Assembly: GCA_032718475.1 (NCBI GenBank)
Contig: JAUCBJ010002497.1
Span: 62,001-126,000 of the forward strand
Length of the DNA: 64,000 bases
Origin: Nemertoderma westbladi
Taxonomy: Eukaryota > Animalia > Xenacoelomorpha
Reading direction: 5' to 3'
Part shown: positions 1 through 64,000 of the stretch, piece by piece
How positions within the stretch are numbered: the stretch's first letter is position 1
Layout: every line of letters starts with the position of its first letter
Notes under the pieces: model-generated
What the model saw: the letters and a program-made list of their open reading frames with translations, nothing else
Database searches by the model: none
Told to the model about the DNA's origin: nothing
Program-made: the position numbers and the translations under genes

Positions 1-265
1 CTAACAAAAGAAGCTAACTGCCGTAACTGAATATAATAAACCATATAATTTGATTATATGCCGTTCAGCCGTTATATTATTCACGTCATACAGTCATATA
101 CCCCCCATCCAGCCATATGCGTGTCACTCTCGCTCAAGTCACTCAATATCATCACTGACTGAGAACGAAATCAACCCCATTGTACCGATTGCTGTACGTG
201 TACGTACACTAACCCTTTACTGCTTTTCGGGCCCTACCTAACCGAACTCACTACCGAACATAGTA

Positions 266-3200
266 ATGGAGTCTAATACTAAAGTGATGCAGGAGGTTAT
301 AAATGAACCTGTCAAACCGACAGTTACCAATAGTGGCGTCGTCATTAACGCAAACAATAGTTCAGCTGATCCAACGTGTACCACCAGTACGACAGAACCA
401 ACAGGCAGCAGCAGTACTACGGAACCGACAGACAATAGTGCTACCGATATGACAGACAAGAGTGCTATGAATACGACTAACAGCACTGCGGTCGATCGGA
501 CAGTTATTAGTTCCGACACTGCTGGGTCTACGACCCCCGGAGACCTCGAAACACCAGTCGGTAAACCAACGAGTAACTACAAATCGAAACTACGGTGGAG
601 GGTGGGCGACCGCCTGGAGGTAGTCTACCGGCCTAAGGAGGGGGGCGACGCAGTGTGGGAACCCGCGAGAGCGGTGTCGGTGGAACCGGGGCGGATCTAC
701 GTACACTACGAGGGATGGAACGCCCGCTACGACCGCTGGGTCGACGACGGCGAGGGAATCCGTCGCAACACGCGACGCTCCCGACGTACCTCGACGCGCG
801 GGTCGCAGCAACCCCGGTACGAGGTAGGGGAGCGTGTGCTCGCTAGATGGGCCAACAACAAACTCTACTACACGGCCCGAATCGATGAGGTTCTACCGGA
901 CAGCGAGACCTACCGACTCACCTTCTACGACGGGGTGCAACGGAGCATGTTGGAGTCGTCGCTCCGGCCGATGGACGCGGCCGCAGTTCGCGACTTGGAG
1001 GACTTCCTGCGGGGCAACCCCGAGTTCCGGCTGTTCCAGGGCGACAGCGGGAAGGATTCGTCGATCTGCGGGAAGGATTTCACCGACGAAGAGGATTCGG
1101 TTTACAGATCGGCGAGTTCCCCCGAGAAGGAAGCGGGGAAGGCGAAGAAACGGAGTCGGAAGAAATCCGTAGTGGCGAAACCGGAAACGGGGAGTAAAGG
1201 GGAGCAGGGAGAGAGTAAAGGGGAGCACGGAGCGAGTAAAGGGGAGCATGGAGCGAGTAAAGGGGGGCATGGAGGTGAACCGTCGATTCCATTGGCGCTG
1301 CTCCCGACTAAACGGATCCGGTCCGAGTCGGAACGCACCTCGGCTCCGGAAGACACCCCAGATCGTCTGTCTCTGAGTTTCAGCGGAGAGAAACACTTCC
1401 TGCTCAGCGAGATGGACGACGCATTGGAACCGGGGGAGATCCGCATCCAACCTCGCATCGCGCCCCGCCCAATCCGGTACACCTTCCCGCCCCCCTCGGG
1501 GGCCACCCCATCGGTAAATAAAGTCTTTATTGCCCCACCCCTCTCCGTGATGACCGGGGCGCCACGCGCACCCGGGTTCACGCAGTTCCACTGGAAACCG
1601 CCACCAAAAGACGACAAATCCATCCCGACTAATAAAAAATCCGTGAAAAAAATATTAAAAACAGAAAAACGCGGATTTTTATTGAAGGAGAAAAAATCTC
1701 CGATCGTAAAAGATAATTTAGTTTTAAACGAAATTAGAAAACAGGATACTTTTACCGATGTAGCGAGTTCTTTAAGTAAAGATAAACACGCATCCCTTCT
1801 GACTACCGTGGACAGTATAACTGAGTGTCCGGTAGGAACGTCGACGTTGGATGAACCTCCGGACGGATTTCCGGTCTCTGAACCCGGAAGTCCGCGGAGC
1901 GACAGTTCCGAGGACATCATCCACTGTATCTGCGACCTCCGCGAGGAGGAGGGCTTTATGATACAGTGCGAGGTCTGCATGGCCTGGCAGCACGGGTTCT
2001 GTGTGGGCGTCCACGAGGGCTGCGTCCCGGACAACCACATCTGTCCGTACTGCCGGGCACCCCGGGACGTCCGGAAGGGGGCCCAGCTGTCGTGGGACAC
2101 GCAGTGGTTGCGAGCGGGCGCCCTGCCCAGTGGCGGCGGCGAGCCCGGGGTCGTGGGCGAACACGCCCTCGTCTGCGCTCTCGTCGACGATTGCGTCAGG
2201 GCGATCGGGGCGCTCGCCGTTATTCGTAAGAAGTTGGAGGTTGTGACGGATCTGTCAGAGACGGTGGACTGTGAACCCATGACGATGCGGAGCGAATTGC
2301 TTCACGCAGCGCGCGCCGCTTACGTTGCTGAACATTCACCGAGAGTTGACTCAACCACACACAGTTCGTTAAACCTGTCAGTAAAATCCAACGGTATCGA
2401 TTGCATTTCTCCCTTCCTAGATCCCGTCAGTCGCACCATTATGAGTGACACAGTCAGCGCCACTAGTGACGTTGTCATGTCTATATCAGCCACCGTTTGT
2501 GGCGCTGGTAATAATATTGAGAATCCCGTGTTTGTCGCTGATAAGGGTGGCGCTACTGATTCCATTGTATCTGCCACTAAGGGTGGCGGTACTAATGGCA
2601 TTATATCTGCCACTGAGGGTGGCGGTACTAATGGCATTGTATCTGCCACTGAGGGTGGCGGTACTAATGGCATTGTATCTGCCACTGAGGGTGGCAGTAC
2701 TAATGGCATTGTATCTGCCACTGAGGGTGGCAGTACTAATGGCATTGTATCTGCCACTGAGGGTGGCAGTACTAAAGGCATTATATCTGCCACTGAGGGT
2801 GGCGGTACTAATGGCATTGTATCTGCCGCTGAGGGTGGCAGTACAAATGGCATTGTATCTGCCACTGAGGGTGGCGGTACTAATGGCATTGTATCTGCCA
2901 CTGAGGGTGGCGGTACTAATGGCATTGTATCGGCCACTGAGGGTGGCGGTACTAATGGCATTGTATCTGCCACTGAGGGTGGCGGTACTAATGGCATTGT
3001 ATCGGCCACTGAGGGTGGCGGTACTAATGGCATTGTATCGGCCACTGAGGGTGGCGGTACTAATGGCATTGTATCTGCCGCTGAGGGTGGCGGTACTAAT
3101 GGCATTGTATCTGCCGCTGAGGGTGGCAGTACAAATGGCATTGTATCTGCCACTGAGGGTGGCGGTACTAATGGCATTGTATCGGCCACTGAGGGTGGCG

Positions 3201-3604
3201 GTACTAATAGCATTGTTACTTCCTCTGAGGGTGGCAATACTGGGGTAGCCTCATCTACTACACATGCCATTAGTACCAATATTGATACTACAACCATTGC
3301 GGGAGACACATCTGTGGACGATGGGGTCGCAGTACCTTCTGAGGAAAGAATCCACCAATCACAATCCTCTGGGAATCCCCCTGCTGAACTTCCGGACGAT
3401 ATTTTGAACCGATGGAATCTAGTTGATCACATAGAACAGCTCCAGATTGATGTCGAGGAGCGTCTCAACAGCCTTGATAAGATTCTCACTGATCTGGAAA
3501 CAGCCCGGAGTCCGAAAAAGTTAAACGTTAAGAATATTACCAGGGGTGTCCAACAGTTACTAGGTGACCTTACTAAAGTGGATAACCTAACTCGGTTGTT
3601 ATAG
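266..3604 (+). CDS. PHF20: PHD finger protein 20 / PHF20L1-like chromatin reader (two Tudor-like domains, PHD finger, C-terminal coiled coil); single uninterrupted ORF
   Basis: 1112-aa ORF. Tudor-like 1: WRVGDRLEV...IYVHYEGWNARYDRWV. Tudor-like 2: YEVGERVLARWANNKLYYTARI. PHD: CICDLREEEGFMIQCEVCMAWQHGFCVGV...CPYC. The C-terminal NLVDHIEQLQIDVEERLNSLD resembles the PHF20-family C-terminal helix. PHF20 and PHF20L1 cannot be distinguished. Confidence 0.85.
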   Translation: MESNTKVMQEVINEPVKPTVTNSGVVINANNSSADPTCTTSTTEPTGSSSTTEPTDNSATDMTDKSAMNTTNSTAVDRTVISSDTAGSTTPGDLETPVGKPTSNYKSKLRWRVGDRLEVVYRPKEGGDAVWEPARAVSVEPGRIYVHYEGWNARYDRWVDDGEGIRRNTRRSRRTSTRGSQQPRYEVGERVLARWANNKLYYTARIDEVLPDSETYRLTFYDGVQRSMLESSLRPMDAAAVRDLEDFLRGNPEFRLFQGDSGKDSSICGKDFTDEEDSVYRSASSPEKEAGKAKKRSRKKSVVAKPETGSKGEQGESKGEHGASKGEHGASKGGHGGEPSIPLALLPTKRIRSESERTSAPEDTPDRLSLSFSGEKHFLLSEMDDALEPGEIRIQPRIAPRPIRYTFPPPSGATPSVNKVFIAPPLSVMTGAPRAPGFTQFHWKPPPKDDKSIPTNKKSVKKILKTEKRGFLLKEKKSPIVKDNLVLNEIRKQDTFTDVASSLSKDKHASLLTTVDSITECPVGTSTLDEPPDGFPVSEPGSPRSDSSEDIIHCICDLREEEGFMIQCEVCMAWQHGFCVGVHEGCVPDNHICPYCRAPRDVRKGAQLSWDTQWLRAGALPSGGGEPGVVGEHALVCALVDDCVRAIGALAVIRKKLEVVTDLSETVDCEPMTMRSELLHAARAAYVAEHSPRVDSTTHSSLNLSVKSNGIDCISPFLDPVSRTIMSDTVSATSDVVMSISATVCGAGNNIENPVFVADKGGATDSIVSATKGGGTNGIISATEGGGTNGIVSATEGGGTNGIVSATEGGSTNGIVSATEGGSTNGIVSATEGGSTKGIISATEGGGTNGIVSAAEGGSTNGIVSATEGGGTNGIVSATEGGGTNGIVSATEGGGTNGIVSATEGGGTNGIVSATEGGGTNGIVSATEGGGTNGIVSAAEGGGTNGIVSAAEGGSTNGIVSATEGGGTNGIVSATEGGGTNSIVTSSEGGNTGVASSTTHAISTNIDTTTIAGDTSVDDGVAVPSEERIHQSQSSGNPPAELPDDILNRWNLVDHIEQLQIDVEERLNSLDKILTDLETARSPKKLNVKNITRGVQQLLGDLTKVDNLTRLL
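2545..3235 (+). repeat. 36-bp coding minisatellite (~19 copies, ATEGGGTNGIVS) inside the PHF20-like ORF
   Basis: Unit gagggtggcggtactaatggcattgtatctgccact repeats in frame. Confidence 0.95.
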
Positions 3605-4979
3605 TTGCAGGTCAATACAATTCATATTGAAATGTTTCGAATTCTTATGGACGTAGTTTTGTTTAAAGTGTAATATCCTACAGTACAAGGTTTGTTTATA
3701 TCTACTTTAATTTACTGATGACATAATAATAGTTTGTATATAAAATTGCATTATTATTCACTACGAAATGTATTATCGCAAAGTAAATACCGAAAAATAT
3801 ATAACTTTTTCGCCTTTGAAATCATTCGCTTTTAATTCATTCATGTTTCAGCGTGAAAAAATATCGGGTTGGATATGGAGCTTTCACCCTTGGGAGTTAG
3901 TGTGGCGCCGTCCCTGCCTTATAAGTAACACAAATAGTGCAGAGCCTTAACGGTTGCTTCTGGTGTTTCACGTTTACCGATTGTTTAACTTGTTATTATC
4001 GTAAGGATAAGCGCACTTTATATTACTGCTTAGAATCGGGACTCTTCTCATTGGAATATTTAGTGAATAACGTTCTGGAACACTTCCCCAGTCCATCATC
4101 GTAATGCTTTCGCATATAAAATAAAACTAATTAAATATTGTATTATTGTAGAATGTGAACATAATTACGGGCCACATGTGAGTTTAAAATAAGAACTCGG
4201 ACATTGTTTGTCCAATTCGACATCGTATGTACGTGACATACAGAAACCAACTGATAATAGTGAACAACTGAATCAAAGTTCAGAAGGTTTAGAGGCATCA
4301 TTTTCCACTGACAATTGAAATGTTGTTAGAGAGAAGTTCTGGTTTAGAAGCTGATGATTAATAAGTTGGTCATTGTCATTTTAAACAAATGGTTTCCATA
4401 TGTCATGAACTACGCGAAAGCCGTGAAAACATGGAAAACGGGCTTTCAAGTAGGGCCTAATTAATTTCCAAAGCGCTTGCTCTTGCGCAGTGTTTTAAGC
4501 GCTACACATGAGCATCAAATTTGATGCGTTAATAAAAAATGAAACAAGTGGCATGATTCATAAATTAATTAATTTTTTATTTGTCCTTTTCTGGCAAATA
4601 TTGCGATGTAAAGATTGCAAAACATATCTTAATTTCATTTAGAAATAATTTCTAACGAACGCAAAAATTAAACCCTTTACTTTACGTGACAGTAAAGCAA
4701 ACTTACTTTACGTAACGGGCCACAATAATTGAAATAAATATTGGGCCACCCGCCCCAATATTTTTTTTTCATATCTTGAAAGACAAATCTTTAAATTGCT
4801 TGAAACCTTAAACACAACTAGTTCAACACACCGTCGATGTCCACGTGAAGACCAAGCCCGGCCAAGCGTTTAAAAAGTATTTTAAGAAAGCACTTCGCAT
4901 CGGTATGGTCGCCATCTTCTCATTAGCATCGGTTTGAAGGGAGGTAAAGACAAAGAAGGTTGGCCAACACCATACATGT

Positions 4980-5530
4980 TTATCGTAACTTTTTACTATA
5001 TTATTGTAACTTTTTACTATATTATTGTAACTTTTTACTATATTATTGTAACTTTTTACTATATTATTGTAACTTTTTACTATATTATTGTAACTTTTTA
5101 CTATATTATTGTAACTTTTTACTATATTATTGTAACTTTTTACTATATTATTGTAACTTTTTACTATATTATTGTAACTTTTTACTATATTATTGTAACT
5201 TTTTACTATATTATTGTAACTTTTTACTATATTATTGTAACTTTTTACTATATTATTGTAACTTTTTACTATATTATTGTAACCTTTTACTATATTATTG
5301 TAACTTTTTACTATATTATTGTAACTTTTTACTATATTATTGTAACTTTTTACTATATTATTGTAACTTTTTACTATATTATTGTAACTTTTTACTATAT
5401 TATTGTAACTTTTTACTATATTATTGTAACTTTTTACTATATTATTGTAAATTTTTACTATATTATTGTAACTTTTTACTATATTATTGTAACTTTCTAC
5501 TATATTATTGTAACTTTTTACTATATTATA
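4980..5530. repeat. 21-bp AT-rich tandem repeat (~26 copies)
   Basis: Unit ttattgtaactttttactata, nearly homogeneous. Confidence 0.97.
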
Positions 5531-5847
5531 TTTTTATATCGGTTATAACAGATTTAAAGGCAAAATCGAAAATTCTAACGTCGACGGCGAGTTGATTTCT
5601 AGCAATCTGTTTCATGGTGTACAATTATCAATCAATCCTAAATGAATGTTATTTATATCCAACGGTCTCTATAATCATCATGTAATTTTTATTAATAATA
5701 TATTCATCCATATGTTCATTATTTACCGGTATATTTATTAATTAATACATAATCTCATATATGTATAATACATAATATCCATATTCCATTTATTATATTA
5801 AATTTAATCCGTATTATAATATTATAAATTAATAAAGTCTTTATACA

Positions 5848-7509
5848 TTATGTGTTATCCAATAAATCCGAGGGGTCTGAGTCAATGGCGACTCTACAAT
5901 CAATAGCGGCCCGACAGATCGGACAAACTTCCAGCTGATTGGCGCAGACCCAACATAACCCAGAATGGTCGCAGGGTCGCAGTGTGACCACCCCTAGCTC
6001 GTCGCAGCACAACGAGCAGGCATCCTCGCGGAGAGACAACCCCCGTCCCGTCTGCTTGAGACGCAACGGTTTGGGGAGCACGAACCCGGGTCGGTCGTTC
6101 GAGTCCAATAAGGGGTGGGAGTTAAAGGGGAGAGAGTCGGGAGGCGGGAATCGGAAGCGAGTTGAGCCGAAGTTAAACCGGCACTGTTGGTAAGACATGA
6201 AGCTGGCGGCCGCGTAGAAACCAGTCTGACATCGTAGGAAGAGCTGAGATAGACCTTCTACTGGTGCGAGAGAGACGCCGTTTACAGAGAATGTAACTTG
6301 TAGCGTCGATGTGTCCAATAGGAAGCCAACCACGTCTCCTGGTTGCCAAGGAGACAGACGATGTGGTCGTGGTTTCGCTGAGTGCCACACCTTCCCGCGG
6401 CATCCGTCGAAGGCGACCGAATAATCGTCGTCGCCGACCCCGTGGCCGTCGAGACGGAGGAACTTACCGGCTTCGGTAGCGAACCCGATCTGAAGGACTC
6501 CGTCGGTCACCAAGGTCACCTCGTAGTACCAGCGACCTGGTCGGGTCAGCGGTGCGGTGGAGAGCACCGACTCGAATGAGCTCGAGTCCGATCGAGCTTC
6601 CAGTCCGTCCGGAGAGACTTTGAGTTTGTCGCTGGCGCTGCTCGCGTTAAGAATGACGTTGACGCCACAAGAACTGAGCGAGTCGAGTCGTTCGTAAGAG
6701 AAAACGCGATCGCGCGGGACAAACAGGTTGTCGAGGAGCCACTGAGCCGTGAACCCGATTTGACGCAAGAGATTGTCTGGAGAATGGAAGAAATCCTCGA
6801 GTTTAACGAGCGATTCGAAGACCGTGGATTCTTCGATTGTCGCTTTATTTTCTATTGTCAAGGAAAGTTTCTCTAAAGCGATGAGCGCAAATAGAGTTGC
6901 CATGTTCAACATGTTTAACAGTCGCAGCAGATAGTCGAGCGTCTGCGGGGTCAGCAAGAGACAACATGGCGGTCCCATAACCTTCTCAGCAACGCAACCG
7001 ACAACAGAGGCCACGTTGCGATGGTAGCGCTCATCGGATGGCTCACGCTCAAAGTCCAGGTAGTTGGTGAGCATAACTATGGTGTTTTTTGACGGGATCG
7101 CGCATTCATCGATCTGGAAGTTTATATAAGAGGTACCTATACAGCTGTGGAGAGGCACGTTTTCTAAGAGAGATAGAACAACGGCTATCCAACCAGTTTC
7201 TATCTCGGCTATTTCATGAAGCTGTACGAATGCCAATGGCGTCATTTGTGTACCACTGTCAGACATTCGCTGAGTTATCCGTAACAATTGGGTGGTAAGG
7301 TTGTCCACGTTCAATTCCTTCCGTACCTCATGCGGACTCATTTGTTCAATCAATTTGATCTGGCGTTGGGTGAGATTTATGCCGACGGAACTGATGTTGA
7401 AACGGTGTGGTGGCGTTGTATCAATGTCCCTAGGGGCGATCGCTGGAGGCATCGAACTGGGGTTAGCGTTGCGGCTACTAATCAAGCAGCAGCTACAAAC
7501 CTTACCCAT
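5848..7509 (-). CDS. RSPRY1: RING finger and SPRY domain-containing protein 1; single uninterrupted ORF
   Basis: First ATG at 7509 gives MGKVCSCC. Armadillo-like N-terminal region (LFALIALEKLS, QIGFTAQWLLDNLF), SPRY domain (KVSPDGLEARSDSSSFESV, GRWYYEVTLVTDGVLQIGFAT, FYAAASFMSYQQCRFNFG) and C-terminal RING (CSLCCD...PCDHSGLCWVCANQLEVCPICR). Confidence 0.92.
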   Translation of the reverse strand: MGKVCSCCLISSRNANPSSMPPAIAPRDIDTTPPHRFNISSVGINLTQRQIKLIEQMSPHEVRKELNVDNLTTQLLRITQRMSDSGTQMTPLAFVQLHEIAEIETGWIAVVLSLLENVPLHSCIGTSYINFQIDECAIPSKNTIVMLTNYLDFEREPSDERYHRNVASVVGCVAEKVMGPPCCLLLTPQTLDYLLRLLNMLNMATLFALIALEKLSLTIENKATIEESTVFESLVKLEDFFHSPDNLLRQIGFTAQWLLDNLFVPRDRVFSYERLDSLSSCGVNVILNASSASDKLKVSPDGLEARSDSSSFESVLSTAPLTRPGRWYYEVTLVTDGVLQIGFATEAGKFLRLDGHGVGDDDYSVAFDGCRGKVWHSAKPRPHRLSPWQPGDVVGFLLDTSTLQVTFSVNGVSLAPVEGLSQLFLRCQTGFYAAASFMSYQQCRFNFGSTRFRFPPPDSLPFNSHPLLDSNDRPGFVLPKPLRLKQTGRGLSLREDACSLCCDELGVVTLRPCDHSGLCWVCANQLEVCPICRAAIDCRVAIDSDPSDLLDNT

Positions 7510-9409
7510 AACGACAGAACGATAATTAATCCTGCAATCAGCCAACAGTTACTGCTGTACTGTGTACTCTGGTACTGCTGTACTGAGTTATGCTGTTCCT
7601 GTTATAGGCCTATGATGTTGACAACCACGACTTTAGAGGGATTGTAATATTAATATTAAAACAATAAAATAGGACATGGGGCCTCATTCCCTCAGACACT
7701 ACCTAGCATTTAGGGCCACTTGGGCCACTGTTAGTACTCAGGCACTAAGGCCCATCAAAAAACAAAATACCAAATCGATTTTAGTGCTACATAACCCAAC
7801 CCAACTCTGCAACTACCACAAGAAAAATTACACCAAACCATACAGTAACTACAGGTTCCGGTAAGTATTGCACGAAATAGGCTATCCCATAAATTACGAA
7901 AAATATAGGACATTTTGTCCGCCGAAAAGGTAAGTCTAGCTAATAAATAATAATAATAAATAAATAAATAATAAATTTTATAAAAATAAAAGGGTTTCGG
8001 AGATTTAAACACTGAACCCTGGGATTCGTGGTTCTCCTCATCAGCAGTGTGCCACGAACCCCACCTCTACCCTAACAAAACTGCACCACTAAATTAAGAC
8101 AATGACCAATAAATTAGAAATCCTACCGTACCACCGAACAGAGTTGAAACCACCCACCCCCAATTATGACTGTTATGACTGACTACCGACTACAGGCTGA
8201 CCGCCTCGACCGCAGTACTGCAGTATTAAGTTCTGAAGTTACAGTCAAGGACTGGTCAGCTGTCAGTCCAGCAATCGGAACTACAAAGATATAGGCCTAA
8301 CAAATACGCTACCGTACATATGAGTCATATGGCATCAGAAGTACATAAGAATATAAATTACATCATCCCGGTTTATATCATTATGTAACATAGCTACTAC
8401 AGTACTACAGTAGCTACGTGCCACAATTCCGCGGCTAGTGGCCACTGAAAATAGCTCGTATCCGCAGCCTACCTGATGGCCTCGGCCCGTAGCTACCAGT
8501 GTCACGGCTTTCGGCGTCCTTACCCCCTCAAAAAACATAAAAAATATCTTAGATATTTCATTCATTATCATTATCTTCATTAACATTCAAATTTCCCGCC
8601 AACACTAATAATTTGATACATTCTTCACTCTGTCACCTATAAATACTGGACGTACTGCTATTTCATTCATTCTGATGAATAGAATCACACGGACATCAGA
8701 CTTTCTGCTCTGTGTCCACCAGCTACTGACTGCATCCTGGCATCTGTCAGTAGCCACTTTATCCTTTATCTAATTCTAGCAGTCTCTTAGACACCCGTCT
8801 ATGCGGCTGTATAAACGCCAGTATTTCTTTTGAACTGTGCGTGTGCGTTCCATTTTCATCACTACACTGCATGATTATTGTCATCCCCTTTTTGGCTCAT
8901 ATCGCATTTAGTGTCATGCCTGATTTAGGAAATAAATAAACTAAAGGTTTTATAATAAATAATATTTATTTTAAAGGCCATTGGCAATTAACGTTTACAT
9001 GCTCAGGTGATGAAATTACGCCAAGCGCGCCAGCACGGTAGAATACGGGCTGACGGGCGTTAGTATTACAGCCGCCAAATGAAGGTTTTACCGGCAAAGC
9101 CTCATAAAATACCCAAAAGCGACCCAAACCGCTTTCCCACTGTTTAGCCGGGACAACCAGCTATTAGAGAATCTGTCATCACGGTTTCCATAAGATAAGA
9201 TAAGGGCCGTCGAGAGGAAAAAGCGGGCACGGGGCAACATAACTGGAAAATCCGGACCCCCTTTATATTTGATGTGAAATAAGTGTAATTTACCCCCCCC
9301 CCCCCCCCCCCCCACATTCCACAAAAAACTGTTTTAGTAGCATTGGATTGGAGTGAAGGGGAAGCTACGGAGCCCCTAAAGGGACATAGGTTTCCCCTTT
9401 TTTTTCTAA

Positions 9410-9870
9410 GTACGGCCCAGAGATACTAAGTCCGGGCCAGAGATACTAAGTCCGGTCCGGAGATACTATATCAGGCCCTGAGATACTAAGTCCGGCCCGG
9501 AGATACTAAGTCCGGCCCGGAGATACTATCTCAGGCCCGGAGATAAAATACAGAACAGGTTCATAGACACTATAGCGCTGACACAGCAATTTCAATTTGT
9601 GAGATATTTAATATGGAGACACAAGAGTATTGTTAGCACAATACAAGGTAATTTGGGCCTGGAGATAGTATCTCCGGGCCAGACTTAGTATCTCCGGGCC
9701 TGAGATGTATCTCCGGGCCTGAGATAGTATCTCCGGGCCAGACTTAGTATCTCCGGGCCTGAGATATGTAGTATTTCCGGGCCGGACTTAGTACCTCCAG
9801 GGCCTGAGATAGTATCTCCGGGCCGGACTTAGTATCTCAGGGCCGGACTTAGTATCTCCGGGCCTGAGAT
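9410..9870. repeat. Two arrays of a ~20-bp repeat in inverted orientation around a ~110-bp spacer (foldback/MITE-like)
   Basis: gagatactaagtccggccc units at ~9410-9545; reverse-complement units gggccggacttagtatctc at ~9655-9870. Confidence 0.8.
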
Positions 9871-9874
9871 AATC

Positions 9875-10220
9875 TCAGTTGTTTCTCAATGAAATTCAGA
9901 TATTGTTACATATTTGGAATCGTTGCAAGGCAAGCTTTTTAATGATATGAAAAAATTACGACTAATGTGAAGAATGTCCACGATATGGAGAGTGCAATTT
10001 CGCAAAAGACACTTTTTTAAAACGCTTACATGTATAAAAAATTTTTTAAGGCAAAATCGAAAATTCCGGCTTCATGGGGTCATCGACGGTGAGTGGAACT
10101 ACTGTAGTTGTGTTTCAAATTTCAAGCAATATGATATAGATTTGTAGAAAAATCTGGGGGGTGGGGGGTCCGTGTCATCAGAAAATGACACTACTGTATA
10201 TTACGGGACATGGTGTACTA
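9875..10220. mobile_element. Partial copy of the MITE family also at 15954-16542
   Basis: ctcagttgtttctcaatgaaattcaga...gtccgtgtcatcagaaaatgacacta closely matches 16263-16540. Confidence 0.7.
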
Positions 10221-11112
10221 CAGTATAGGTTGGTATTATTAGTTGGTATCACCATACCAAATTTCGTAGCCTATGATTGAAATTTGAAAATAATTAGGCC
10301 CCCTAGAAATGGTTGTTGTATTAATTAAGGGAGATCAAGATGGCGAGATATACTCTATTGCCTATACACTTATCGTTCTAGAAGTCTATAAAAAAATATG
10401 TATTATTTCTAGAACACCTTATCTCCGCATAATAACAAATTTATACGGTACTGGTGCTGTATGCGTACACCCACCGCCAAACTTTATCTATAAGCTAGTT
10501 TTTGTGAATTTCTTTTTTTGAAATGTACCATAGAACATGTTAGCTATTTATTTTGAAAAAGTTAATGTTCTAGAAAACTATTTTTTGTTCTAGAACATTT
10601 TTTAGACAAAAGCCAGGTTTGTATTTAAAAAGAATGGGATGGTTATAAAACGTGTATGAAATAAATTAAGTATTTTTTTTAATACAGTATTTTGAAATTT
10701 TTCAATTAAATTATGACGATAGCTAGTAATATTTATGAGAGCTAATAAATAATAAAAGCAATTTTCACCAGAAAATTTTTTACAAAAACTAGCTAATAAA
10801 AAGTACTAGCTAACACAAAATAAATTGCCTATGCTACTAGTACCCCTACCCCACAACGATTTCTACGCACAAAGTGGTACATAGTGTATATGAATAGATA
10901 GTTTTTATAAAAGACAATAATGTTTCCAGCGAATCACTAAAATGCTAAATACTGGTGATATAACGAACTCATAAGATTTTAATACAAACCTTCTTTTTTT
11001 CTAAAAAGATGTTCCTGAAAAGAATATTTGTTCTAGAACACTATTTTTTATAAACAAATAGCTAACATGTTCCAGAACAGTCACAAAAATAAATTTTCAA
11101 AAACTAATATGT

Positions 11113-12699
11113 GTGGCTGGCCACGAGAAAAGGGACCTTATGTCGCAAAACCTGATTCTGAAATAATCGCGTCTATTTTTGAACAAATTTAATTGGATTA
11201 TCAATTTAGAAATGTATAAAACGATGAGGGAAATTCAAATTGGTTCTGATATTCAATATACAGGAAATGACTAATTACAGGAAGCAATATAAGATGTTGC
11301 AGTATTGTATATCCCACTGTTTTAGGGTTTTCATGTCTGAATTTAGGGCTGTAATAAATTGTACTAATACAGTATGTAGGTACTGTAGGCCTACAGTTAT
11401 TTTTTAAATGCAATATGGCTGTCATTTTCTTAATTTCTCTTCGTTAGTTCTGAAATTTTGTAAGCACCTATAGCTATAGCACTGCGATATTAAGTGACAC
11501 TGAAGAGTGAATATCAGACTGTAATTTTCAATAGTCTACCGCTAGGGGGCGATAATGTTCTAGAATGTAAATTGCTTGTCATTTTGTTAATTCCTGTCCG
11601 TTTGTTTTTAAATTTTTCTAGACACCTTCTACAATATGGGAGGGACAAGGTGGACAAACATCTACAACACTCCCAATAAAGAATTCAAAATACGAATAAT
11701 TTTAAATTTTGTAAAAAAGAAATATTTTATTTATCAAATCATATTAGTCTACAGTTACCTAGAAATAATTAAAATAAAATAATAATTGTATCTAGTTTTG
11801 TGTCTCTCCAGTTCTCCAAATACAATATCTTCTCATCATCTCAAGAGTCTATCCGTAGGCATCGTGTCGCAGTAGCTTTTCATCACCTTTCGATCGCCGC
11901 ACCCCTTAAAATCATTCAAGAAAAAGAGGGGCATAGGTTGTAAGTAAGCCGCGGATCCTCTGCTGGCACGGTGGTATAGGAAAGAGGACTACGGTGACCT
12001 CGAAGGCAAAGCCCAGTTGTACGGAGTAAGCTGAAGGAAAGTCGACATCGCAACCAATGTGCAACCGATGAATATGTGGAATCACGCTTCTCCGCCAGAC
12101 GACCAGCAAGATGCGTTAAAAATCGGCCACACTCAGGTCCTGCAGCACCACTAGAGGTAAAAACGAGAGGAGTAAATGATGCACGTTCTACATTCAGTAC
12201 CCTATCATTATATTTCCGTCGCTTCTCAGCCTCTTGGTTCTTTAATAAATTGTCTATGATGGATGGAATATTTTTGAAAAAATTTTATCTTTTTGAAAAA
12301 ATTTAAAATTAAAAAAAAAATTATTTTGGTTACATTTTTTTTGAAAATTTTGCAAAAATTTTTTTAAAATAGTTTATTAACAATATTAATAGTTTCAAAG
12401 TGTTAAAAGTTGTATAGAAAGCCAAATAACATTGAGCTGCCTAACTATATAGTAAAAATTGCTATGATATTAATAATATTTTCCATTTTTTTTTAATAAC
12501 CGCTTATTATAACCGCTATTAATAAAAATATTTGCTACCCGATTCACCTTCACATATATCGCTATAACTTTTTTTCGGAAATAGATATTGAGACACCGTT
12601 TTTTTTGTTAAAATCTCTGGAAAATTCTGCATCCCATAGGCCTAATAACTCAAAATCGGTCTCCGGTGACATAAGGTCCCTTTTCTCGTGGCCAGCCAC
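11113..12699. mobile_element. Non-autonomous DNA transposon with 32-bp perfect TIRs and 4-bp TSD ATGT (superfamily uncertain, possibly Sola-like)
   Basis: atgt|gtggctggccacgagaaaagggaccttatgtc ... gacataaggtcccttttctcgtggccagccac|atgt. Confidence 0.8.
11985..12245 (-). pseudogene. Fragment of the C-terminus (restriction-like endonuclease region) of a CRE-clade non-LTR retrotransposon
   Basis: Minus strand reads EAEKRRKYNDRVLNVERASFTPLVFTSSGAAGPECGRFLTHLAGRLAEKRDSTYSSVAHWLRCRLSFSLLRTTGLCLRGHRS, matching the EK..KY...E..SFTPLVF...R.RLSF.LLR....LRG pattern of CRE-like elements. Confidence 0.7.
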
Positions 12700-13289
12700 A
12701 TGTACAAAAAATTTGGTAGGGGGTATAGGCAATCGGCACCAGTACCAATTTATACAGCAACATCATTGATATAACTTTATAACGAAACAACGCAGGTAAC
12801 TGTTCAATTATAATGGTGGTTAGTTGAATCCTATAGGACGAAGGTGACGACAGCTATCGTCGCAATAGACATGAGTTCGGGTAGCAATGATGGATACACT
12901 ACACCTCGAGAGAGTCATAACAGAGGAAAACAACATTCAAAAGGGTTATCAACAGGTTCTCAGTTGGGTTTTATACTTTGTTTGTAGGTAAAATAATAAC
13001 GGTCACCTATGGACGTACCACCTGCACTGCACAGCACACCCCAAACGCCGTAACATCTGCTTTTCATGTACCAGATAATCTTTGATAAACTCACTCATAT
13101 CTATACCGTAGTACCTAATACAATAGTATTGATTGGGGGGGAATCTTTAATTCTGGTACACAGATACACTTCACTGTGAAAGCGCAATGCTGCTCACTAA
13201 CAACTTTTTGGTTATAGAGCTGCGAGATCTCGGATACAGCAGCACGCCCCCCCCCCCCCCCCCCCCCCACACCCCCGTATTGAAGGCCG

Positions 13290-14113
13290 CATCACCGCGA
13301 AGTGCACTGGTGTAGCGTGTAGCCCGTATCACCACGAAGTGCACTGGAGTAGCCCGTATCACCACGAAGTGCACTGGTGTAGCACGTATCACCGCGAAGT
13401 GCACTGGTGAAGCCCGTATCACCGTAAGTGCACTGGTGTAGCCCGTATCACCGGGAAGTGCACTGGTGTAGCCCGTATCACCACGAAGTGCACTGGTGTA
13501 GCCCGTATCACCACGAAGTGCACTGGTGTGTAGCCCGTATCACCACGAAGTGCACTGGTGTAGCCCGTATCACCACGAAGTGCACTGGTGTAGCCCGTAT
13601 CACCACGAAGTGCACTGGTGTATCCCGTATCACCACGAAGTGCACTGGTGTAGCCCGTATCACCACGAAGTGCACTGGTGTAGCCCGTATCACCGCGAAG
13701 TGCACTGGTGTAGCCCGTATCACCACGAAGTGCACTGGTATAGCCCGTATCACCACGAAGTGCACTGGTGTAGCCCGTATCACCACGAAGTGCACTGGTG
13801 TATCCCGTATCACCACGAAGTGCACTGGTGTAGCCCGTATCACCACGAAGTGCACTGGTGTAGCCCGTATCACCGCGAAGTGCACTGGTGTAGCCCGTAT
13901 CACCACGAAGTGCACTGGTGTATCCCGTATCACCACGAAGTGCACTGGTGTAGCCCGTATCACCACGAAGTGCACTGGTGTAGCCCGTATCACCACGAAG
14001 TGCACTGGTGTAGCCCGTATCACCACGAAGTGCACTGGTGTAGCACGTATCACCGGGAAGTGCACTGGTGTAGCCCGTATAACCGGGAAGTGTACTGGTG
14101 TAGCCCGTATAAC
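13290..14113. repeat. 30-bp GC-balanced tandem minisatellite (~27 copies)
   Basis: Unit tagcccgtatcaccacgaagtgcactggtg, head to tail with no spacers; contains the palindrome agtgcact. Confidence 0.97.
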
Positions 14114-14550
14114 CATTAATCTGCTTTTTTAATAGCTGTTTTTAGCTATTTATTTATATTCCGGAAAATATTATCGACTGTATACATTTTTGAGGAAGCT
14201 AGTTTTTTCGATAGTACCGGTACCTAATGTTTTTTTTTTAATTATAGATATACATTTTTTTATATATAAAACATTGGTTATCAATTTGTTGACTCCATTT
14301 AAACACCTGCTTTTACTGTTGCATAGATTACTATCGCGCATAGCATGTCATCGCTCATTCACTGTATAACGCTGAAAAGCAGCAGTATTTATTGCGCAAT
14401 GGAGCATAGCCAACAAAGTAATTAGTACATGACTCTAAACAAGTGTTCCTGAAAGTACCAAATAAAATATCATGGCACTTCCTTGTGTTGGATGAAAGTC
14501 GAAAACATTGGTTCTAAAAATAACGTTATCATGATAATGTTAATGATAGG

Positions 14551-15160
14551 GTACTTTTGCACTTTAGGTCCCCACCCCTAGATTTTTTTTGTGTGTGTTT
14601 TTTATGCAAATTACACTACTACAAGGTTAGTGTGACTATCTAGGAACATTTTTGAACATTTTTGAACATTTTTTTTTTAGAAATTATAAAAAATGTGAAA
14701 GTCAATGATATTTCAGGAAATTATTAAAAATGTGAAAGTCAATGATATTTCAGGTTAAACTGTTGAAGAATATATTAATGACCAAAATAATTTCCAAAAA
14801 TTACTAGCTAGTAAAAAATACTAGCATTATACCATAAAAAATCTTTTTGCTAGCTAGTATTTTTAGAAATTATTAAAAATGTGAAAGTCAATGATATTTC
14901 AGGTTAAACTGTTGAAGAATATATTAATGACCAAAATAATTTCCAAAAATTACTAGCTAGTAAAAAATACTAGCATTATACCATAAAAAATGTAGGTACA
15001 TATGTATTTATGTTTAAATACATAAAAATGTTCTCAGATAATGCTATTCATATTCTAGAACATAATAATATTATGTTTCCTTGATATAAAAAAATCTGGG
15101 TGGTGGGGACCTAAAGTGCAAAAGTACTTTTGCACTTTAGGTCCCCACCCCTAGATTTTT
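14551..15160. mobile_element. MITE with ~25-bp TIRs and an internal ~150-bp tandem duplication, followed directly by a second left end
   Basis: gtacttttgcactttaggtccccacc at 14551; ggtggggacctaaagtgcaaaagtac ending at 15127; the left TIR restarts at 15124. Confidence 0.75.
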
Positions 15161-15254
15161 TTTGTTAAATTAAAAATAAATAAATTCCTGTCATAAATAA
15201 ATTCCTGTCATAAATTTTTAGGAAAAAATAAGATTTTTGAAATTTTATAAAAAT

Positions 15255-15673
15255 TCTAGCTACCATATTAAAACACTAGCTAGGATATTAAAACACTAGC
15301 TACCATATTAAAACACTAGCTACCATATTAAATCATTAACTACCATATTAAAATATTAGCTACCATATTAAAACACTAGCTACCATATAAAAACACTAGC
15401 TACCATATTAAAACACTAGCTACCATATTAAAACATTAGCTACAATATTAAAACATTAGCTACCATATTAAAATATTAGCTACCATATTAAAACACTAGC
15501 TACCATATTAAAACATTAGCTACCATATTAAAACATTAGCTACCATATTAAAATATTAGCTACCATATTAAAACACTAGCTACCATATTAAAACATTAGC
15601 TACCATATTAAAATATTAGCTACCATATTAAAACACTAGCTACCATATTAAAACATTAGCTACCATATTAAAA
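15255..15673. repeat. 20-bp tandem repeat, resuming at ~16982-17055 after an inserted element
   Basis: Unit tagctaccatattaaaacac/t. Confidence 0.95.
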
Positions 15674-15674
15674 C

Positions 15675-16981
15675 GGTAAAAGTTCCGTATAGAACTGCAT
15701 TTATATAACATAAATCATTGGTACCATAACAACAGTGAAGAGTTCTAGAACAAAAAATATATAATATACAATATTCTAGAACAAAAATTAAATAAAAAAT
15801 TGTTGTTCTAGAAAATATAGCTAGTAATTTTTTAAATTTAAAATAGCTAGTAATAAAAAGTTTTTTTTTAATGTATGGTAGCAAAGCATACGGTATGTAG
15901 TGATAGAAATATAAATTATCTGAAATACTTATCGAATACACATTAAAACGTAATATAGTGTCATTTTCTGATGACAGGGACACCCCCTCCCCCCAATTTT
16001 TTCTACAAATCTTTATCATATTGCTTGGAATTTGAAACACAACTAGTTCAACTCACCGTGGTTGTTACCATGAAGCCGGAATTTTCGATTTCGCCTTTAA
16101 ATTTTATTTATAAGCGTTTTAAAAAAGTGTCTTATGCGAAATCGCACCCTCTGTATCATTACCATTCTTCACTTTAGTCGTAATTTTTAAATAGACTTAA
16201 AATTAAATAGAATAAATGGCTTGCAGCGAACAATAATTCTTGCAATCTTTGAACGCCTATTTCTCAGCTGTTTCTCAATGAAATTCAGACATTGCTACAT
16301 ATTTGGAATCCTTTCAACGCAAGCTTTCTATTGATGTGAAAAAATTACGATTAAAGTGAAGAATGGCAATGATACAGAGGGTGCGATTTCGCATAAGACA
16401 CTTTTTTAAAACGCTTATAAATAAAATTTAAAGGCGAAATCGAATATTCTTATTGTGTTTCAAATTTCAAGCAATATGATAAAGATTTGTAGAAAAATTT
16501 GGGGGGGGGGGGGGGTCCGTGTCATCAGAAAATGACACTATATTACGGGTCATGGTGTACTTGTGGAGACGTCAGATACGTAAGGGAAATATGAATGGAT
16601 TCATTGAATTATTAAAGGCAATCAAATGCAAATACCCAATAGATTAACAAACTAATTAAAAACATATTTTGTATTCAAAAACATTTATATTCATATCAAT
16701 TTAAATGTATTGGAACTAATGCGAACTTTTAAATGTATAATTTTTGTCTTTATATTGTATATAATTTTAAATAACCTAGTGATTTTAAAATCTAAAAAAA
16801 AATGTTTTATTATTACTACCTATTTTAAATTAAAAAAAAACTAGCTACATGTTCTAGAACATAATATTTTTTATTATATTTATGTTCTAGAATAGTATTA
16901 CTTGTATATTGTTCTAGAACTCTTCAAAATTGCCATAGTAACAATGAAATATGTTTTAAAAATGCGGTTCTATACGGAACT
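15675..16981. mobile_element. MITE-like element inserted in the 20-bp array, itself containing a second palindromic MITE (15954-16542)
   Basis: Outer inverted ends agttccgtatagaactgcattt / aaatgcggttctatacggaact; inner inverted ends tatagtgtcattttctgatgaca / tgtcatcagaaaatgacactata. Confidence 0.7.
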
Positions 16982-17139
16982 CTAGCCATTAAAACACTAG
17001 CTACCATACTAAAACATTAGCTACCATATTAAAACACTAGCTACCATATTAATACACATTACACATATACTACTACTAAAGTAAAACACATGTTGCAGTC
17101 TATGCTGCATTCCGCGTTGTCGATACCCGCAAGGTAACG

Positions 17140-18270
17140 GTACACCTGGATTATCTTTAATTAATGTCATCGGCAAATAAGTATAGCAGTAATTGTATAT
17201 GCGAAGGAATATCATTCACAAATCCGAAGAAGAGTATAACAGAAGCGACTGCTCCTTGGGGTACCCCACTGACCACAGATAACCAATCAGAATATTCACC
17301 ATCTACAACAACTCGTTGGTATCTATCGCATAAAAAATTCTCAGTCCATTTTAAAAGATTTCCTCTTATCCCGATTGTTTTGAGTTTAAGCAGTAAGCGT
17401 TTGTGGGGGACTGCGTCGAATCCTTTGTTAAAATCCCTTTAGATTATGTCGAGGGCCAGGGACCAGTTGTAGAGAACATCCAGGAGCTGTAGTGTACAGG
17501 AACGACCCTTCTGGAATCCGAACTGTTGTTGGGATATTAACATATTCTCTATACAGTGAGCCCACATGGTATCAACAACAATCCTTTCCATTAGTTGGCA
17601 TACTACCGATGTTAAGCTAATCCTTCTGTAGTTGTCGGGATCGGTTTTTGTACCTCGTTTAAATATGGGAGATATGTTTGCTAACTTCCATGAAGGGACA
17701 GTAGCAGAATCCATAGATTGTTGATCGATATTTGCCAGTGGTTGAGCAAGAGTGCTAGACAGTTCTTTGAGCATGATAGGGTAAATACCATCGGGTCCAG
17801 ATGCACTCGATGTCTTTATTTTATCAATGGCCTCTGAAGCGGGTTAAAATAGACTGTCGTTAGTTCCGTTTTGTATGTCGGTGTATACTGTACTGCACTG
17901 TGTGGATATCTTTGTTTTCAATTGTCGACATAGAGTGGTAGTGGTTGTTGAAAACTGTAGCTTTGCCTTTGTTATCAGTGACCAGAATACCATTTGTACT
18001 GTATCGATCAAATCAAACACCGCCGGTTTTATTATTCGCTTTGTGTGGATGTATTTCCAGAATTATTAGGGATTCGTTGCCACATTTGAGGCTGTAGTTT
18101 TTTCATATTGAAATTGCGCTAGTCGGGTAGATGTGCAGCATCTGTTTCTGGAACGTGTCCCATGGCTTCCGCTTTTCTTTGATTTGTCTTTTAATCCCAG
18201 TATTTAGCCACTTTGGAAGTTTCGATTGTTTCTTTCTATGAGTTGATTGTGGTATATGTTTTAGGCGAGT
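17140..18270 (-). mobile_element. Degraded CR1/L2-group LINE reverse transcriptase fragment
   Basis: Minus-strand motifs WKLANISPIFKRG, NYRRISLTSVVCQLMERIV, QFGFQKGRSCTLQLL, DFNKGFDAVPHKRLL, SGVPQG, LFADD, interrupted by frameshifts. Confidence 0.85.
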
Positions 18271-18946
18271 CAATCTAGCCGAAAAAGGGGGTCAACCCAT
18301 AACAAATTCGCAATTCATCCAAACCAATTTTTTTTATTCTACATTGCCTTGTTAATCCCCCCAAATAAAGTCTATAAAAATATATTATGCGGATCACCTT
18401 CAATTTCCTGTTTCTTTCCTTAGCAACATGGATTTTACATAGCAACAAAGGGTCTATTGGTGGGATTTTCTCCAAATTTGGTACAGACAAACTTTACTCT
18501 AATGACTATCGATTGACAGAAGTATGCACTTCTATATAGTTACCAATTTAGTTTCCAGAGCAACGGAAATTTTTAATACCAATTTTGCTGGTACAATACA
18601 GGGACCTTATTTACACAACTTCTCTACTAAAGGGTGGATGTAACCTCGCCTATCGGAATTATCGACCTGAAAAACCCTTATCCCCAAAAAATTTATTTGT
18701 TATATGATAAACTATTGTGGTTTTCAAACTAAAACAAATAAATAAATTACACCTAAAATCAATAGAGCAATCACAATTTAATTATGTGAAAAATCTTCGA
18801 ATGAATGAAATGAATGAATAATTCGTTTAATTTCCTGTACATATAGAGGAAAGTAAATAGGAAAATTACCGTTAATCACAAACACAGATTACATAAAAAT
18901 AAATAAAATATCATTGCATGAAAATCGGTATCTCATTGTTTATTAG

Positions 18947-19866
18947 CTATCTAATAGCACTTGGAGCGAAAGAGTTTTGAAACATCTTGGTCCGTGTATC
19001 AGGCATTCTGTAATTATTGCGAGTTGCGGTGGAGTTTGATCGGCAACCAATAATGAAGGCGTGTAGAAGATGACTCGGCGTGTCCACAATCTTCTTTACC
19101 ATGTTGGTGAACTGTTTGGAAAACGCATCATTTAAAATGTTCATGTAAACTTGTTTTTCAATTTTTGAGTGTTTGTCAAACAGCGACAGTGGCCTCTTTA
19201 ACTTCTTTTTGAGATTCTTTGGAATGAGGGGGACCCACGCAACCGCACAGTACATATATTGTGGTACAATGTAAGTTTCAAAGAGAAATATTTTTGTATC
19301 TTTATTTGCAAACCGGATGAAAAAACTGAATTGGCGAACTATGTAATTTACCCTTTTTATAAGTTTAAATATATGAGTTTTCCATGATAGATTATTTGCA
19401 ATCCATATTCCAAGATGTTTCACTTCGGACGGACGCGGAACCTCGTCACCATCTATGTAGATTATTTCTTCTGCGATATCTAGAACTTTCTGTTCTTTAA
19501 ATTTCATTGGAATGAAACATAGTTCTTCAGATTTCTTTGCGTTTATCTTTAAGTTTTTTCATGTGATAGCTCAACAATTCGCTGGATGTTAGACTTATAT
19601 TTATCATTTTCTGCGGAATGCCTTATCGCCTGTAGATTTCTTGAGTCATCAGAATATTTTGCTAGGGATCCATCGTCAGCTCGAATTTCATCAGTGTCTT
19701 TGGTAAACAAAGGTCCACTAAGAGGACCCCCTTGGGGAAAACCAACTTTCAATGAAATAGAGGAAGATATGTTTTTTCCAGATTTAAGCGATTGAGAGAA
19801 ACCACTCATGTATGAGTGAAGCCAGCTGGCCAACCAACGCATCTCTATTGGTAATTCGTCTAAAAG
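18947..19866 (-). mobile_element. 3' part of a Rex1/Babar-like LINE RT, split by E1
   Basis: GFPQGGPLSGPLF, KYSDD, KHLGIWIANNLSW, RTKMFQNSFAPSAIR. Joins in frame across TSD AAAAG with 63400-64000. Confidence 0.85.
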
Positions 19867-20993
19867 TGTTCGCGCTTTCAGACCTTTAGCAGTTTAACCT
19901 GCCAAATTTAGATGTCTTCTAGGTTATAAATCGACTTTAGCCTATGACGAGTATTTGATACACTACATTAGCCGAAGCCAGCCTATGCGCGACCATTCAC
20001 CCGCTGGATATACCCGGGAGACTGGATTCGGAAGCTCTGACCTTATTGCGATGTAGGCCTACTGTATTATTCGATTGATCGTTAATATATAATCTCTGAC
20101 CAATATTATTCACTTTCGGGAAATATTAACAGTTCCTTTAGGACGTGGCGCTCTAAGTATGTAAACAGAGTTATGACTTACACTAAACACAACGGGATGG
20201 CTAATGATTCACGTATAAAGCGCATTCCATAGGAGATGCTTTGTTATCTGTCACAGTCATGCACACTACCGCACAATGCTGCACACCGATCTGCCGACCT
20301 TCACTAATTTTAGTCACATATAAAGAGAACAGCAACTGACACATGTAGTGCCTATGAAATAGCATTAGATTCACTCCAAAACCAATATAATGTAAGTCGC
20401 AATTGCTATATGTAACCGGTCTCTTACCTTCAGTATATCAAGAAGATTGGGGTTTTATGATTATTTATCGATATTATCCAAATATAACAATATTCCATCA
20501 ACTGATATAATTAATAACCGACAGTAAATAGCAGTAAAATAATGCGTTGTTTGTATGAGATATGACCATATGACAAGTGTGATTCGTTTGATAACAGTTA
20601 TACGTTTCTATGATCAAAGCCGGTCTAATGTTTGGCTAAAGTCTGAAACACAGAATAATTCCACAGCCGGTGTTCTAGGCTTAGGAAAAATACACACTGA
20701 CTGAATTGCGTGAGTTTCTGTATACAATGTCCAACACAGAGTGAAAACCGCTCTGATTGGTCGACCGAACAAAGAACAAAGAAAAAGTTACACGTGGACA
20801 CAGCTGATAGATGTCGTCATCTGAGTTCCGATGTTTAGAGTATTTGAGCTTATTGCGGAGAAAAATGGCTTTTTATGTCCGCTAAAGCACACATGCAGAC
20901 ATAGCGGGCAAAATCGCTTGTTATGTCCGCTAAAATACCTACTCGGTATATTGCGGAGAAAAATAGCTTGTTACATCCGCAAAAGCTTTTACA
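19867..20993 (-). repeat. E1 3' LTR (1127 bp)
   Basis: Near-identical to 62262-63399. Confidence 0.95.
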
Positions 20994-21199
20994 CCTCTCC
21001 CAGAAAATGGGATTTGAGTCTATAAAATATACAAAATCACAGTTTCTAAAATATAAAAATACTCTAAACAGTTAGTCTTTCTTGTGCGGACGGCGTTTAC
21101 GCAGTTTTTTTCTCTTTGGGGTGAGCCACTTTACTAGGAGGGCTATAACTCCTGGGTAAAGGGTGCAATACAATTGCATCGGAAGGTTTAGGGTTATGG

Positions 21200-22408
21200 T
21201 CGATGTCTCGTCCATTTCGATATGCTTCTCCTCGAGCTGATTTTCCTCCGCTTATCGTTGGATGCATTCGTCCAAAAACTCTTGCAGAGAATAGGGTCTT
21301 CCAAGTTCGATATCTTCTTAGAGATTCTGGATTTCCTGATCGAACTGAGATAAAGCTAATTCGTTTACCGCTTTGACTTGCTGCTGCAATTTACGTTTCT
21401 CTAAACAATTATAGGTTCCTTTTCCGATCTTTTGACGAATAGTGTCCAACACGTTTCGTACAACTCTCTCCTCCGCCTTGGTGACAGGTTGTATCGGGTT
21501 AAACCGGGACGATGATACGGTTGAATGACGATATTAGATGTCCGCGTCCCAATCCGGCTAGGTAAGATGGGCGAATATTTAGGGAGCCCACAACCGGAGT
21601 GCCACCGACTAACTGTTCGGGTAACACTAGATCTTTGAATAGTGAGTACAGTTCGGGAGGATCCGTGATACTATTAGGATCAAGAGTCTGAAGTCTAACT
21701 AGGGAATGAGGAGGTCTGACCGAGTATTCCGGAACTCTGATCATAGGTTTATTTAAGGATCGTTTGAATCGAATGAGCGTAGGTGATACATCGAACAAGT
21801 TTCGCTCGAAACTCCCATAAATATAGCGAGTAAAACCGTGTTTAAAGCAACGTCTCTACGGATGTTTATGTTTTTCCATTTGTTGGTTGGGTCTTGGGCA
21901 TTCATCGCAATAATACCAAAGACGCACGTCTTGTAGGGGAAACGCGGGTGATATTTATTCGGTTTTACAATGTTTCTCTCAAGAATTCCAAATATACGTT
22001 GGAGTTACCGCGTTTATCCGGTTCTTTAACGTCTTCTCTTTCGATTCAATTTCGAATAGAATTTTCGCATTCGATTTTCAGTTTATCGTTCCAACTCCGT
22101 TGGGTAGGATATTTAAATAGTACCATTTCCCTTTCGGTGTCGACATCGTCCGTATCGTGTAAATCGATATGACCAGTATTTAAGAAGTCCATATGCGTAC
22201 CATTACGATGCGTATAGCGAGCAGTGAATTTTCGATAGTCTAATTCACGCGTAAGTTGCTCCTGGGACATCGGCGGTTCGATATAACGACCATCGTCCTC
22301 CGTAGTAGTTGGACTAGCGTCGCTGCGTATCAAGCTATCAACAAACGCTTGCAACGGTAGAGTATATTTCTCCCATATACCAAGATCATCTTCTATCAAC
22401 TCAGTCAT
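21200..22408 (-). pseudogene. Degraded accessory ORF remnant of E1 (env position)
   Basis: Broken ORFs 22046-22408 and 21499-21798, homologous to E3 49694-50900. LWYYCDEC...RRCFKHGFTRY resembles LYYQCGAC...VRCSNHQQLRY of E2 ORF2. Confidence 0.55.
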
Positions 22409-24047
22409 AGCTGCTATATGAGTTTATCAATATTATAATTAGTTATAATTACGCTAGCGGGCGTCGCTGCCTACCCCTCTCGGCCCGCGGACAGCGCAAG
22501 ATCCTCAGTGCTGGTGTACTTTCGCCGTTGTGCCTATCGCCAACGTAGTAGCTGCACAACGACCACAACAACCAGCGCGAGTCACTCCACCGTCCGTCCC
22601 AAAGGCTTAGATTTACTTAAGGTTCTTACTGGAGAGTTAGGGCTACTTTCACAATTGCGACTCGCTACTGTAAACACACTTTAGTAGTAACATTCACCTA
22701 TAAACACACAAATTCCACACAACTGTCACAAACCGCACACATTCGGGCCATTTGTCCGTTAGTCAAGTGCCTTCCAGAATGCCACGTTATTATTGGGTAT
22801 CCTGGGATACTAGCAGTATGCTATTTATTCCTTATGCTATTCAATGGGGCAAGCCTTTATTGTTCTTTTAACTCACTTCTAATTCTAGCATGGTTGTTGC
22901 CATGGTGACATTATGGAAAGCTAGCAGTAGAATTAGGGTAACTCTCATGCATACAGATCTGGGATGCTATTTAATAGTAATTCTTTAATTGTCAATATTC
23001 CTCTTTATACATGATTTTATGAATTTTATCGGCTATTGACTATATATTGGAGATTCTCGCACACTAATATACTTAATAGGGTGAATCTCCGCTCCCATGA
23101 TCTATTAATTTATGGAATTTTGGGAATGTTATAAATTGTATAAAAATGACAATTTATCAAATTCATTAAAAGATGAATTTAAATTTATTCCCATAAATTT
23201 TATTATTTAATATTAAATAGACACAATTTTATTCCAGAACATGTCTGGGGACTGGGATCCCTGATTCTAGGAAATTGGTCTTTTTAAGAATATCGGTAAG
23301 TGCTACGATATCTTAATCGACTAGAATTTTAAATGATCTGAAATTTGACAGATTTTATAAATATTAATAGTTAATATTTAGGATGGGCACCAGTTTATTC
23401 CAGAACTTGTCTGGGGACGTTAACCACTGATTCTAGAATTTTGTCTTTCAAGTATATCGGTGGGTGCCGCGATATCTTAATCGACTAGAATTACAGATGG
23501 TCAAAAGGTTTAACAGATTTATTTTGCGTTTTACGCTACTGTTAAAGGGACATCACGCTACTATATGTATTATTTAATATACGGTATGAGAGCAATATCG
23601 CAAGAAGCAATGTCAGTGAGAAGAGGCAAGTCGTTTCCAAGGTCTACCCAGAGCTTGGTTTAGCCGAGACACGAGGATCTGAATTTTGCATTCCTAATAC
23701 TCTACTTACCAATAAAACTTGAATATAGTAGGAGCTTTATTGTACTTTAATAAGTACGGATATTTCATCTTACTGTAGTCACGTATTTATAATGTAATAC
23801 GAACAGTAAGGAAAGAGAAAAAGAATTATTTCTCGCCGTCGCACTAAATATATAATATATAAGTAATTAAGTAATAAACGCGAATATATATATGGCACTA
23901 ATCTACTAAATAATCGCTAAAATAACATTCTACTAAATAAAATTAAAGAAAACGATTATAATAAAATTACATAATAATACATACATAAATATAAAATAAT
24001 AAAAACAAATATAAAATAATATAGTCACACACCCACTCCAGACGCTG

Positions 24048-25123
24048 TTACGTTGGGGAGTCCCTAGATGTTTTTTGGATTAGGGAGGTGGTCGTGGGAA
24101 GAGTATCTTGCCTTCCATAGTTTCCAGACAGTTCTCGGTCTCTTTCCAGTAAACATAAACGACCAACTGGGCGATTGAGCTGCTGTGTCTCGAAGACAAT
24201 TCCAGGTTTCCTCTTCGTCCTGGAATAGTGACGATAGAAACATCGCTTCAAATACACGATGGCCTTACAAAGCCGATTCCAGGATCTATAGTGGTCCATC
24301 GCTCCCGGCAGGAGAGGTGAGAGATCTTTCAGTGTCTTTCCCGCTGTCTTCCTCTTGAGAAGCCTGGCTTTCGCCGTCGTCTGTATAACACACTGGTATT
24401 ACCTTTCTCGTAGAAACGGGTTTCTCACTTACCTTATTTTCCGGTGTCTTCTCTCTGGACTGTTTTAGGAGCTGTAATTTTACCTCTCCATCTAAGAATG
24501 ACATGAGATCAGCCATGGTAGGGTCTCTTCGTTATGGTTCCATCATATATAACACTTTCTTGTCCCAGCGTGTACCTACTCCACCTTTGGGCAAAGTAGA
24601 TGCTAAGGCTCCTACAACCATAGAATTCTGGTATCTTACCTAACCAATCTAGTTGTCTACAGATCTCCTGAATCTCGTCGGAAAACTCTATAATCCCGCT
24701 GCTAAGAAACTTTCGGGGCGCCATTAATTTCGCATATAAATACCTAGCTATGTTAGTCCTATTACCATACCTGATGTTTAGTGTATCCCAAACTTGTCTT
24801 AATCCATCTGGATGTCCAATAAACTTTAACGCCATTAACTTGGGAGATCCTTCCAAGCACTCGATGAGGAATCTCAGTTTCTCTCCGTTAGATAGCACAG
24901 AGTTCTGTATGTTATTTTTGTAATATTCATTAAAAGGTAACCATTTCATCTCATCTCCATTGAACTTGACGATCTCTCCCACCTTTACCGCTTGACGGGC
25001 TTCGGTTCTAGCCATTTGACGCGTAAAACTTTCTTGGGCCAACGTGTTATTTAATATCGAGTTATCGGTATATAAATTTCTCGGATTATTATCAAGTCTA
25101 TATGGAATATCATTGTCAACAGG
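24048..25123 (-). pseudogene. E1 gag 3' part, fused by deletion to post-RNase H sequence
   Basis: IVKFNGDEMKWLPF...EKLRFLIECLEG...VWDTLNIRYG (Pao gag core). Highly similar to E3 42880-43690, then jumps to sequence equivalent to E3 47760-48035. Confidence 0.85.
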
Positions 25124-25258
25124 TTTATTATAGAATTATATTCTCTAAATGCCGTGGATTTTCAAAATTTTATTTTATTCGAATTTACTTTGTTATAAAG
25201 ATTACATTAAGTCCTCATTTGTATTTACTATATCTATTTATACGATGATTATTCAAGT

Positions 25259-25343
25259 GGTTCAGTAGCTCAGTCGGTAAAGCGTTGGAAATTATATGTA
25301 GTAGGTATTGAGTTCGAATCCTTGTAGGTGTGAATTATTTTTT
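25259..25343 (+). promoter_or_regulatory. tRNA-like Pol III internal promoter (A box, B box, T6) in the E2 LTR; second copy at 56291-56375
   Basis: A box tagctcagtcgg, B box gagttcgaatcc at tRNA-like spacing, T6 run at 25338-25343. No pairing acceptor stem. Confidence 0.65.
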
Positions 25344-25409
25344 GTGCAGAATTTCAACTCATTTAAATTGACCGCTACAAATTAAATTGCATTTGCCTGT
25401 ACCTAGATT

Positions 25410-25612
25410 AACCAATGGGACTGTAGTTATTAGATAGTAACCAATGTCGTGCAAGTTGTATATTCGCTGGACCAATAGTTATCTTTAAAAACCTATTAGA
25501 ACTCATAGAACAATCGAGAATTTTCTCGATTGATTGCAGCACAAATTTGCTATATAAGGTGCGATTTCGTTCATTAGTTATTCTAATTAGTTTATAATCT
25601 TTTGTAATAAAA
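25410..25612 (+). promoter_or_regulatory. Candidate Pol II promoter and polyA signal of the E2 LTR
   Basis: Three CCAAT motifs (~25412, 25441, 25472), TATATAA at 25551 and AATAAA at ~25606. Confidence 0.5.
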
Positions 25613-26965
25613 GTTAGAAATACTTGTTACATCTGCCCTTTTCTATCCTGTTTTACTACGGTGAACTTAACTGAGGGACAAGATGGCAGGCTAAACATCG
25701 GGCCACAGCAGTGAACGGGAACATCTGAGGAATGTAGAAAGGAGACAACCCGCAATATCATTCTTGAGTTATTCGCCCATCGCCTGAAAGGTTAGACAGC
25801 GTTCAATGCCTTGCTACCTAAGTATAAGACCAAAGATCGAATGTAGAGGTAGTAACACGCTGTGCGCTAAAAATTACATCTAGGGACCGTACTGTCTTAA
25901 TTCAGAGAAAACCCGCAGTAGACCTTCATATTCCTACGGGGGAGAGGAGAGCAGGCAGAGATACTAGTACACAGATAGGACGTAGGCACACCGGTACAAG
26001 GCATACACATTGGTAGGGTGCAGCAAACTGTACGCCTAACTCTTGCCAAGTACAGGTGCGCCTGTGACTATTTGTAGTACAACGGTGTCCATTGCATTAG
26101 AACTTGTAGGCCAGAAGGGTTACTGTGTTTTACCTGAATTAGGATTGTACCGTTCAGGCGGTAGGGCAGTTTACAACTAGGCGCAAAATAAATTGAGGCT
26201 ATTTAGGGATACTAACATCTACCGTGTCCCCGCCAACATTCTGTTAGGAAGTTGCTGTACCCATCTAGGCAACCAAAATTCTAGATAGGAACACCAGGCT
26301 AGCTATTAGTAACTGTACGCCTACTGTAGTAAACTAACACATTTCATCTTAGTATTAGGGACCTGGTAAATTAAATTGCCGAATTCTGGGCGTAGTATTA
26401 ACCTTATGCCTGAATTTGAGTCCTGGAAATACAAAAAAGGGAAGGAGCCTTATCATTCGTGAGTATTGGACCTACAAGTTACAAAATTAGAATATTCGTA
26501 AAATGTACACCGGACCCAGTAATTATATATATGAAGGAGCAAAACTGACTTTGACTGTTTAGAATTAACACGCGCGCGTTAGAAATTATTTACACCTCAA
26601 AATACATAAAATTAACTTTTGTCCGTACTGCGCTTTGCCCGCTAGTTAGACATCTCTAGATCTCTGCACCTAGCTAGCGTCTTTTTCGCCCAACCATATA
26701 AATCACACCGCGGCAAAGTATATGAGCGCCCTTAGTCCGTCAGTGAGTCAGCCTGATTTTAGGATTCGCTGCGCGGGATTTTGTTTTATCGAAGTTTGTC
26801 CGTTCGTAGACTGTTTTCTGCCTCACCGGTTATAAGAGACCGATACTGCAATATATATTCGCTTACTTGGAGTTTACTGTTTTGGTGAGAAGGTCGGATT
26901 ATGATTTGATTCACAAACTTTACAGTAGGATATTGCAGGGTATTTTGTTACTGTCTCTTCGCATA

Positions 26966-26976
26966 GTAGGAATATG
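26966..26976 (+). promoter_or_regulatory. E2 primer-binding-site position, complementary to its own LTR rather than tRNA-like
   Basis: gtaggaatatg is the reverse complement of catattcctac at 25927-25937 and 56959-56969. Confidence 0.75.
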
Positions 26977-29567
26977 TTTTACTGAACTACGGTTCGGTAG
27001 GACTAAAGTTATTTGAAAATTCTGTATTTTGAGGTAAAAGTTTATATTTGATTAGCTAAGTGCTAATTTTTTGAAATAAAATTTTGATTTGAACCGCGTG
27101 TAAAATATTTTGGAATTGAATACCGGTGTTTAAAAAGGGTTTAAATACCATATTGTACCGGTACAAAATTTTCGTAAAAGTAAAACTTAACTCTTTTGTT
27201 TTTCAGGATTCAGAGCTCATTTCTAGACTGTAACGAGAGCAAGACCGTGTTTAGCAAGTTTCCGAGATAGATAACTCAACAACTTTGGTTGGGAAAATCG
27301 CACTTCGTCCGCAACGCTGGAAACGGAAAGGTTCACGTCCGGTTTGTATCTGGGAATCTGTTTTTCTGGAGAATCATTGGAGGGGGTGAGTTCGAAAAGT
27401 TGCATAAATAAGTTAGGCATTACCGTATTAGTTAAAATTATTGTGGGTTCCACTGTCTCAAGTATTTATGCATTCCGTACGATTTCTTTGTTTATTGCTG
27501 AATTAGTCCGTATTATTGTATTTAATTTACCTTTTGATAACGTATATCGTTTCTGATTTATTTGTTATAAAATTGGCCGGTAGGCTAATTTTATTATATA
27601 CTTATTCCGTGACATTTATTTGCTGTAAAATTGGCCGCTAGGCTAATTTTATCCATCTGCTATAAAATCGGCCGGTAGGCTAATTTTATATGACTGTAAT
27701 TAATACCGTTTTGATACAAATACGGTAAGTTTGATACTTTGACACTCACTTTACTTGACTTACAACTACCGAAATGAGTGACAAACAAGACTATACGAAG
27801 AATACACAAACCGACTATGACTCATGTAACGCGGATAAGTCAGAAGCGGAAGAACCACAGGGGAAGACTCGTGAGCCTACCGAACCTACACCGTGCGCGT
27901 CACCAGTACATCCAACGGGAGTACCGGATGCCGTAGTACGAGGCGACGGCAGGACCGAGGATTTTCTAACGGTCCCGCAACCTAGATATAGGGAAACGGA
28001 CATGGTAAGTTCAGTAGGAAGCCAGGAAAGCGTTGTTAGAAGCGTCGGAGGTTACATGGCGCATATTACTAGGAGTATTGGAGAAGGCCAACGCATATTA
28101 GACGAGTTGACCGCTCCGATGTCTCGATTCGAGTTCTACACTCTACAGGTGAGAGTACAAAGCAGAGTACATAAGTCCGTAGATAATCTAATTGGTCTAC
28201 AAGATCTAGCTAGACAGAGACAGGATATGGACACACAGTTTAGAATCCTCGAGAAATTAATGATCGCTAGAGAGAAACTGATTCAGTTTAAGACGACCGT
28301 TAGACAGATACAACAGGAACAAGCAGACCAGTTGCTAGGTGAGTCGGTTTCCGACGAGTTATTACAGCCCGAGGAAGAACAGGAACTGTACCGACTGGAT
28401 GGACAATTGAAACATCTGACGGATCACTTACGTATGTGCGGCGAAGACGTCGGCGATTTGGAAACCGTGCCGGAATATACGAGGGGAACTTCACCCGTAC
28501 AAATCGAATCGGCACCGGAAATACTGGACCAATCGTTAGTGAGTATTCGCAGCGAAATTGGCGAGGTAAGTATAGTGACGTCAGAAATTTCTAGACAGCA
28601 ACAACAGTACCACAGACAACAACGAGAAATGGAAGAACAAACTCAATTGTTAACTGTACAAGCAGCTGTAGAGGAAGAGAAGCTACGCGTTGCAAATGTT
28701 GCGAGAATTTCTCATCTGCAAGAACAAGCCGAGTTGGAAGCGGCTGAGATGGAAAGGTTGGAGCTAGAAATAGCACAAAGAACAGCAGCAGCGGAGTTAG
28801 CGCAACGAGCGGCAGCAGCCGAGTTGGAACGACAAGCGGCAGCGGCTGAGTTGGAACGACAAGTGGCAGCAGCGGAGTTAGACAAACAAAGGCGAGTTTC
28901 GGAAGCCCGAGCCGAGTTGAAAAAACGACAAATAAAGGCTCAATCAGCTATACGACAAGCGGAGTTCGAGGCGCAACAACAACAGACGGAACAACGTGAG
29001 AAGGAAGTTAAACTTCATTTCGAACTCGAAAGGAAGGCGAGAGAACTAGCCGAAGCCAAGGAAAATCTGGATCTTCTAGCCCGCGATCGATCGATGAGAT
29101 CTCGTGACGGACATGATTTGGACCAGATAGAGGTAAGGCACCGTCAAATTCAGGAACGAATGAAGGAAGGAAGTGTAGGGGCACCTGGGCGAGAAAGACA
29201 ATTAGTTAAAGACTTATGTCAAAGATTCCCTCAAGTAACTCCTATGTTTGCACCAGTTACGACTAAGGAACCTGTTTCGATTGCGGGTAGTAGTAATATT
29301 TCTCCTATCCATTGTGCGACGGAACACAGGTTTGTTATTCCGGACAAGTTCATACCGCCAAGAGCAACACCGTCGCCTATTCTGAAAGTCAAGGTAAGTA
29401 ACCCACCGATTACCGATCGTAGTAGTTTATTGCCCGGACCTGCACTACTAACGACAAAACAGGTGAGTCCACCTTCGACACCAAAACCCGTTACGCACTA
29501 CACATACCCAATGACGTTTAGGCCTACAAGGCCTTTAGATTCAAACGCTGTCACTCGACCACCGGTT

Positions 29568-30057
29568 CAGTTTACATCGCAATCTACGACTTCGAGGAAG
29601 ACCTGCGAGCCTACCGAACAATGGAGACCAGTGGATACGCGACCGTTTAATCAGTTTACATCGCAATCTACGACTTCGAGGAAGACCTGCGAGCCTACCG
29701 AACAACGGAGACCAGTGGATACGCGACCGTTTAATCAGTTTACATCGCAATCTACGACTTCGTGGAAGACCTGAGAGCCTACCGAACAATGGAGACCAGT
29801 GGATACGCGACCGTTTAATCAGTTTACATCGCAATCTACGACTTTGAGGAAGACCTGCGAGCCTACCGAACAACGGAGACCAGTGGATACGCGACCGTTT
29901 AATCAGTTTACATCGCAATCTACGACTTCGAGGAAGACCTGCGAGCCTACCGAACAACGGAGACCAGTGGATACGCGACCGTTTAATCAGTTTACATCGC
30001 AATCTACGACTTCGAGGAAGACCTGCGAGCCTACCGAACAACGGAGACCAGTGGATG
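29568..30057 (+). repeat. 84-bp coding tandem repeat (~6 copies) in E2 gag
   Basis: Encodes QFTSQSTTSRKTCEPTEQRRPVDTRPFN; the third copy has TGC>TGA. Confidence 0.95.
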
Positions 30058-33000
30058 ATGTTCCGAAGCGGAACGTTAGAATTCGGACGACGCAACGGAC
30101 ACGAGCACGTCGACCACCGTATCCAGGTGACAGTAGTACTTCAAGCGAGTCGGATTACCCGAAACGCGAGGTATTTAGAACAGGAGCGGCCGACGAATGT
30201 AAACGTGAGCGTTCAGATAATTTATTTATCGATAATCCTCCACAAAATACACCAATACAAAGGGCGTTACAACCAACGGATGCGATCAGTACTCAACAAT
30301 TTGCCGACATTCTGAGACCAGTTGTCAACAAGTTGGCCCAGATCGAGGAACGCTTGGAGGAAGTTCACACCGACAGTTCGAGAAACACCGAATTCGAACA
30401 CTCTAGACACCCGAACATTCAGCAAAGACCGACACCTTTGAGGAACACCTCGAATCAAAGAAAAGCGCCAAGAAGAGAGAACATCAACCAGGTTGCCAAC
30501 CCAGGACGCGAAACTTTGAACGTTGCCGAGGAAATAGCGAAATTCGCAGCTAGACAAGGACTACCGGTGCAACAACCACCTAAGTTTTCCAGTAACTCTA
30601 AACATTGGCACACTTTTGTAGACTACATTGAATCTCAGATTGCTGTGTGTGCTTTTACATCGAGAGAAAAATTCAACTACCTGTTACAAACGCTGACGGG
30701 AGAACTGAAACGTCTAGCGGAGACTTTTGTCGGTGTACCAGATGCCTTCGAATTAGCGTACGATCGCTTAACATCGATTTACGGAGGCACCGTAAGTATG
30801 GCTAAGTCAGTGATAGAAGAACTCTGTAAGGGGGGGGCTATTACAAAACCCGTTGACTTACTGAAATTGGCTGACGAGATTAAAAACGCCATTACTACAC
30901 TACGCTCAATTGGACAACTTGACTACGCAAACACTCCTACAGTCCTATTGAAAATAATAGGAAGATTGCACCATCGACTTCGTCGGGAGTGGCGAAAAAT
31001 CGAATATCAGCGAGAAGAACGAGGTGGATTCTTGAAGTTGGAAGATGTCTACTTATTGATATCCAGAGAGGCAGTAGTGGAGACTCGTTCGAACTACACG
31101 GACCAACACATCGTAGCAGAAGGAATCACCCTACCGTCATCAAACAGACAGAAACCACCAATGACATCCACAAAGACGGTCACCTACGCTACACCGACCG
31201 AAACCCGACAATTTTCAGACGGTAGTAAAGTGTCTGCACCTATAGGGACCAAACAGACCAGACAACAACTAACTGCCGACTTCAGCGGTTGCCAATATTG
31301 CGAACGGATTGGTAAGCGACATACTAGCCACAACTTAAGGGGATGTCGACTATTCCGTGAATTAAACTCAGAGGAACGACGGCTTCAAATAAGACCGTTA
31401 GATTCTTGTTGGCGGTGTACGCAACATGGACATGTCCGTAAGGACTGCCCAAATACAGACACCTGTCCTTACTGTGGACGCAACCATGACGGTCTGCGCC
31501 ACATGGACAGTCATACGCCGACCAAACGCTTCATAAGGGAACACCCGGAAGCTGCAGCAAAATGCAATAGTGCATACAAAACACGCGAATCGAGAACAAC
31601 ACCAACATTCGTGACGCATATTAGGGATTGCTTCTCAGAACAATCCGGATCATCAGATGAAGAGTCGGAAGACGACGACGTTTATTTCGGTACTGGGGAC
31701 GAACAACCATCGATTGCACTTCTGACGCCTGATCAACTAAAGGGGTTTAGTGTAATTCCCGTTAAGATTACAGGCACAAAGGGGAGCAAAAGGATCTACG
31801 CTATCCTAGATTCAGCCTCATCTCACAGCTACGTAGATGAGAAGGTAGCTGATGTCGTCACAGATCTCAGACAAGGTAAGCACATAAAGTACACTGTAAG
31901 TAGTATGCATGGACAACATGCAATACCAGTGACACGAGTTAAGTTAAACTTGGACACCCTTCTTCCGAAATCGCAACATAGCGAAAAGGAGAGGTCTTTG
32001 TTACCCTTTAAGGATTTGACTTTTGCGGCCACCAAGGACTTTAGTAACCTACTGGGTCCAGTGCCGGAACAATCCCTAGATGACCGTAAGTATTTCAGAC
32101 ACCTCGGTGTACCTGAATGTCCTGTCAACTATAGGTCGGTAGCAATGCTGATCGGGACGGACCAATTCAACCTACATCAAGTGTGGGAAACCAGACCATC
32201 GGTAGTCGTAGCGGGAAACGTTTACGCCTGTAGAACTCCGATAGGGTGGTATACTCGAGCGCCTGTGCGCACACTGGATATAAGTGATGAGGAAGACGAT
32301 GTACAAAGTACATGTAGTTTACTAACTACAACTTCGATTCATTCCTTTTCACCTGACATAGACTATACTACACTACGTTCGACAAAACACGACAACGTTA
32401 CAGGTACGACGTGTGTAGCAAATACGATAAGTCACAAAGAGCAGCCAATCCACAAGGTTAGTATAGAGCGTGAGAAGAAGACGAGTCAGGCAGAGGTTCC
32501 ATCGACGACAGATGATAACGCCGGAAGGCTTGCGAGTCTATCTACACCAATAACTTTAATGATGCCCGTCGATATCGATGTTGACACATTAAAGAATTGT
32601 CAAGTGGAACAAGCTGAACTAGACAAAGAGTTAACAGAGAAAACTATCAGGTGGTTAGAACAAGATACAGCAGAACCCGGTAGTTACGAACCGTGTATGT
32701 CGGAACAAGAGAAACAATCTTTGAAGATCATGGAAGATACTATCTGCCAGACGAAAGACGGACATTATGAGGTAGGGATGCTATGGCGTAACCAACGTCC
32801 TAAACTTACAAATAACTATCCGCTAGCCTTACGACGCTTACACTCAATACGACAACGTTTATTGAAGGACGAGAAAGCCCATCTGCAGTATAATACTCAG
32901 ATGGAGACGTATTTGACTAAAGGATACGCTATCAGGATGACAAACCCAGAGATTATGACAGACCAGACATACTATTTGCCACATCACTACGTGAGACACC

Positions 33001-34544
33001 CCGACAAACCTGATAAAGTACGCGTAGTTAACGACTGCGCGGCCCTGTTTGAAGGAATGTCTCTCAACAGTGAGTTGATGGATGGACCAAACATGAATAA
33101 TTATCTCATGGGGGTGATTATGCGCTTCCGTCAGCGCCAAGTAGCATTTACTTGTGACGTAGAAGTGATGTTTCACCAAGTGCGAGCGTTAGAGCGAGAC
33201 AGAGACAGTTTGAGGTTCCTCTGGTACCCGGATGGAGACTTAAGTCAACCACCGGCGACTTACCAAATGCAAGTTCGCGTTTTCGGTGCCAGGGACAGCC
33301 CAAACTGCACTATGTACGCCCTAAAACAGACTGCTAGGGATCAGAAACATATGTATGACCCAGAGGTAATCCAGATCGTTACAGAGTTGTGACACAGTAG
33401 AAAGTGCTATAACAGTAACACATCAATTACGGGACTGTTTAGCAGGCGGAGGTTTTAACCTCACTAAGTTTGCCTCAAACAGCACTGAATTGGTAAATTC
33501 ATTCGAAACGACTGAACGTGGGGGTGGGGACATTGACTTAGAGTTCGAACCACTGCCGACGACCAAGGTGTTGGGACTATTTTGGGACCCGAACACAGAC
33601 AACTTTCGAGTGAAAGTAAAACTGGACGCTGAAGGAGATTCTCTGACAAAGAGGTCTTGCTTGTCGAAACTAAGCAGACTGTTCGACCCTTTAGGTTTCA
33701 TCAGCCCAATAATACTGCAAGCAAGAATATATATGCGCAGTATTTGGAAAGATGGACTGACATGGGACGAACCGATCTCATCCGAACAAGTGGACTTATG
33801 GAAGACTTGGGAGGCGCAATTATCTTCGCTAGAGGATTATTCCATACCCCGGGTGTACTTTCCATTACAGACGACATTTCCTGACAACTTAGAATTACAT
33901 TGTTTTTCCGACGCCAGTGACAACGGCTTTGGTGTGACAGCGTACTTGCGCAGACAAGTAGACTCAGACGAGTTTGATATTTCGCTCATTACTTCTAAGG
34001 CTAAAACAATGCCTACTAAGTATATGACGACACCACGCGCTGAGCTACAAGCCGCAACTCTGTCAACGACCATTGTAAACCTCATACAGACGGAACTACA
34101 GTCAAGTTTACAGATATTTTATTGGACTGACGCGACGTTAGTTTTATTTTATATAAACAACGACACACTTGAATTCAAGACATTCGTAGCTAACCGTCGT
34201 GCAGAAATTCTAGACCGTTCAATAAAGGAAGATTGGCGACATTGTCCCGGACCACAAAATCCAGCCGATATTGCGTCACGAGGAATGATGCCTGAGGAAT
34301 TCTGTAAACCGGAAAACAAGAAATTTTGGCAACACGGACCACAATTCTTACAAAGAGCAACACAACATTGGCCGCCACTTTATGATAACAAGTTTAATAC
34401 TATTCCTAAGGACGCCGAAATTAAAAAACCAAAGAAAGGTAAAGCGAAGAAAAAGACAACGGCGAAACTTAAGAAGAAACCAAAGGCGAAATGGAAGAAT
34501 ATAACTCACAAAGTTAGGGCAGGAAGACTTGCGAGCCTTTCTCA

Positions 34545-34750
34545 ACCAGACGTATCGCCAGACGGTCAACCAGACATGTTACCAGACGGTCAACCAGACG
34601 TATCGCCAGACGGTCAACCAGACACGTTACCAGACGGTCAACCAGATGTATCGCCAGACGGTCAACCAGACACGTTATTAGACGATCAACCAGACATTTT
34701 GCCAGACGTGTCACTAGACGTTTTGCCGGATGTTCCGCGAAACATTTTAC
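34545..34750 (+). repeat. 24-bp coding tandem repeat (PDGQPDVS/TL) in the E2 RNase H-integrase linker
   Basis: ccagacggtcaaccagac(g/a)... units. Confidence 0.9.
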
Positions 34751-37384
34751 CAGACATTAGTAACGTAGCGACACATAGTAAAGCCGCAATTTCCCTATTG
34801 GAGCGGCCTTCTATTGACAAACTACCAAACTTGACACCCTTGAGTAACCATAAGTACATTGAAACCTCATGTATTACAGATGTGGGTAGTACCTACGCTA
34901 ATGTAAATACAGGTGTTACTTTACGCTCAAGAGACATACCAAACTTACAACCTACGGTGAGACCTGGGATTAATATCGGCAGAAAAACAAATTTACCGAA
35001 ACCCAGTGATCCCATAGAGTTAAAACCACCATTAGGGATCGACGCACAAAGTACTGACAATCAAGGTAAGAAGACGAAGAAGGACAAATTACTTGTAGAC
35101 CCGGACGGATCAACAGTCAACAAGGGAATACCTACCGGCGGACTCGTGGGCCCATCTAGTAAAACAAAACCTTCCAAATTCTCCATTGACTTACCTGATG
35201 ACGTCACAAATACTTACGTCGACCGTATTGTAAACCTAACAGATTCTTGGACCAACGCGTGCCGAAAATTAGCGTGGATTGTACGTTTTGTACAGTACGT
35301 TAAAGGCAAACGCGACTTTACACGTTGACTCACATTGACTGAGATTGACAGATGTGAAATTAAATTAATTTGCCATTATCAATTGCGATATTTCGCGCGC
35401 GAATTCACATCTATAAGTCAAGGTCAACCAATCAAGTCGTCACCAATATTGAGTTGGAGTCCGATTATTTATAATGGCTTAATTTGTCATAAATCTCGGC
35501 TTCAAAAATTGACTTTAATACTGGTTTTAGGTACCCAATAATAATACCGCAACATCACGAATTACAACGTGCAATGATACTGGACACACATTTACATCTG
35601 AAACACGCTGGAAGACACCACTGTCTTTCCTACTTACGTACAAGATTTGTATTAATTAGACCCAGTAAAGCGTTAAGTTCAGTGACGCGTATGTGTATTA
35701 TTTGTAAAAAGGTACATTCTAGAATAAGTACCCAAGAAATGAGTGAACTTCCACAAGCACGACTACAGGCATTCAGACCACCTTTCACAGAGACTGGAAT
35801 TGACTGCTTTGGTCCCATACATACGAAACGTGGACGTATACTAGTGAAACGCTGGGGACTGATTTTCACATGCATGTCCAGTAGGGCAGTTCATATTGAA
35901 CGTGTGATGGATCTTTCCACCAACGCCTTTATACTAGCATTGCGGCGATTTATCGCTAGACGCGGACTAGTAAAATGCTTGTACTCAGATCAAGGTACAA
36001 ACTTTGTTGGTGCTCGAAATGAAATTGCTAGAGCCTTTAAGAAATTAGATCATGATCAAATCTCAAACGAACTACGTCCTTACAAGATTGTTTGGAAGTT
36101 TAATCCTCCAGATAGTCCATGGAGAGGCGGAGTCTGGGAGAGATTGATTAGATCTATAAAAACAGCCATGGCAAAAGTAATTCCAGTAAACCACATCTTG
36201 ACAGACGACCAACTGACAACATTGTTTGTTGAAATCGAGGCAATACTAAATACTAGACCAATAGTATTAGTACCCGATGACAAACAATCCCAGTTTGCTT
36301 TAACACCGGCACACCTGCTTATGCAGGCACCGACCACATTAACGCCTATTTCTATTCCAATAGAAAGCGATAGCTACGGTAGAAAAGCGTGGAAAATCAC
36401 GCAACTACTGGCTAACAAATTCTGGGAAATATGGCAAAATCACTATTTGCCCTCTATTTCTGCCAGAACTACCTGGTACAACAAAACTCGCGCTTTAAGA
36501 GTGGGAGATCATGTGCTGTTGGCAGAAGTGAATCTAAAAAAACGCTTCTGGATAACAGGTGTAATTTTAGACACACATCCATCTATGGATGGAGTGATAA
36601 GAACTGTGACTGTACGGACAATTGACGGTCGTACAGTAGACAGACCGACACAACGTCTCGTACTTCTTGAAGAGAAGCGAAACAAGTCTGGAGATTACAA
36701 GTCTCCAACAAATGTTAGTAAATAGTAAGGAGTTTACAAATAGATTTCCACGTACCTGTACACCGTAGTAAGGACAGCGGTAGAATTCCATTGTCTTTAT
36801 ATGTGAACATTGATGGTAGTACCCTTATGTGTCACATAGGAGCGGGATTTGTAGGTATAAGAAATGGAATTCTACTTGGAACTCACAATATTGAGACATT
36901 TTCGAAATTTTAGACAATCCATTTGGATTTGAAAAATTTTAAAATTTTCTCCAGTGAATAGATTTCAGGGTACAGTCGGGTGGATCTTAAAATTAGAGAA
37001 ACAAGAAAGGAAGACTCGCGAGCCTTTCTTAAATTTTAATTAAATTTTACACGGTCTTGTTTCAATAAGTTACGTCGAATAATAGACTTCCCTATATTTA
37101 TTACTAACTCTTGATTGCTTATTTTCTGATAATAGTTTGGGATCAAAAAGTGAGTATTTTAGACTCACAGCCAGTTTAGCCCAAATTCGTTTTTATTTCG
37201 GCAAAAAATTTTAGATAAGAAGCAGCGTGTCATTAAAGAAACTCTAGATCTTAGGCTATGGGTAGGAGGTTAGAGCGTTGTCGAGCCAAAAGGGCAGACG
37301 AAAACTCTCACATCTCCTCACAACTAACAATAAACTCTGTTGTATTCCCTCTAGTAGTATGATTATGTAACCATACCTCTAATA

Positions 37385-38156
37385 ATGGCGAAGGGGATAC
37401 AAGGAGAGCCGAGATGGGGATATGATATCCAAGAGGAAGCAGCAGCGCCATTCGAACGATTTGGAACTAAGGATTACACTATATTTGGAATAAAGGATTT
37501 ATCAGAAAGTATAGCGAAACTCGCAAAGACCAAATATGACTCAAATGTATTAAAGAGAAGGCAAAATGCGTTAAATGAAAAAATCGAAAGTTTACGTAAA
37601 ACCTTCAATGAACTTTACCCGTACGACGCTTTATGTGATACGGGAGATATTAGCAAAGATCCCGATACCGAAATTAGTCGTTTGTATCATACTATGCAAT
37701 ACCTAAAGGCACATGAACCTATGCCCGCGGTACGCGATGAATTCGATGGAATGCATCTTTACAGACGAACTCGAGGGGACGATAGAGAAACAAAGGAAGC
37801 ATTTTCAGTTTATAAACTTTATTATCAATGCGGTGCTTGTATGCGCGAACAACGAAATGCGATTTCGATGCGTTTAAATAAGGAAAATCCCGAACCGATA
37901 TTGGTGAGGTGTTCGAACCATCAACAACTACGCTACCAGGAAGGAGGGTATCCTTTATCGAATCCATATCATTCATTCGCTATGACTGGACCAAAGGCGG
38001 GAGAAATTGTCGTTTACCCACCTAAGGTTGTTGAACCCGATGTATTCGAACTTACGCTGGACGAGGCGACTCAGTCAACCCGCGAAAAGAAAGAAGCTCT
38101 TAGCCTATACAGAGCCTACAAGGCTTTCGAGAAAGGCGAGATGGAAGAATGGGGCG
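37385..38156 (+). CDS. E2 accessory ORF2, N-terminal part (interrupted by E3)
   Basis: 257 open codons up to the GGGCG TSD; continues in frame at 52280. Contains CGAC...CSNH, a putative Zn site. Confidence 0.85.
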
Positions 38157-39369
38157 TGTAAAAGCCTTTGCTGAATTGCCCCGTTTTTTATATTATCTTT
38201 TACATTAAAATACTCTGTAGTTGATTTAATAAGTGTAAGAGACCGTATTATTGCTGTATCGGTGTTTTTAGAGGATCTAAGACCTATTTCCTCCGTATGT
38301 GTACTGTGAAAGGCATATTTTATGATTCTATGGCAATTCGTGACGCAAAGGGGTGATAGCTACTCTTGAACAGTAGTTACTATGACTACGGTTAACAGCT
38401 GACATTCATACGTGTTGATTTCCTTTGTTCTACGGCGTCTCTCAGTTCAGTCAGCCAATGAGAGCGTTTTTGTGGCTCCTTGTACAGAAAATTTCCGAGA
38501 AATGACGCAATGCCTATGTGCAGTGTTTACATTCAGTCTTGAGCCAAAGAAAGAACGGCTTGGAAGTATTTTGTGCTGTACTGCTTTTTAGTCGTACACT
38601 AGTAGGTTTAATTATAAAGGGCATATATCCTTTAACAAACTGACTACTTGAATATCTCATGCCTATATCTCATTGCTGACATACCGGTACTGACTTGTTG
38701 TTTTATACTGCTATTTGCTGTCAGTTCTTCATAATATGGTTGATGAATAATTATATTTGGAATAACGATAAATAACCCCGCAACCCAATATTCTTGATAT
38801 ACCTAAGGTAAGAGAGAAAGGTTACCAATAACGATTGTGACTTATGTTAAAGTGGTTTGAAGTGAATCTAATGTTATTTGATAGACCCTACATGAGTCAG
38901 CCTGTGTTCCTTTTATATGTGACTAAAATCATTGAAGATTGGCAGATTAGTGTGCAGTATTGTGCAGCATAGTGTATGAGTGAGTCTGTTAAAGAAGCAA
39001 TTCCTAAAGAATGCGCCATATATGTGAATTAATTAAGCCATATCGTTGTGAGTAGTTTAAGTCATAACTCTGTTTATGTAGATAAAGCGCCACGTCCTAA
39101 AGGAACTGTTAATATTACCGAAGGTGAATAATATTGTCAGAGATTATATAGTACTGTCAGTCGAATAATACATTAGGCTTACATAGCAATAAAAATTAAA
39201 CCGTCGAACCCAATCTCCCGGGAATATCCAGCGGGTGAATGGTCGCGCACGGATTGGTTTCGACTAGTGTAGTGAATCAAATACTTGTCATAGACTAAAA
39301 AGCGATTTATTATCTAGAAGACATTCTAATTTGGCGGGTTAAACTGCCAAAGGTCTGAAAGCGCGAACA
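38157..39369 (+). repeat. E3 5' LTR (1213 bp)
   Basis: Direct repeat of 51058-52274; its 3' ~700 bp are homologous to the E1 LTR. Confidence 0.96.
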
Positions 39370-39381
39370 TTAAAGGATATA
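39370..39381 (+). promoter_or_regulatory. E3 primer-binding-site position, complementary to its own LTR
   Basis: ttaaaggatata is the reverse complement of tatatcctttaa at 38624-38635 and 51525-51536. Confidence 0.8.
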
Positions 39382-39719
39382 GCTTCTTTATTGCAGTAAG
39401 CAATAAAGTCGAAAGTACCGGTCGACCGGTAACCAGTAGGCCTGACTGCCTGATCATCCGGACCGGTACCTACTTCCGTATAAGTACAGCAGTATTATTC
39501 GATTTGATTATATATGCCGGTAGGTCTTAATAATTAATCGGGGACGCCTGGTTTTTATTGGGATTTTACTTAGGCCTATTTCTGTCAGTTTTATTTGTTT
39601 GTAGGCCAGTATTGAACAGAAGGCGTGTAAACCTGATCAGATTGTACAGACAATTTGTAGGCTGAGCTGTTGTCTGATTGCTGTTGAGTCCGAACGAATT
39701 GCAGTGTGTGTAGAGCACT

Positions 39720-40200
39720 TGTCCGATTAAGTACGATTAGGAAGTAGGGGCAGCCACGCTGTAAGGTAAACCCCCAACTAAAGAATAAGTCGCACTACTG
39801 GGTTAGAGCGCATACTCCCTAATCATTTCGGAGTCTGCATGTCCTGTAGTTTATTTAGGCTTGAGAGTAGTCTGCCATCGTTTAGTCTGTACTTTGTTTG
39901 TGTAAGTCTGTACGGGTAGCGTATAATTTTATTTAGATAACTTGTAGGCTGGATAGTTGTCTGGCTGTTATTAGGTCTGAACGGATTGCCGCGTGTGTAG
40001 ATCATCTGTCCGATTAAGTACGATTAGGCAGTAGGGGCAGCGAACGCTGTAAGGTAATCCCCCAACTAAAGAATAAGTCGCACTACTGGGTTAGAGCGCA
40101 TACTCCCTAATCATTTCGGAGTCTGCATATACCGTAGTTTGTTTAGGCTTGATAGTAGTCGGTCAGTGTTCGGTCTGTATTTTGTTTGAGTAGTGTGTAC
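39720..40200 (+). repeat. Imperfect direct duplication (~190-bp unit, ~287-bp period) in the E3 5' leader
   Basis: tgtccgattaagtacgattagg...catactccctaatcatttcggagtctgcat at ~39720 and ~40006. Confidence 0.85.
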
Positions 40201-43200
40201 GCGTAGCGTAATATTTATTATTCAGAGTTTATGCGATTATTCGCAACATTCAAGTCCCCAAGTTTGTTCCTACAGTAATTGTGTTTGTTATACATACCGC
40301 TATAGTTAAATTAACCTCGGTACTACACGGGCTGCTCGGCGTAGGTAAAGACTGGTGATTTTGTGCATCGGTCACTCCAGCAGATGCCGTGGTTCTTTTA
40401 GCTGTTCAAGTATATTTAACTACTGATTATTTGTTGTACAAGTACTCGTACCTAATCTAGGGTTTAGTGTACCGTACTTTCCGAAGTAATTATTGTAGGC
40501 ATTATATTTGTGTTGTAAAGTGGTTGATAGGCACATTCGATTAGCTCTATTAACTTCTAGGTAGGAACACTCCGTGATACATAACGTAGAACCTATAGCG
40601 ATACGGCTATAGGTCGTCAGGCGGTGGTATTTTCCTATCTAGACAACGCAGTGTATTTACTACTACTTATTATTTCAAATACCGTAGTACCCTGTCCGCT
40701 GTAATAATCAGATTTCTAACCCTTTGTTAGGCTGGTTTGTAGACTTCTTGTAAAATTACCCTAAAAATTCGTATTTTGCGTTTTTGTAAATTTTTGTGTT
40801 TATTTAGAGATTGTAATCTCAACCCGAATTGTACGTAATTTGTAGTATTAAGTAACTTAGGTAAATTAGTATTATTTGTTTTAGTGTCCTGTACGTAACA
40901 CTTCACTGAAAGCGCACAGCTTTGTGTAGTGATTACTCCCCAGAAATAATAACATTTATTTCAAACATTGACAAAACCCATTAAAACGGGTATATATAAA
41001 TTATAAATCAAATCTAACGATTTATAAATAGTAGGCCTACCATATAACAATTAGGTCTCAATATCAGTTGGATTACTGCTCAAATAACGGTAATAAAGTA
41101 AGTAAAGTAACAAAGTAACCCTAAAGTAACAGAAATTCAATTATTTGAAATAATTGATATACCGGTATTTACGATAGGCCTATTATCTTTATTTCTATAA
41201 ATCTAGGCTGAAATTATACCGGTACTTGTAATTAATTCTATTTCAGAATTATATATCCTACAAACTGTAAGCTGTATACCGGTATTCCGATAGGCCTATT
41301 ATATATTTATATATATTTGTGCTAAAATTATACCGGTATTCTGTGATAAACCTAGTCTGTAATAATACTTATATAGTTATATATACTATAAGTATACCGG
41401 TATTCTAATATATTATATATATATCACGCTACACTGAGTAGCAGTAACGGTAATTAATTACTAGGCTATCAGTTAATACTGAGTTACTAGACTTGCTCAG
41501 ACTGTAATACAGCAGTAGACATTCAACTGTACACACAAACATGTCTGACGCAAAGCAGAACCTGTCAGACAGTCTACTAGATACAACGGAGAGTGAAGCG
41601 ACAGCAGAGAAACCGCATAAGAGGGATGCCATTGATATCTATCTGTCAGACTATCAGCGTTTTGTGGGAGATGAAGAGTTGAGGAGAAGGCTAGAGGGAC
41701 TTAGCCCTAATAGCGAAGGAGCCAAACTTGTGTTAGATGCGATTGATGTGGATAGATTAGCGGCGAACCAAGCTAAATTCGATGAACAACTCCGCATCGC
41801 TAGAGAAAGGGAAGAACAAGTAAAGAAAAAACGCATAGAAGACAGAAAGAAAGCAGCAGTGGTAGCTGCAGAAGCAGAAAGAAAGGCGGCAGCGGCCAAG
41901 GCAAAGGCGGCAGAGGTAGCGGCCAAGGCAAAAGCAGCAGAGGCAGCGGCAGAGGCAAAAGCGGCAGAGGCAGAGGCAGAGGCAGCGGCAGAGGCAAAAG
42001 TGGCAGAAGCAGAACGGAAAGCGGCTGAAGAAACCACCCAATTAGAATTGGAAAACATTCAGGAGAATCAAGACTGCATAAATAAACAGTTAACAGCTAG
42101 TAATATGCAGATGATGAATCGATCTACTCCTAAACGACAAGGTTATACATCATCCGAGGAAGGCGATACCACCGACACTGAAGGCGGAGTAAATCGATCC
42201 CGCTTAAGCAGACGTAAAAGAACATTCCACCGACCGAAATTGCCTGATTTGCCTCCAGCTGTTAGAAGGCAACTAAATAACAACAACTTAGAGAGTACAG
42301 AACCCACAGACCAAATAATTACAATAGAAAGACTCCCTACTATAGTAGATGAGCCTGAAATAATTAGGCCTGTTCTTGAAATCACCCCTTCGGTGATAGA
42401 CATACCTGTGCTCCCTGAAACTACCTCTAAATTCCCTCTGCATAGCACTAAGCTACCTGTGCCCCGCAGAACTGCCCAGGAGACAGTTCAGGTCCTGGAC
42501 CCCGAGCGAAATATTCACAATTTGTCGCCCGTTGTCCCTCGTCCGCCCGCTACGACGTTGGCGGATCCCGTTTCGGCGGTTGATTGGGTAGACGAGAGAC
42601 GGCGGGGGATGGATATCCTGCTCGGGCAGATGCAGGAGACTGTCCAGCAATTCAAGGGCACAGTAAGGGAAAGTAGGCTAGAGTTGCAAGAAGTGCAGCA
42701 AAGTATCGCGCTTGAACGCGATAAATTAGTAAACACCCAAAAGGGTATACCACCACCCTCTGTAACAATGTGTCAACCTGTTAGGTCTGAAGTATTGCAT
42801 GCGCAAGGTGTGGAGCCTACACGCATATATACTGCTAGCGAAGTAGAAACTCCTATAGTGAACCCTATTAAGGGTAATTATAGACCTGTTGATAATGACA
42901 TTCCCTATAGACCTGATCATAATCCGAGAAATTTATATACCGATAACTCGATATTAAATAACACGATGGCCCAAGAAAGTTTTACGCGTCAAATGGCTAG
43001 AACCGAAGCCCGGCAAGCGGTGAAGGTGGGAGAGATAGTCAAATTCAATGGAGATGAGATGAAATGGTTACCTTTTAATTAATATTACAAAGATAACATA
43101 CAGAACTCTGTACTATCTAATGGAGAAAAACTTAGATACCTCATCGAGTGCTTGGAAGGATCTCCCAAGTTAATGGCGTTAAAGTTTATTGGACATCCAG

Positions 43201-44705
43201 ACGGATTAAGACAAGTTTGGGACACGCTAAACATCAGGTATGGTAATAGGAATAATATCGCTAAGTATTTATATGCAAAATTAGTAGCGCCCAGAAAGTT
43301 CATCAGCAGCGGGATAATAGAGTTTTCCGATGAGATTCAAGAGATCTGTAGACAATTAGATTGGTTAGGTAAGTCTCATGAATACCAAAGTTCTATGGTC
43401 ATTGGAGCTGTGGCTTCTACTTTACCGAAAGGTGGGGTAGGCACACGCTGGGATAAGAAAGTACTTTATATGATGGAACAACAATGACGAGACCCTACCA
43501 TGGCTGATCTCATGTCATTCTTAGATAGAGAAGTGAAATTACAGCTCCTAAGGCAGTCCAGAGAGAAGACATTGGAAAACAAGGTAAGTGAGAAACCCGT
43601 TTCTAGGAGAAGGGTAATACCAGTATGTTATACCGACGACGGTGAAAGCCAAACTTCTCAAGGAGAGGACAGCGGGAAAGACACTGACAGAGCTTATGTC
43701 AATAAAATGCCTAAAGATCAGGTAAGTAAATCCAAGTCTCGACCCAATGACAGAAGGGAACCGGTACAAAAAACCCCTCCTACGTCTCCTAAAAGAATTC
43801 AGGTGAGAAAGCCCGAGGAAAGAACAAGTGTGCACCACATAGCACAGGTTAAAGTAAGTAACATCAAGCCCAAATGTGTGCTGTGCGACGGGCCCCACCG
43901 TTTAAATGCGTGTGATAAATTCCTGAGGAAATCACTAAAGGATAGACGTGAAGTCATGTGGGATAAGCGGTTGTGTTATAATTGCCTCAGACGAGGACAC
44001 CAACGGCGAACCTGTAACTCCGACGCAAGGTGTGCAAAGTGCGGCGCAAAACATCATATCTTGTTGCACACGGAATTCGAACGAAACAGCCCGAGTCAGG
44101 TAAGTGAGTCCGAACTACATGTCCAATTCAGTGATGTGAACGACACTGATCAATCAGAGATGGAAGGATTCTATACGGACGAGTTCTCCGACCAAAACGA
44201 ATCCTGTTACCTAATAAACACCACCGCAGTGTATCGAGCACTCGTGTATGAGAAAGACACAGACAGCGACCTTACCTTAACTACTTCCGATCAACAACCA
44301 TCTTGGAAAGCGCCAACTTCCAATATAGGAATCCGAGAATTTCCTGTAGTCCAGTTACGGGTCCACGGACCTCAGAAGAGCTATATAGTGCACGCCCTCC
44401 TGGACTCCGGTAGCACAGGAACATTCATCGATAGGGAACTAGCCGAAGTCATCTTTGCTGGACAACCCAAGTTCCGAACCAAGCTAAACATGTCAGGGAT
44501 CATGCAGGTTTGGAATTCTACTGTAGCTGCCGACTATTATATAGGTGAGTTGTCCACCCCCCAGGACGAACTAGGAGAACATAGCATCAGGTCAGTGAAA
44601 ATGGTGGCTATAAAGAACTTCGCTACTACTCAAGCAGACCTTTATAATTGGGACGAGGATGAGAGCATCCAACATCTTAACATACCTCGATTCCAGACTG
44701 ATTAC

Positions 44706-47118
44706 TAGGGTGGAGTGAAAAAAAAATTTTTCTTTATTTTTAAGGGAAGCACTATTTTTCTGATGCCAAATCGGTCTAAACTATCTTTGCAAAAAAAAAT
44801 TTTTGATTTCGAAAAATTCTAAGCGGGCCTCACGACACTTGAAAATTTCAAATTTTTGAAAAGGCAATGCCAGTTTTGAAAATCCCAGATATTTTGTATT
44901 TTTGATAAAGGTAAGGGAAGATGCAAATATTTAATGTCAAATAGGTAGGAAACAAAAACAAAATGTGAAATTGTGATTTTTATATAAATCTACCCCAGCC
45001 TCATGGCCATTAAAATTTTGCAAAATTTGCCAAATTTCACCCTTAAAATACAGCAAACCTACTTTGTAGTCTCTATAGTTGAAATCGATTTACTACTGGG
45101 GTTTGGAGTTCTTCCTGAGTGAAAACCAAGTCCCCTGATTTGATTACTACTATATTTTAATACTAGAAACCCAGCTAGCTGGCTGTGAATTTACCTTTGG
45201 ATCAAATTCCCAATAAGTATATTATAAACAACAGTACTGTAGGTATAGGAAGAAGGATAATTCTAAATTACGAAAACACTAGTAAAACAGTAAAGCAATA
45301 GAAAAACAGATGAGAAACACTGTAATGCACCAGGAAAAAGTAAAAATATTGATCAACAGGAAATTTAATACATGTATTACACTGAATTGGTATTCTTAAA
45401 TGTACTCCTCGCATAGCACACCATTAAGTAATCTCCGTAAAACATAGGGACAACTATAAACTGTCCAGAAAACAGTGAAAACATGATTGGCATTAAATAG
45501 CATTAAATTTTACCTAATATACTGCTAAAAAATAAGTTGACAGTGTCTAATACTACACAGAAACCATTGTTGCCCGGCAACCAAGGAACAGTAACCAATC
45601 AGCATGCATTTCAACAGTTTTACTGGTCAGCCGGTAGAGGCACATTAATGGTGTATTCTGGTATTAGTGTATTCCAGTATTCAAGTATTGTTAGTGTTGG
45701 ATCTTGTCATCTGCTAAATGTTGAACAGTTAAAGTGCAGATGTTGCGGTATTTAATATTAAGACAGCAAAAGGGCCACAGTTAGGTCCTACCTACAGAGA
45801 TACCGTAGTGAAGTGGCATACCAGTGTGGCTAGAAGCGCGGATGCAAGATCTAGAACACATCACACATGATGTTCTAGTCAGTTCGGTTTTCTGGTATGA
45901 ATGGTATCCTTAATAATAAATACCACAACTTCTGCACTTCAACTGCCAACATTTAGCAGATGAATTGATCTAACACTAACAATACTGGAATACACTATGT
46001 AATTCCAGAATACAGCAACACAGGTACTACTGGCTGACCAGTAAAACAAGGATAGTGCTGAAATGCATGCTGATTGATTTCTTCTTTCACCTAGTATTAT
46101 TAGCAGCATATCAAGCAAACAGTTGAGGCGACCCGAAGGCTCCTCTTTCGATAGATGCTACCGAGGGTAGGGGTGGGCACTACTATTATCCCAAGATTTG
46201 CTCCTAGTTATTTAACTGGTACTCAATTTATCGACCCCAGTGGATGAAAGGCGACTGAGTGGACCCTGGTGGGGCTGAACCTACAACCAATCGATTGCAG
46301 GCCTGGTGCTCAGCCAATTGAGCTACCCCGCTTTCTAGCGAAATATAGGTAAAATTTCACAGTTGTCCAGAGGGTTTATAGTGTTTTCCCTATGTTTTAC
46401 GGAGATTACTTAACGTGTGCTATGCGAGGAGTACATTTAAGATTGCCAATTCAGTGTAATCGATGTATTAAATTTCCTGTTGATCAATAATTGTAATGTT
46501 TTTCATATGTTTTTCTAGTGCTTTACTGTTTTACTAGTGTTTTCCTAATTTAGAATTATCCTTCTTCCTAGACCTAGGCCTACTGTTGTTTATAATATAC
46601 TTTATTGGGAATTTGATCCAAAGGCAAATTCACAGCCAGCTAGCTGGGTTTCTAGTATTGAAATATAGTTGTGATCAAATCAGGGGACTTGGTTTTCACT
46701 CAGGAAGAACTCCAAATCACAGTAAATCGATTTCAACTATAGAGACTACGAAGTAGGTTTGCTGTATTTCTAGGGCTAAATTTGGCAAATTTTGCAAAAT
46801 TCTAAACGCCATGAGGCTGGCAGGGCTGGGGTAGATTTATATGAAAATCACAATTTCACATTTTATGTTTGTTTCCAACCTATTTGACATTAAATATTTG
46901 CATCTTCCTTAACTTTTATCAAAAATACAAAATATCTAAGAAATTCAAAACTGGCAGTGCCATCCCAAAAATTTGAAATTTTCAAGTGTCGTGAGGCCCG
47001 CTTAGAATTTTTCAAAATCAAAAATTTTTTTTTGCAATGTTAGTTTAGACCGATTTGGCATCAGAAAAATAGTGCTTCCCTTAAAAATAAAGAAAATTTT
47101 TTTTTTCACTCCACCCTA
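44706..47118. mobile_element. hAT-like non-autonomous foldback DNA transposon (~1-kb inverted arms)
   Basis: 8-bp TSD CTGATTAC; termini tagggtggagtg / cactccacccta; arms inverted to within ~150 bp of the centre. Confidence 0.93.
46111..46331 (-). mobile_element. tRNA-derived SINE inserted in the right arm of the foldback element
   Basis: Minus strand: tRNA-like head gcggggtagctcaattgg...ggttcagcccc, central cactcag..cctttcatcc..ggggtcgataaattgagtacc typical of conserved SINE domains, tail gagccttcgggtcgcc. Absent from the left arm. Confidence 0.8.
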
Positions 47119-49693
47119 CTGATTACCCTGGAGTGCAAATACTCATCGGCCAAAACGCGCATGAGGCGCTGGAGACATTAGAGAAACGGCCTGCTCAACC
47201 GCAGCCCCTACAGACCTATGCGGTAAGAACTAGAGTAGGTTGGTACCTTACTGGACCTTCCCGTAGAACGCTCAGGGAAAGACTGCTTCAAGATCGCGTC
47301 TGCCAGGTGAGTGAATGGGAAGATGATACTAGTGAGGGAGACGACCCAACTGAGGGAACACCACACTCCTCAGATAATGACAATCTTAGCTCCAATGTAG
47401 ATCAATGGAGATATTGCCCCAAGAAGTTTAATCCAACGGACATCGCTTCCAGAGGAGCAACTCCTCAAGAACTGACAGATACTATAGACCGGTTAGGTGA
47501 ACCCGACTTCCTGAGTAAGGAGAATGAATGGCCTCCCCATCTTACTCCGACTGAGATTAGACCAGCCAAGGGAGCGGAGAAAGTCGAACCTGAAACCCGG
47601 ACGGGTGGATCGGAGTTATTTGAACCCGGGATAGATCTGTCGGTATTACATGTTGCCAGGGACGACGCCGTGGATCTGGGCCTCCCCTCCGCGAGTGGAT
47701 CCTTCATGAAGATCAGAGAGAGCGATTGGAGCTCTGGAACATCAGACGTCTCGCAGGGACTCTCACCTCTCCTGCAGAGAGCGACGGACCACTATAGCTC
47801 CTGGAATCGGCTTTGTGACGCCGTCATATACTTTGAGCGATGTTTCTATCGTCACTATTCCAGGACGAAGAGGAAACCTGGAATTGTATTCAGGATGCAG
47901 CGACTCAATCACCCAGTCGGTCGTTTGTGTTTATCGGAAGGGAATGGAGGACTCTCCGGAAACTGTGGAAGGCAAGATTCTCTTCCCACGACCACCTCCC
48001 TAATCCTTCAAACATCTAGGGACTCCATAACGTAACAACATACGGAGTGGGTGTGTGACTCTATTATTTTATATTATTTTATTATTTTTATATTTATGTA
48101 TGTATTACTATGTAATTCTATTATAATCGTTTTCTTTAATTTTATTCAGTAGAATGTTATTTTAGCGATTATTTAGTAGATTAGTGCAATATATATTCGC
48201 GTTTATTACTTAATTACGTATATATTATATTTAATGCGACGGCAAGAAATAATTCTTTTCCTTCTTCCTTACTGTCCGTATTACATTACAAATACGTAAC
48301 TACAGTAAGATGAAATGTCCGTACTTATTAAAGTACGATAAAGCCACTACTATATTCAAGTATTATTGGTAGGCAGAGTATTAGGAATGCAAAGTTCAGA
48401 TCCTCGTGTCTCGGCTAAACCAAGCTCTGGGTAGACCTTGGAAACGACTTGCCTCTTCACACTGACATTGCTTCGTGCGATATTGCTCTCATACCGTATA
48501 TTAAATAATACATATAGTAGCGTGATGTCCCTTTAACAGTAGCGTATAACGCAAAATAAATCTGTTAAACCCTTTGACCATCTGTAATTCTAGTCGATTA
48601 AGATATCGCGGCACCCACCGATATACTTGAAAGACAAATTCTAGAATCAGTGGTTAACGTCCCCAGACAAGTTCTGGAATAAATCGGTGCCCATCTCAAA
48701 TATTAATTAATTAATATTTGCAAAATCTAATAAATCAAAATCTGTAAAATTCAGATCCTTCAATAATTCTAGTCAATTAAGATATCGTAGTATTTACCGA
48801 TATTCTTAAAAAGACAATTGTCATAGAATTAAGGATCTTGTGTCCCCAGACATGTTCTGGAATCCAAATATGTCCATTTAATTATCAAATAATAAAATTT
48901 CAGGGAATCAATTTAAATTCATGCCTTTTAATGAATTTAATAAATTGCCATTTTTACGCAATTTATAAAGTTCCCAAAATTCCATTAATTAATAGATCAA
49001 GGGAGCGGAGATTTATCTTAGCATGCGTATGAGTGTACGAAAGTCTCCCAAACATAGTCAATAGCCGATAAAATTCATAAAGTCATGTATAAAACAGAAC
49101 ATTGACTATTAAAGAATTACTATTAAATAACATCCCAGATCTGTATGCATTGGAATCACCCTAATTCTACCGCTAGCTTTGCATAATGTCACCATAGCAA
49201 CAACCACGCTAGAATTAGAATTGAGTTAAAAGAACAATAGAAAGCTTGTCCCATTGAATAGCATAGGGAATAAATAGCGCACTACTAGTATCCAAGGATA
49301 CATAATAATACAGTGACATTCTGGAAGGCATTGACTAACGGACAAGTGACCCGAGTGTGTGTAATTTGTGACAAGTTGTGTGTGTGGTACTTGTGAGCTT
49401 ATAGGCGAATGTTACTACTAAGGTGTGTTTACAGTAGCAAGTCGCAATCGTAAAGTAACCTAACTCTCCAAGGAAAACCTGAAGTACATCTAAGCCTTTG
49501 GGACGGACAGTTGAGTGACTTGTGCCGGTTGTCGTTGTCGTTGTGCGGCTACGTCGTTGGCGAAAGTACAGCGGCGACGACACATCGGCGCTGAGGATCT
49601 CGTACTGTCCGGGGGTTAATTGGAGTAGGCAGCGACGCCCGCTCGCCTAAATGTGGACTCATTATAATATGGACAAACTCATATATAGCAGAT

Positions 49694-50900
49694 ATGACGG
49701 AGTTGATAGAAGATGGTCTTGGTATCGGGGAGCGATATACTCTACTTTTGCAAGCGTTTGTTGATAGCTTAATACGCGGCGACGTTAGTCCAACTGCTGC
49801 GGAGGACGATGGTCGTTATATCGAACCGCCAAGGTCCCAAGAGCAGCTCACGCGTGAGTTGGACTATAGAAAATTCGCTGCTCGATATACGCAGCGTAAT
49901 GGTACGTATATGGGCTTCTTAACTACTGGTCATCCTATCGATTTACACAATACGGACTATGTCGACTATATATCCTGCCCAGCGGAGTCGGAACCATAAA
50001 CTGAAATTCGAATGCGAAAATTCTATTCGAAATCGACTCGAAAGAAAAGACACTAAAGAAACAAATGGACGCGGTAACTCCAACGTATATTTGGAATTCT
50101 TGATAGAAGCATTGTAACAACAAATAAATATCACCCGCGTTTACCTTACCAGACGTGCGTCTTTGGTATTATTACGATAAATGCCCTAGACCCAACTAAT
50201 AAACGGAAAGACATAAACATCCACGTAAACCGAAACTTGTTGACGTATCACCTATGCTCACTCGGCTCGAACGATCCTGGAGTAAACCTACGATCAGAGT
50301 CCCGGAATACTCGGTCAAACCTCCTCATTCCTTAGTTGGACCTCAGACCTGCGATCTTGGTGGTGTCGCGGATCCTCGCGGACTGTATTCACTGTTCAAA
50401 GATCTAGTGCTACCCTAACAATTAATCGGTAACACTCCGACAGTGATTTCTAGCTAGCCGCCCATCTTACCTAGCCGGATTGTGACGCGGACACCTAATA
50501 TCACTACCCAACCGTATGGTCGTCCACGTTTAACGCGATACAACCCCTCATCAAGGTGAAGGAGAGCATTGTACGAAACGAGTTAAACGCTATTTTATAA
50601 AGATCAAAAAGGAAACCTGCGTTTGTTCAGATAAACGTAAGTTATAACAGTGAGTCCAATCGATACACGAATTGGCCTTATCTCAATTCGATTGGGAAAT
50701 CCAGAATCTCTAAGAAGTTATCGAACTTGGACAATCCTATTCTCTGCGAGAGTTTTTGGATGAACGTATCCAGCTACGAGCGGAGGAAAATCAGCTCGAG
50801 GAGAAGCATATCGAAACGGCAGATACTTCGACCACAATCCTACACCTTCTGATGCAATCATATTGCACCCTTCACCCAGGAGTTATGGCCCTCCTAGTAA
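49694..50900 (+). pseudogene. Degraded accessory ORF remnant of E3
   Basis: Homologous to E1 21200-22408 (MTELIED...QLTRELDYRKF); multiple stops and frameshifts. Confidence 0.55.
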
Positions 50901-51057
50901 AGTGGCTCCCCCCAAAGAGAAAAGGACTCTTGCTAGCCTCAAAAAACTGCGTAAACGCCGTCTGCGTAAGAAAGACTAACTGTTTAGAGTATCTTTATGT
51001 TTTAGAAACTGTGATTTTTATATTTTATAGACTGAAAATCCCATTTTCTGGGAGCGG

Positions 51058-52274
51058 TGTAAAAGCCTTTGCTGAATTGCCCCGTTTTTTATATTATCTT
51101 TTACATTAAAATACTCTGTAGTTGATTTAATAAGTGTAAGAGACCGTATTATTGCTGTATCGGTGTTTTTAGAGGATCTAAGACCTATTTCCTCCGTATG
51201 TGTACTGTGAAAGGCATATTTTATGATTCTATGGCAATTCGTGACGCAAAGGGGTGATAGCTACTCTTGAACAGTAGTTACTATGACTACGGTTAACAGC
51301 TGACATTCATACGTGTTGATTTCCTTTGTTCTACGGCGTCTCTCAGTTCAGTCAGCCAATGAGAGCGTTTTTGTGGCTCCTTGTACAGAAAATTTCCGAG
51401 AAATGACGCAATGCCTATGTGCAGTGTTTACATTCAGTCTTGAGCCAAAGAAAGAACGGCTTGGAAGTATTTTGTGCTGTACTGCTTTTTAGTCGTACAC
51501 TAGTAGGTTTAATTATAAAGGGCATATATCCTTTAACAAACTGACTACTTGAATATCTCATGCCTATATCTCATTGCTGACATACCGGTACTGACTTGTT
51601 GTTTTATACTGCTATTTGCTGTCAGTTCTTCATAATATGGTTGATGAATAATTATATTTGGAATAACGATAAATAACCCCGCAACCCAATATTCTTGATA
51701 TACCTAAGGTAAGAGAGAAAGAAAGGTTACCAATAACGATTGTGACTTATGTTAAAGTGGTTTGAAGTGAATCTAATGTTATTTGATAGACCCTACATGA
51801 GTCAGCCTGTGTTCCTTTTATATGTGACTAAAATCATTGAAGATTGGCAGATTAGTGTGCAGTATTGTGCAGCATAGTGTATGCGTGAGTCTGTTAAAGA
51901 AGCAATTCCTAAAGAATGCGCCATATATGTGAATTAATTAAGCCATATCGTTGTGAGTAGTTTAAGTCATAACTCTGTTTATGTAGATAAAGCGCCACGT
52001 CCTAAAGGAACTGTTAATATTACCGAAGGTGAATAATATTGTCAGAGATTATATAGTACTGTCAGTCGAATAATACATTAGGCTTACATAGCAATAAAAA
52101 TTAAACCGTCGAACCCAATCTCCCGGGAATATCCAGCGGGTGAATGGTCGCGCACGGATTGGTTTCGACTAGTGTAGTGAATCAAATACTTGTCATAGAC
52201 TAAAAAGCGATTTATTATCTAGAAGACATTCTAATTTGGCGGGTTAAACTGCCAAAGGTCTGAAAGCGCGAACA
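51058..52274 (+). repeat. E3 3' LTR (1217 bp)
   Basis: Direct repeat of 38157-39369, followed by TSD GGGCG. Confidence 0.96.
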
Positions 52275-52279
52275 GGGCG

Positions 52280-55230
52280 GAAGACTCGCGAGCCTACCTT
52301 ACCATTGGACGTCACACGATCAAACTTCAGCTAAGGAGATGACACCGGAAGTTTTCGAGAGTATAAACTTTGCTCAAAACGTTATTCAGAGACTACAGAT
52401 TGCATCCCTGGAAAGGACAAGAGAAATGCAACCGTATAGTACTTCAACTACGAAACCATTGAGTACGACACTCAATTTCCCTATTAGTATACCAGTTCGA
52501 CAAGATACAACGTATGAAATACCTATTGTGGATCATCCGGAAATCATTTCGAACTTAGAGTTTCTTCCTGCAGTTGTTCTAAGCGATATGGTTAAGATAT
52601 ATGATTTACGTAGACATATTACGCAAAAGGTCGTGCATAATGTTCCGCCTCATATTCAAGACTTTAGGGAACTGGATAGAGCTGGCGCTGATATAGCTCC
52701 GAGTAACCTGAAAGGATATTTAACCAAAACAATTCGCTTATGGATTGGAACAGGAACCTTTGAGTCGGATACAGATATCGCTGCGGACTGGCAAGGTAAA
52801 GTCATTCGTTTCGAGGACGAGAAAGACATAGAGAAGATTTGGCAACCTTCGGAAGAATTATTGGACGAATGGAATAGGACGTTTAGATCGTTTCAGGAAA
52901 ACGGTTACATGTTTTATGATAACGAGGGCGGCAGCCATCAGCAGAGTCTAACCTCCAAGACTATACAAATTAGAGCGGCAGACGGAGTTTTGCACATTTT
53001 CAGTAGACAAAGGAGCGACAAGCGAATGCCAATACCTCCAGGAACTACAAAGCGGCACCATTTCATCACAAATATAGTAAAGAAAATGGACCAGGCTTGC
53101 AATATCGATGCTAAAATGTTACCAAAGACGGTGAGAAATATGATTTTAGATAAAACTGTTGTAAAGATTGGATCAGGAGTAAGAGAGGACTTAATTAGCG
53201 ACTTCGCCGGCATTTCGGACAGTGACGACCGATTACCGACACCTTACGTCGACACTCGACCTCTTATACTGTGGTCTATAGAACAAGGATACTTTCGTGA
53301 GTATGATACTCAGAAAACCGGAACTGGATATATTTCCTACTTGATGTTTAATTGGGATTACAAGGAAAGTAAAAGAACAAAGTATATCGAAACGTATGGA
53401 GAAGGTGATACTCCAGATATAAATGAGTTTGAATCACAGCTCAAATGGAGAGGATGCGTATATTGGGCTATTACTTCACCTCCAAGAGCCATACTACAAT
53501 ATTATTTAGCGATAGAGTCATCAGTGAATGTTTGCTTAGTCGCCGACATTGTGTCTCGGACTCTTAAAAGACATCCACTTTGCCTCGGAGAAGATCATAC
53601 ATTCCACGCGGAAGGGAGAATTCATACCGATGTGTTTAGATGGTTTCTCGAACCCTTCTACAATTCCGACGCTCAGTGTAATGCCTTCACTCGAGCAGGA
53701 TTCAGTATATTTCGAGACGTGTATCTTCGCTGTGCGGGATCTCTTATCGAAAGACCATCTATGTTTACATTGTTACCCTATGAAGGAGAACGTATCATGG
53801 AGCTTACTGACGAATCACGGCAGACGCGTGCGCCTATCGGTCACTTAGGTGATGATTTCGAAGTAACGACGGCCATCGATGATCCTTTAGAGGAACTTCT
53901 TGAGATTGAAAGGAACCTCCCGAAGAAATCTCAGGCGGAGATTCGACAACTAGAAGCAACAGATGCTGTAGTTTGCATACAACCTTCTGAAACATACCAA
54001 CCTATCGACCCAGACGATTATGACTATAGTGTGGGAGGAAGCGCTCGACCCATTGGCGATCTTATATATGAGCGAGTGTGGTACCCTGCTAATACGATGT
54101 GTGGTAAATGTGGCGTCGCTGGACATCATTCAACAAAGTGCAGTGGAAAGCACATTACTACGACTCAACTGATTTGTGGGTGGTGTGGAGATCAAGGGTC
54201 CCATACATTTTATACTTGCTGGAGATTTATGGCTCAATGCACATATTGCAATATAAAGGGACATCGAGCATCTGAATGCCAACTGAGAGACATACCTTAC
54301 GAACACGAATCTGTAAAACTCGTGCGAAAACTATTTGATGAGTGGGAAGATTTGGCTGACGAACATGTAGCAGCGCAAAGAAGACGGTTCCCGATGAGAG
54401 CGCATCTTGGATTTTGGGTGGTAAATCCTCAAACTATGATGTCGGAAGGATATATCTCCGCTATGCCGCAATATGACGAACTCATCGAGGTAGTTGATAT
54501 TTTGCCTCACGATAGTGGATTCCGAGTTGTGCGCGAATATTTGTTACAGATACACCCTGACAATAAGAATACATGGAATTTCCAGAAAGTCGTTAATCGT
54601 ATCACCTATGGTGAATTTGATCGGTTCCGAACGGAAAAGCGGAACAAGGGAGCTTGGTTAACCGTTGCATGGGCGTACCGAGCCGCGTTCTACCATAAAC
54701 GTATACGAGCGAGCGTATTCGAGGAAGAGGAGGTCCTAGAGGCGAACAACATACCAGCTACTCCGGTCGCGCCATCTGCACGTCACCCTCGGGAGGACGG
54801 ACAGCACAAGATCATACGGGTCCAGAAAGTGGGCCAACAGTTAAAGAAAACTATCAACGTTGAAGAACGAAGGGGATACGAACCGACTATTCGAATTACT
54901 CGGGATACGGTTTCGCTTCCCAGAGAACCGCAAGGAGGATCGGGACATATACCAGCTGATCAAAAGGGGGCGCAAGCTTCTCTTGGGTCTGCGTCGTCCG
55001 CTTCTCGCGCGTTCCCAGACGTTTTACCAGCGGTAGATACAACAGATCGGTCACGAGGGATTGGACGAGGATTTGGGATAACTAAGAGACGAATATGTGA
55101 GGAAATGGTCGTACCATCTCCCAACGTCCAAAGTAATCCAGTGGCTCGCCCCACAAGTCCCATATCACGAGCTAAATCGCCGATACGCAGTTTTCGAGGA
55201 CGCGGCAGGGCTCGATCCGCTAAGCGTTAA
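52280..55230 (+). CDS. E2 accessory ORF2, C-terminal part: DEDDy (WRN/Mut-7/EXD-like) 3'-5' exonuclease domain, three CCHC knuckles and an Arg/Gly-rich tail
   Basis: ExoI MFYDNE, then TIQIRAADGVLHIF. ExoII LPKTVRNMILDKTVVKIGSGVRED, then YVDT. ExoIII-like W....PPRAILQYYLAIES. Knuckles CGKCGVAGHHSTKC, CGWCGDQGSHTFYTC and CTYCNIKGHRASEC. Ends FRGRGRARSAKR. Confidence 0.72.
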
Positions 55231-55369
55231 AGCGGGAAGGAAGGAGTGGACGGAAGACTCGTGAGCCTTTCTTATGAATTGTTTGTTTTATGTATTGTTT
55301 TATGCATTGTTTAGGTAAATCAAATTGTTTATGTAAATTGAATTATTTATGTAATTTGTATTGTTTAAA

Positions 55370-55675
55370 ATTTATATTGCTCTAAATTTATACAATTTAT
55401 ATTGTTCTAAATTTATGCAATTTATATTATTCTAAATTTATGCAATTTACATTGTTCTAAATTTATGTATTTGTATTGTTCCGAACTTATGAAACTTAGA
55501 AAGTTTATATTTAGAAGGAACTTATATTTGAAAGATTTATATTTCATATTTGAGATGCAAAGAGTTTATATTATTCTAAGCTTATGCAGTATTATTCTAA
55601 GCTTATGCAGTATTATTCTAAGCTTATGCAGTATTATTCTAAGCTTATGCAGTATTATTCTAAACTTATGCAATT
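55370..55675. repeat. Short 21-bp tandem repeats in the E2 3' UTR
   Basis: attgttctaaatttatgcaattt and ttattctaagcttatgcagta units. Confidence 0.85.
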
Positions 55676-56160
55676 TAGTAAAGATTTATATTTAGAAAGT
55701 GCTATATTTGTAGTCATTCCAAACTTACGCAATTTATTGTTTCGAATATTATGCAATTTATATTTTGTAAAGAAGCAGTATTTGTATTTACAGTAAATAG
55801 AAGGCAAGAGCAGACGGAAGACTTGTGAGCCTTTCTTGTGATTTATTTTGAACTTATGCAATTTGTTTTATATTTAAGTAGTATTAGTATTTGTGATTGT
55901 TTGAATTCATGCAATATTTGAGATGCAATAGATTTATTTTAGTGAATTTAATTTAGATTTATATTGTGCTTACTTAATAAAGCCTTAAATACGTAAAGTT
56001 TGAATTTGTAATTATTTGTATCGAATTATTATGTAAAGGTATTATTGTTGAGATCTAATTTGTAAATATGTAAGTACGTCCCAAGTATTCTATAGTTTGC
56101 TTTAGTATTGGTGAAAACCGTATATTTTATGCACAATAATATCCTGTTTTCATGGAGCGG

Positions 56161-57997
56161 TATAGAATTATATTCTCTAAATGGCGTGGATTTTCAAAAT
56201 TTTATTTTATTCGAATTAACTTTGTTATAAAGATTACATTAAGTCCTCATTTGTATTTACTATATCTATTTGTACGATGATTATTCAAGTGGTTCAGTAG
56301 CTCAGTCGGTAAAGCGTTGGAAATTATATGTAGTAGGTATTGAGTTCGAATCCTTGTAGGTGCGAATTATTTTTTGTGCAGAATTTCAACTCATTTAAAT
56401 TGACCACTACAAATTAAATTGCATTTGCCTGTACCTAGATTAACCAATGGGACTGTAGTTATTAGATAGTAACCAATGTCGTGCAAGTTGTATATTCGCT
56501 GGACCAATAGTTATCTTTAAAAACCTATTAGAACTCATAGAACAATCGAGAATTTTCTCGATTGATTGCAGCACAAATTTGCTATATAAGGTGCGATTTC
56601 GTTCATTAGTTATTCTAATTAGTTTATAATCTTTTGTAATAAAAGTTAGAAATACTTGTTACATCTGCCCTTTTCTATCATGTTTTACTACGGTGAACTT
56701 AACTGAGGGACAAGATGGCAGGCTAAACATCGGGCCACAGCAGTGAACGGGAACATCTGAGGAATGTAGACAGGAGACAACCCGCAATATCATTCTTGAG
56801 TTATTCGCCCATCGCCTGAAAGGTTAGACAGCGTTCAATGCCTTGCTACCTAAGTATAAGACCAAAGATCGAAGGTAGAGGTAGTGACACGCTGTGCGCT
56901 AAAAATTACATCTAGGGACCGTACTGTCTTAATTCAGAGAAAACCCGCGGTAGACCTTCATATTCCTACGGGGGAGAGGAGAGCAGGCAGAGATACTAGT
57001 ACACAGATAGGACGTAGGCACACCGGTACAAGGCATACACATTGGTAGGGTGCAGCAAACTGTACGCCTAACTCTTGCCAAGTACAGGTGCATCTGTGAC
57101 TATTTGTAGTACAACGGTGTCCATTGCATTAGAACTTGTAGGCCAGAAGGGTTACTGTGTTTTACATGAATTAGGATTGTACCGTTCAGGCGGTAGGGCA
57201 GTTTACAACTAGGCGCAAAATAAATTGAGGCTATTTAGGGATACTAACATCTACCGTGTCCCCGCCAACATTCTGTTAGGAAGTTGCCGTACCCATCTAG
57301 GCAACCAAAATTCTAGATAGGAACACCAGGCTAGCTATTAGTAACTGTACGTCTACTGTAGTAAACTAACACATTTCTTCTTAGTATTAGGGACCTGGTA
57401 AATTAAATTGCCGAATTCTGGGCGTAGTATTAACCTTATGCCTGAATTTGAGTCCTGGAAATACAAAAAAGGGAAGGAGCCTTATCATTCGTGAGTATTG
57501 GACCTACAAGTTACAAAATTAGAATATTCGTAAAATGTACACCGGACCCAGTAATTATATATATGAAGGAGCAAAACTGACTTTGACTGTTTAGAATTAA
57601 CACGCGCGTGTTAGAAATTATTTACACCTCAAAATACATAAAATTAACTTTTGTCCGTACTGCGCTTTGCCCGCTAGTTAGACATCTCTAGATCTCTGCA
57701 CCTAGCTAGCGTCTTTTTCGCCCAACCATATAAATCACACAGCGGCAAAGTATACGAGCGCCGTTAGTCCGTCAGTGAGTCAGCCTGATTTTAGGATTCG
57801 CTGCGCGGGATTTTGTTTTATCGAAGTTTGTCCGTTCGTAGACTGTTTTCTGCCTCACCGGTTATAAGAGACCGATACTGCAATATATATTCGCTTACTT
57901 GGAGTTTACTGTTTTGGTGAGAAGGTCGGATTATGATTTGATTCACAAACTTTACAGTAGGATATTGCAGGGTATTTTGTTACTGTCTCTTCGCATA
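56161..57997 (+). repeat. E2 3' LTR (1837 bp)
   Basis: Direct repeat of 25129-26965, followed by TSD TTTAT. Confidence 0.95.
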
Positions 57998-58002
57998 TTT
58001 AT

Positions 58003-60140
58003 AATTACCCTTAATAGGGTTTACTATAGGAGTTTCCACTTCACTAGCAGTATAGATGCGTGTAGGCTCCACACCTTGCGCATGAAATACTTCAGACCTA
58101 ACAGGTTGACACATTGTTATAGGGGTTGGTGGTATACCCCTTTGGGTATTTACTAATTTGTCGCGTTCCAACGCGATACTCTGCTGCACCTCTTGCAACT
58201 CTAACCTACTTTCCCTTACTGTGCCCTTGAACTGCTGAACAGTTCCTTCCATCTCCCGGACCTGCTGAGAGGAGCACTTACGGTGTTCCCTCAGCTGCTC
58301 GAGCAAGAGACCCATCTCCCGTTGTCCCTCAGCTACCCACTCGACCGCCGAAGCGGGAGTCGCCAACGTAGTAGCGGGCGAGCGAGAGACGAAGGGCGAT
58401 AAATTCTTGATATCTTGCTCGCCGTCCAGGATGGGTTCGGACTCGGGAACAGTCCTACTGGGCACAGGTAGTTTCGTGCTGTGCAAAGGGAATTTAGAGG
58501 TAGGTTCTGGGAGTACAGGTGTCTCTATCACCGAAGGGGTGGCTTCGAGAACAGGCCCAATTATTTCAGGTTCATCTACTATAGTAGGGAGTCTTTCTAC
58601 TTTAATAATTTAATTACTCTGTCTTTTGGGAGTAGATCGACACATCATCTGCATTTGACTAGCTGTTAACTGTTTATTTATGCAGTCTTGATTCTCTTGA
58701 ATATTTTCCAACTCTAGTTGGGTGGTTTCTTCAGACGCTCTCCGTTCTGCTTCTGCCACTGCCTCTGCCGCTGCCACTGCCGCTTTTCTTTCCGCTTCGG
58801 ATGCTGCCACTGCTGCCTTTCTTTCCGCTTCTGCCGCTGCCACTGCCGCTTTTCTTTCCGCTTCTGCCGCTGCCACTGCCGCTGCTGCTTTTCTTTCCGC
58901 TTCGGCCGCTGCCACTGCCGCTTTTCTTTCCGCTTCTGCCGCTGCCACTGCCGCTGCTGCTGCTGCTGTCTTTCTGTCTTCTATACGTTTTTTCTTTACC
59001 TGTTCTTCTTGGACCCTAGTGATGCGGAGTCTTTCATCAAATTTAGCTTGGTTCGCAGCTAACATTTCCACATCTATTGCGTCCAACACAAGATTGGCTC
59101 CTTCACTATTAGGGCGAAGTCCAGACAGCCGTCTCCTCAACTCTTCGTCACCTAGAAATCGTTGATAGTCTGACAGATAGATGTCAATAGCATCCCTCTT
59201 ATGCGGTTTCTCAGCTGTCGCTTCACTTTCCACTTGGGAAAAGGTAGCGTCTGTTGATTCTCCATGGGTTGAGCGCTCAGCCAGCTGAGATTTCCACTGG
59301 GCCGTTCCTTGAACCTTGTGACTCACCCGCTGGAACCAAGTCTTTACAGCAACTTGCAACGACGTGTCTTGTCTTCTTTTCGAAGCTTCCTCAAAGGCCG
59401 ATAGGATTAGTCTGATACTTAGAATTCTTTCTCTAACTTGATAAAGCAGCTCTCCCTGCTCTTGAGGTCCTTGGGGTTGTCGAAACAGTTGTTCCTCTAA
59501 TCGCTCCAAAGAGCTGAAGAATCCCTGTACGTATCCTGCTGCCGACCTCTTCCATACAGCTGGATCACTGGTGTCTTTTGTCACTCCCATCCTGTGTATG
59601 TCTTCCCAGGCAGCTTCTGATAAGTCAAACGGGAGTCCGGGTCCGGGGAAGTTCCATTGCGACTCGACAATAGACTTCAGTTCTTCCCTTGTGTATCCCG
59701 CATAACTATCCTTGGTCGATCGCTTACTTCTCAATCTGGTGTTCCTCCACCGCAATCAATACCCTAGTGAGTACGGCTGCAGGAAGGATGAGAAGGGGAT
59801 CCGAATAAACCACATCTGCCATCTTTGCTCCACGCTCGGGTGTCAGCTCTACAGTATCCGCACTACTGGAACTGTCGGGCTGCTGAGAAATAAGTTCTCG
59901 GCTCGAGTGTTGCTGCTGTTCAACAGCTGCTTCTTGGTCCTGCTTGACCTGAGCTCAAGTGCCTATGATAGACCTACGGTGTTGGACTAGCCTAGGGTCT
60001 GATACTACTACTGGAGGGATGATCTTTCTTACAGTAGGAGGTGAGTTGAACTTCGGTCTCACACGTTCCACACTCCTGTCTGGGTCACAGATGGTTGTAT
60101 CTAGGAGACTGTCTGACAGGTTTTGCTTTGTGTCAGACAT
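58003..60140 (-). pseudogene. E1 gag 5' part (frameshifted)
   Basis: Starts MSDTKQNLSDSLLDTT like E3 gag; ESEATAEKPHKRDAIDIYL and AAAEAERKA repeats; continues at 25123 once E2 is removed. Confidence 0.88.
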
Positions 60141-60274
60141 GTTTGTTTGTACAGTTGAATGCCTACTGCTATATTACAGTTAAAGCAAGTCTAGTAATTC
60201 AGTATCACTGTTAGCCTAGTAATTAATTACCGATATCGTTACTCTATGTAATGTGATATATATACAATATATTA

Positions 60275-60725
60275 GAGTACCGGTATATACTTATAGTATA
60301 TATAAGTATTATTACAGACTAGGTTTGTCACAGAATACCGGTATATAATTTCAGCGCAAATATATAAATATATAATAAGCCTATCGTGAATACCGGTATA
60401 CAGCTTACACTTATAGTATATATAAGTATAATTACAGACTATAATTAATTACAGAATACCGGTATATAATTTCAGCGCAAATATATAAATATATAATAAG
60501 CCTATCGTGAATACCGGTATACAGCTTACACTTATAGTATATATAAGTATAATTACAGACTAGAATTAATTACAGAATACCGGTATATAATTTCAGCGCA
60601 AATATATAAATATATAATAAGCCTATCGTGAATACCGGTATACAGCTTACACTTATAGTATATATAAGTATAATTACAGACTAGAATTAATTACAGAATA
60701 CCGGTATATAATTTCAGCTCAAATT
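60275..60725. repeat. 120-bp tandem repeat (~3.7 copies) in the E1 5' leader
   Basis: cagaataccggtatataatttcagcgcaaatatataaatatataataagcctatcgtgaataccggtatacagcttacac recurs with period ~120. Confidence 0.9.
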
Positions 60726-62249
60726 TATAGAAATAAATATAATAAGCCTATTGTAAATACCGGTATGTCAATTATTTTAGAATAATTGAATTTCTGAATT
60801 TTAGGGGTTACTTGGTTACTTTACTTTACCTTATTACCGTTATTTAAGCAGTAGTCCAACTGATATTAAGACCTAATTGTTGTATGACAGGCCTACTATT
60901 TTATAAATCGGTTTTTAAATGGGTTTTTGTCAATATTTGAAATAAATGTTATTATTTCTGGGAAGGAGTCACTGCACAGAAGCTGTACGCTCTCAGTGAA
61001 GTGCTACTTGTTGGACACTAAAACAAATAATTATAATTTGCCTAAATTACTTAATACTACAAATTACGTACAATTCGGGGTGAGATTACAATCTCTAAAT
61101 AAACACAAAAATTACACATACGAATTTTTAGGGTAATTTTACAAAAAGTCTACAAACCAGCCTAACAAAGGGTTAGAATATCTGGTTATTACAAACAGAC
61201 AGGATACTACGGTATTTGAAAATAACAAAGCAGTAATAAATATACTGCGTTGTCCAGATAGGAAAAATACCACCGTCTGACGACTTATAGCCGTATCGCT
61301 ATAAGTACTACGTTATGTATCACGGAGTGTTCCTACCTAGAACTTAATTACCGCGGCCTACCAGAGCCAACGTGCCTATTAACCACTTTACAACACAAAT
61401 ATACTGCCTACACACTAATTACCTTCGGAAAGTACTGTACACTAAACCCTAAATTAGGTACAAGTACTTATACAACAAATAATCAGCAGTTAAAAATACT
61501 TGTACAGCTAAAAGAACCACGGTATCTGCTGGAGTGACCAAAGCATAAAATCTCCAGTCTTTACCTACGCCGAACAGCCCTGATGTAGTACCGGGGTTAA
61601 TTTAACTATAACGGTATGTATAACAAGCACAATTACTGTAGGAATAAACTTGGGGTTTGTGAATGTTGCGAATAATCGCATAAACTCTGAATAATAAATA
61701 TTACGCTACCCGTACAGACTACACAAACAAAATACAAACCAAATGCTGGCAGACTACTATCAAGCCTAAATAAACTACAGTATATGCAGACTCCGAAATG
61801 GTTAGTTAGTATGCGTTCTAACCGAGTAGTACGACTTATTCTTTCAGGGGGATTTACCTTACAGCACTGGATGCCACCCACTTTCCTAACTAGTACTTTA
61901 TCGGACATACACTCTACACACACTGCAATCTCTTCAGACTTAACAACAGTCAGACAACAGTCTAGCCTACAAATTATCTGTACAATCTGAGCAGGCTTAC
62001 ACGCCTTCTGCTCAATATCAACTTACAAATAAATAAAACTGACAGAAATAAGTAAAATCCCAATAAAAACCAGGGCTGCAGTCCCTGATTAAATATCAAG
62101 ACCTACCGGTATACAATTATCAAAAATCGAATAATACTGCTGTACCTGTACTGCTGTAAGTACCGGTCCGAGTGGTTAGGTAGTCAGGCCTACTGGTTAC
62201 CGGTCGACCGGTACTTTTGCCCTTTATTGCCTACGTGCAATAAAGAAGC

Positions 62250-62261
62250 TATAACTGTTAT
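62250..62261 (-). promoter_or_regulatory. E1 primer-binding-site position, complementary to its own LTR
   Basis: Element strand ataacagttata; its complement lies at 62986-62997 and 20591-20602. Confidence 0.8.
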
Positions 62262-63399
62262 TGTTCGCGCTTTCAGACCTTTAGCAGTTTAACCTGCCAA
62301 ATTTAGGTGTCTTCTAGGTTATAAATCGACTTTAGCCTATGACGAGTATTTGATACTCTACATTAGCCGAAGCCAGCCTATGCGCGACCATTCACCCGCT
62401 GGATATACCCGGGAGACTGGATTCGGAAGCTCTGACCTTATTGCGATGTAGGCCTACTGTATTATTCGATTGATCGTTAATATATAATCTCTGACCAATA
62501 TTATTCACTTTCGGGAAATATTAACAGTTCCTTTAGGACGTGGCGCTCTAAGTATGTAAACAGAGTTATGACTTACACTAAACACAACGGGATGGCTAAT
62601 GATTCACGTATAAAGCGCATTCTTTAGGAGATGCTTTGTTAACTGTCACAGTCATGCACACTACCGCACAATGCTGCACACCGATCTGCCGACCTTCACT
62701 AATTTTAGTCACATATAAAGAAAACAGCAACTGACACATGTAGTGCCTATGAAATAGCATTAGATTCACTCCAAAACCAATATAATGTAAGTCGCAATTG
62801 CTATATGTAACCGGTCTCTTACCTTCAGTATATCAAGAAGATTGGGGTTTTATGATTATTTATCGATATTATCCAAATATAACAATATTCCATCAACTGA
62901 TATAATTAATAACCGACAGTAAATAGCAGTAAAATAATGCGGTGTTTGTAAGAGATATGACCATATGACAAGTGTGATTCGTTTGATAACAGTTATACGT
63001 TTCTATGATCAAAGCCGGTCTAATGTTTGGCTAAAGTCTGAAACACAGAATAATTCCACAGCCGGTGTTCTAGGCTTAGGAAAAATACACACTGACTGAA
63101 TTGCGTGAGTTTCTGGATACAATGTCCAACACAGAGTGAAAACCGCTCTGATTGGTCGACCGAACAAAGAACGAACAAAGAACAAAGAAAAAGTTACACG
63201 TGGACACAGCTGATAGATGTCGTCATCTGAGTTCCGATGTTTAGAGTATTTGAGCTTATTGCGGAGAAAAATGGCTTTTTATGTCCGCTAAAGCACACAT
63301 GCAGACATAGCGGGCAAAATCGCTTGTTATGTCCGCTAAAATACCTACTCGGTATATTGCGGAGAAAAATAGCTTGTTACATCCGCAAAAGCTTTTACA
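62262..63399 (-). repeat. E1 5' LTR (1138 bp)
   Basis: Repeat of 19867-20993 with an 11-bp duplication and about ten substitutions by eye; followed by TSD AAAAG. Confidence 0.95.
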
Positions 63400-64000
63400 A
63401 AAAGTCTGTTTAAAAACTTGTTTTGTAACACTGTGTTAAAAGCAGATGAGTAGTCTATGAATAAACATTTTACAATTGTGTGTCTTTCATCTAACGCTTT
63501 TGTAATCTGATGAAGGAGGTATAAGATCGCATCAGCTGTAGAATAACCTTTTTTGTATGCAAATTGAAAAATATCATCAGTGGCGATTTACTTGCATTAC
63601 GAAATATATCTAGAGCCAATCTGTCTAAACACCTAGAACTCAAAGGAGTAACACGTACTGGTCTGAAGCTGGTTTTTTCAGAAAATGATGAATCACATCT
63701 TTTAGGTAAGGCAGATGTCAAAGACGAATTCCAACATTGCGGGTATTTTTGTTGATGGAAACTATCTCTGAATAGTAAAGCATAAGGTATAGAAAGTTCT
63801 TTTGCAAAGGTTTTATAGCAAATTGCAGAAACAATGCTACTACTTACGTATTAATTTCTCAACCACAATCGGATCAACATGAATATCATTATCATACGAA
63901 CATCGATTCTGTAGTCCATCCACCATCCGCATGGCAGAACGTAAACACAGCAGCAACAGCAAAGGAGTTGATCCCAGCATCAAGTTCAACGAACCCAGCT
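63400..64000 (-). mobile_element. Upstream part of the Rex1/Babar-like LINE RT split by E1
   Basis: FRPVRVTPLSSRCLDRL, and KCLFIDYSSAFNTVLQNKFLNRL|LDELPIEMRWLASWL reads through the AAAAG TSD into 19866. Confidence 0.85.

Follow-up and report, generated by a model that had tools for sequence, protein, structure and literature searches.

Ortervirales comprises five families, among them the BEL/Pao elements. In the Ty3/gypsy element Tf1, self-priming has been proven experimentally, whereas for the elements described here it is predicted from sequence; the Tf1 self-primer is about 11 nt long, similar to the 11 to 12 nt found here. The C. elegans element Cer7 is primed by a self-encoded tRNA. Tf1, Tf2, Tj1 and other members of the Tf1/sushi group (Ty3/gypsy chromoviruses, Metaviridae) are described, in the available parts of the sources, as having a short primer-binding site (PBS) at the LTR edge that is the complement of an LTR segment, and no tRNA site (10.1101/2022.12.06.519325, PMC5341516, PMC4600332). 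By the same criterion, a complement of at least 10 nt starting 0 to 5 nt after the LTR, self-priming has been predicted for the Tcn1 clade and the TAR lineage (Houba, Osr-1; Ty1/copia), which shows that the trait arose more than once; these are plant and fungal gypsy and copia elements, and a junction-spanning primer was not found in the available part of that account (PMC6317226). The fungal GalEa, with a conserved hairpin site, and the Dictyostelium Skipper, with a polypyrimidine site, are also LTR elements without a tRNA PBS, but as far as the available descriptions go they have no LTR segment complementary to that site, whereas the three elements described below do. For the Belpaoviridae, the ICTV profile describes replication as poorly understood and tRNA-primed, with an 18-nt PBS for tRNA-Arg or tRNA-Gly and LTRs of 0.2 to 1.2 kb (PMC8742986), in agreement with the general view of BEL/Pao priming taken in the preliminary description of this locus. 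Self-priming in BEL/Pao elements was not found in the literature searched.

Three nested BEL/Pao elements and their primer-binding sites

Three BEL/Pao elements lie nested in the window (the whole 64,000-nt stretch of DNA analysed), with E2 interrupting E1 and E3 interrupting E2 (Table 1). All three belong to BEL/Pao (Belpaoviridae) by their proteins, LTRs, polypurine tract (PPT) and target-site duplication (TSD). E2 resembles Semotivirus in its DUF1759 Gag, zinc knuckles, PR-RT-RH-IN order, Peptidase_A17, DUF5641, 5-bp TSD and PPT; DUF1759, Peptidase_A17 and DUF5641 exceed the curated Pfam cut-offs, and its RT and integrase match those of relatives at 34 to 43%. In a tree of these relatives, E2 forms a long branch nearest to the relative L021, and its RT reading frame is broken near 33390. 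The E1 gag matches DUF1759, the gag-protease of E3 was found by tblastn, and E3 and E1 share 84% DNA identity. E1 and E3 encode gag-protease and a short piece of RNase H, but neither RT nor integrase; they therefore represent one non-autonomous lineage and E2 a second, so that the three elements amount to two lineages. In contrast to the ICTV description, no 18-nt site for the 3' end of tRNA-Arg or tRNA-Gly is present and the E2 LTR reaches 1.8 kb; the family assignment rests on the proteins. Membership of Tf1/sushi is contradicted by the BEL-specific Pfam domains and by the absence of a chromodomain match.

Like E2, bdelloid LTR elements have an extra 3' ORF, their ORF3 being a DEDDy exonuclease, as presented in the available part of that report (PMC5408684); the extra ORF of E2 may be exonuclease-like. 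An exonuclease function is a language-model lead only, for which Pfam, PDB sequences and a representatives search (one unnamed match) gave no backing, and the ORF is not needed for the self-match signature.

Table 1. Features of the three nested elements (positions in the window). Promoter and poly(A) entries called predicted or candidate derive from sequence only, the short intron from sequence and folding only.
Feature	Position	Strand	Remarks
E1 5' LTR	62262..63399	-	1138 bp; 98.2% identity with E1 3' LTR; TSD AAAAG
E1 putative self-primer 12-mer	62986..62997	-	LTR 403-414
E1 putative PBS	62250..62261	-	offset 0
E1 3' LTR	19867..20993	-	undamaged 12-mer copy inside; PPT at 20994-21010
E1 interior	20994..62261 (pieces 57998-62261 and 20994-25128)	-	gag; no RT/integrase; cut in two by E2
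E2 5' LTR	25129..26965	+	1837 bp; TA..TA termini; 98.9% identity with E2 3' LTR; TSD TTTAT
E2 predicted main promoter/poly(A) core	25551..25630	+	TATA box 25551, initiator-like site, AATAAA 25606, U-rich tract
E2 GT..AG intron spanning 11-mer and PBS	25791..27206	+	single contig joint 25788>27205 in run X4; acceptor tract
E2 predicted short LTR intron	25791..25918	+	donor as long intron; acceptors 25905 or 25918
E2 putative self-primer 11-mer	25927..25937	+	LTR 799-809
E2 segment predicted to pair with U5 end beside PBS	25943..25965	+	cofold; second duplex, pretzel-like
E2 putative PBS	26966..26976	+	offset 0; predicted hairpin directly after
E2 gag-pol	27774..36725	+	DUF1759, zinc knuckles, protease, RT, Peptidase_A17/RNase H, integrase, DUF5641
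E2 extra 3' coding region	37358..55230 (37358-38156 and 52280-55230)	+	the two pieces flank E3; contains CCHC knuckles and perhaps a 3'-5' exonuclease-like part
E2 3' LTR	56161..57997	+	undamaged 11-mer copy; PPT immediately upstream
E3 5' LTR	38157..39369	+	99.6% identity with E3 3' LTR; TSD GGGCG
E3 putative self-primer 12-mer	38624..38635	+	
E3 GATAAA (candidate poly(A) signal) and AAG/GTAAG donor	38767..38812	+	both kept in E1
E3 putative PBS	39370..39381	+	offset 0; then 9-bp hairpin, also in E1
E3 interior	39382..51057	+	gag-protease, RNase H scrap, no RT/integrase
E3 3' LTR	51058..52274	+	undamaged 12-mer copy

The LTR ends were set independently by the 5-bp target duplications, and it is the E3 duplication that places the start of the E3 LTR. 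The preliminary description had reported that no TGG-type PBS is present and that the bases after each 5' LTR pair perfectly with part of that LTR; both statements held. TGG is absent from the first 25 nt 3' of each of the three LTRs; all six segments were recovered at the positions given there, each pair being an exact reverse complement. The complement begins at the first post-LTR base and is longest there, with 12 (E1), 11 (E2) and 12 nt (E3), so that the 3' base of the putative primer lies opposite that base, as had been proposed. The segments (hereafter mers) lie 724 (E1), 734 (E3) and 1028 nt (E2) from the LTR end and are undamaged in both LTRs of each element. When the LTRs were dinucleotide-shuffled, an exact complement at offset 0 appeared in 1 (E1), 2 (E2) and 1 (E3) of 5000 shuffles, and in 2, 21 and 2 when offsets 0 to 5 were allowed.

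The mirrored divergence that had been noted between E1 and E3 was also borne out. The two related elements differ at 4 of 12 PBS positions, at 0 of the 14 positions after the PBS and at 6 of the 48 before it, and the 21 alignment columns adjoining the PBS are identical. All four changes are mirrored in the LTR 12-mer, from one Watson-Crick pair to another, and both 12-mers, at their equivalent sites, are followed by CAAAC. The E1 12-mer is partly self-palindromic, which somewhat lowers its information.

Self-matches among BEL/Pao relatives

Relatives were collected from metagenomes: 80 loci were obtained, the 54 with a length of 3.9 kb or more were screened and 43 were taken further. IMG/VR searches returned no locus in one case and a single locus without a 5' LTR in the other. 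The 43 loci comprised 8 with a TGG site, 24 with a self-match, two duplicates (L041, L047) and nine that were unscorable as the contig lacked part of the LTR (L002, L008, L013, L019, L026, L040, L046, L056, L078). Among the 32 scorable relatives, all 8 with a TGG tRNA site had an own-LTR match of at most 7 nt, while all 24 without it had one of 10 to 16 nt, with LTR ends that were placed manually, in some cases in knowledge of the match, and with two loci (L029, L073) that joined the set after the blind test. With LTR ends free to vary, a match of at least 10 nt was found in 22 of 22 own pairings compared to 17 of 462 foreign ones. The check on related families that the preliminary description had called for thus came out in its favor: the self-match tracks the missing tRNA site (24/24 versus 0/8), and its letters vary between families.

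In 20 of the 24 relatives without TGG, the match exists only when a predicted LTR intron is taken out, and spans the resulting junction. The junction search was open to any GTR donor, yet GTAAGT emerged in 11 of 19. Long LTRs give false junction matches, with a foreign maximum of 12 on E2 and E3. There are 27 distinct PBS sequences, each complementary to its own LTR; the matches are purely Watson-Crick with sharp ends, the next pair being G-U in 3 of 27. The primer ends in AC in 20 of the 24 relatives and is 11 nt long in 12. A poly(A) hexamer lies at -8 to +90 of the primer 3' end in 15 relatives (4.1 expected) and is missing nearby in 9; the predicted acceptor is found 6 to 90 nt upstream of the poly(A) signal. 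In these 15 the primer therefore likely sits just upstream of the poly(A) signal, i.e., in R. The earlier suggestion of independently evolved self-priming in a BEL/Pao lineage was strengthened at its core by these counts and by the 20 predicted exon junctions; the signature reaches beyond one small lineage, the self-match recurring in 24 relatives spread over a deep tree.

Transcripts, folding and the source of the primer

The sequencing-run data consisted of contigs, and run X4 is labelled "DNA?", its RNA nature being guessed from one GT..AG joint and uneven depth. That joint, with 23 letters on its short side, defines the long E2 intron, whose removal deletes both 11-mer and PBS. Since this joint begins before the mer, the primer is probably not the transcript 5' end in that RNA. 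No joint for the short LTR intron was present among those listed (15 of 33 in one read mapping); its acceptors precede the 11-mer by 21 or 8 nt. The E2 11-mer lies about 350 nt downstream of the TATA/initiator core, with hexamers at -332 (the best poly(A) signal, about 300 to 330 nt upstream) and +249 relative to it. E1 has no canonical poly(A) hexamer, and the first in E3 is at +552. Depth in X4 relative to the DNA-like run X3 peaks across 38572-38779, where the E3 12-mer lies and whose end falls close to the conserved GATAAA; this gives a weak hint in favor of a self-primer. The preliminary description had proposed the RNA 5' end or the 3' LTR copy at an RNA end as primer source; neither fits E2 in a simple way, where the 11-mer lies about 350 nt past the TATA core and about 330 nt past the poly(A) signal, within the intron seen.

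The high X4 depth over the E2 U3 was not taken as a sign of a poly(A) drop, since a tRNA-like repeat there may explain it. This tRNA-like stretch was rejected as a primer candidate; Rfam and ARAGORN gave no match to it, and no tRNA genes were found in the 64-kb window.

In folding predictions, pairing reached 0.8 to 1.0 at most pairs if the RNA begins at the mer, and was 0 if unspliced E2 RNA begins at the TATA core or E3 RNA 60 nt upstream. Removal of a non-intron block (684-798) from E2 restored pairing as well as removal of the intron block did, so the folding shows only competition from bases near LTR 765-790. The PBS is flanked by predicted competing hairpins. For E2, cofolding predicted a further duplex adjacent to the PBS, resembling part of the Tf1 "pretzel" as depicted in the available parts of the sources (10.1101/2022.12.06.519325, PMC5341516, PMC4600332). 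The second and third pretzel duplexes are weak or absent in E1 and E3, so that, unlike in Tf1, the full three-duplex structure was not found there. The present elements further differ from Tf1 in their BEL/Pao domains, in an apparently internal primer (the Tf1 primer is the RNA 5' end) and in the 20 relatives whose primer is interrupted by a predicted intron.

A self-priming model and its alternatives

Self-priming in one form or another appears probable to us, and with moderate confidence we read it as priming by a copy in the 5' part of the element RNA that is cut free as in Tf1. We infer that the mer is transcribed, paired, cut and extended. The 11 to 12 bases 3' of the 5' LTR would be the landing site, onto which the copy of the LTR segment would fold; its 3' end would be cut, with the RNase H of the RT as the probable enzyme, as in Tf1, and would prime minus-strand DNA without a tRNA. 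The primer would lie some way from the cap, inside the RNA. In most relatives, and probably in E1 and E3, it would fall within R, ahead of the poly(A) site; there, the first strand transfer would use the stretch from cut to poly(A) as homology. During plus-strand synthesis the PBS would be rewritten from the primer, and this would account for the immediate mirrored changes without G-U pairs and the exon-exon junction read in the PBS of 20 relatives. A partner resembling E2, with which E1 and E3 share a PPT context, would supply them with RT and integrase. A simple cis model is opposed by the geometry of E2, with its hexamers on either side and its 11-mer inside the only intron seen; replication there would require that transcripts extend to the second signal (+249) or that synthesis moves to a second packaged RNA.

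A self-primer might instead come from elsewhere in the element RNA, as a 3' LTR copy trimmed to the duplex or as a short capped RNA that derives from R (solo and 3' LTRs included) and, packaged in the manner of a tRNA, would act in trans. We consider this unlikely, although the undamaged mers in both LTRs fit it, priming in trans or in a dimer would abolish the strand-transfer problem of E2, and the acceptors placed before the poly(A) signal in relatives would yield short spliced RNAs from any LTR while retaining the intron in progeny LTRs. A trimmed 3' copy would suit the exonuclease lead of the extra E2 ORF, but this ORF is missing in most relatives and the lead found no support in the searches described above. 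Moreover, upstream sequence, which a 3' copy always carries, suppresses the predicted pairing in E2 and E3, and no precedent was found in the available parts of the literature searched.

More improbable still is that the pairing acts as a switch in RNA structure, serving dimerisation, packaging or the control of translation, while priming at or near the site falls to another RNA such as a host tRNA or a tRNA fragment. The tRNA-Arg/Gly priming given for the family (PMC8742986), the half-tRNA primers of copia lineages in the available part of PMC6317226 and the hairpins flanking the PBS would suit this reading, but each of the 27 distinct PBS sequences is matched by its own LTR, and a conserved host RNA would forbid the change of 4 of 12 positions between conserved flanks in the sister families E1 and E3. 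The pure Watson-Crick matches with abrupt ends and the mutual exclusion of self-match and TGG site also speak against it. Chance, or a one-off inverted duplication without function, is largely refuted already and seems to us very improbable: the words are short and AT-rich, one is partly palindromic and long LTRs yield false junction matches, yet contiguous offset-0 matches arise in only 1 to 2 of 5000 shuffles, the changes are mirrored and the match recurs across the deep tree.

In a broader, tentative proposal, a large Belpaoviridae branch would have abandoned tRNA priming, with its primer placed under the control of the spliceosome. Removal of the LTR intron would assemble the primer in most families, and it would be ready-made in the intron-less L031, E1 and E3; in E2, one donor would pick either the long intron, deleting primer and PBS and giving mRNA, or the short one, freeing the primer in genome RNA. 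Such an exon-junction primer would couple splicing to replication, for which no equivalent was found in the literature searched, and each step of the mechanism yields exact single-base predictions. If self-priming is true, three quarters of the scorable relatives sampled begin reverse transcription on their own RNA, and such elements would be overlooked by annotation tools that require a tRNA PBS. Self-priming would then have recurred as a solution in each of the three superfamilies of LTR retrotransposons, may offer an escape from silencing by tRNA 3' fragments, and would bear on the question, raised previously (PMC3601003), of whether priming by tRNA is an ancestral or a late feature.

Nested elements and their lineages

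Self-comparison of the window resolved three nested BEL/Pao elements (E1, E2 and E3), whose LTR identities follow the order expected from age, with E3 the youngest. The LTR ends were set by five-base target duplications and purine tracts, independently of complementarity between the primer-binding site (PBS, the first bases after the 5' LTR) and the LTR.

Coordinates of features in the window
Feature	Position	Strand	Remarks
Nest of three levels	19867-63399		E3 within E2 within E1
E1 LTRs	63399-62262, 20993-19867	-	98.2% identity
E2 LTRs	25129-26965, 56161-57997	+	98.9% identity
E3 LTRs	38157-39369, 51058-52274	+	99.6% identity
Insertion resembling a foldback element	44692-47132		~2.4 kb; 800-bp inverted arms (88%); interrupts E3 protease region
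Extra long coding region past E2 integrase	37358-38156, 52280-55230	+	two CCHC knuckles
PBS-flanking hairpins	39330-39352, 39386-39410		kept between E1 and E3
E2 hairpin downstream of PBS	26979-26998		UACG loop
Most variable LTR part among copies	38636-38680		directly after E3 12-mer; depth dip, indels, loose ends, three runs
Pyrimidine-AG acceptor-like site, E3	38586-38591	+	33-41 nt before mers (E3, E1)
Pyrimidine-AG acceptor-like site, E1	63038-63043	-
tRNA-like stretch, E2 U3	25253-25335	+	A-box/B-box look-alikes, then T run
Intronless host ORF	5848-7548	-	SPRY + RING protein, RSPRY1-like
Intronless host ORF	242-3604	+	PHD/Tudor-knot protein

In E2, DUF1759, Peptidase_A17 and DUF5641 all scored over Pfam cut-offs, and the RT and integrase were 34-43% identical to those of BEL/Pao relatives; a frame change near 33390 breaks the RT, and its catalytic motif was not found there. 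The extra coding region of E2 has almost no relatives among 1.8 billion proteins, and a lead with a score of 0.91 pointed to a 3'-5' exonuclease (family on 50% of members).

E1 and E3, described earlier as related, are 84% alike, and RT and integrase were found in neither. The final bases ahead of their 3' LTRs are similar to those of E2, and a gag-protease tree joined E2 with E3 (support 96, flagged as two long branches). E1/E3 and E2 are therefore two lineages, and the signature attributed to three elements does not make three independent cases.

Complementarity between the PBS and the LTR

In E1, E2 and E3, the 5' LTR is directly followed by 12, 11 and 12 bases that exactly complement a segment of the same LTR (the mer, or putative primer) at LTR positions 403, 799 and 469, respectively. 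Complement length peaked at offset 0 in each, and dinucleotide-shuffled LTRs reproduced the exact match 1, 2 and 1 times in 5000. The mers are intact in both LTRs of each element. In agreement with the preliminary description, TGG was absent within 25 nt after all three 5' LTRs, and the PBSs of E1 and E3 differ at 4/12 positions, all four mirrored in the mer; identical columns, 21 ahead of the PBS and 18 behind it, enclose the site. For the hairpin downstream of the PBS, the LTR bases directly upstream of the mers are a further possible pairing partner of its 5' arm.

The survey of relatives proposed earlier extended this pattern. With an integrase alignment, at least 79 metagenome loci were fetched from 10 of the 64 parts of the scanned collection, together with one viral locus, and 43 loci were studied closely (32 scorable, 2 duplicates and 9 without part of the LTR). 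A TGGTCC-type site was present in 8/32, with own-LTR matches of at most 7 nt, while in all 24 loci with no TGG site a stretch of 10-16 nt that begins 0-5 nt past the LTR matched the element's own LTR. Four of these matches are contiguous and 20 appear only with a predicted GT..AG LTR intron (71-426 nt) removed; GTAAGT was the donor in 11/19 junction matches, though the search admitted any GTR donor. Because LTR ends had been placed by hand, a retest let every nearby ACA or ATA act as the end, and matches of at least 10 nt were obtained in 22/22 own vs 17/462 foreign pairings, several of the foreign ones being close kin and the windows still centred on hand-set ends. The complementarity is genuine, lies far above the chance level and is a general feature of this part of the BEL/Pao family.

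Among the 24 self-matching (self-type) relatives, the primer ends in AC in 20 and is followed by C in 16, and a poly(A) hexamer lies -8 to +90 nt from its 3' end in 15 (4.1 expected). In L043, the 16-nt junction primer includes AATAAA itself. L031 has a contiguous primer (122-132), and in its nearest relatives, L011 and L038, an intron interrupts this motif, which likely reflects intron loss in L031.

In an RT-RNase H-integrase tree (30 rows; L065, which lacked a domain, left out), one branch (support 100) holds 20 self-type rows, E2 pairs with L021 on a long branch (support 90), and L024 groups with 7 TGG rows (support 99). A constraint keeping all self-type rows together was not rejected (p-AU 0.105), and a single origin is possible. 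A junction-type element stood among TGG-type elements in two trees (L024, L003, L005), suggesting that more than one switch of priming mode may have taken place.

Proposed self-priming and the position of the putative primer

Self-priming in some form is probable for these elements, by a mechanism inferred to be Tf1-like. If the primer were copied back into the PBS, this would yield the features seen here: a perfect Watson-Crick match with a sharp edge, fast mirrored change, family-specific letters, tRNA-site exclusion and exon-junction matches; the pair next beyond the match is G-U in 3/27. Wobble pairs would be tolerated if the helix had only a structural role, whereas the matches are perfectly Watson-Crick, and a host RNA partner would be conserved, whereas the letters differ in each family. 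As to the source of the primer, the balance tips slightly toward a cut 5' RNA copy. In relatives the primer would lie upstream of the poly(A) signal, and such a cut would leave homology for strand transfer. A 3' copy or a short trans RNA seems rather unlikely. The Tf1 primer remains attached to the DNA.

For E1 and E3, no canonical poly(A) hexamer was found near the mer; 130-170 nt downstream of it, the two elements share a conserved GATAAA and splice donor. The X4/X3 depth ratio of two sequencing runs (0.014-0.044 over 38572-38779, ~0.007 upstream and 0.001-0.003 downstream) gives a weak hint that the mer lies within R, these data being contigs and X4 not being recorded as RNA. No clear donor was found upstream of the acceptor-like sites before the two mers, which could be trans-splice acceptors if the host trans-splices.

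E2 is an awkward case for the priming model. Its textbook core (TATA at LTR position 423, AATAAA at 478, then a U-rich tract) lies 330 nt before the 11-mer, with the next hexamer 249 nt after it, and in one X4 contig 25790 is followed directly by 27207, a GT..AG joint that deletes both 11-mer and PBS, which puts the start of at least that RNA upstream of the mer. For RNA beginning at the mer, predicted pairing was near 1 and a second duplex was predicted next to the PBS; pairing was 0 for unspliced RNA from the TATA core, and 0.88-0.91 with a short intron removed (donor of the X4 joint to LTR 777 or 790). Removing six other 115-nt blocks gave 0, and removing block 684-798 gave 0.92. Folding predictions across 1.3 kb carry little weight and suggest only that splicing could gate the E2 primer; E2 would still have to rely on read-through or on the second packaged RNA. 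The tRNA-like stretch in the U3 had no ARAGORN or Rfam match; a contig from another run (X5) starts at 25253, and a tRNA-headed repeat may therefore share this part.

Relation to known systems

BEL/Pao priming is attributed to tRNA-Arg/Gly in the ICTV profile (PMC8742986). In the available text of the sources, Tf1/sushi, Tcn1 and TAR are presented as self-priming (PMC6317226), and the Tf1/Tf2 primer is the RNA 5' end, held in a three-duplex structure and cut by RT (PMC4600332, PMC5341516, bioRxiv 10.1101/2022.12.06.519325). Term searches found PBS and tRNA nowhere in the main text of the main BEL/Pao survey (PMC3118150) or the Sinbad paper (PMC554778). No paper on BEL/Pao self-priming or a junction-built primer was found in the accessible literature, including the available text of PMC3601003, PMC5445492, PMC5006619, PMC5408684 and PMC8220671; most subscription journals and Repbase Reports, which could contain a mention, lay outside this search. 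E1-E3 are likened to Tf1 by inferred mechanism and are not members of its group. The new part would be a known mechanism, here varied, in a family described as tRNA-primed, and the splice-built form of the primer would, if confirmed, be new in kind.

Follow-up and report, generated by a model that had tools for sequence, protein, structure and literature searches.

The BEL/Pao LTR retrotransposon E2 of Nemertoderma westbladi carries a conserved accessory gene of its family, ORF2, whose product very probably contains a domain of the DEDDy exonuclease fold, as judged from sequence comparison, followed by three CCHC zinc knuckles. The element lies in a 64,000-nucleotide window of the genome (GCA_032718475.1, contig JAUCBJ010002497.1, positions 62,001 to 126,000). 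All coordinates below refer to this window, and all features are on its forward strand.

Structure of the BEL/Pao element

E2 occupies positions 25129–57997 and measures 18,746 nt (~18.7 kb) when its nested insert is excluded. The element is bounded by LTRs of 1837 nt (5' LTR, 25129–26965; 3' LTR, 56161–57997, with a purine tract just before it), which differ from each other at 20 positions and are flanked on the outside by a TTTAT target duplication. LTRs with a target-site duplication are a BEL/Pao criterion; the ends of the E2 LTRs are TA...TA and not TG...CA. Another BEL/Pao criterion is a Gag triple Cys-His box followed by the order PR-RT-RH-IN (PMC554778). The E2 gag-pol region (27759–36725) has this order, with DUF1759, three Cys-His boxes at 31290, 31407, and 31464 (spanning 31290–31500), a protease (DSA at 31803, with LDS and LIG motifs), reverse transcriptase (RT), RNase H (Peptidase_A17; DAS at 33904), and, last, an integrase with DUF5641. 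The Pfam matches to DUF1759 (E 5e-10), Peptidase_A17 (E 1e-42), and DUF5641 (E 6e-22) all exceed the gathering cut-off. In this copy, gag-pol is broken at ~29774, at ~33380 within the RT, and at ~35330–35490. When used as a query, the E2 integrase matched one locus in metagenomes and none in viral contigs.

ORF2 and its interruption by a nested element

ORF2 is located between pol and the 3' LTR of E2, where env would normally be found. It is split into a 5' piece of 257 codons (37385–38156), which belongs to no known family, and a 3' piece of 982 aa (52280–55230). The two are separated by E3 (38157–52274), a nested, RT-less BEL/Pao-like element whose LTRs are 99.6% alike and end in TG...CA, and which is flanked on both sides by GGGCG (38152–38156 and 52275–52279). 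A sequence-only reading of this DNA had proposed that the pieces join in frame once E3 and one GGGCG are removed, and this has been borne out. The first piece reads M...MEEWG, the second piece stays open up to 55230, the frames match, and the total is 257 + 1 + 982 = 1240 codons. Uninterrupted ORF2 has also been found in two of four public runs, in contigs that join 38151 to 52275 and skip 14123 bases; the X4 contig has 255 letters on the shorter side of the junction, while the support from X2, with just 27, is weak.

The same reading held that ORF2 is not an env gene, which is supported by the absence of an evident transmembrane segment (peak 19-residue hydropathy of 0.59 in the 5' piece and 1.39 in the 3' piece) and of any fusogen match in Pfam or the PDB. 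The N-terminal 257 aa gave no ESM Atlas match above 0.77. A candidate splice acceptor, consisting of a branch-point-like CTAAC, a pyrimidine tract, and TAG (37324–37354), lies 30 nt upstream of the ORF2 ATG. If it is used, a spliced subgenomic RNA would express ORF2, as for env.

The three zinc knuckles, also anticipated from the sequence, are confirmed at 54100–54279, with the spacings CX2CX4HX4C (54100), CX2CX5HX4C (54175), and CX2CX4HX4C (54238–54279). They are followed by a conserved unnamed segment (54330–54550; E.xADE...R...GF) common to the relatives P0002 and P0003 described below. The tail had been called RG-rich; two RG clusters are present, but the tail is better described as basic overall (24 Arg and 14 Gly among 182 residues) than as RG-rich throughout.

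Diverged copies of ORF2 keep the reading frame. Among the 11 pieces listed, ORF2 copies show 788 substitutions against 8 gap letters, compared with 72 substitutions against 28 gap letters among the 4 pieces listed for the spacer. Of the ORF2 differences listed, 8 of 13 are synonymous, where the expected share is 0.28 (P ~0.011). Two distant proteins, P0002 and P0003, have the domain order of ORF2. A third candidate, P0001 from coffee, was dropped since it matches through the zinc knuckles only. Word-based protein searches for relatives returned none or P0003 alone; these searches are weak, and one missed its own members. ORF2 alignments used as locus queries gave no match in viral contigs or metagenome contigs.

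Evidence for a probable exonuclease domain

Positions 52880–53540 hold the predicted 3'-5' exonuclease domain, which is of the DEDDy type (RNase D/EXD2-like). The motifs pointed out earlier have been confirmed in place, with the ExoI Asp at 52918 and Glu at 52924, the ExoII Asp at 53188, YVDT at 53245, and the ExoIII Tyr at 53503 and Glu at 53515. The ExoI Asp and Glu, the ExoII Asp, and the ExoIII Tyr are kept in ORF2, P0002, and P0003, at less than 35% identity. The last ExoIII residue is Glu in ORF2 and P0003 and Asp in P0002.

A profile of these three proteins has been aligned with a profile of 11 bacterial and phage RNase D/Pol I exonuclease domains, giving an hhalign probability of 82% (E 1e-5, score 43.6); by comparison, 30 column shuffles score at most 17.5 and the reversed profile 12.9. 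The local alignment matches the ExoI DxE and the ExoII Asp in register, while the ExoIII YxxxD/E lies outside it and is placed in register by motif. Global hhalign alignment reaches 19% only. A PDB search with the domain profile places EXD2 first (6k17, E 0.011), as one of two matches at E ≤ 10, and the likeness is centred on ExoII (LP...L.D.T..K.G.G..ED). In the ESM Atlas, 24 of the 30 matches form a PF01612 set with a score of 0.92, in which the family is found on 50% of the members.

Several searches were negative. No Pfam exonuclease family was found for ORF2, its parts, P0002, or P0003, with the PF01612 cut-off not reached; a single-sequence PDB search with ORF2 returned nothing meaningful; and ORF2 was missed within the window by the profile built from the 11 reference exonucleases. 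Both AlphaFold models have a mean pLDDT of 32–33, which is too low for the fold to be read. The DEDDy/EXD2-like assignment made from the sequence is supported by three sequence-level tests, and not by Pfam or the structure models. These failures, and the moderate weight of each sequence-level support taken alone, would fit a chance likeness, or a host fragment that is carried along and plays no part in the element. We regard this as highly improbable, given that three different tests converge on one family, that relatives with the whole architecture exist, and that diverged copies show frame and synonymous-site constraint.

Proposed role of ORF2

Several DEDD proteins resemble the ORF2 product in part. 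The EXD2/WRN-exo/Mut-7 group (PF01612) gives the best sequence match to the domain, but these are host genes and the match (E 0.011) is below the Pfam thresholds. The top PDB matches of a longer ORF2 profile are entries of TbRND, the RNase D of Trypanosoma brucei (7C42/7C45), found via the knuckles, with the nuclease parts below significance. Like ORF2, TbRND has a DEDD exonuclease followed by a CCHC knuckle array. Unlike ORF2, it is described in PMC7797062 as a mitochondrial cellular enzyme of ~375 aa with a canonical DEDD and four knuckles near the nuclease. Since the TbRND knuckles bind RNA (PMC7797062), the analogy points to an RNA substrate for ORF2.

We tentatively propose, as a possibility somewhat short of an even chance, that ORF2 is an accessory RNA 3'-trimming exonuclease, of predicted activity, which would shield E2 against RNA decay or silencing by the small RNAs of the host. 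On the model of TbRND, the knuckles would hold single-stranded RNA and guide the 3' end into the nuclease, and the target would be small-RNA guides or tails added to the element RNA. A precedent for such counter-defence is the arenavirus exonuclease (PMC7968707). Besides the negative searches above, two observations count against this proposal. DEDDy-carrying rotifer elements are still covered by small RNAs and show no clear gain in copy number (PMC5408684), and the ExoIII Glu that replaces a metal-binding Asp in ORF2 and P0003 may cripple the nuclease.

The substitution, present in two of the three family members, raises the alternative that the domain is DEDDy-folded but catalytically weak or dead, and that the protein is an RNA-binding scaffold or decoy, like EXD1 and Maelstrom in the piRNA pathway. 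The equivalent Asp230 of TbRND binds metal A (PMC7797062), and DEDD derivatives that have lost activity take part in piRNA biogenesis (PMC5408684). On the other hand, the swap is from one acidic residue to another, P0002 has the canonical Asp, and the remaining catalytic positions are kept in all three proteins. We consider this alternative unlikely.

The enzyme could also act on DNA during reverse transcription, either polishing cDNA 3' ends before integration or proofreading for the RT, thereby allowing an unusual length. E2 is well above the usual BEL/Pao length of 4.2–10 kb (PMC3118150), Terminons of up to 40 kb also have DEDDy ORFs, and nidovirus ExoN accompanies genomes of at least 20 kb. 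DNA 3'-end processing has also been proposed for the DEDDy domains of Dada transposons. However, the knuckles point toward RNA, ORF2 is separate from pol, its packaging would be an assumption, and 3.7 kb of the length is contributed by ORF2 itself. Action on DNA is rather unlikely on balance.

It had also been suggested that ORF2 shortens the RNA of the element as far as the LTR:PBS duplex and so creates a self-primer. The E2 primer-binding site (PBS; 26966–26976) begins at the first base past the LTR and is complementary to an 11-nt sequence within the LTR (25927–25937; shuffle p ~0.0015), a candidate self-primer. E1 and E3 have 12-nt self-complementary PBSs with four compensated differences at homologous LTR sites; the DEDD profile found no match in either, which is uninformative because both are non-autonomous. 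Neither ARAGORN nor Rfam recognised a tRNA-like stretch in the LTR. A tendency to stall on reaching a duplex is typical of DEDD enzymes and would suit such a role, but base pairing did not stop TbRND (PMC7797062). Self-priming of the Tf1 type works by cleaving a 5' segment of the mRNA (PMC4600332). E2 has a Tf1-like arrangement, in which the bases 3' of the candidate primer are able to pair with the end of the LTR. Further, the PBS of the BEL/Pao element L001 is self-complementary over 15 nt, and only 37 nt separate the pol stop of L001 from its 3' LTR, leaving no room for a second ORF. This argues against primer-making as the job of ORF2; the suggestion is weakened, and we find it improbable. 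L001 also indicates that ORF2 is an optional helper and not part of the core replication machinery.

Relation to known exonuclease-carrying elements

The LTR retrotransposons Juno and Vesta are Ty3/gypsy-like. These bdelloid rotifer elements, together with the Athena/Terminon elements, carry a DEDDy ORF3 (Rodriguez et al. 2017, PMC5408684). Like ORF2, the rotifer ORF3 is a non-env, RNase D-like DEDDy ORF after pol, without a transmembrane segment and with a family-specific presence, and the same roles in 3'-end processing and silencing have been proposed for it. The host elements differ in not being BEL/Pao. Compared by description only, the ORF3 motif is given as DEED, whereas ORF2 has Glu for the last Asp, and ORF2 is distinguished by its 1240 aa, its N-terminal part of no known family, and its three knuckles. 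Dada DNA transposons (PMC3706591) are, like E2, mobile elements with a DEDDy exonuclease, and their transposase ends in a CCHC finger. Unlike that of ORF2, the Dada domain lies inside a DDE transposase and keeps all four DEDD residues.

The sequence-only reading had considered the ORF2 cargo undescribed. No DEDDy cargo on BEL/Pao elements was found in the literature search, but such cargo on LTR retrotransposons had already been published (PMC5408684). What is new here is that the host is a BEL/Pao element and that the protein is larger, combining the predicted exonuclease with three knuckles. Exonuclease capture is thereby extended from the rotifer elements to BEL/Pao, which suggests that unrelated mobile elements have repeatedly recruited this enzyme class. 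The ORF2 case supplies a compact natural domain, a natural D/E variant pair, and in L001 a BEL/Pao control without the gene. More speculatively, and in our view unlikely, ORF2, P0002, and P0003 may represent a widespread, undescribed family of retroelement exonuclease-knuckle proteins, either the first retrotransposon-encoded enzymatic suppressors of piRNA/siRNA silencing or a trans-acting proofreader that allows almost twice the usual BEL/Pao size, like nidovirus ExoN. A role of ORF2 against small-RNA silencing would add a new weapon to the conflict between transposons and their hosts, and a role in proofreading would be relevant to the limits on retrotransposon size.

ORF2 as a Constrained Gene

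ORF2, the second open reading frame of the BEL/Pao element E2, lies between pol and the 3' LTR and is split by the insertion of E3. The sequence-only reading had joined its two pieces in frame, and this reconstruction holds, as both pieces are open, their frames match, and they total 1240 codons. Hydropathy also bears out the absence of a transmembrane segment. The region 36700–56200 has been compared with all contigs of four public sequencing runs from three samples. In two of the four runs, contigs join 38151 to 52275 and skip E3, with a short side of 255 letters in run X4 and just 27 in run X2. Since the contigs make this joint, other natural copies carry an uninterrupted ORF2.

Divergence was counted in 32 listed pieces among more than 121,000, after two duplicate ORF2 records were removed. 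Among the pieces listed, ORF2 shows 788 substitutions vs. 8 gap letters (11 distinct records), while the spacer preceding it shows 72 substitutions vs. 28 gap letters (4 records), a large contrast in gaps, although the compared pieces overlap and are non-independent. Among 40 listed of 2052 differences, 13 fall in ORF2; 9 of these are in third positions and 8 are synonymous, compared with an expected synonymous share of 0.28 (P about 0.011). Based on the substitution/gap contrast and the synonymous excess, ORF2 is a constrained, multi-copy gene, and its reality as a gene is well supported.

Probable Exonuclease Identity of the ORF2 Domain

The assignment of a DEDDy exonuclease domain has been upheld in part. 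Pfam gives no exonuclease family for ORF2 or its relatives, and a PDB search with the single ORF2 sequence gives no meaningful match. Two AlphaFold models have a mean pLDDT of 32–33, and ORF2 is not picked up by a profile built from 11 reference exonucleases. On the other hand, 1.84 billion representatives contain three matches, two of which, P0002 and P0003 (ENA), keep the full layout of ORF2: the domain with the acidic motifs, an acidic linker, the knuckles, and, following these, a conserved segment. The pairwise domain scores with these proteins are 49 and 41 bits, whereas the best of 60 shuffles for each reach 26 and 23 bits, respectively. The best PDB match of the three-sequence domain profile is EXD2 (E 0.011). 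Against a set of 11 RNase D/Pol I exonuclease domains from named records, this profile reaches a probability of 82% (E 1e-5, score 43.6; best of 30 shuffles 17.5), and the ExoI DxE and ExoII D motifs fall in the correct place in the alignment. The probability is 3% against E. coli RNase D alone and 19% in a global profile alignment to the exonuclease set. In the ESM Atlas, 24 of 30 matches are in a PF01612 set at 0.92, with thresholds that are uncalibrated for parts of proteins.

Taken from sequence comparison, the domain very probably has a DEDDy fold, and it is highly improbable that the exonuclease likeness arose by chance or that ORF2 is a passenger. The ExoIII motif is YxxxE in ORF2 and P0003 and YxxxD in P0002. 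The domain is predicted to be catalytically active, with odds of roughly two to one in favor; an ORF2 that acts as a dead RNA-binding decoy is unlikely.

The closest architecture to ORF2 is that of TbRND, the Trypanosoma brucei RNase D, which has a DEDD nuclease and CCHC fingers. These fingers bind RNA and the enzyme trims U-tails; the authors termed the combination very unusual (PMC7797062). DEDDy ORF3s have been described in the rotifer LTR elements Juno and Vesta and in Terminons, with 3'-end processing and silencing roles already proposed (PMC5408684), and DEDDy domains are present in Dada transposons (PMC3706591). The word "exonuclease" does not occur in the main text of two BEL/Pao papers (PMC3118150, PMC554778). 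In the literature covered, mostly open-access main text, an exonuclease ORF is not described for any BEL/Pao element; an earlier description may exist.

Nested Elements in the Window

Self-comparison shows three LTR elements, one within another, occupying 19867–63399. E1 (LTRs 19867–20993 and 62262–63399; minus strand; AAAAG duplication) encloses E2 (LTRs 25129–26965 and 56161–57997, which differ from each other at 20 of 1837 nt; TTTAT duplication), which encloses E3 (38157–52274; GGGCG duplication). Without E3, E2 is 18,746 nt long, well over the 4.2–10 kb range given for BEL/Pao in PMC3118150. Its gag-pol has three breaks in this copy. E1 matches gag and E3 matches gag and protease, with no RT match in either; both are probably dependent on an autonomous partner.

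Both E2 LTRs have TA...TA rather than TG...CA termini (25129, 26965; 56161, 57997), flush with the 5-nt target duplication. A stretch of the E2 LTR at 25255–25330 looks by eye like tRNA A and B boxes, but it has no ARAGORN or Rfam match. E2 also carries 84-nt repeats in gag (29483–30140), and in its pol, RNase H is separated from integrase by a long insertion of low complexity that contains 24-nt repeats (34400–35200). The 16-nt motif GGAAGACTYGYGAGCC has 14 sites with up to two mismatches at 27862–55831, vs. 0.03 expected by chance. All 14 are on the plus strand and in E2's own coding and non-coding sequence; six are in one tandem repeat, and one begins at 52279, exactly at the E3 insertion site. 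The motif may serve as a signal for packaging or for protein binding. Inside E3, a ~2.4-kb insert with long inverted arms (44692–47132), skipped by contigs in all four runs, is probably a foldback or DNA transposon. Outside the stack, two apparent host genes have long single open frames, with Tudor/PHD_5 domains (242–3604, plus strand) and SPRY/RING domains (5848–7548, minus strand).

Evidence for Self-Priming

In all three elements, the PBS begins directly next to the LTR and is complementary to the element's own LTR over 11, 12, and 12 nt (shuffle p 0.0015 or less). The 12-nt PBS of E3 (39370–39381) pairs with 38624–38635, and that of E1 (62250–62261) pairs with its own LTR. Four PBS positions differ between E1 and E3, each compensated at the homologous LTR site. 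This covariation supports self-priming in BEL/Pao. In Tf1, the self-primer is a 5' mRNA segment released by cutting (PMC4600332).

The sequence-only reading had suggested that the nuclease makes the self-primer. The sole BEL/Pao locus recovered from metagenome contigs (L001, 1–7091; integrase identity 36%) is compact, with a single 2082-aa gag-pol frame ending 37 nt before the 3' LTR. It has a 15-nt self-complementary PBS and no second ORF; on the evidence of this one element, self-priming would not depend on ORF2. The locus may be aided in trans. Primer trimming is thus improbable and the least favored of the three roles first put forward.

Possible Function of ORF2

The observations that bear on function are the position of ORF2, its conservation, its domain order, and its dispensability in at least one relative. 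ORF2 would be made from a spliced message (an acceptor-like signal lies at 37324–37354), its zinc knuckles would grip RNA, and its nuclease would trim 3'–5'. A role in polishing or proofreading cDNA is rather unlikely, somewhat more so than the decoy. The reading that fits best, held tentatively and at somewhat less than even odds, is that ORF2 may act in conflict with host RNA silencing or decay, because the predicted RNA nuclease is optional and would be separately expressed. The arenavirus exonuclease provides a precedent for such a conflict (PMC7968707).
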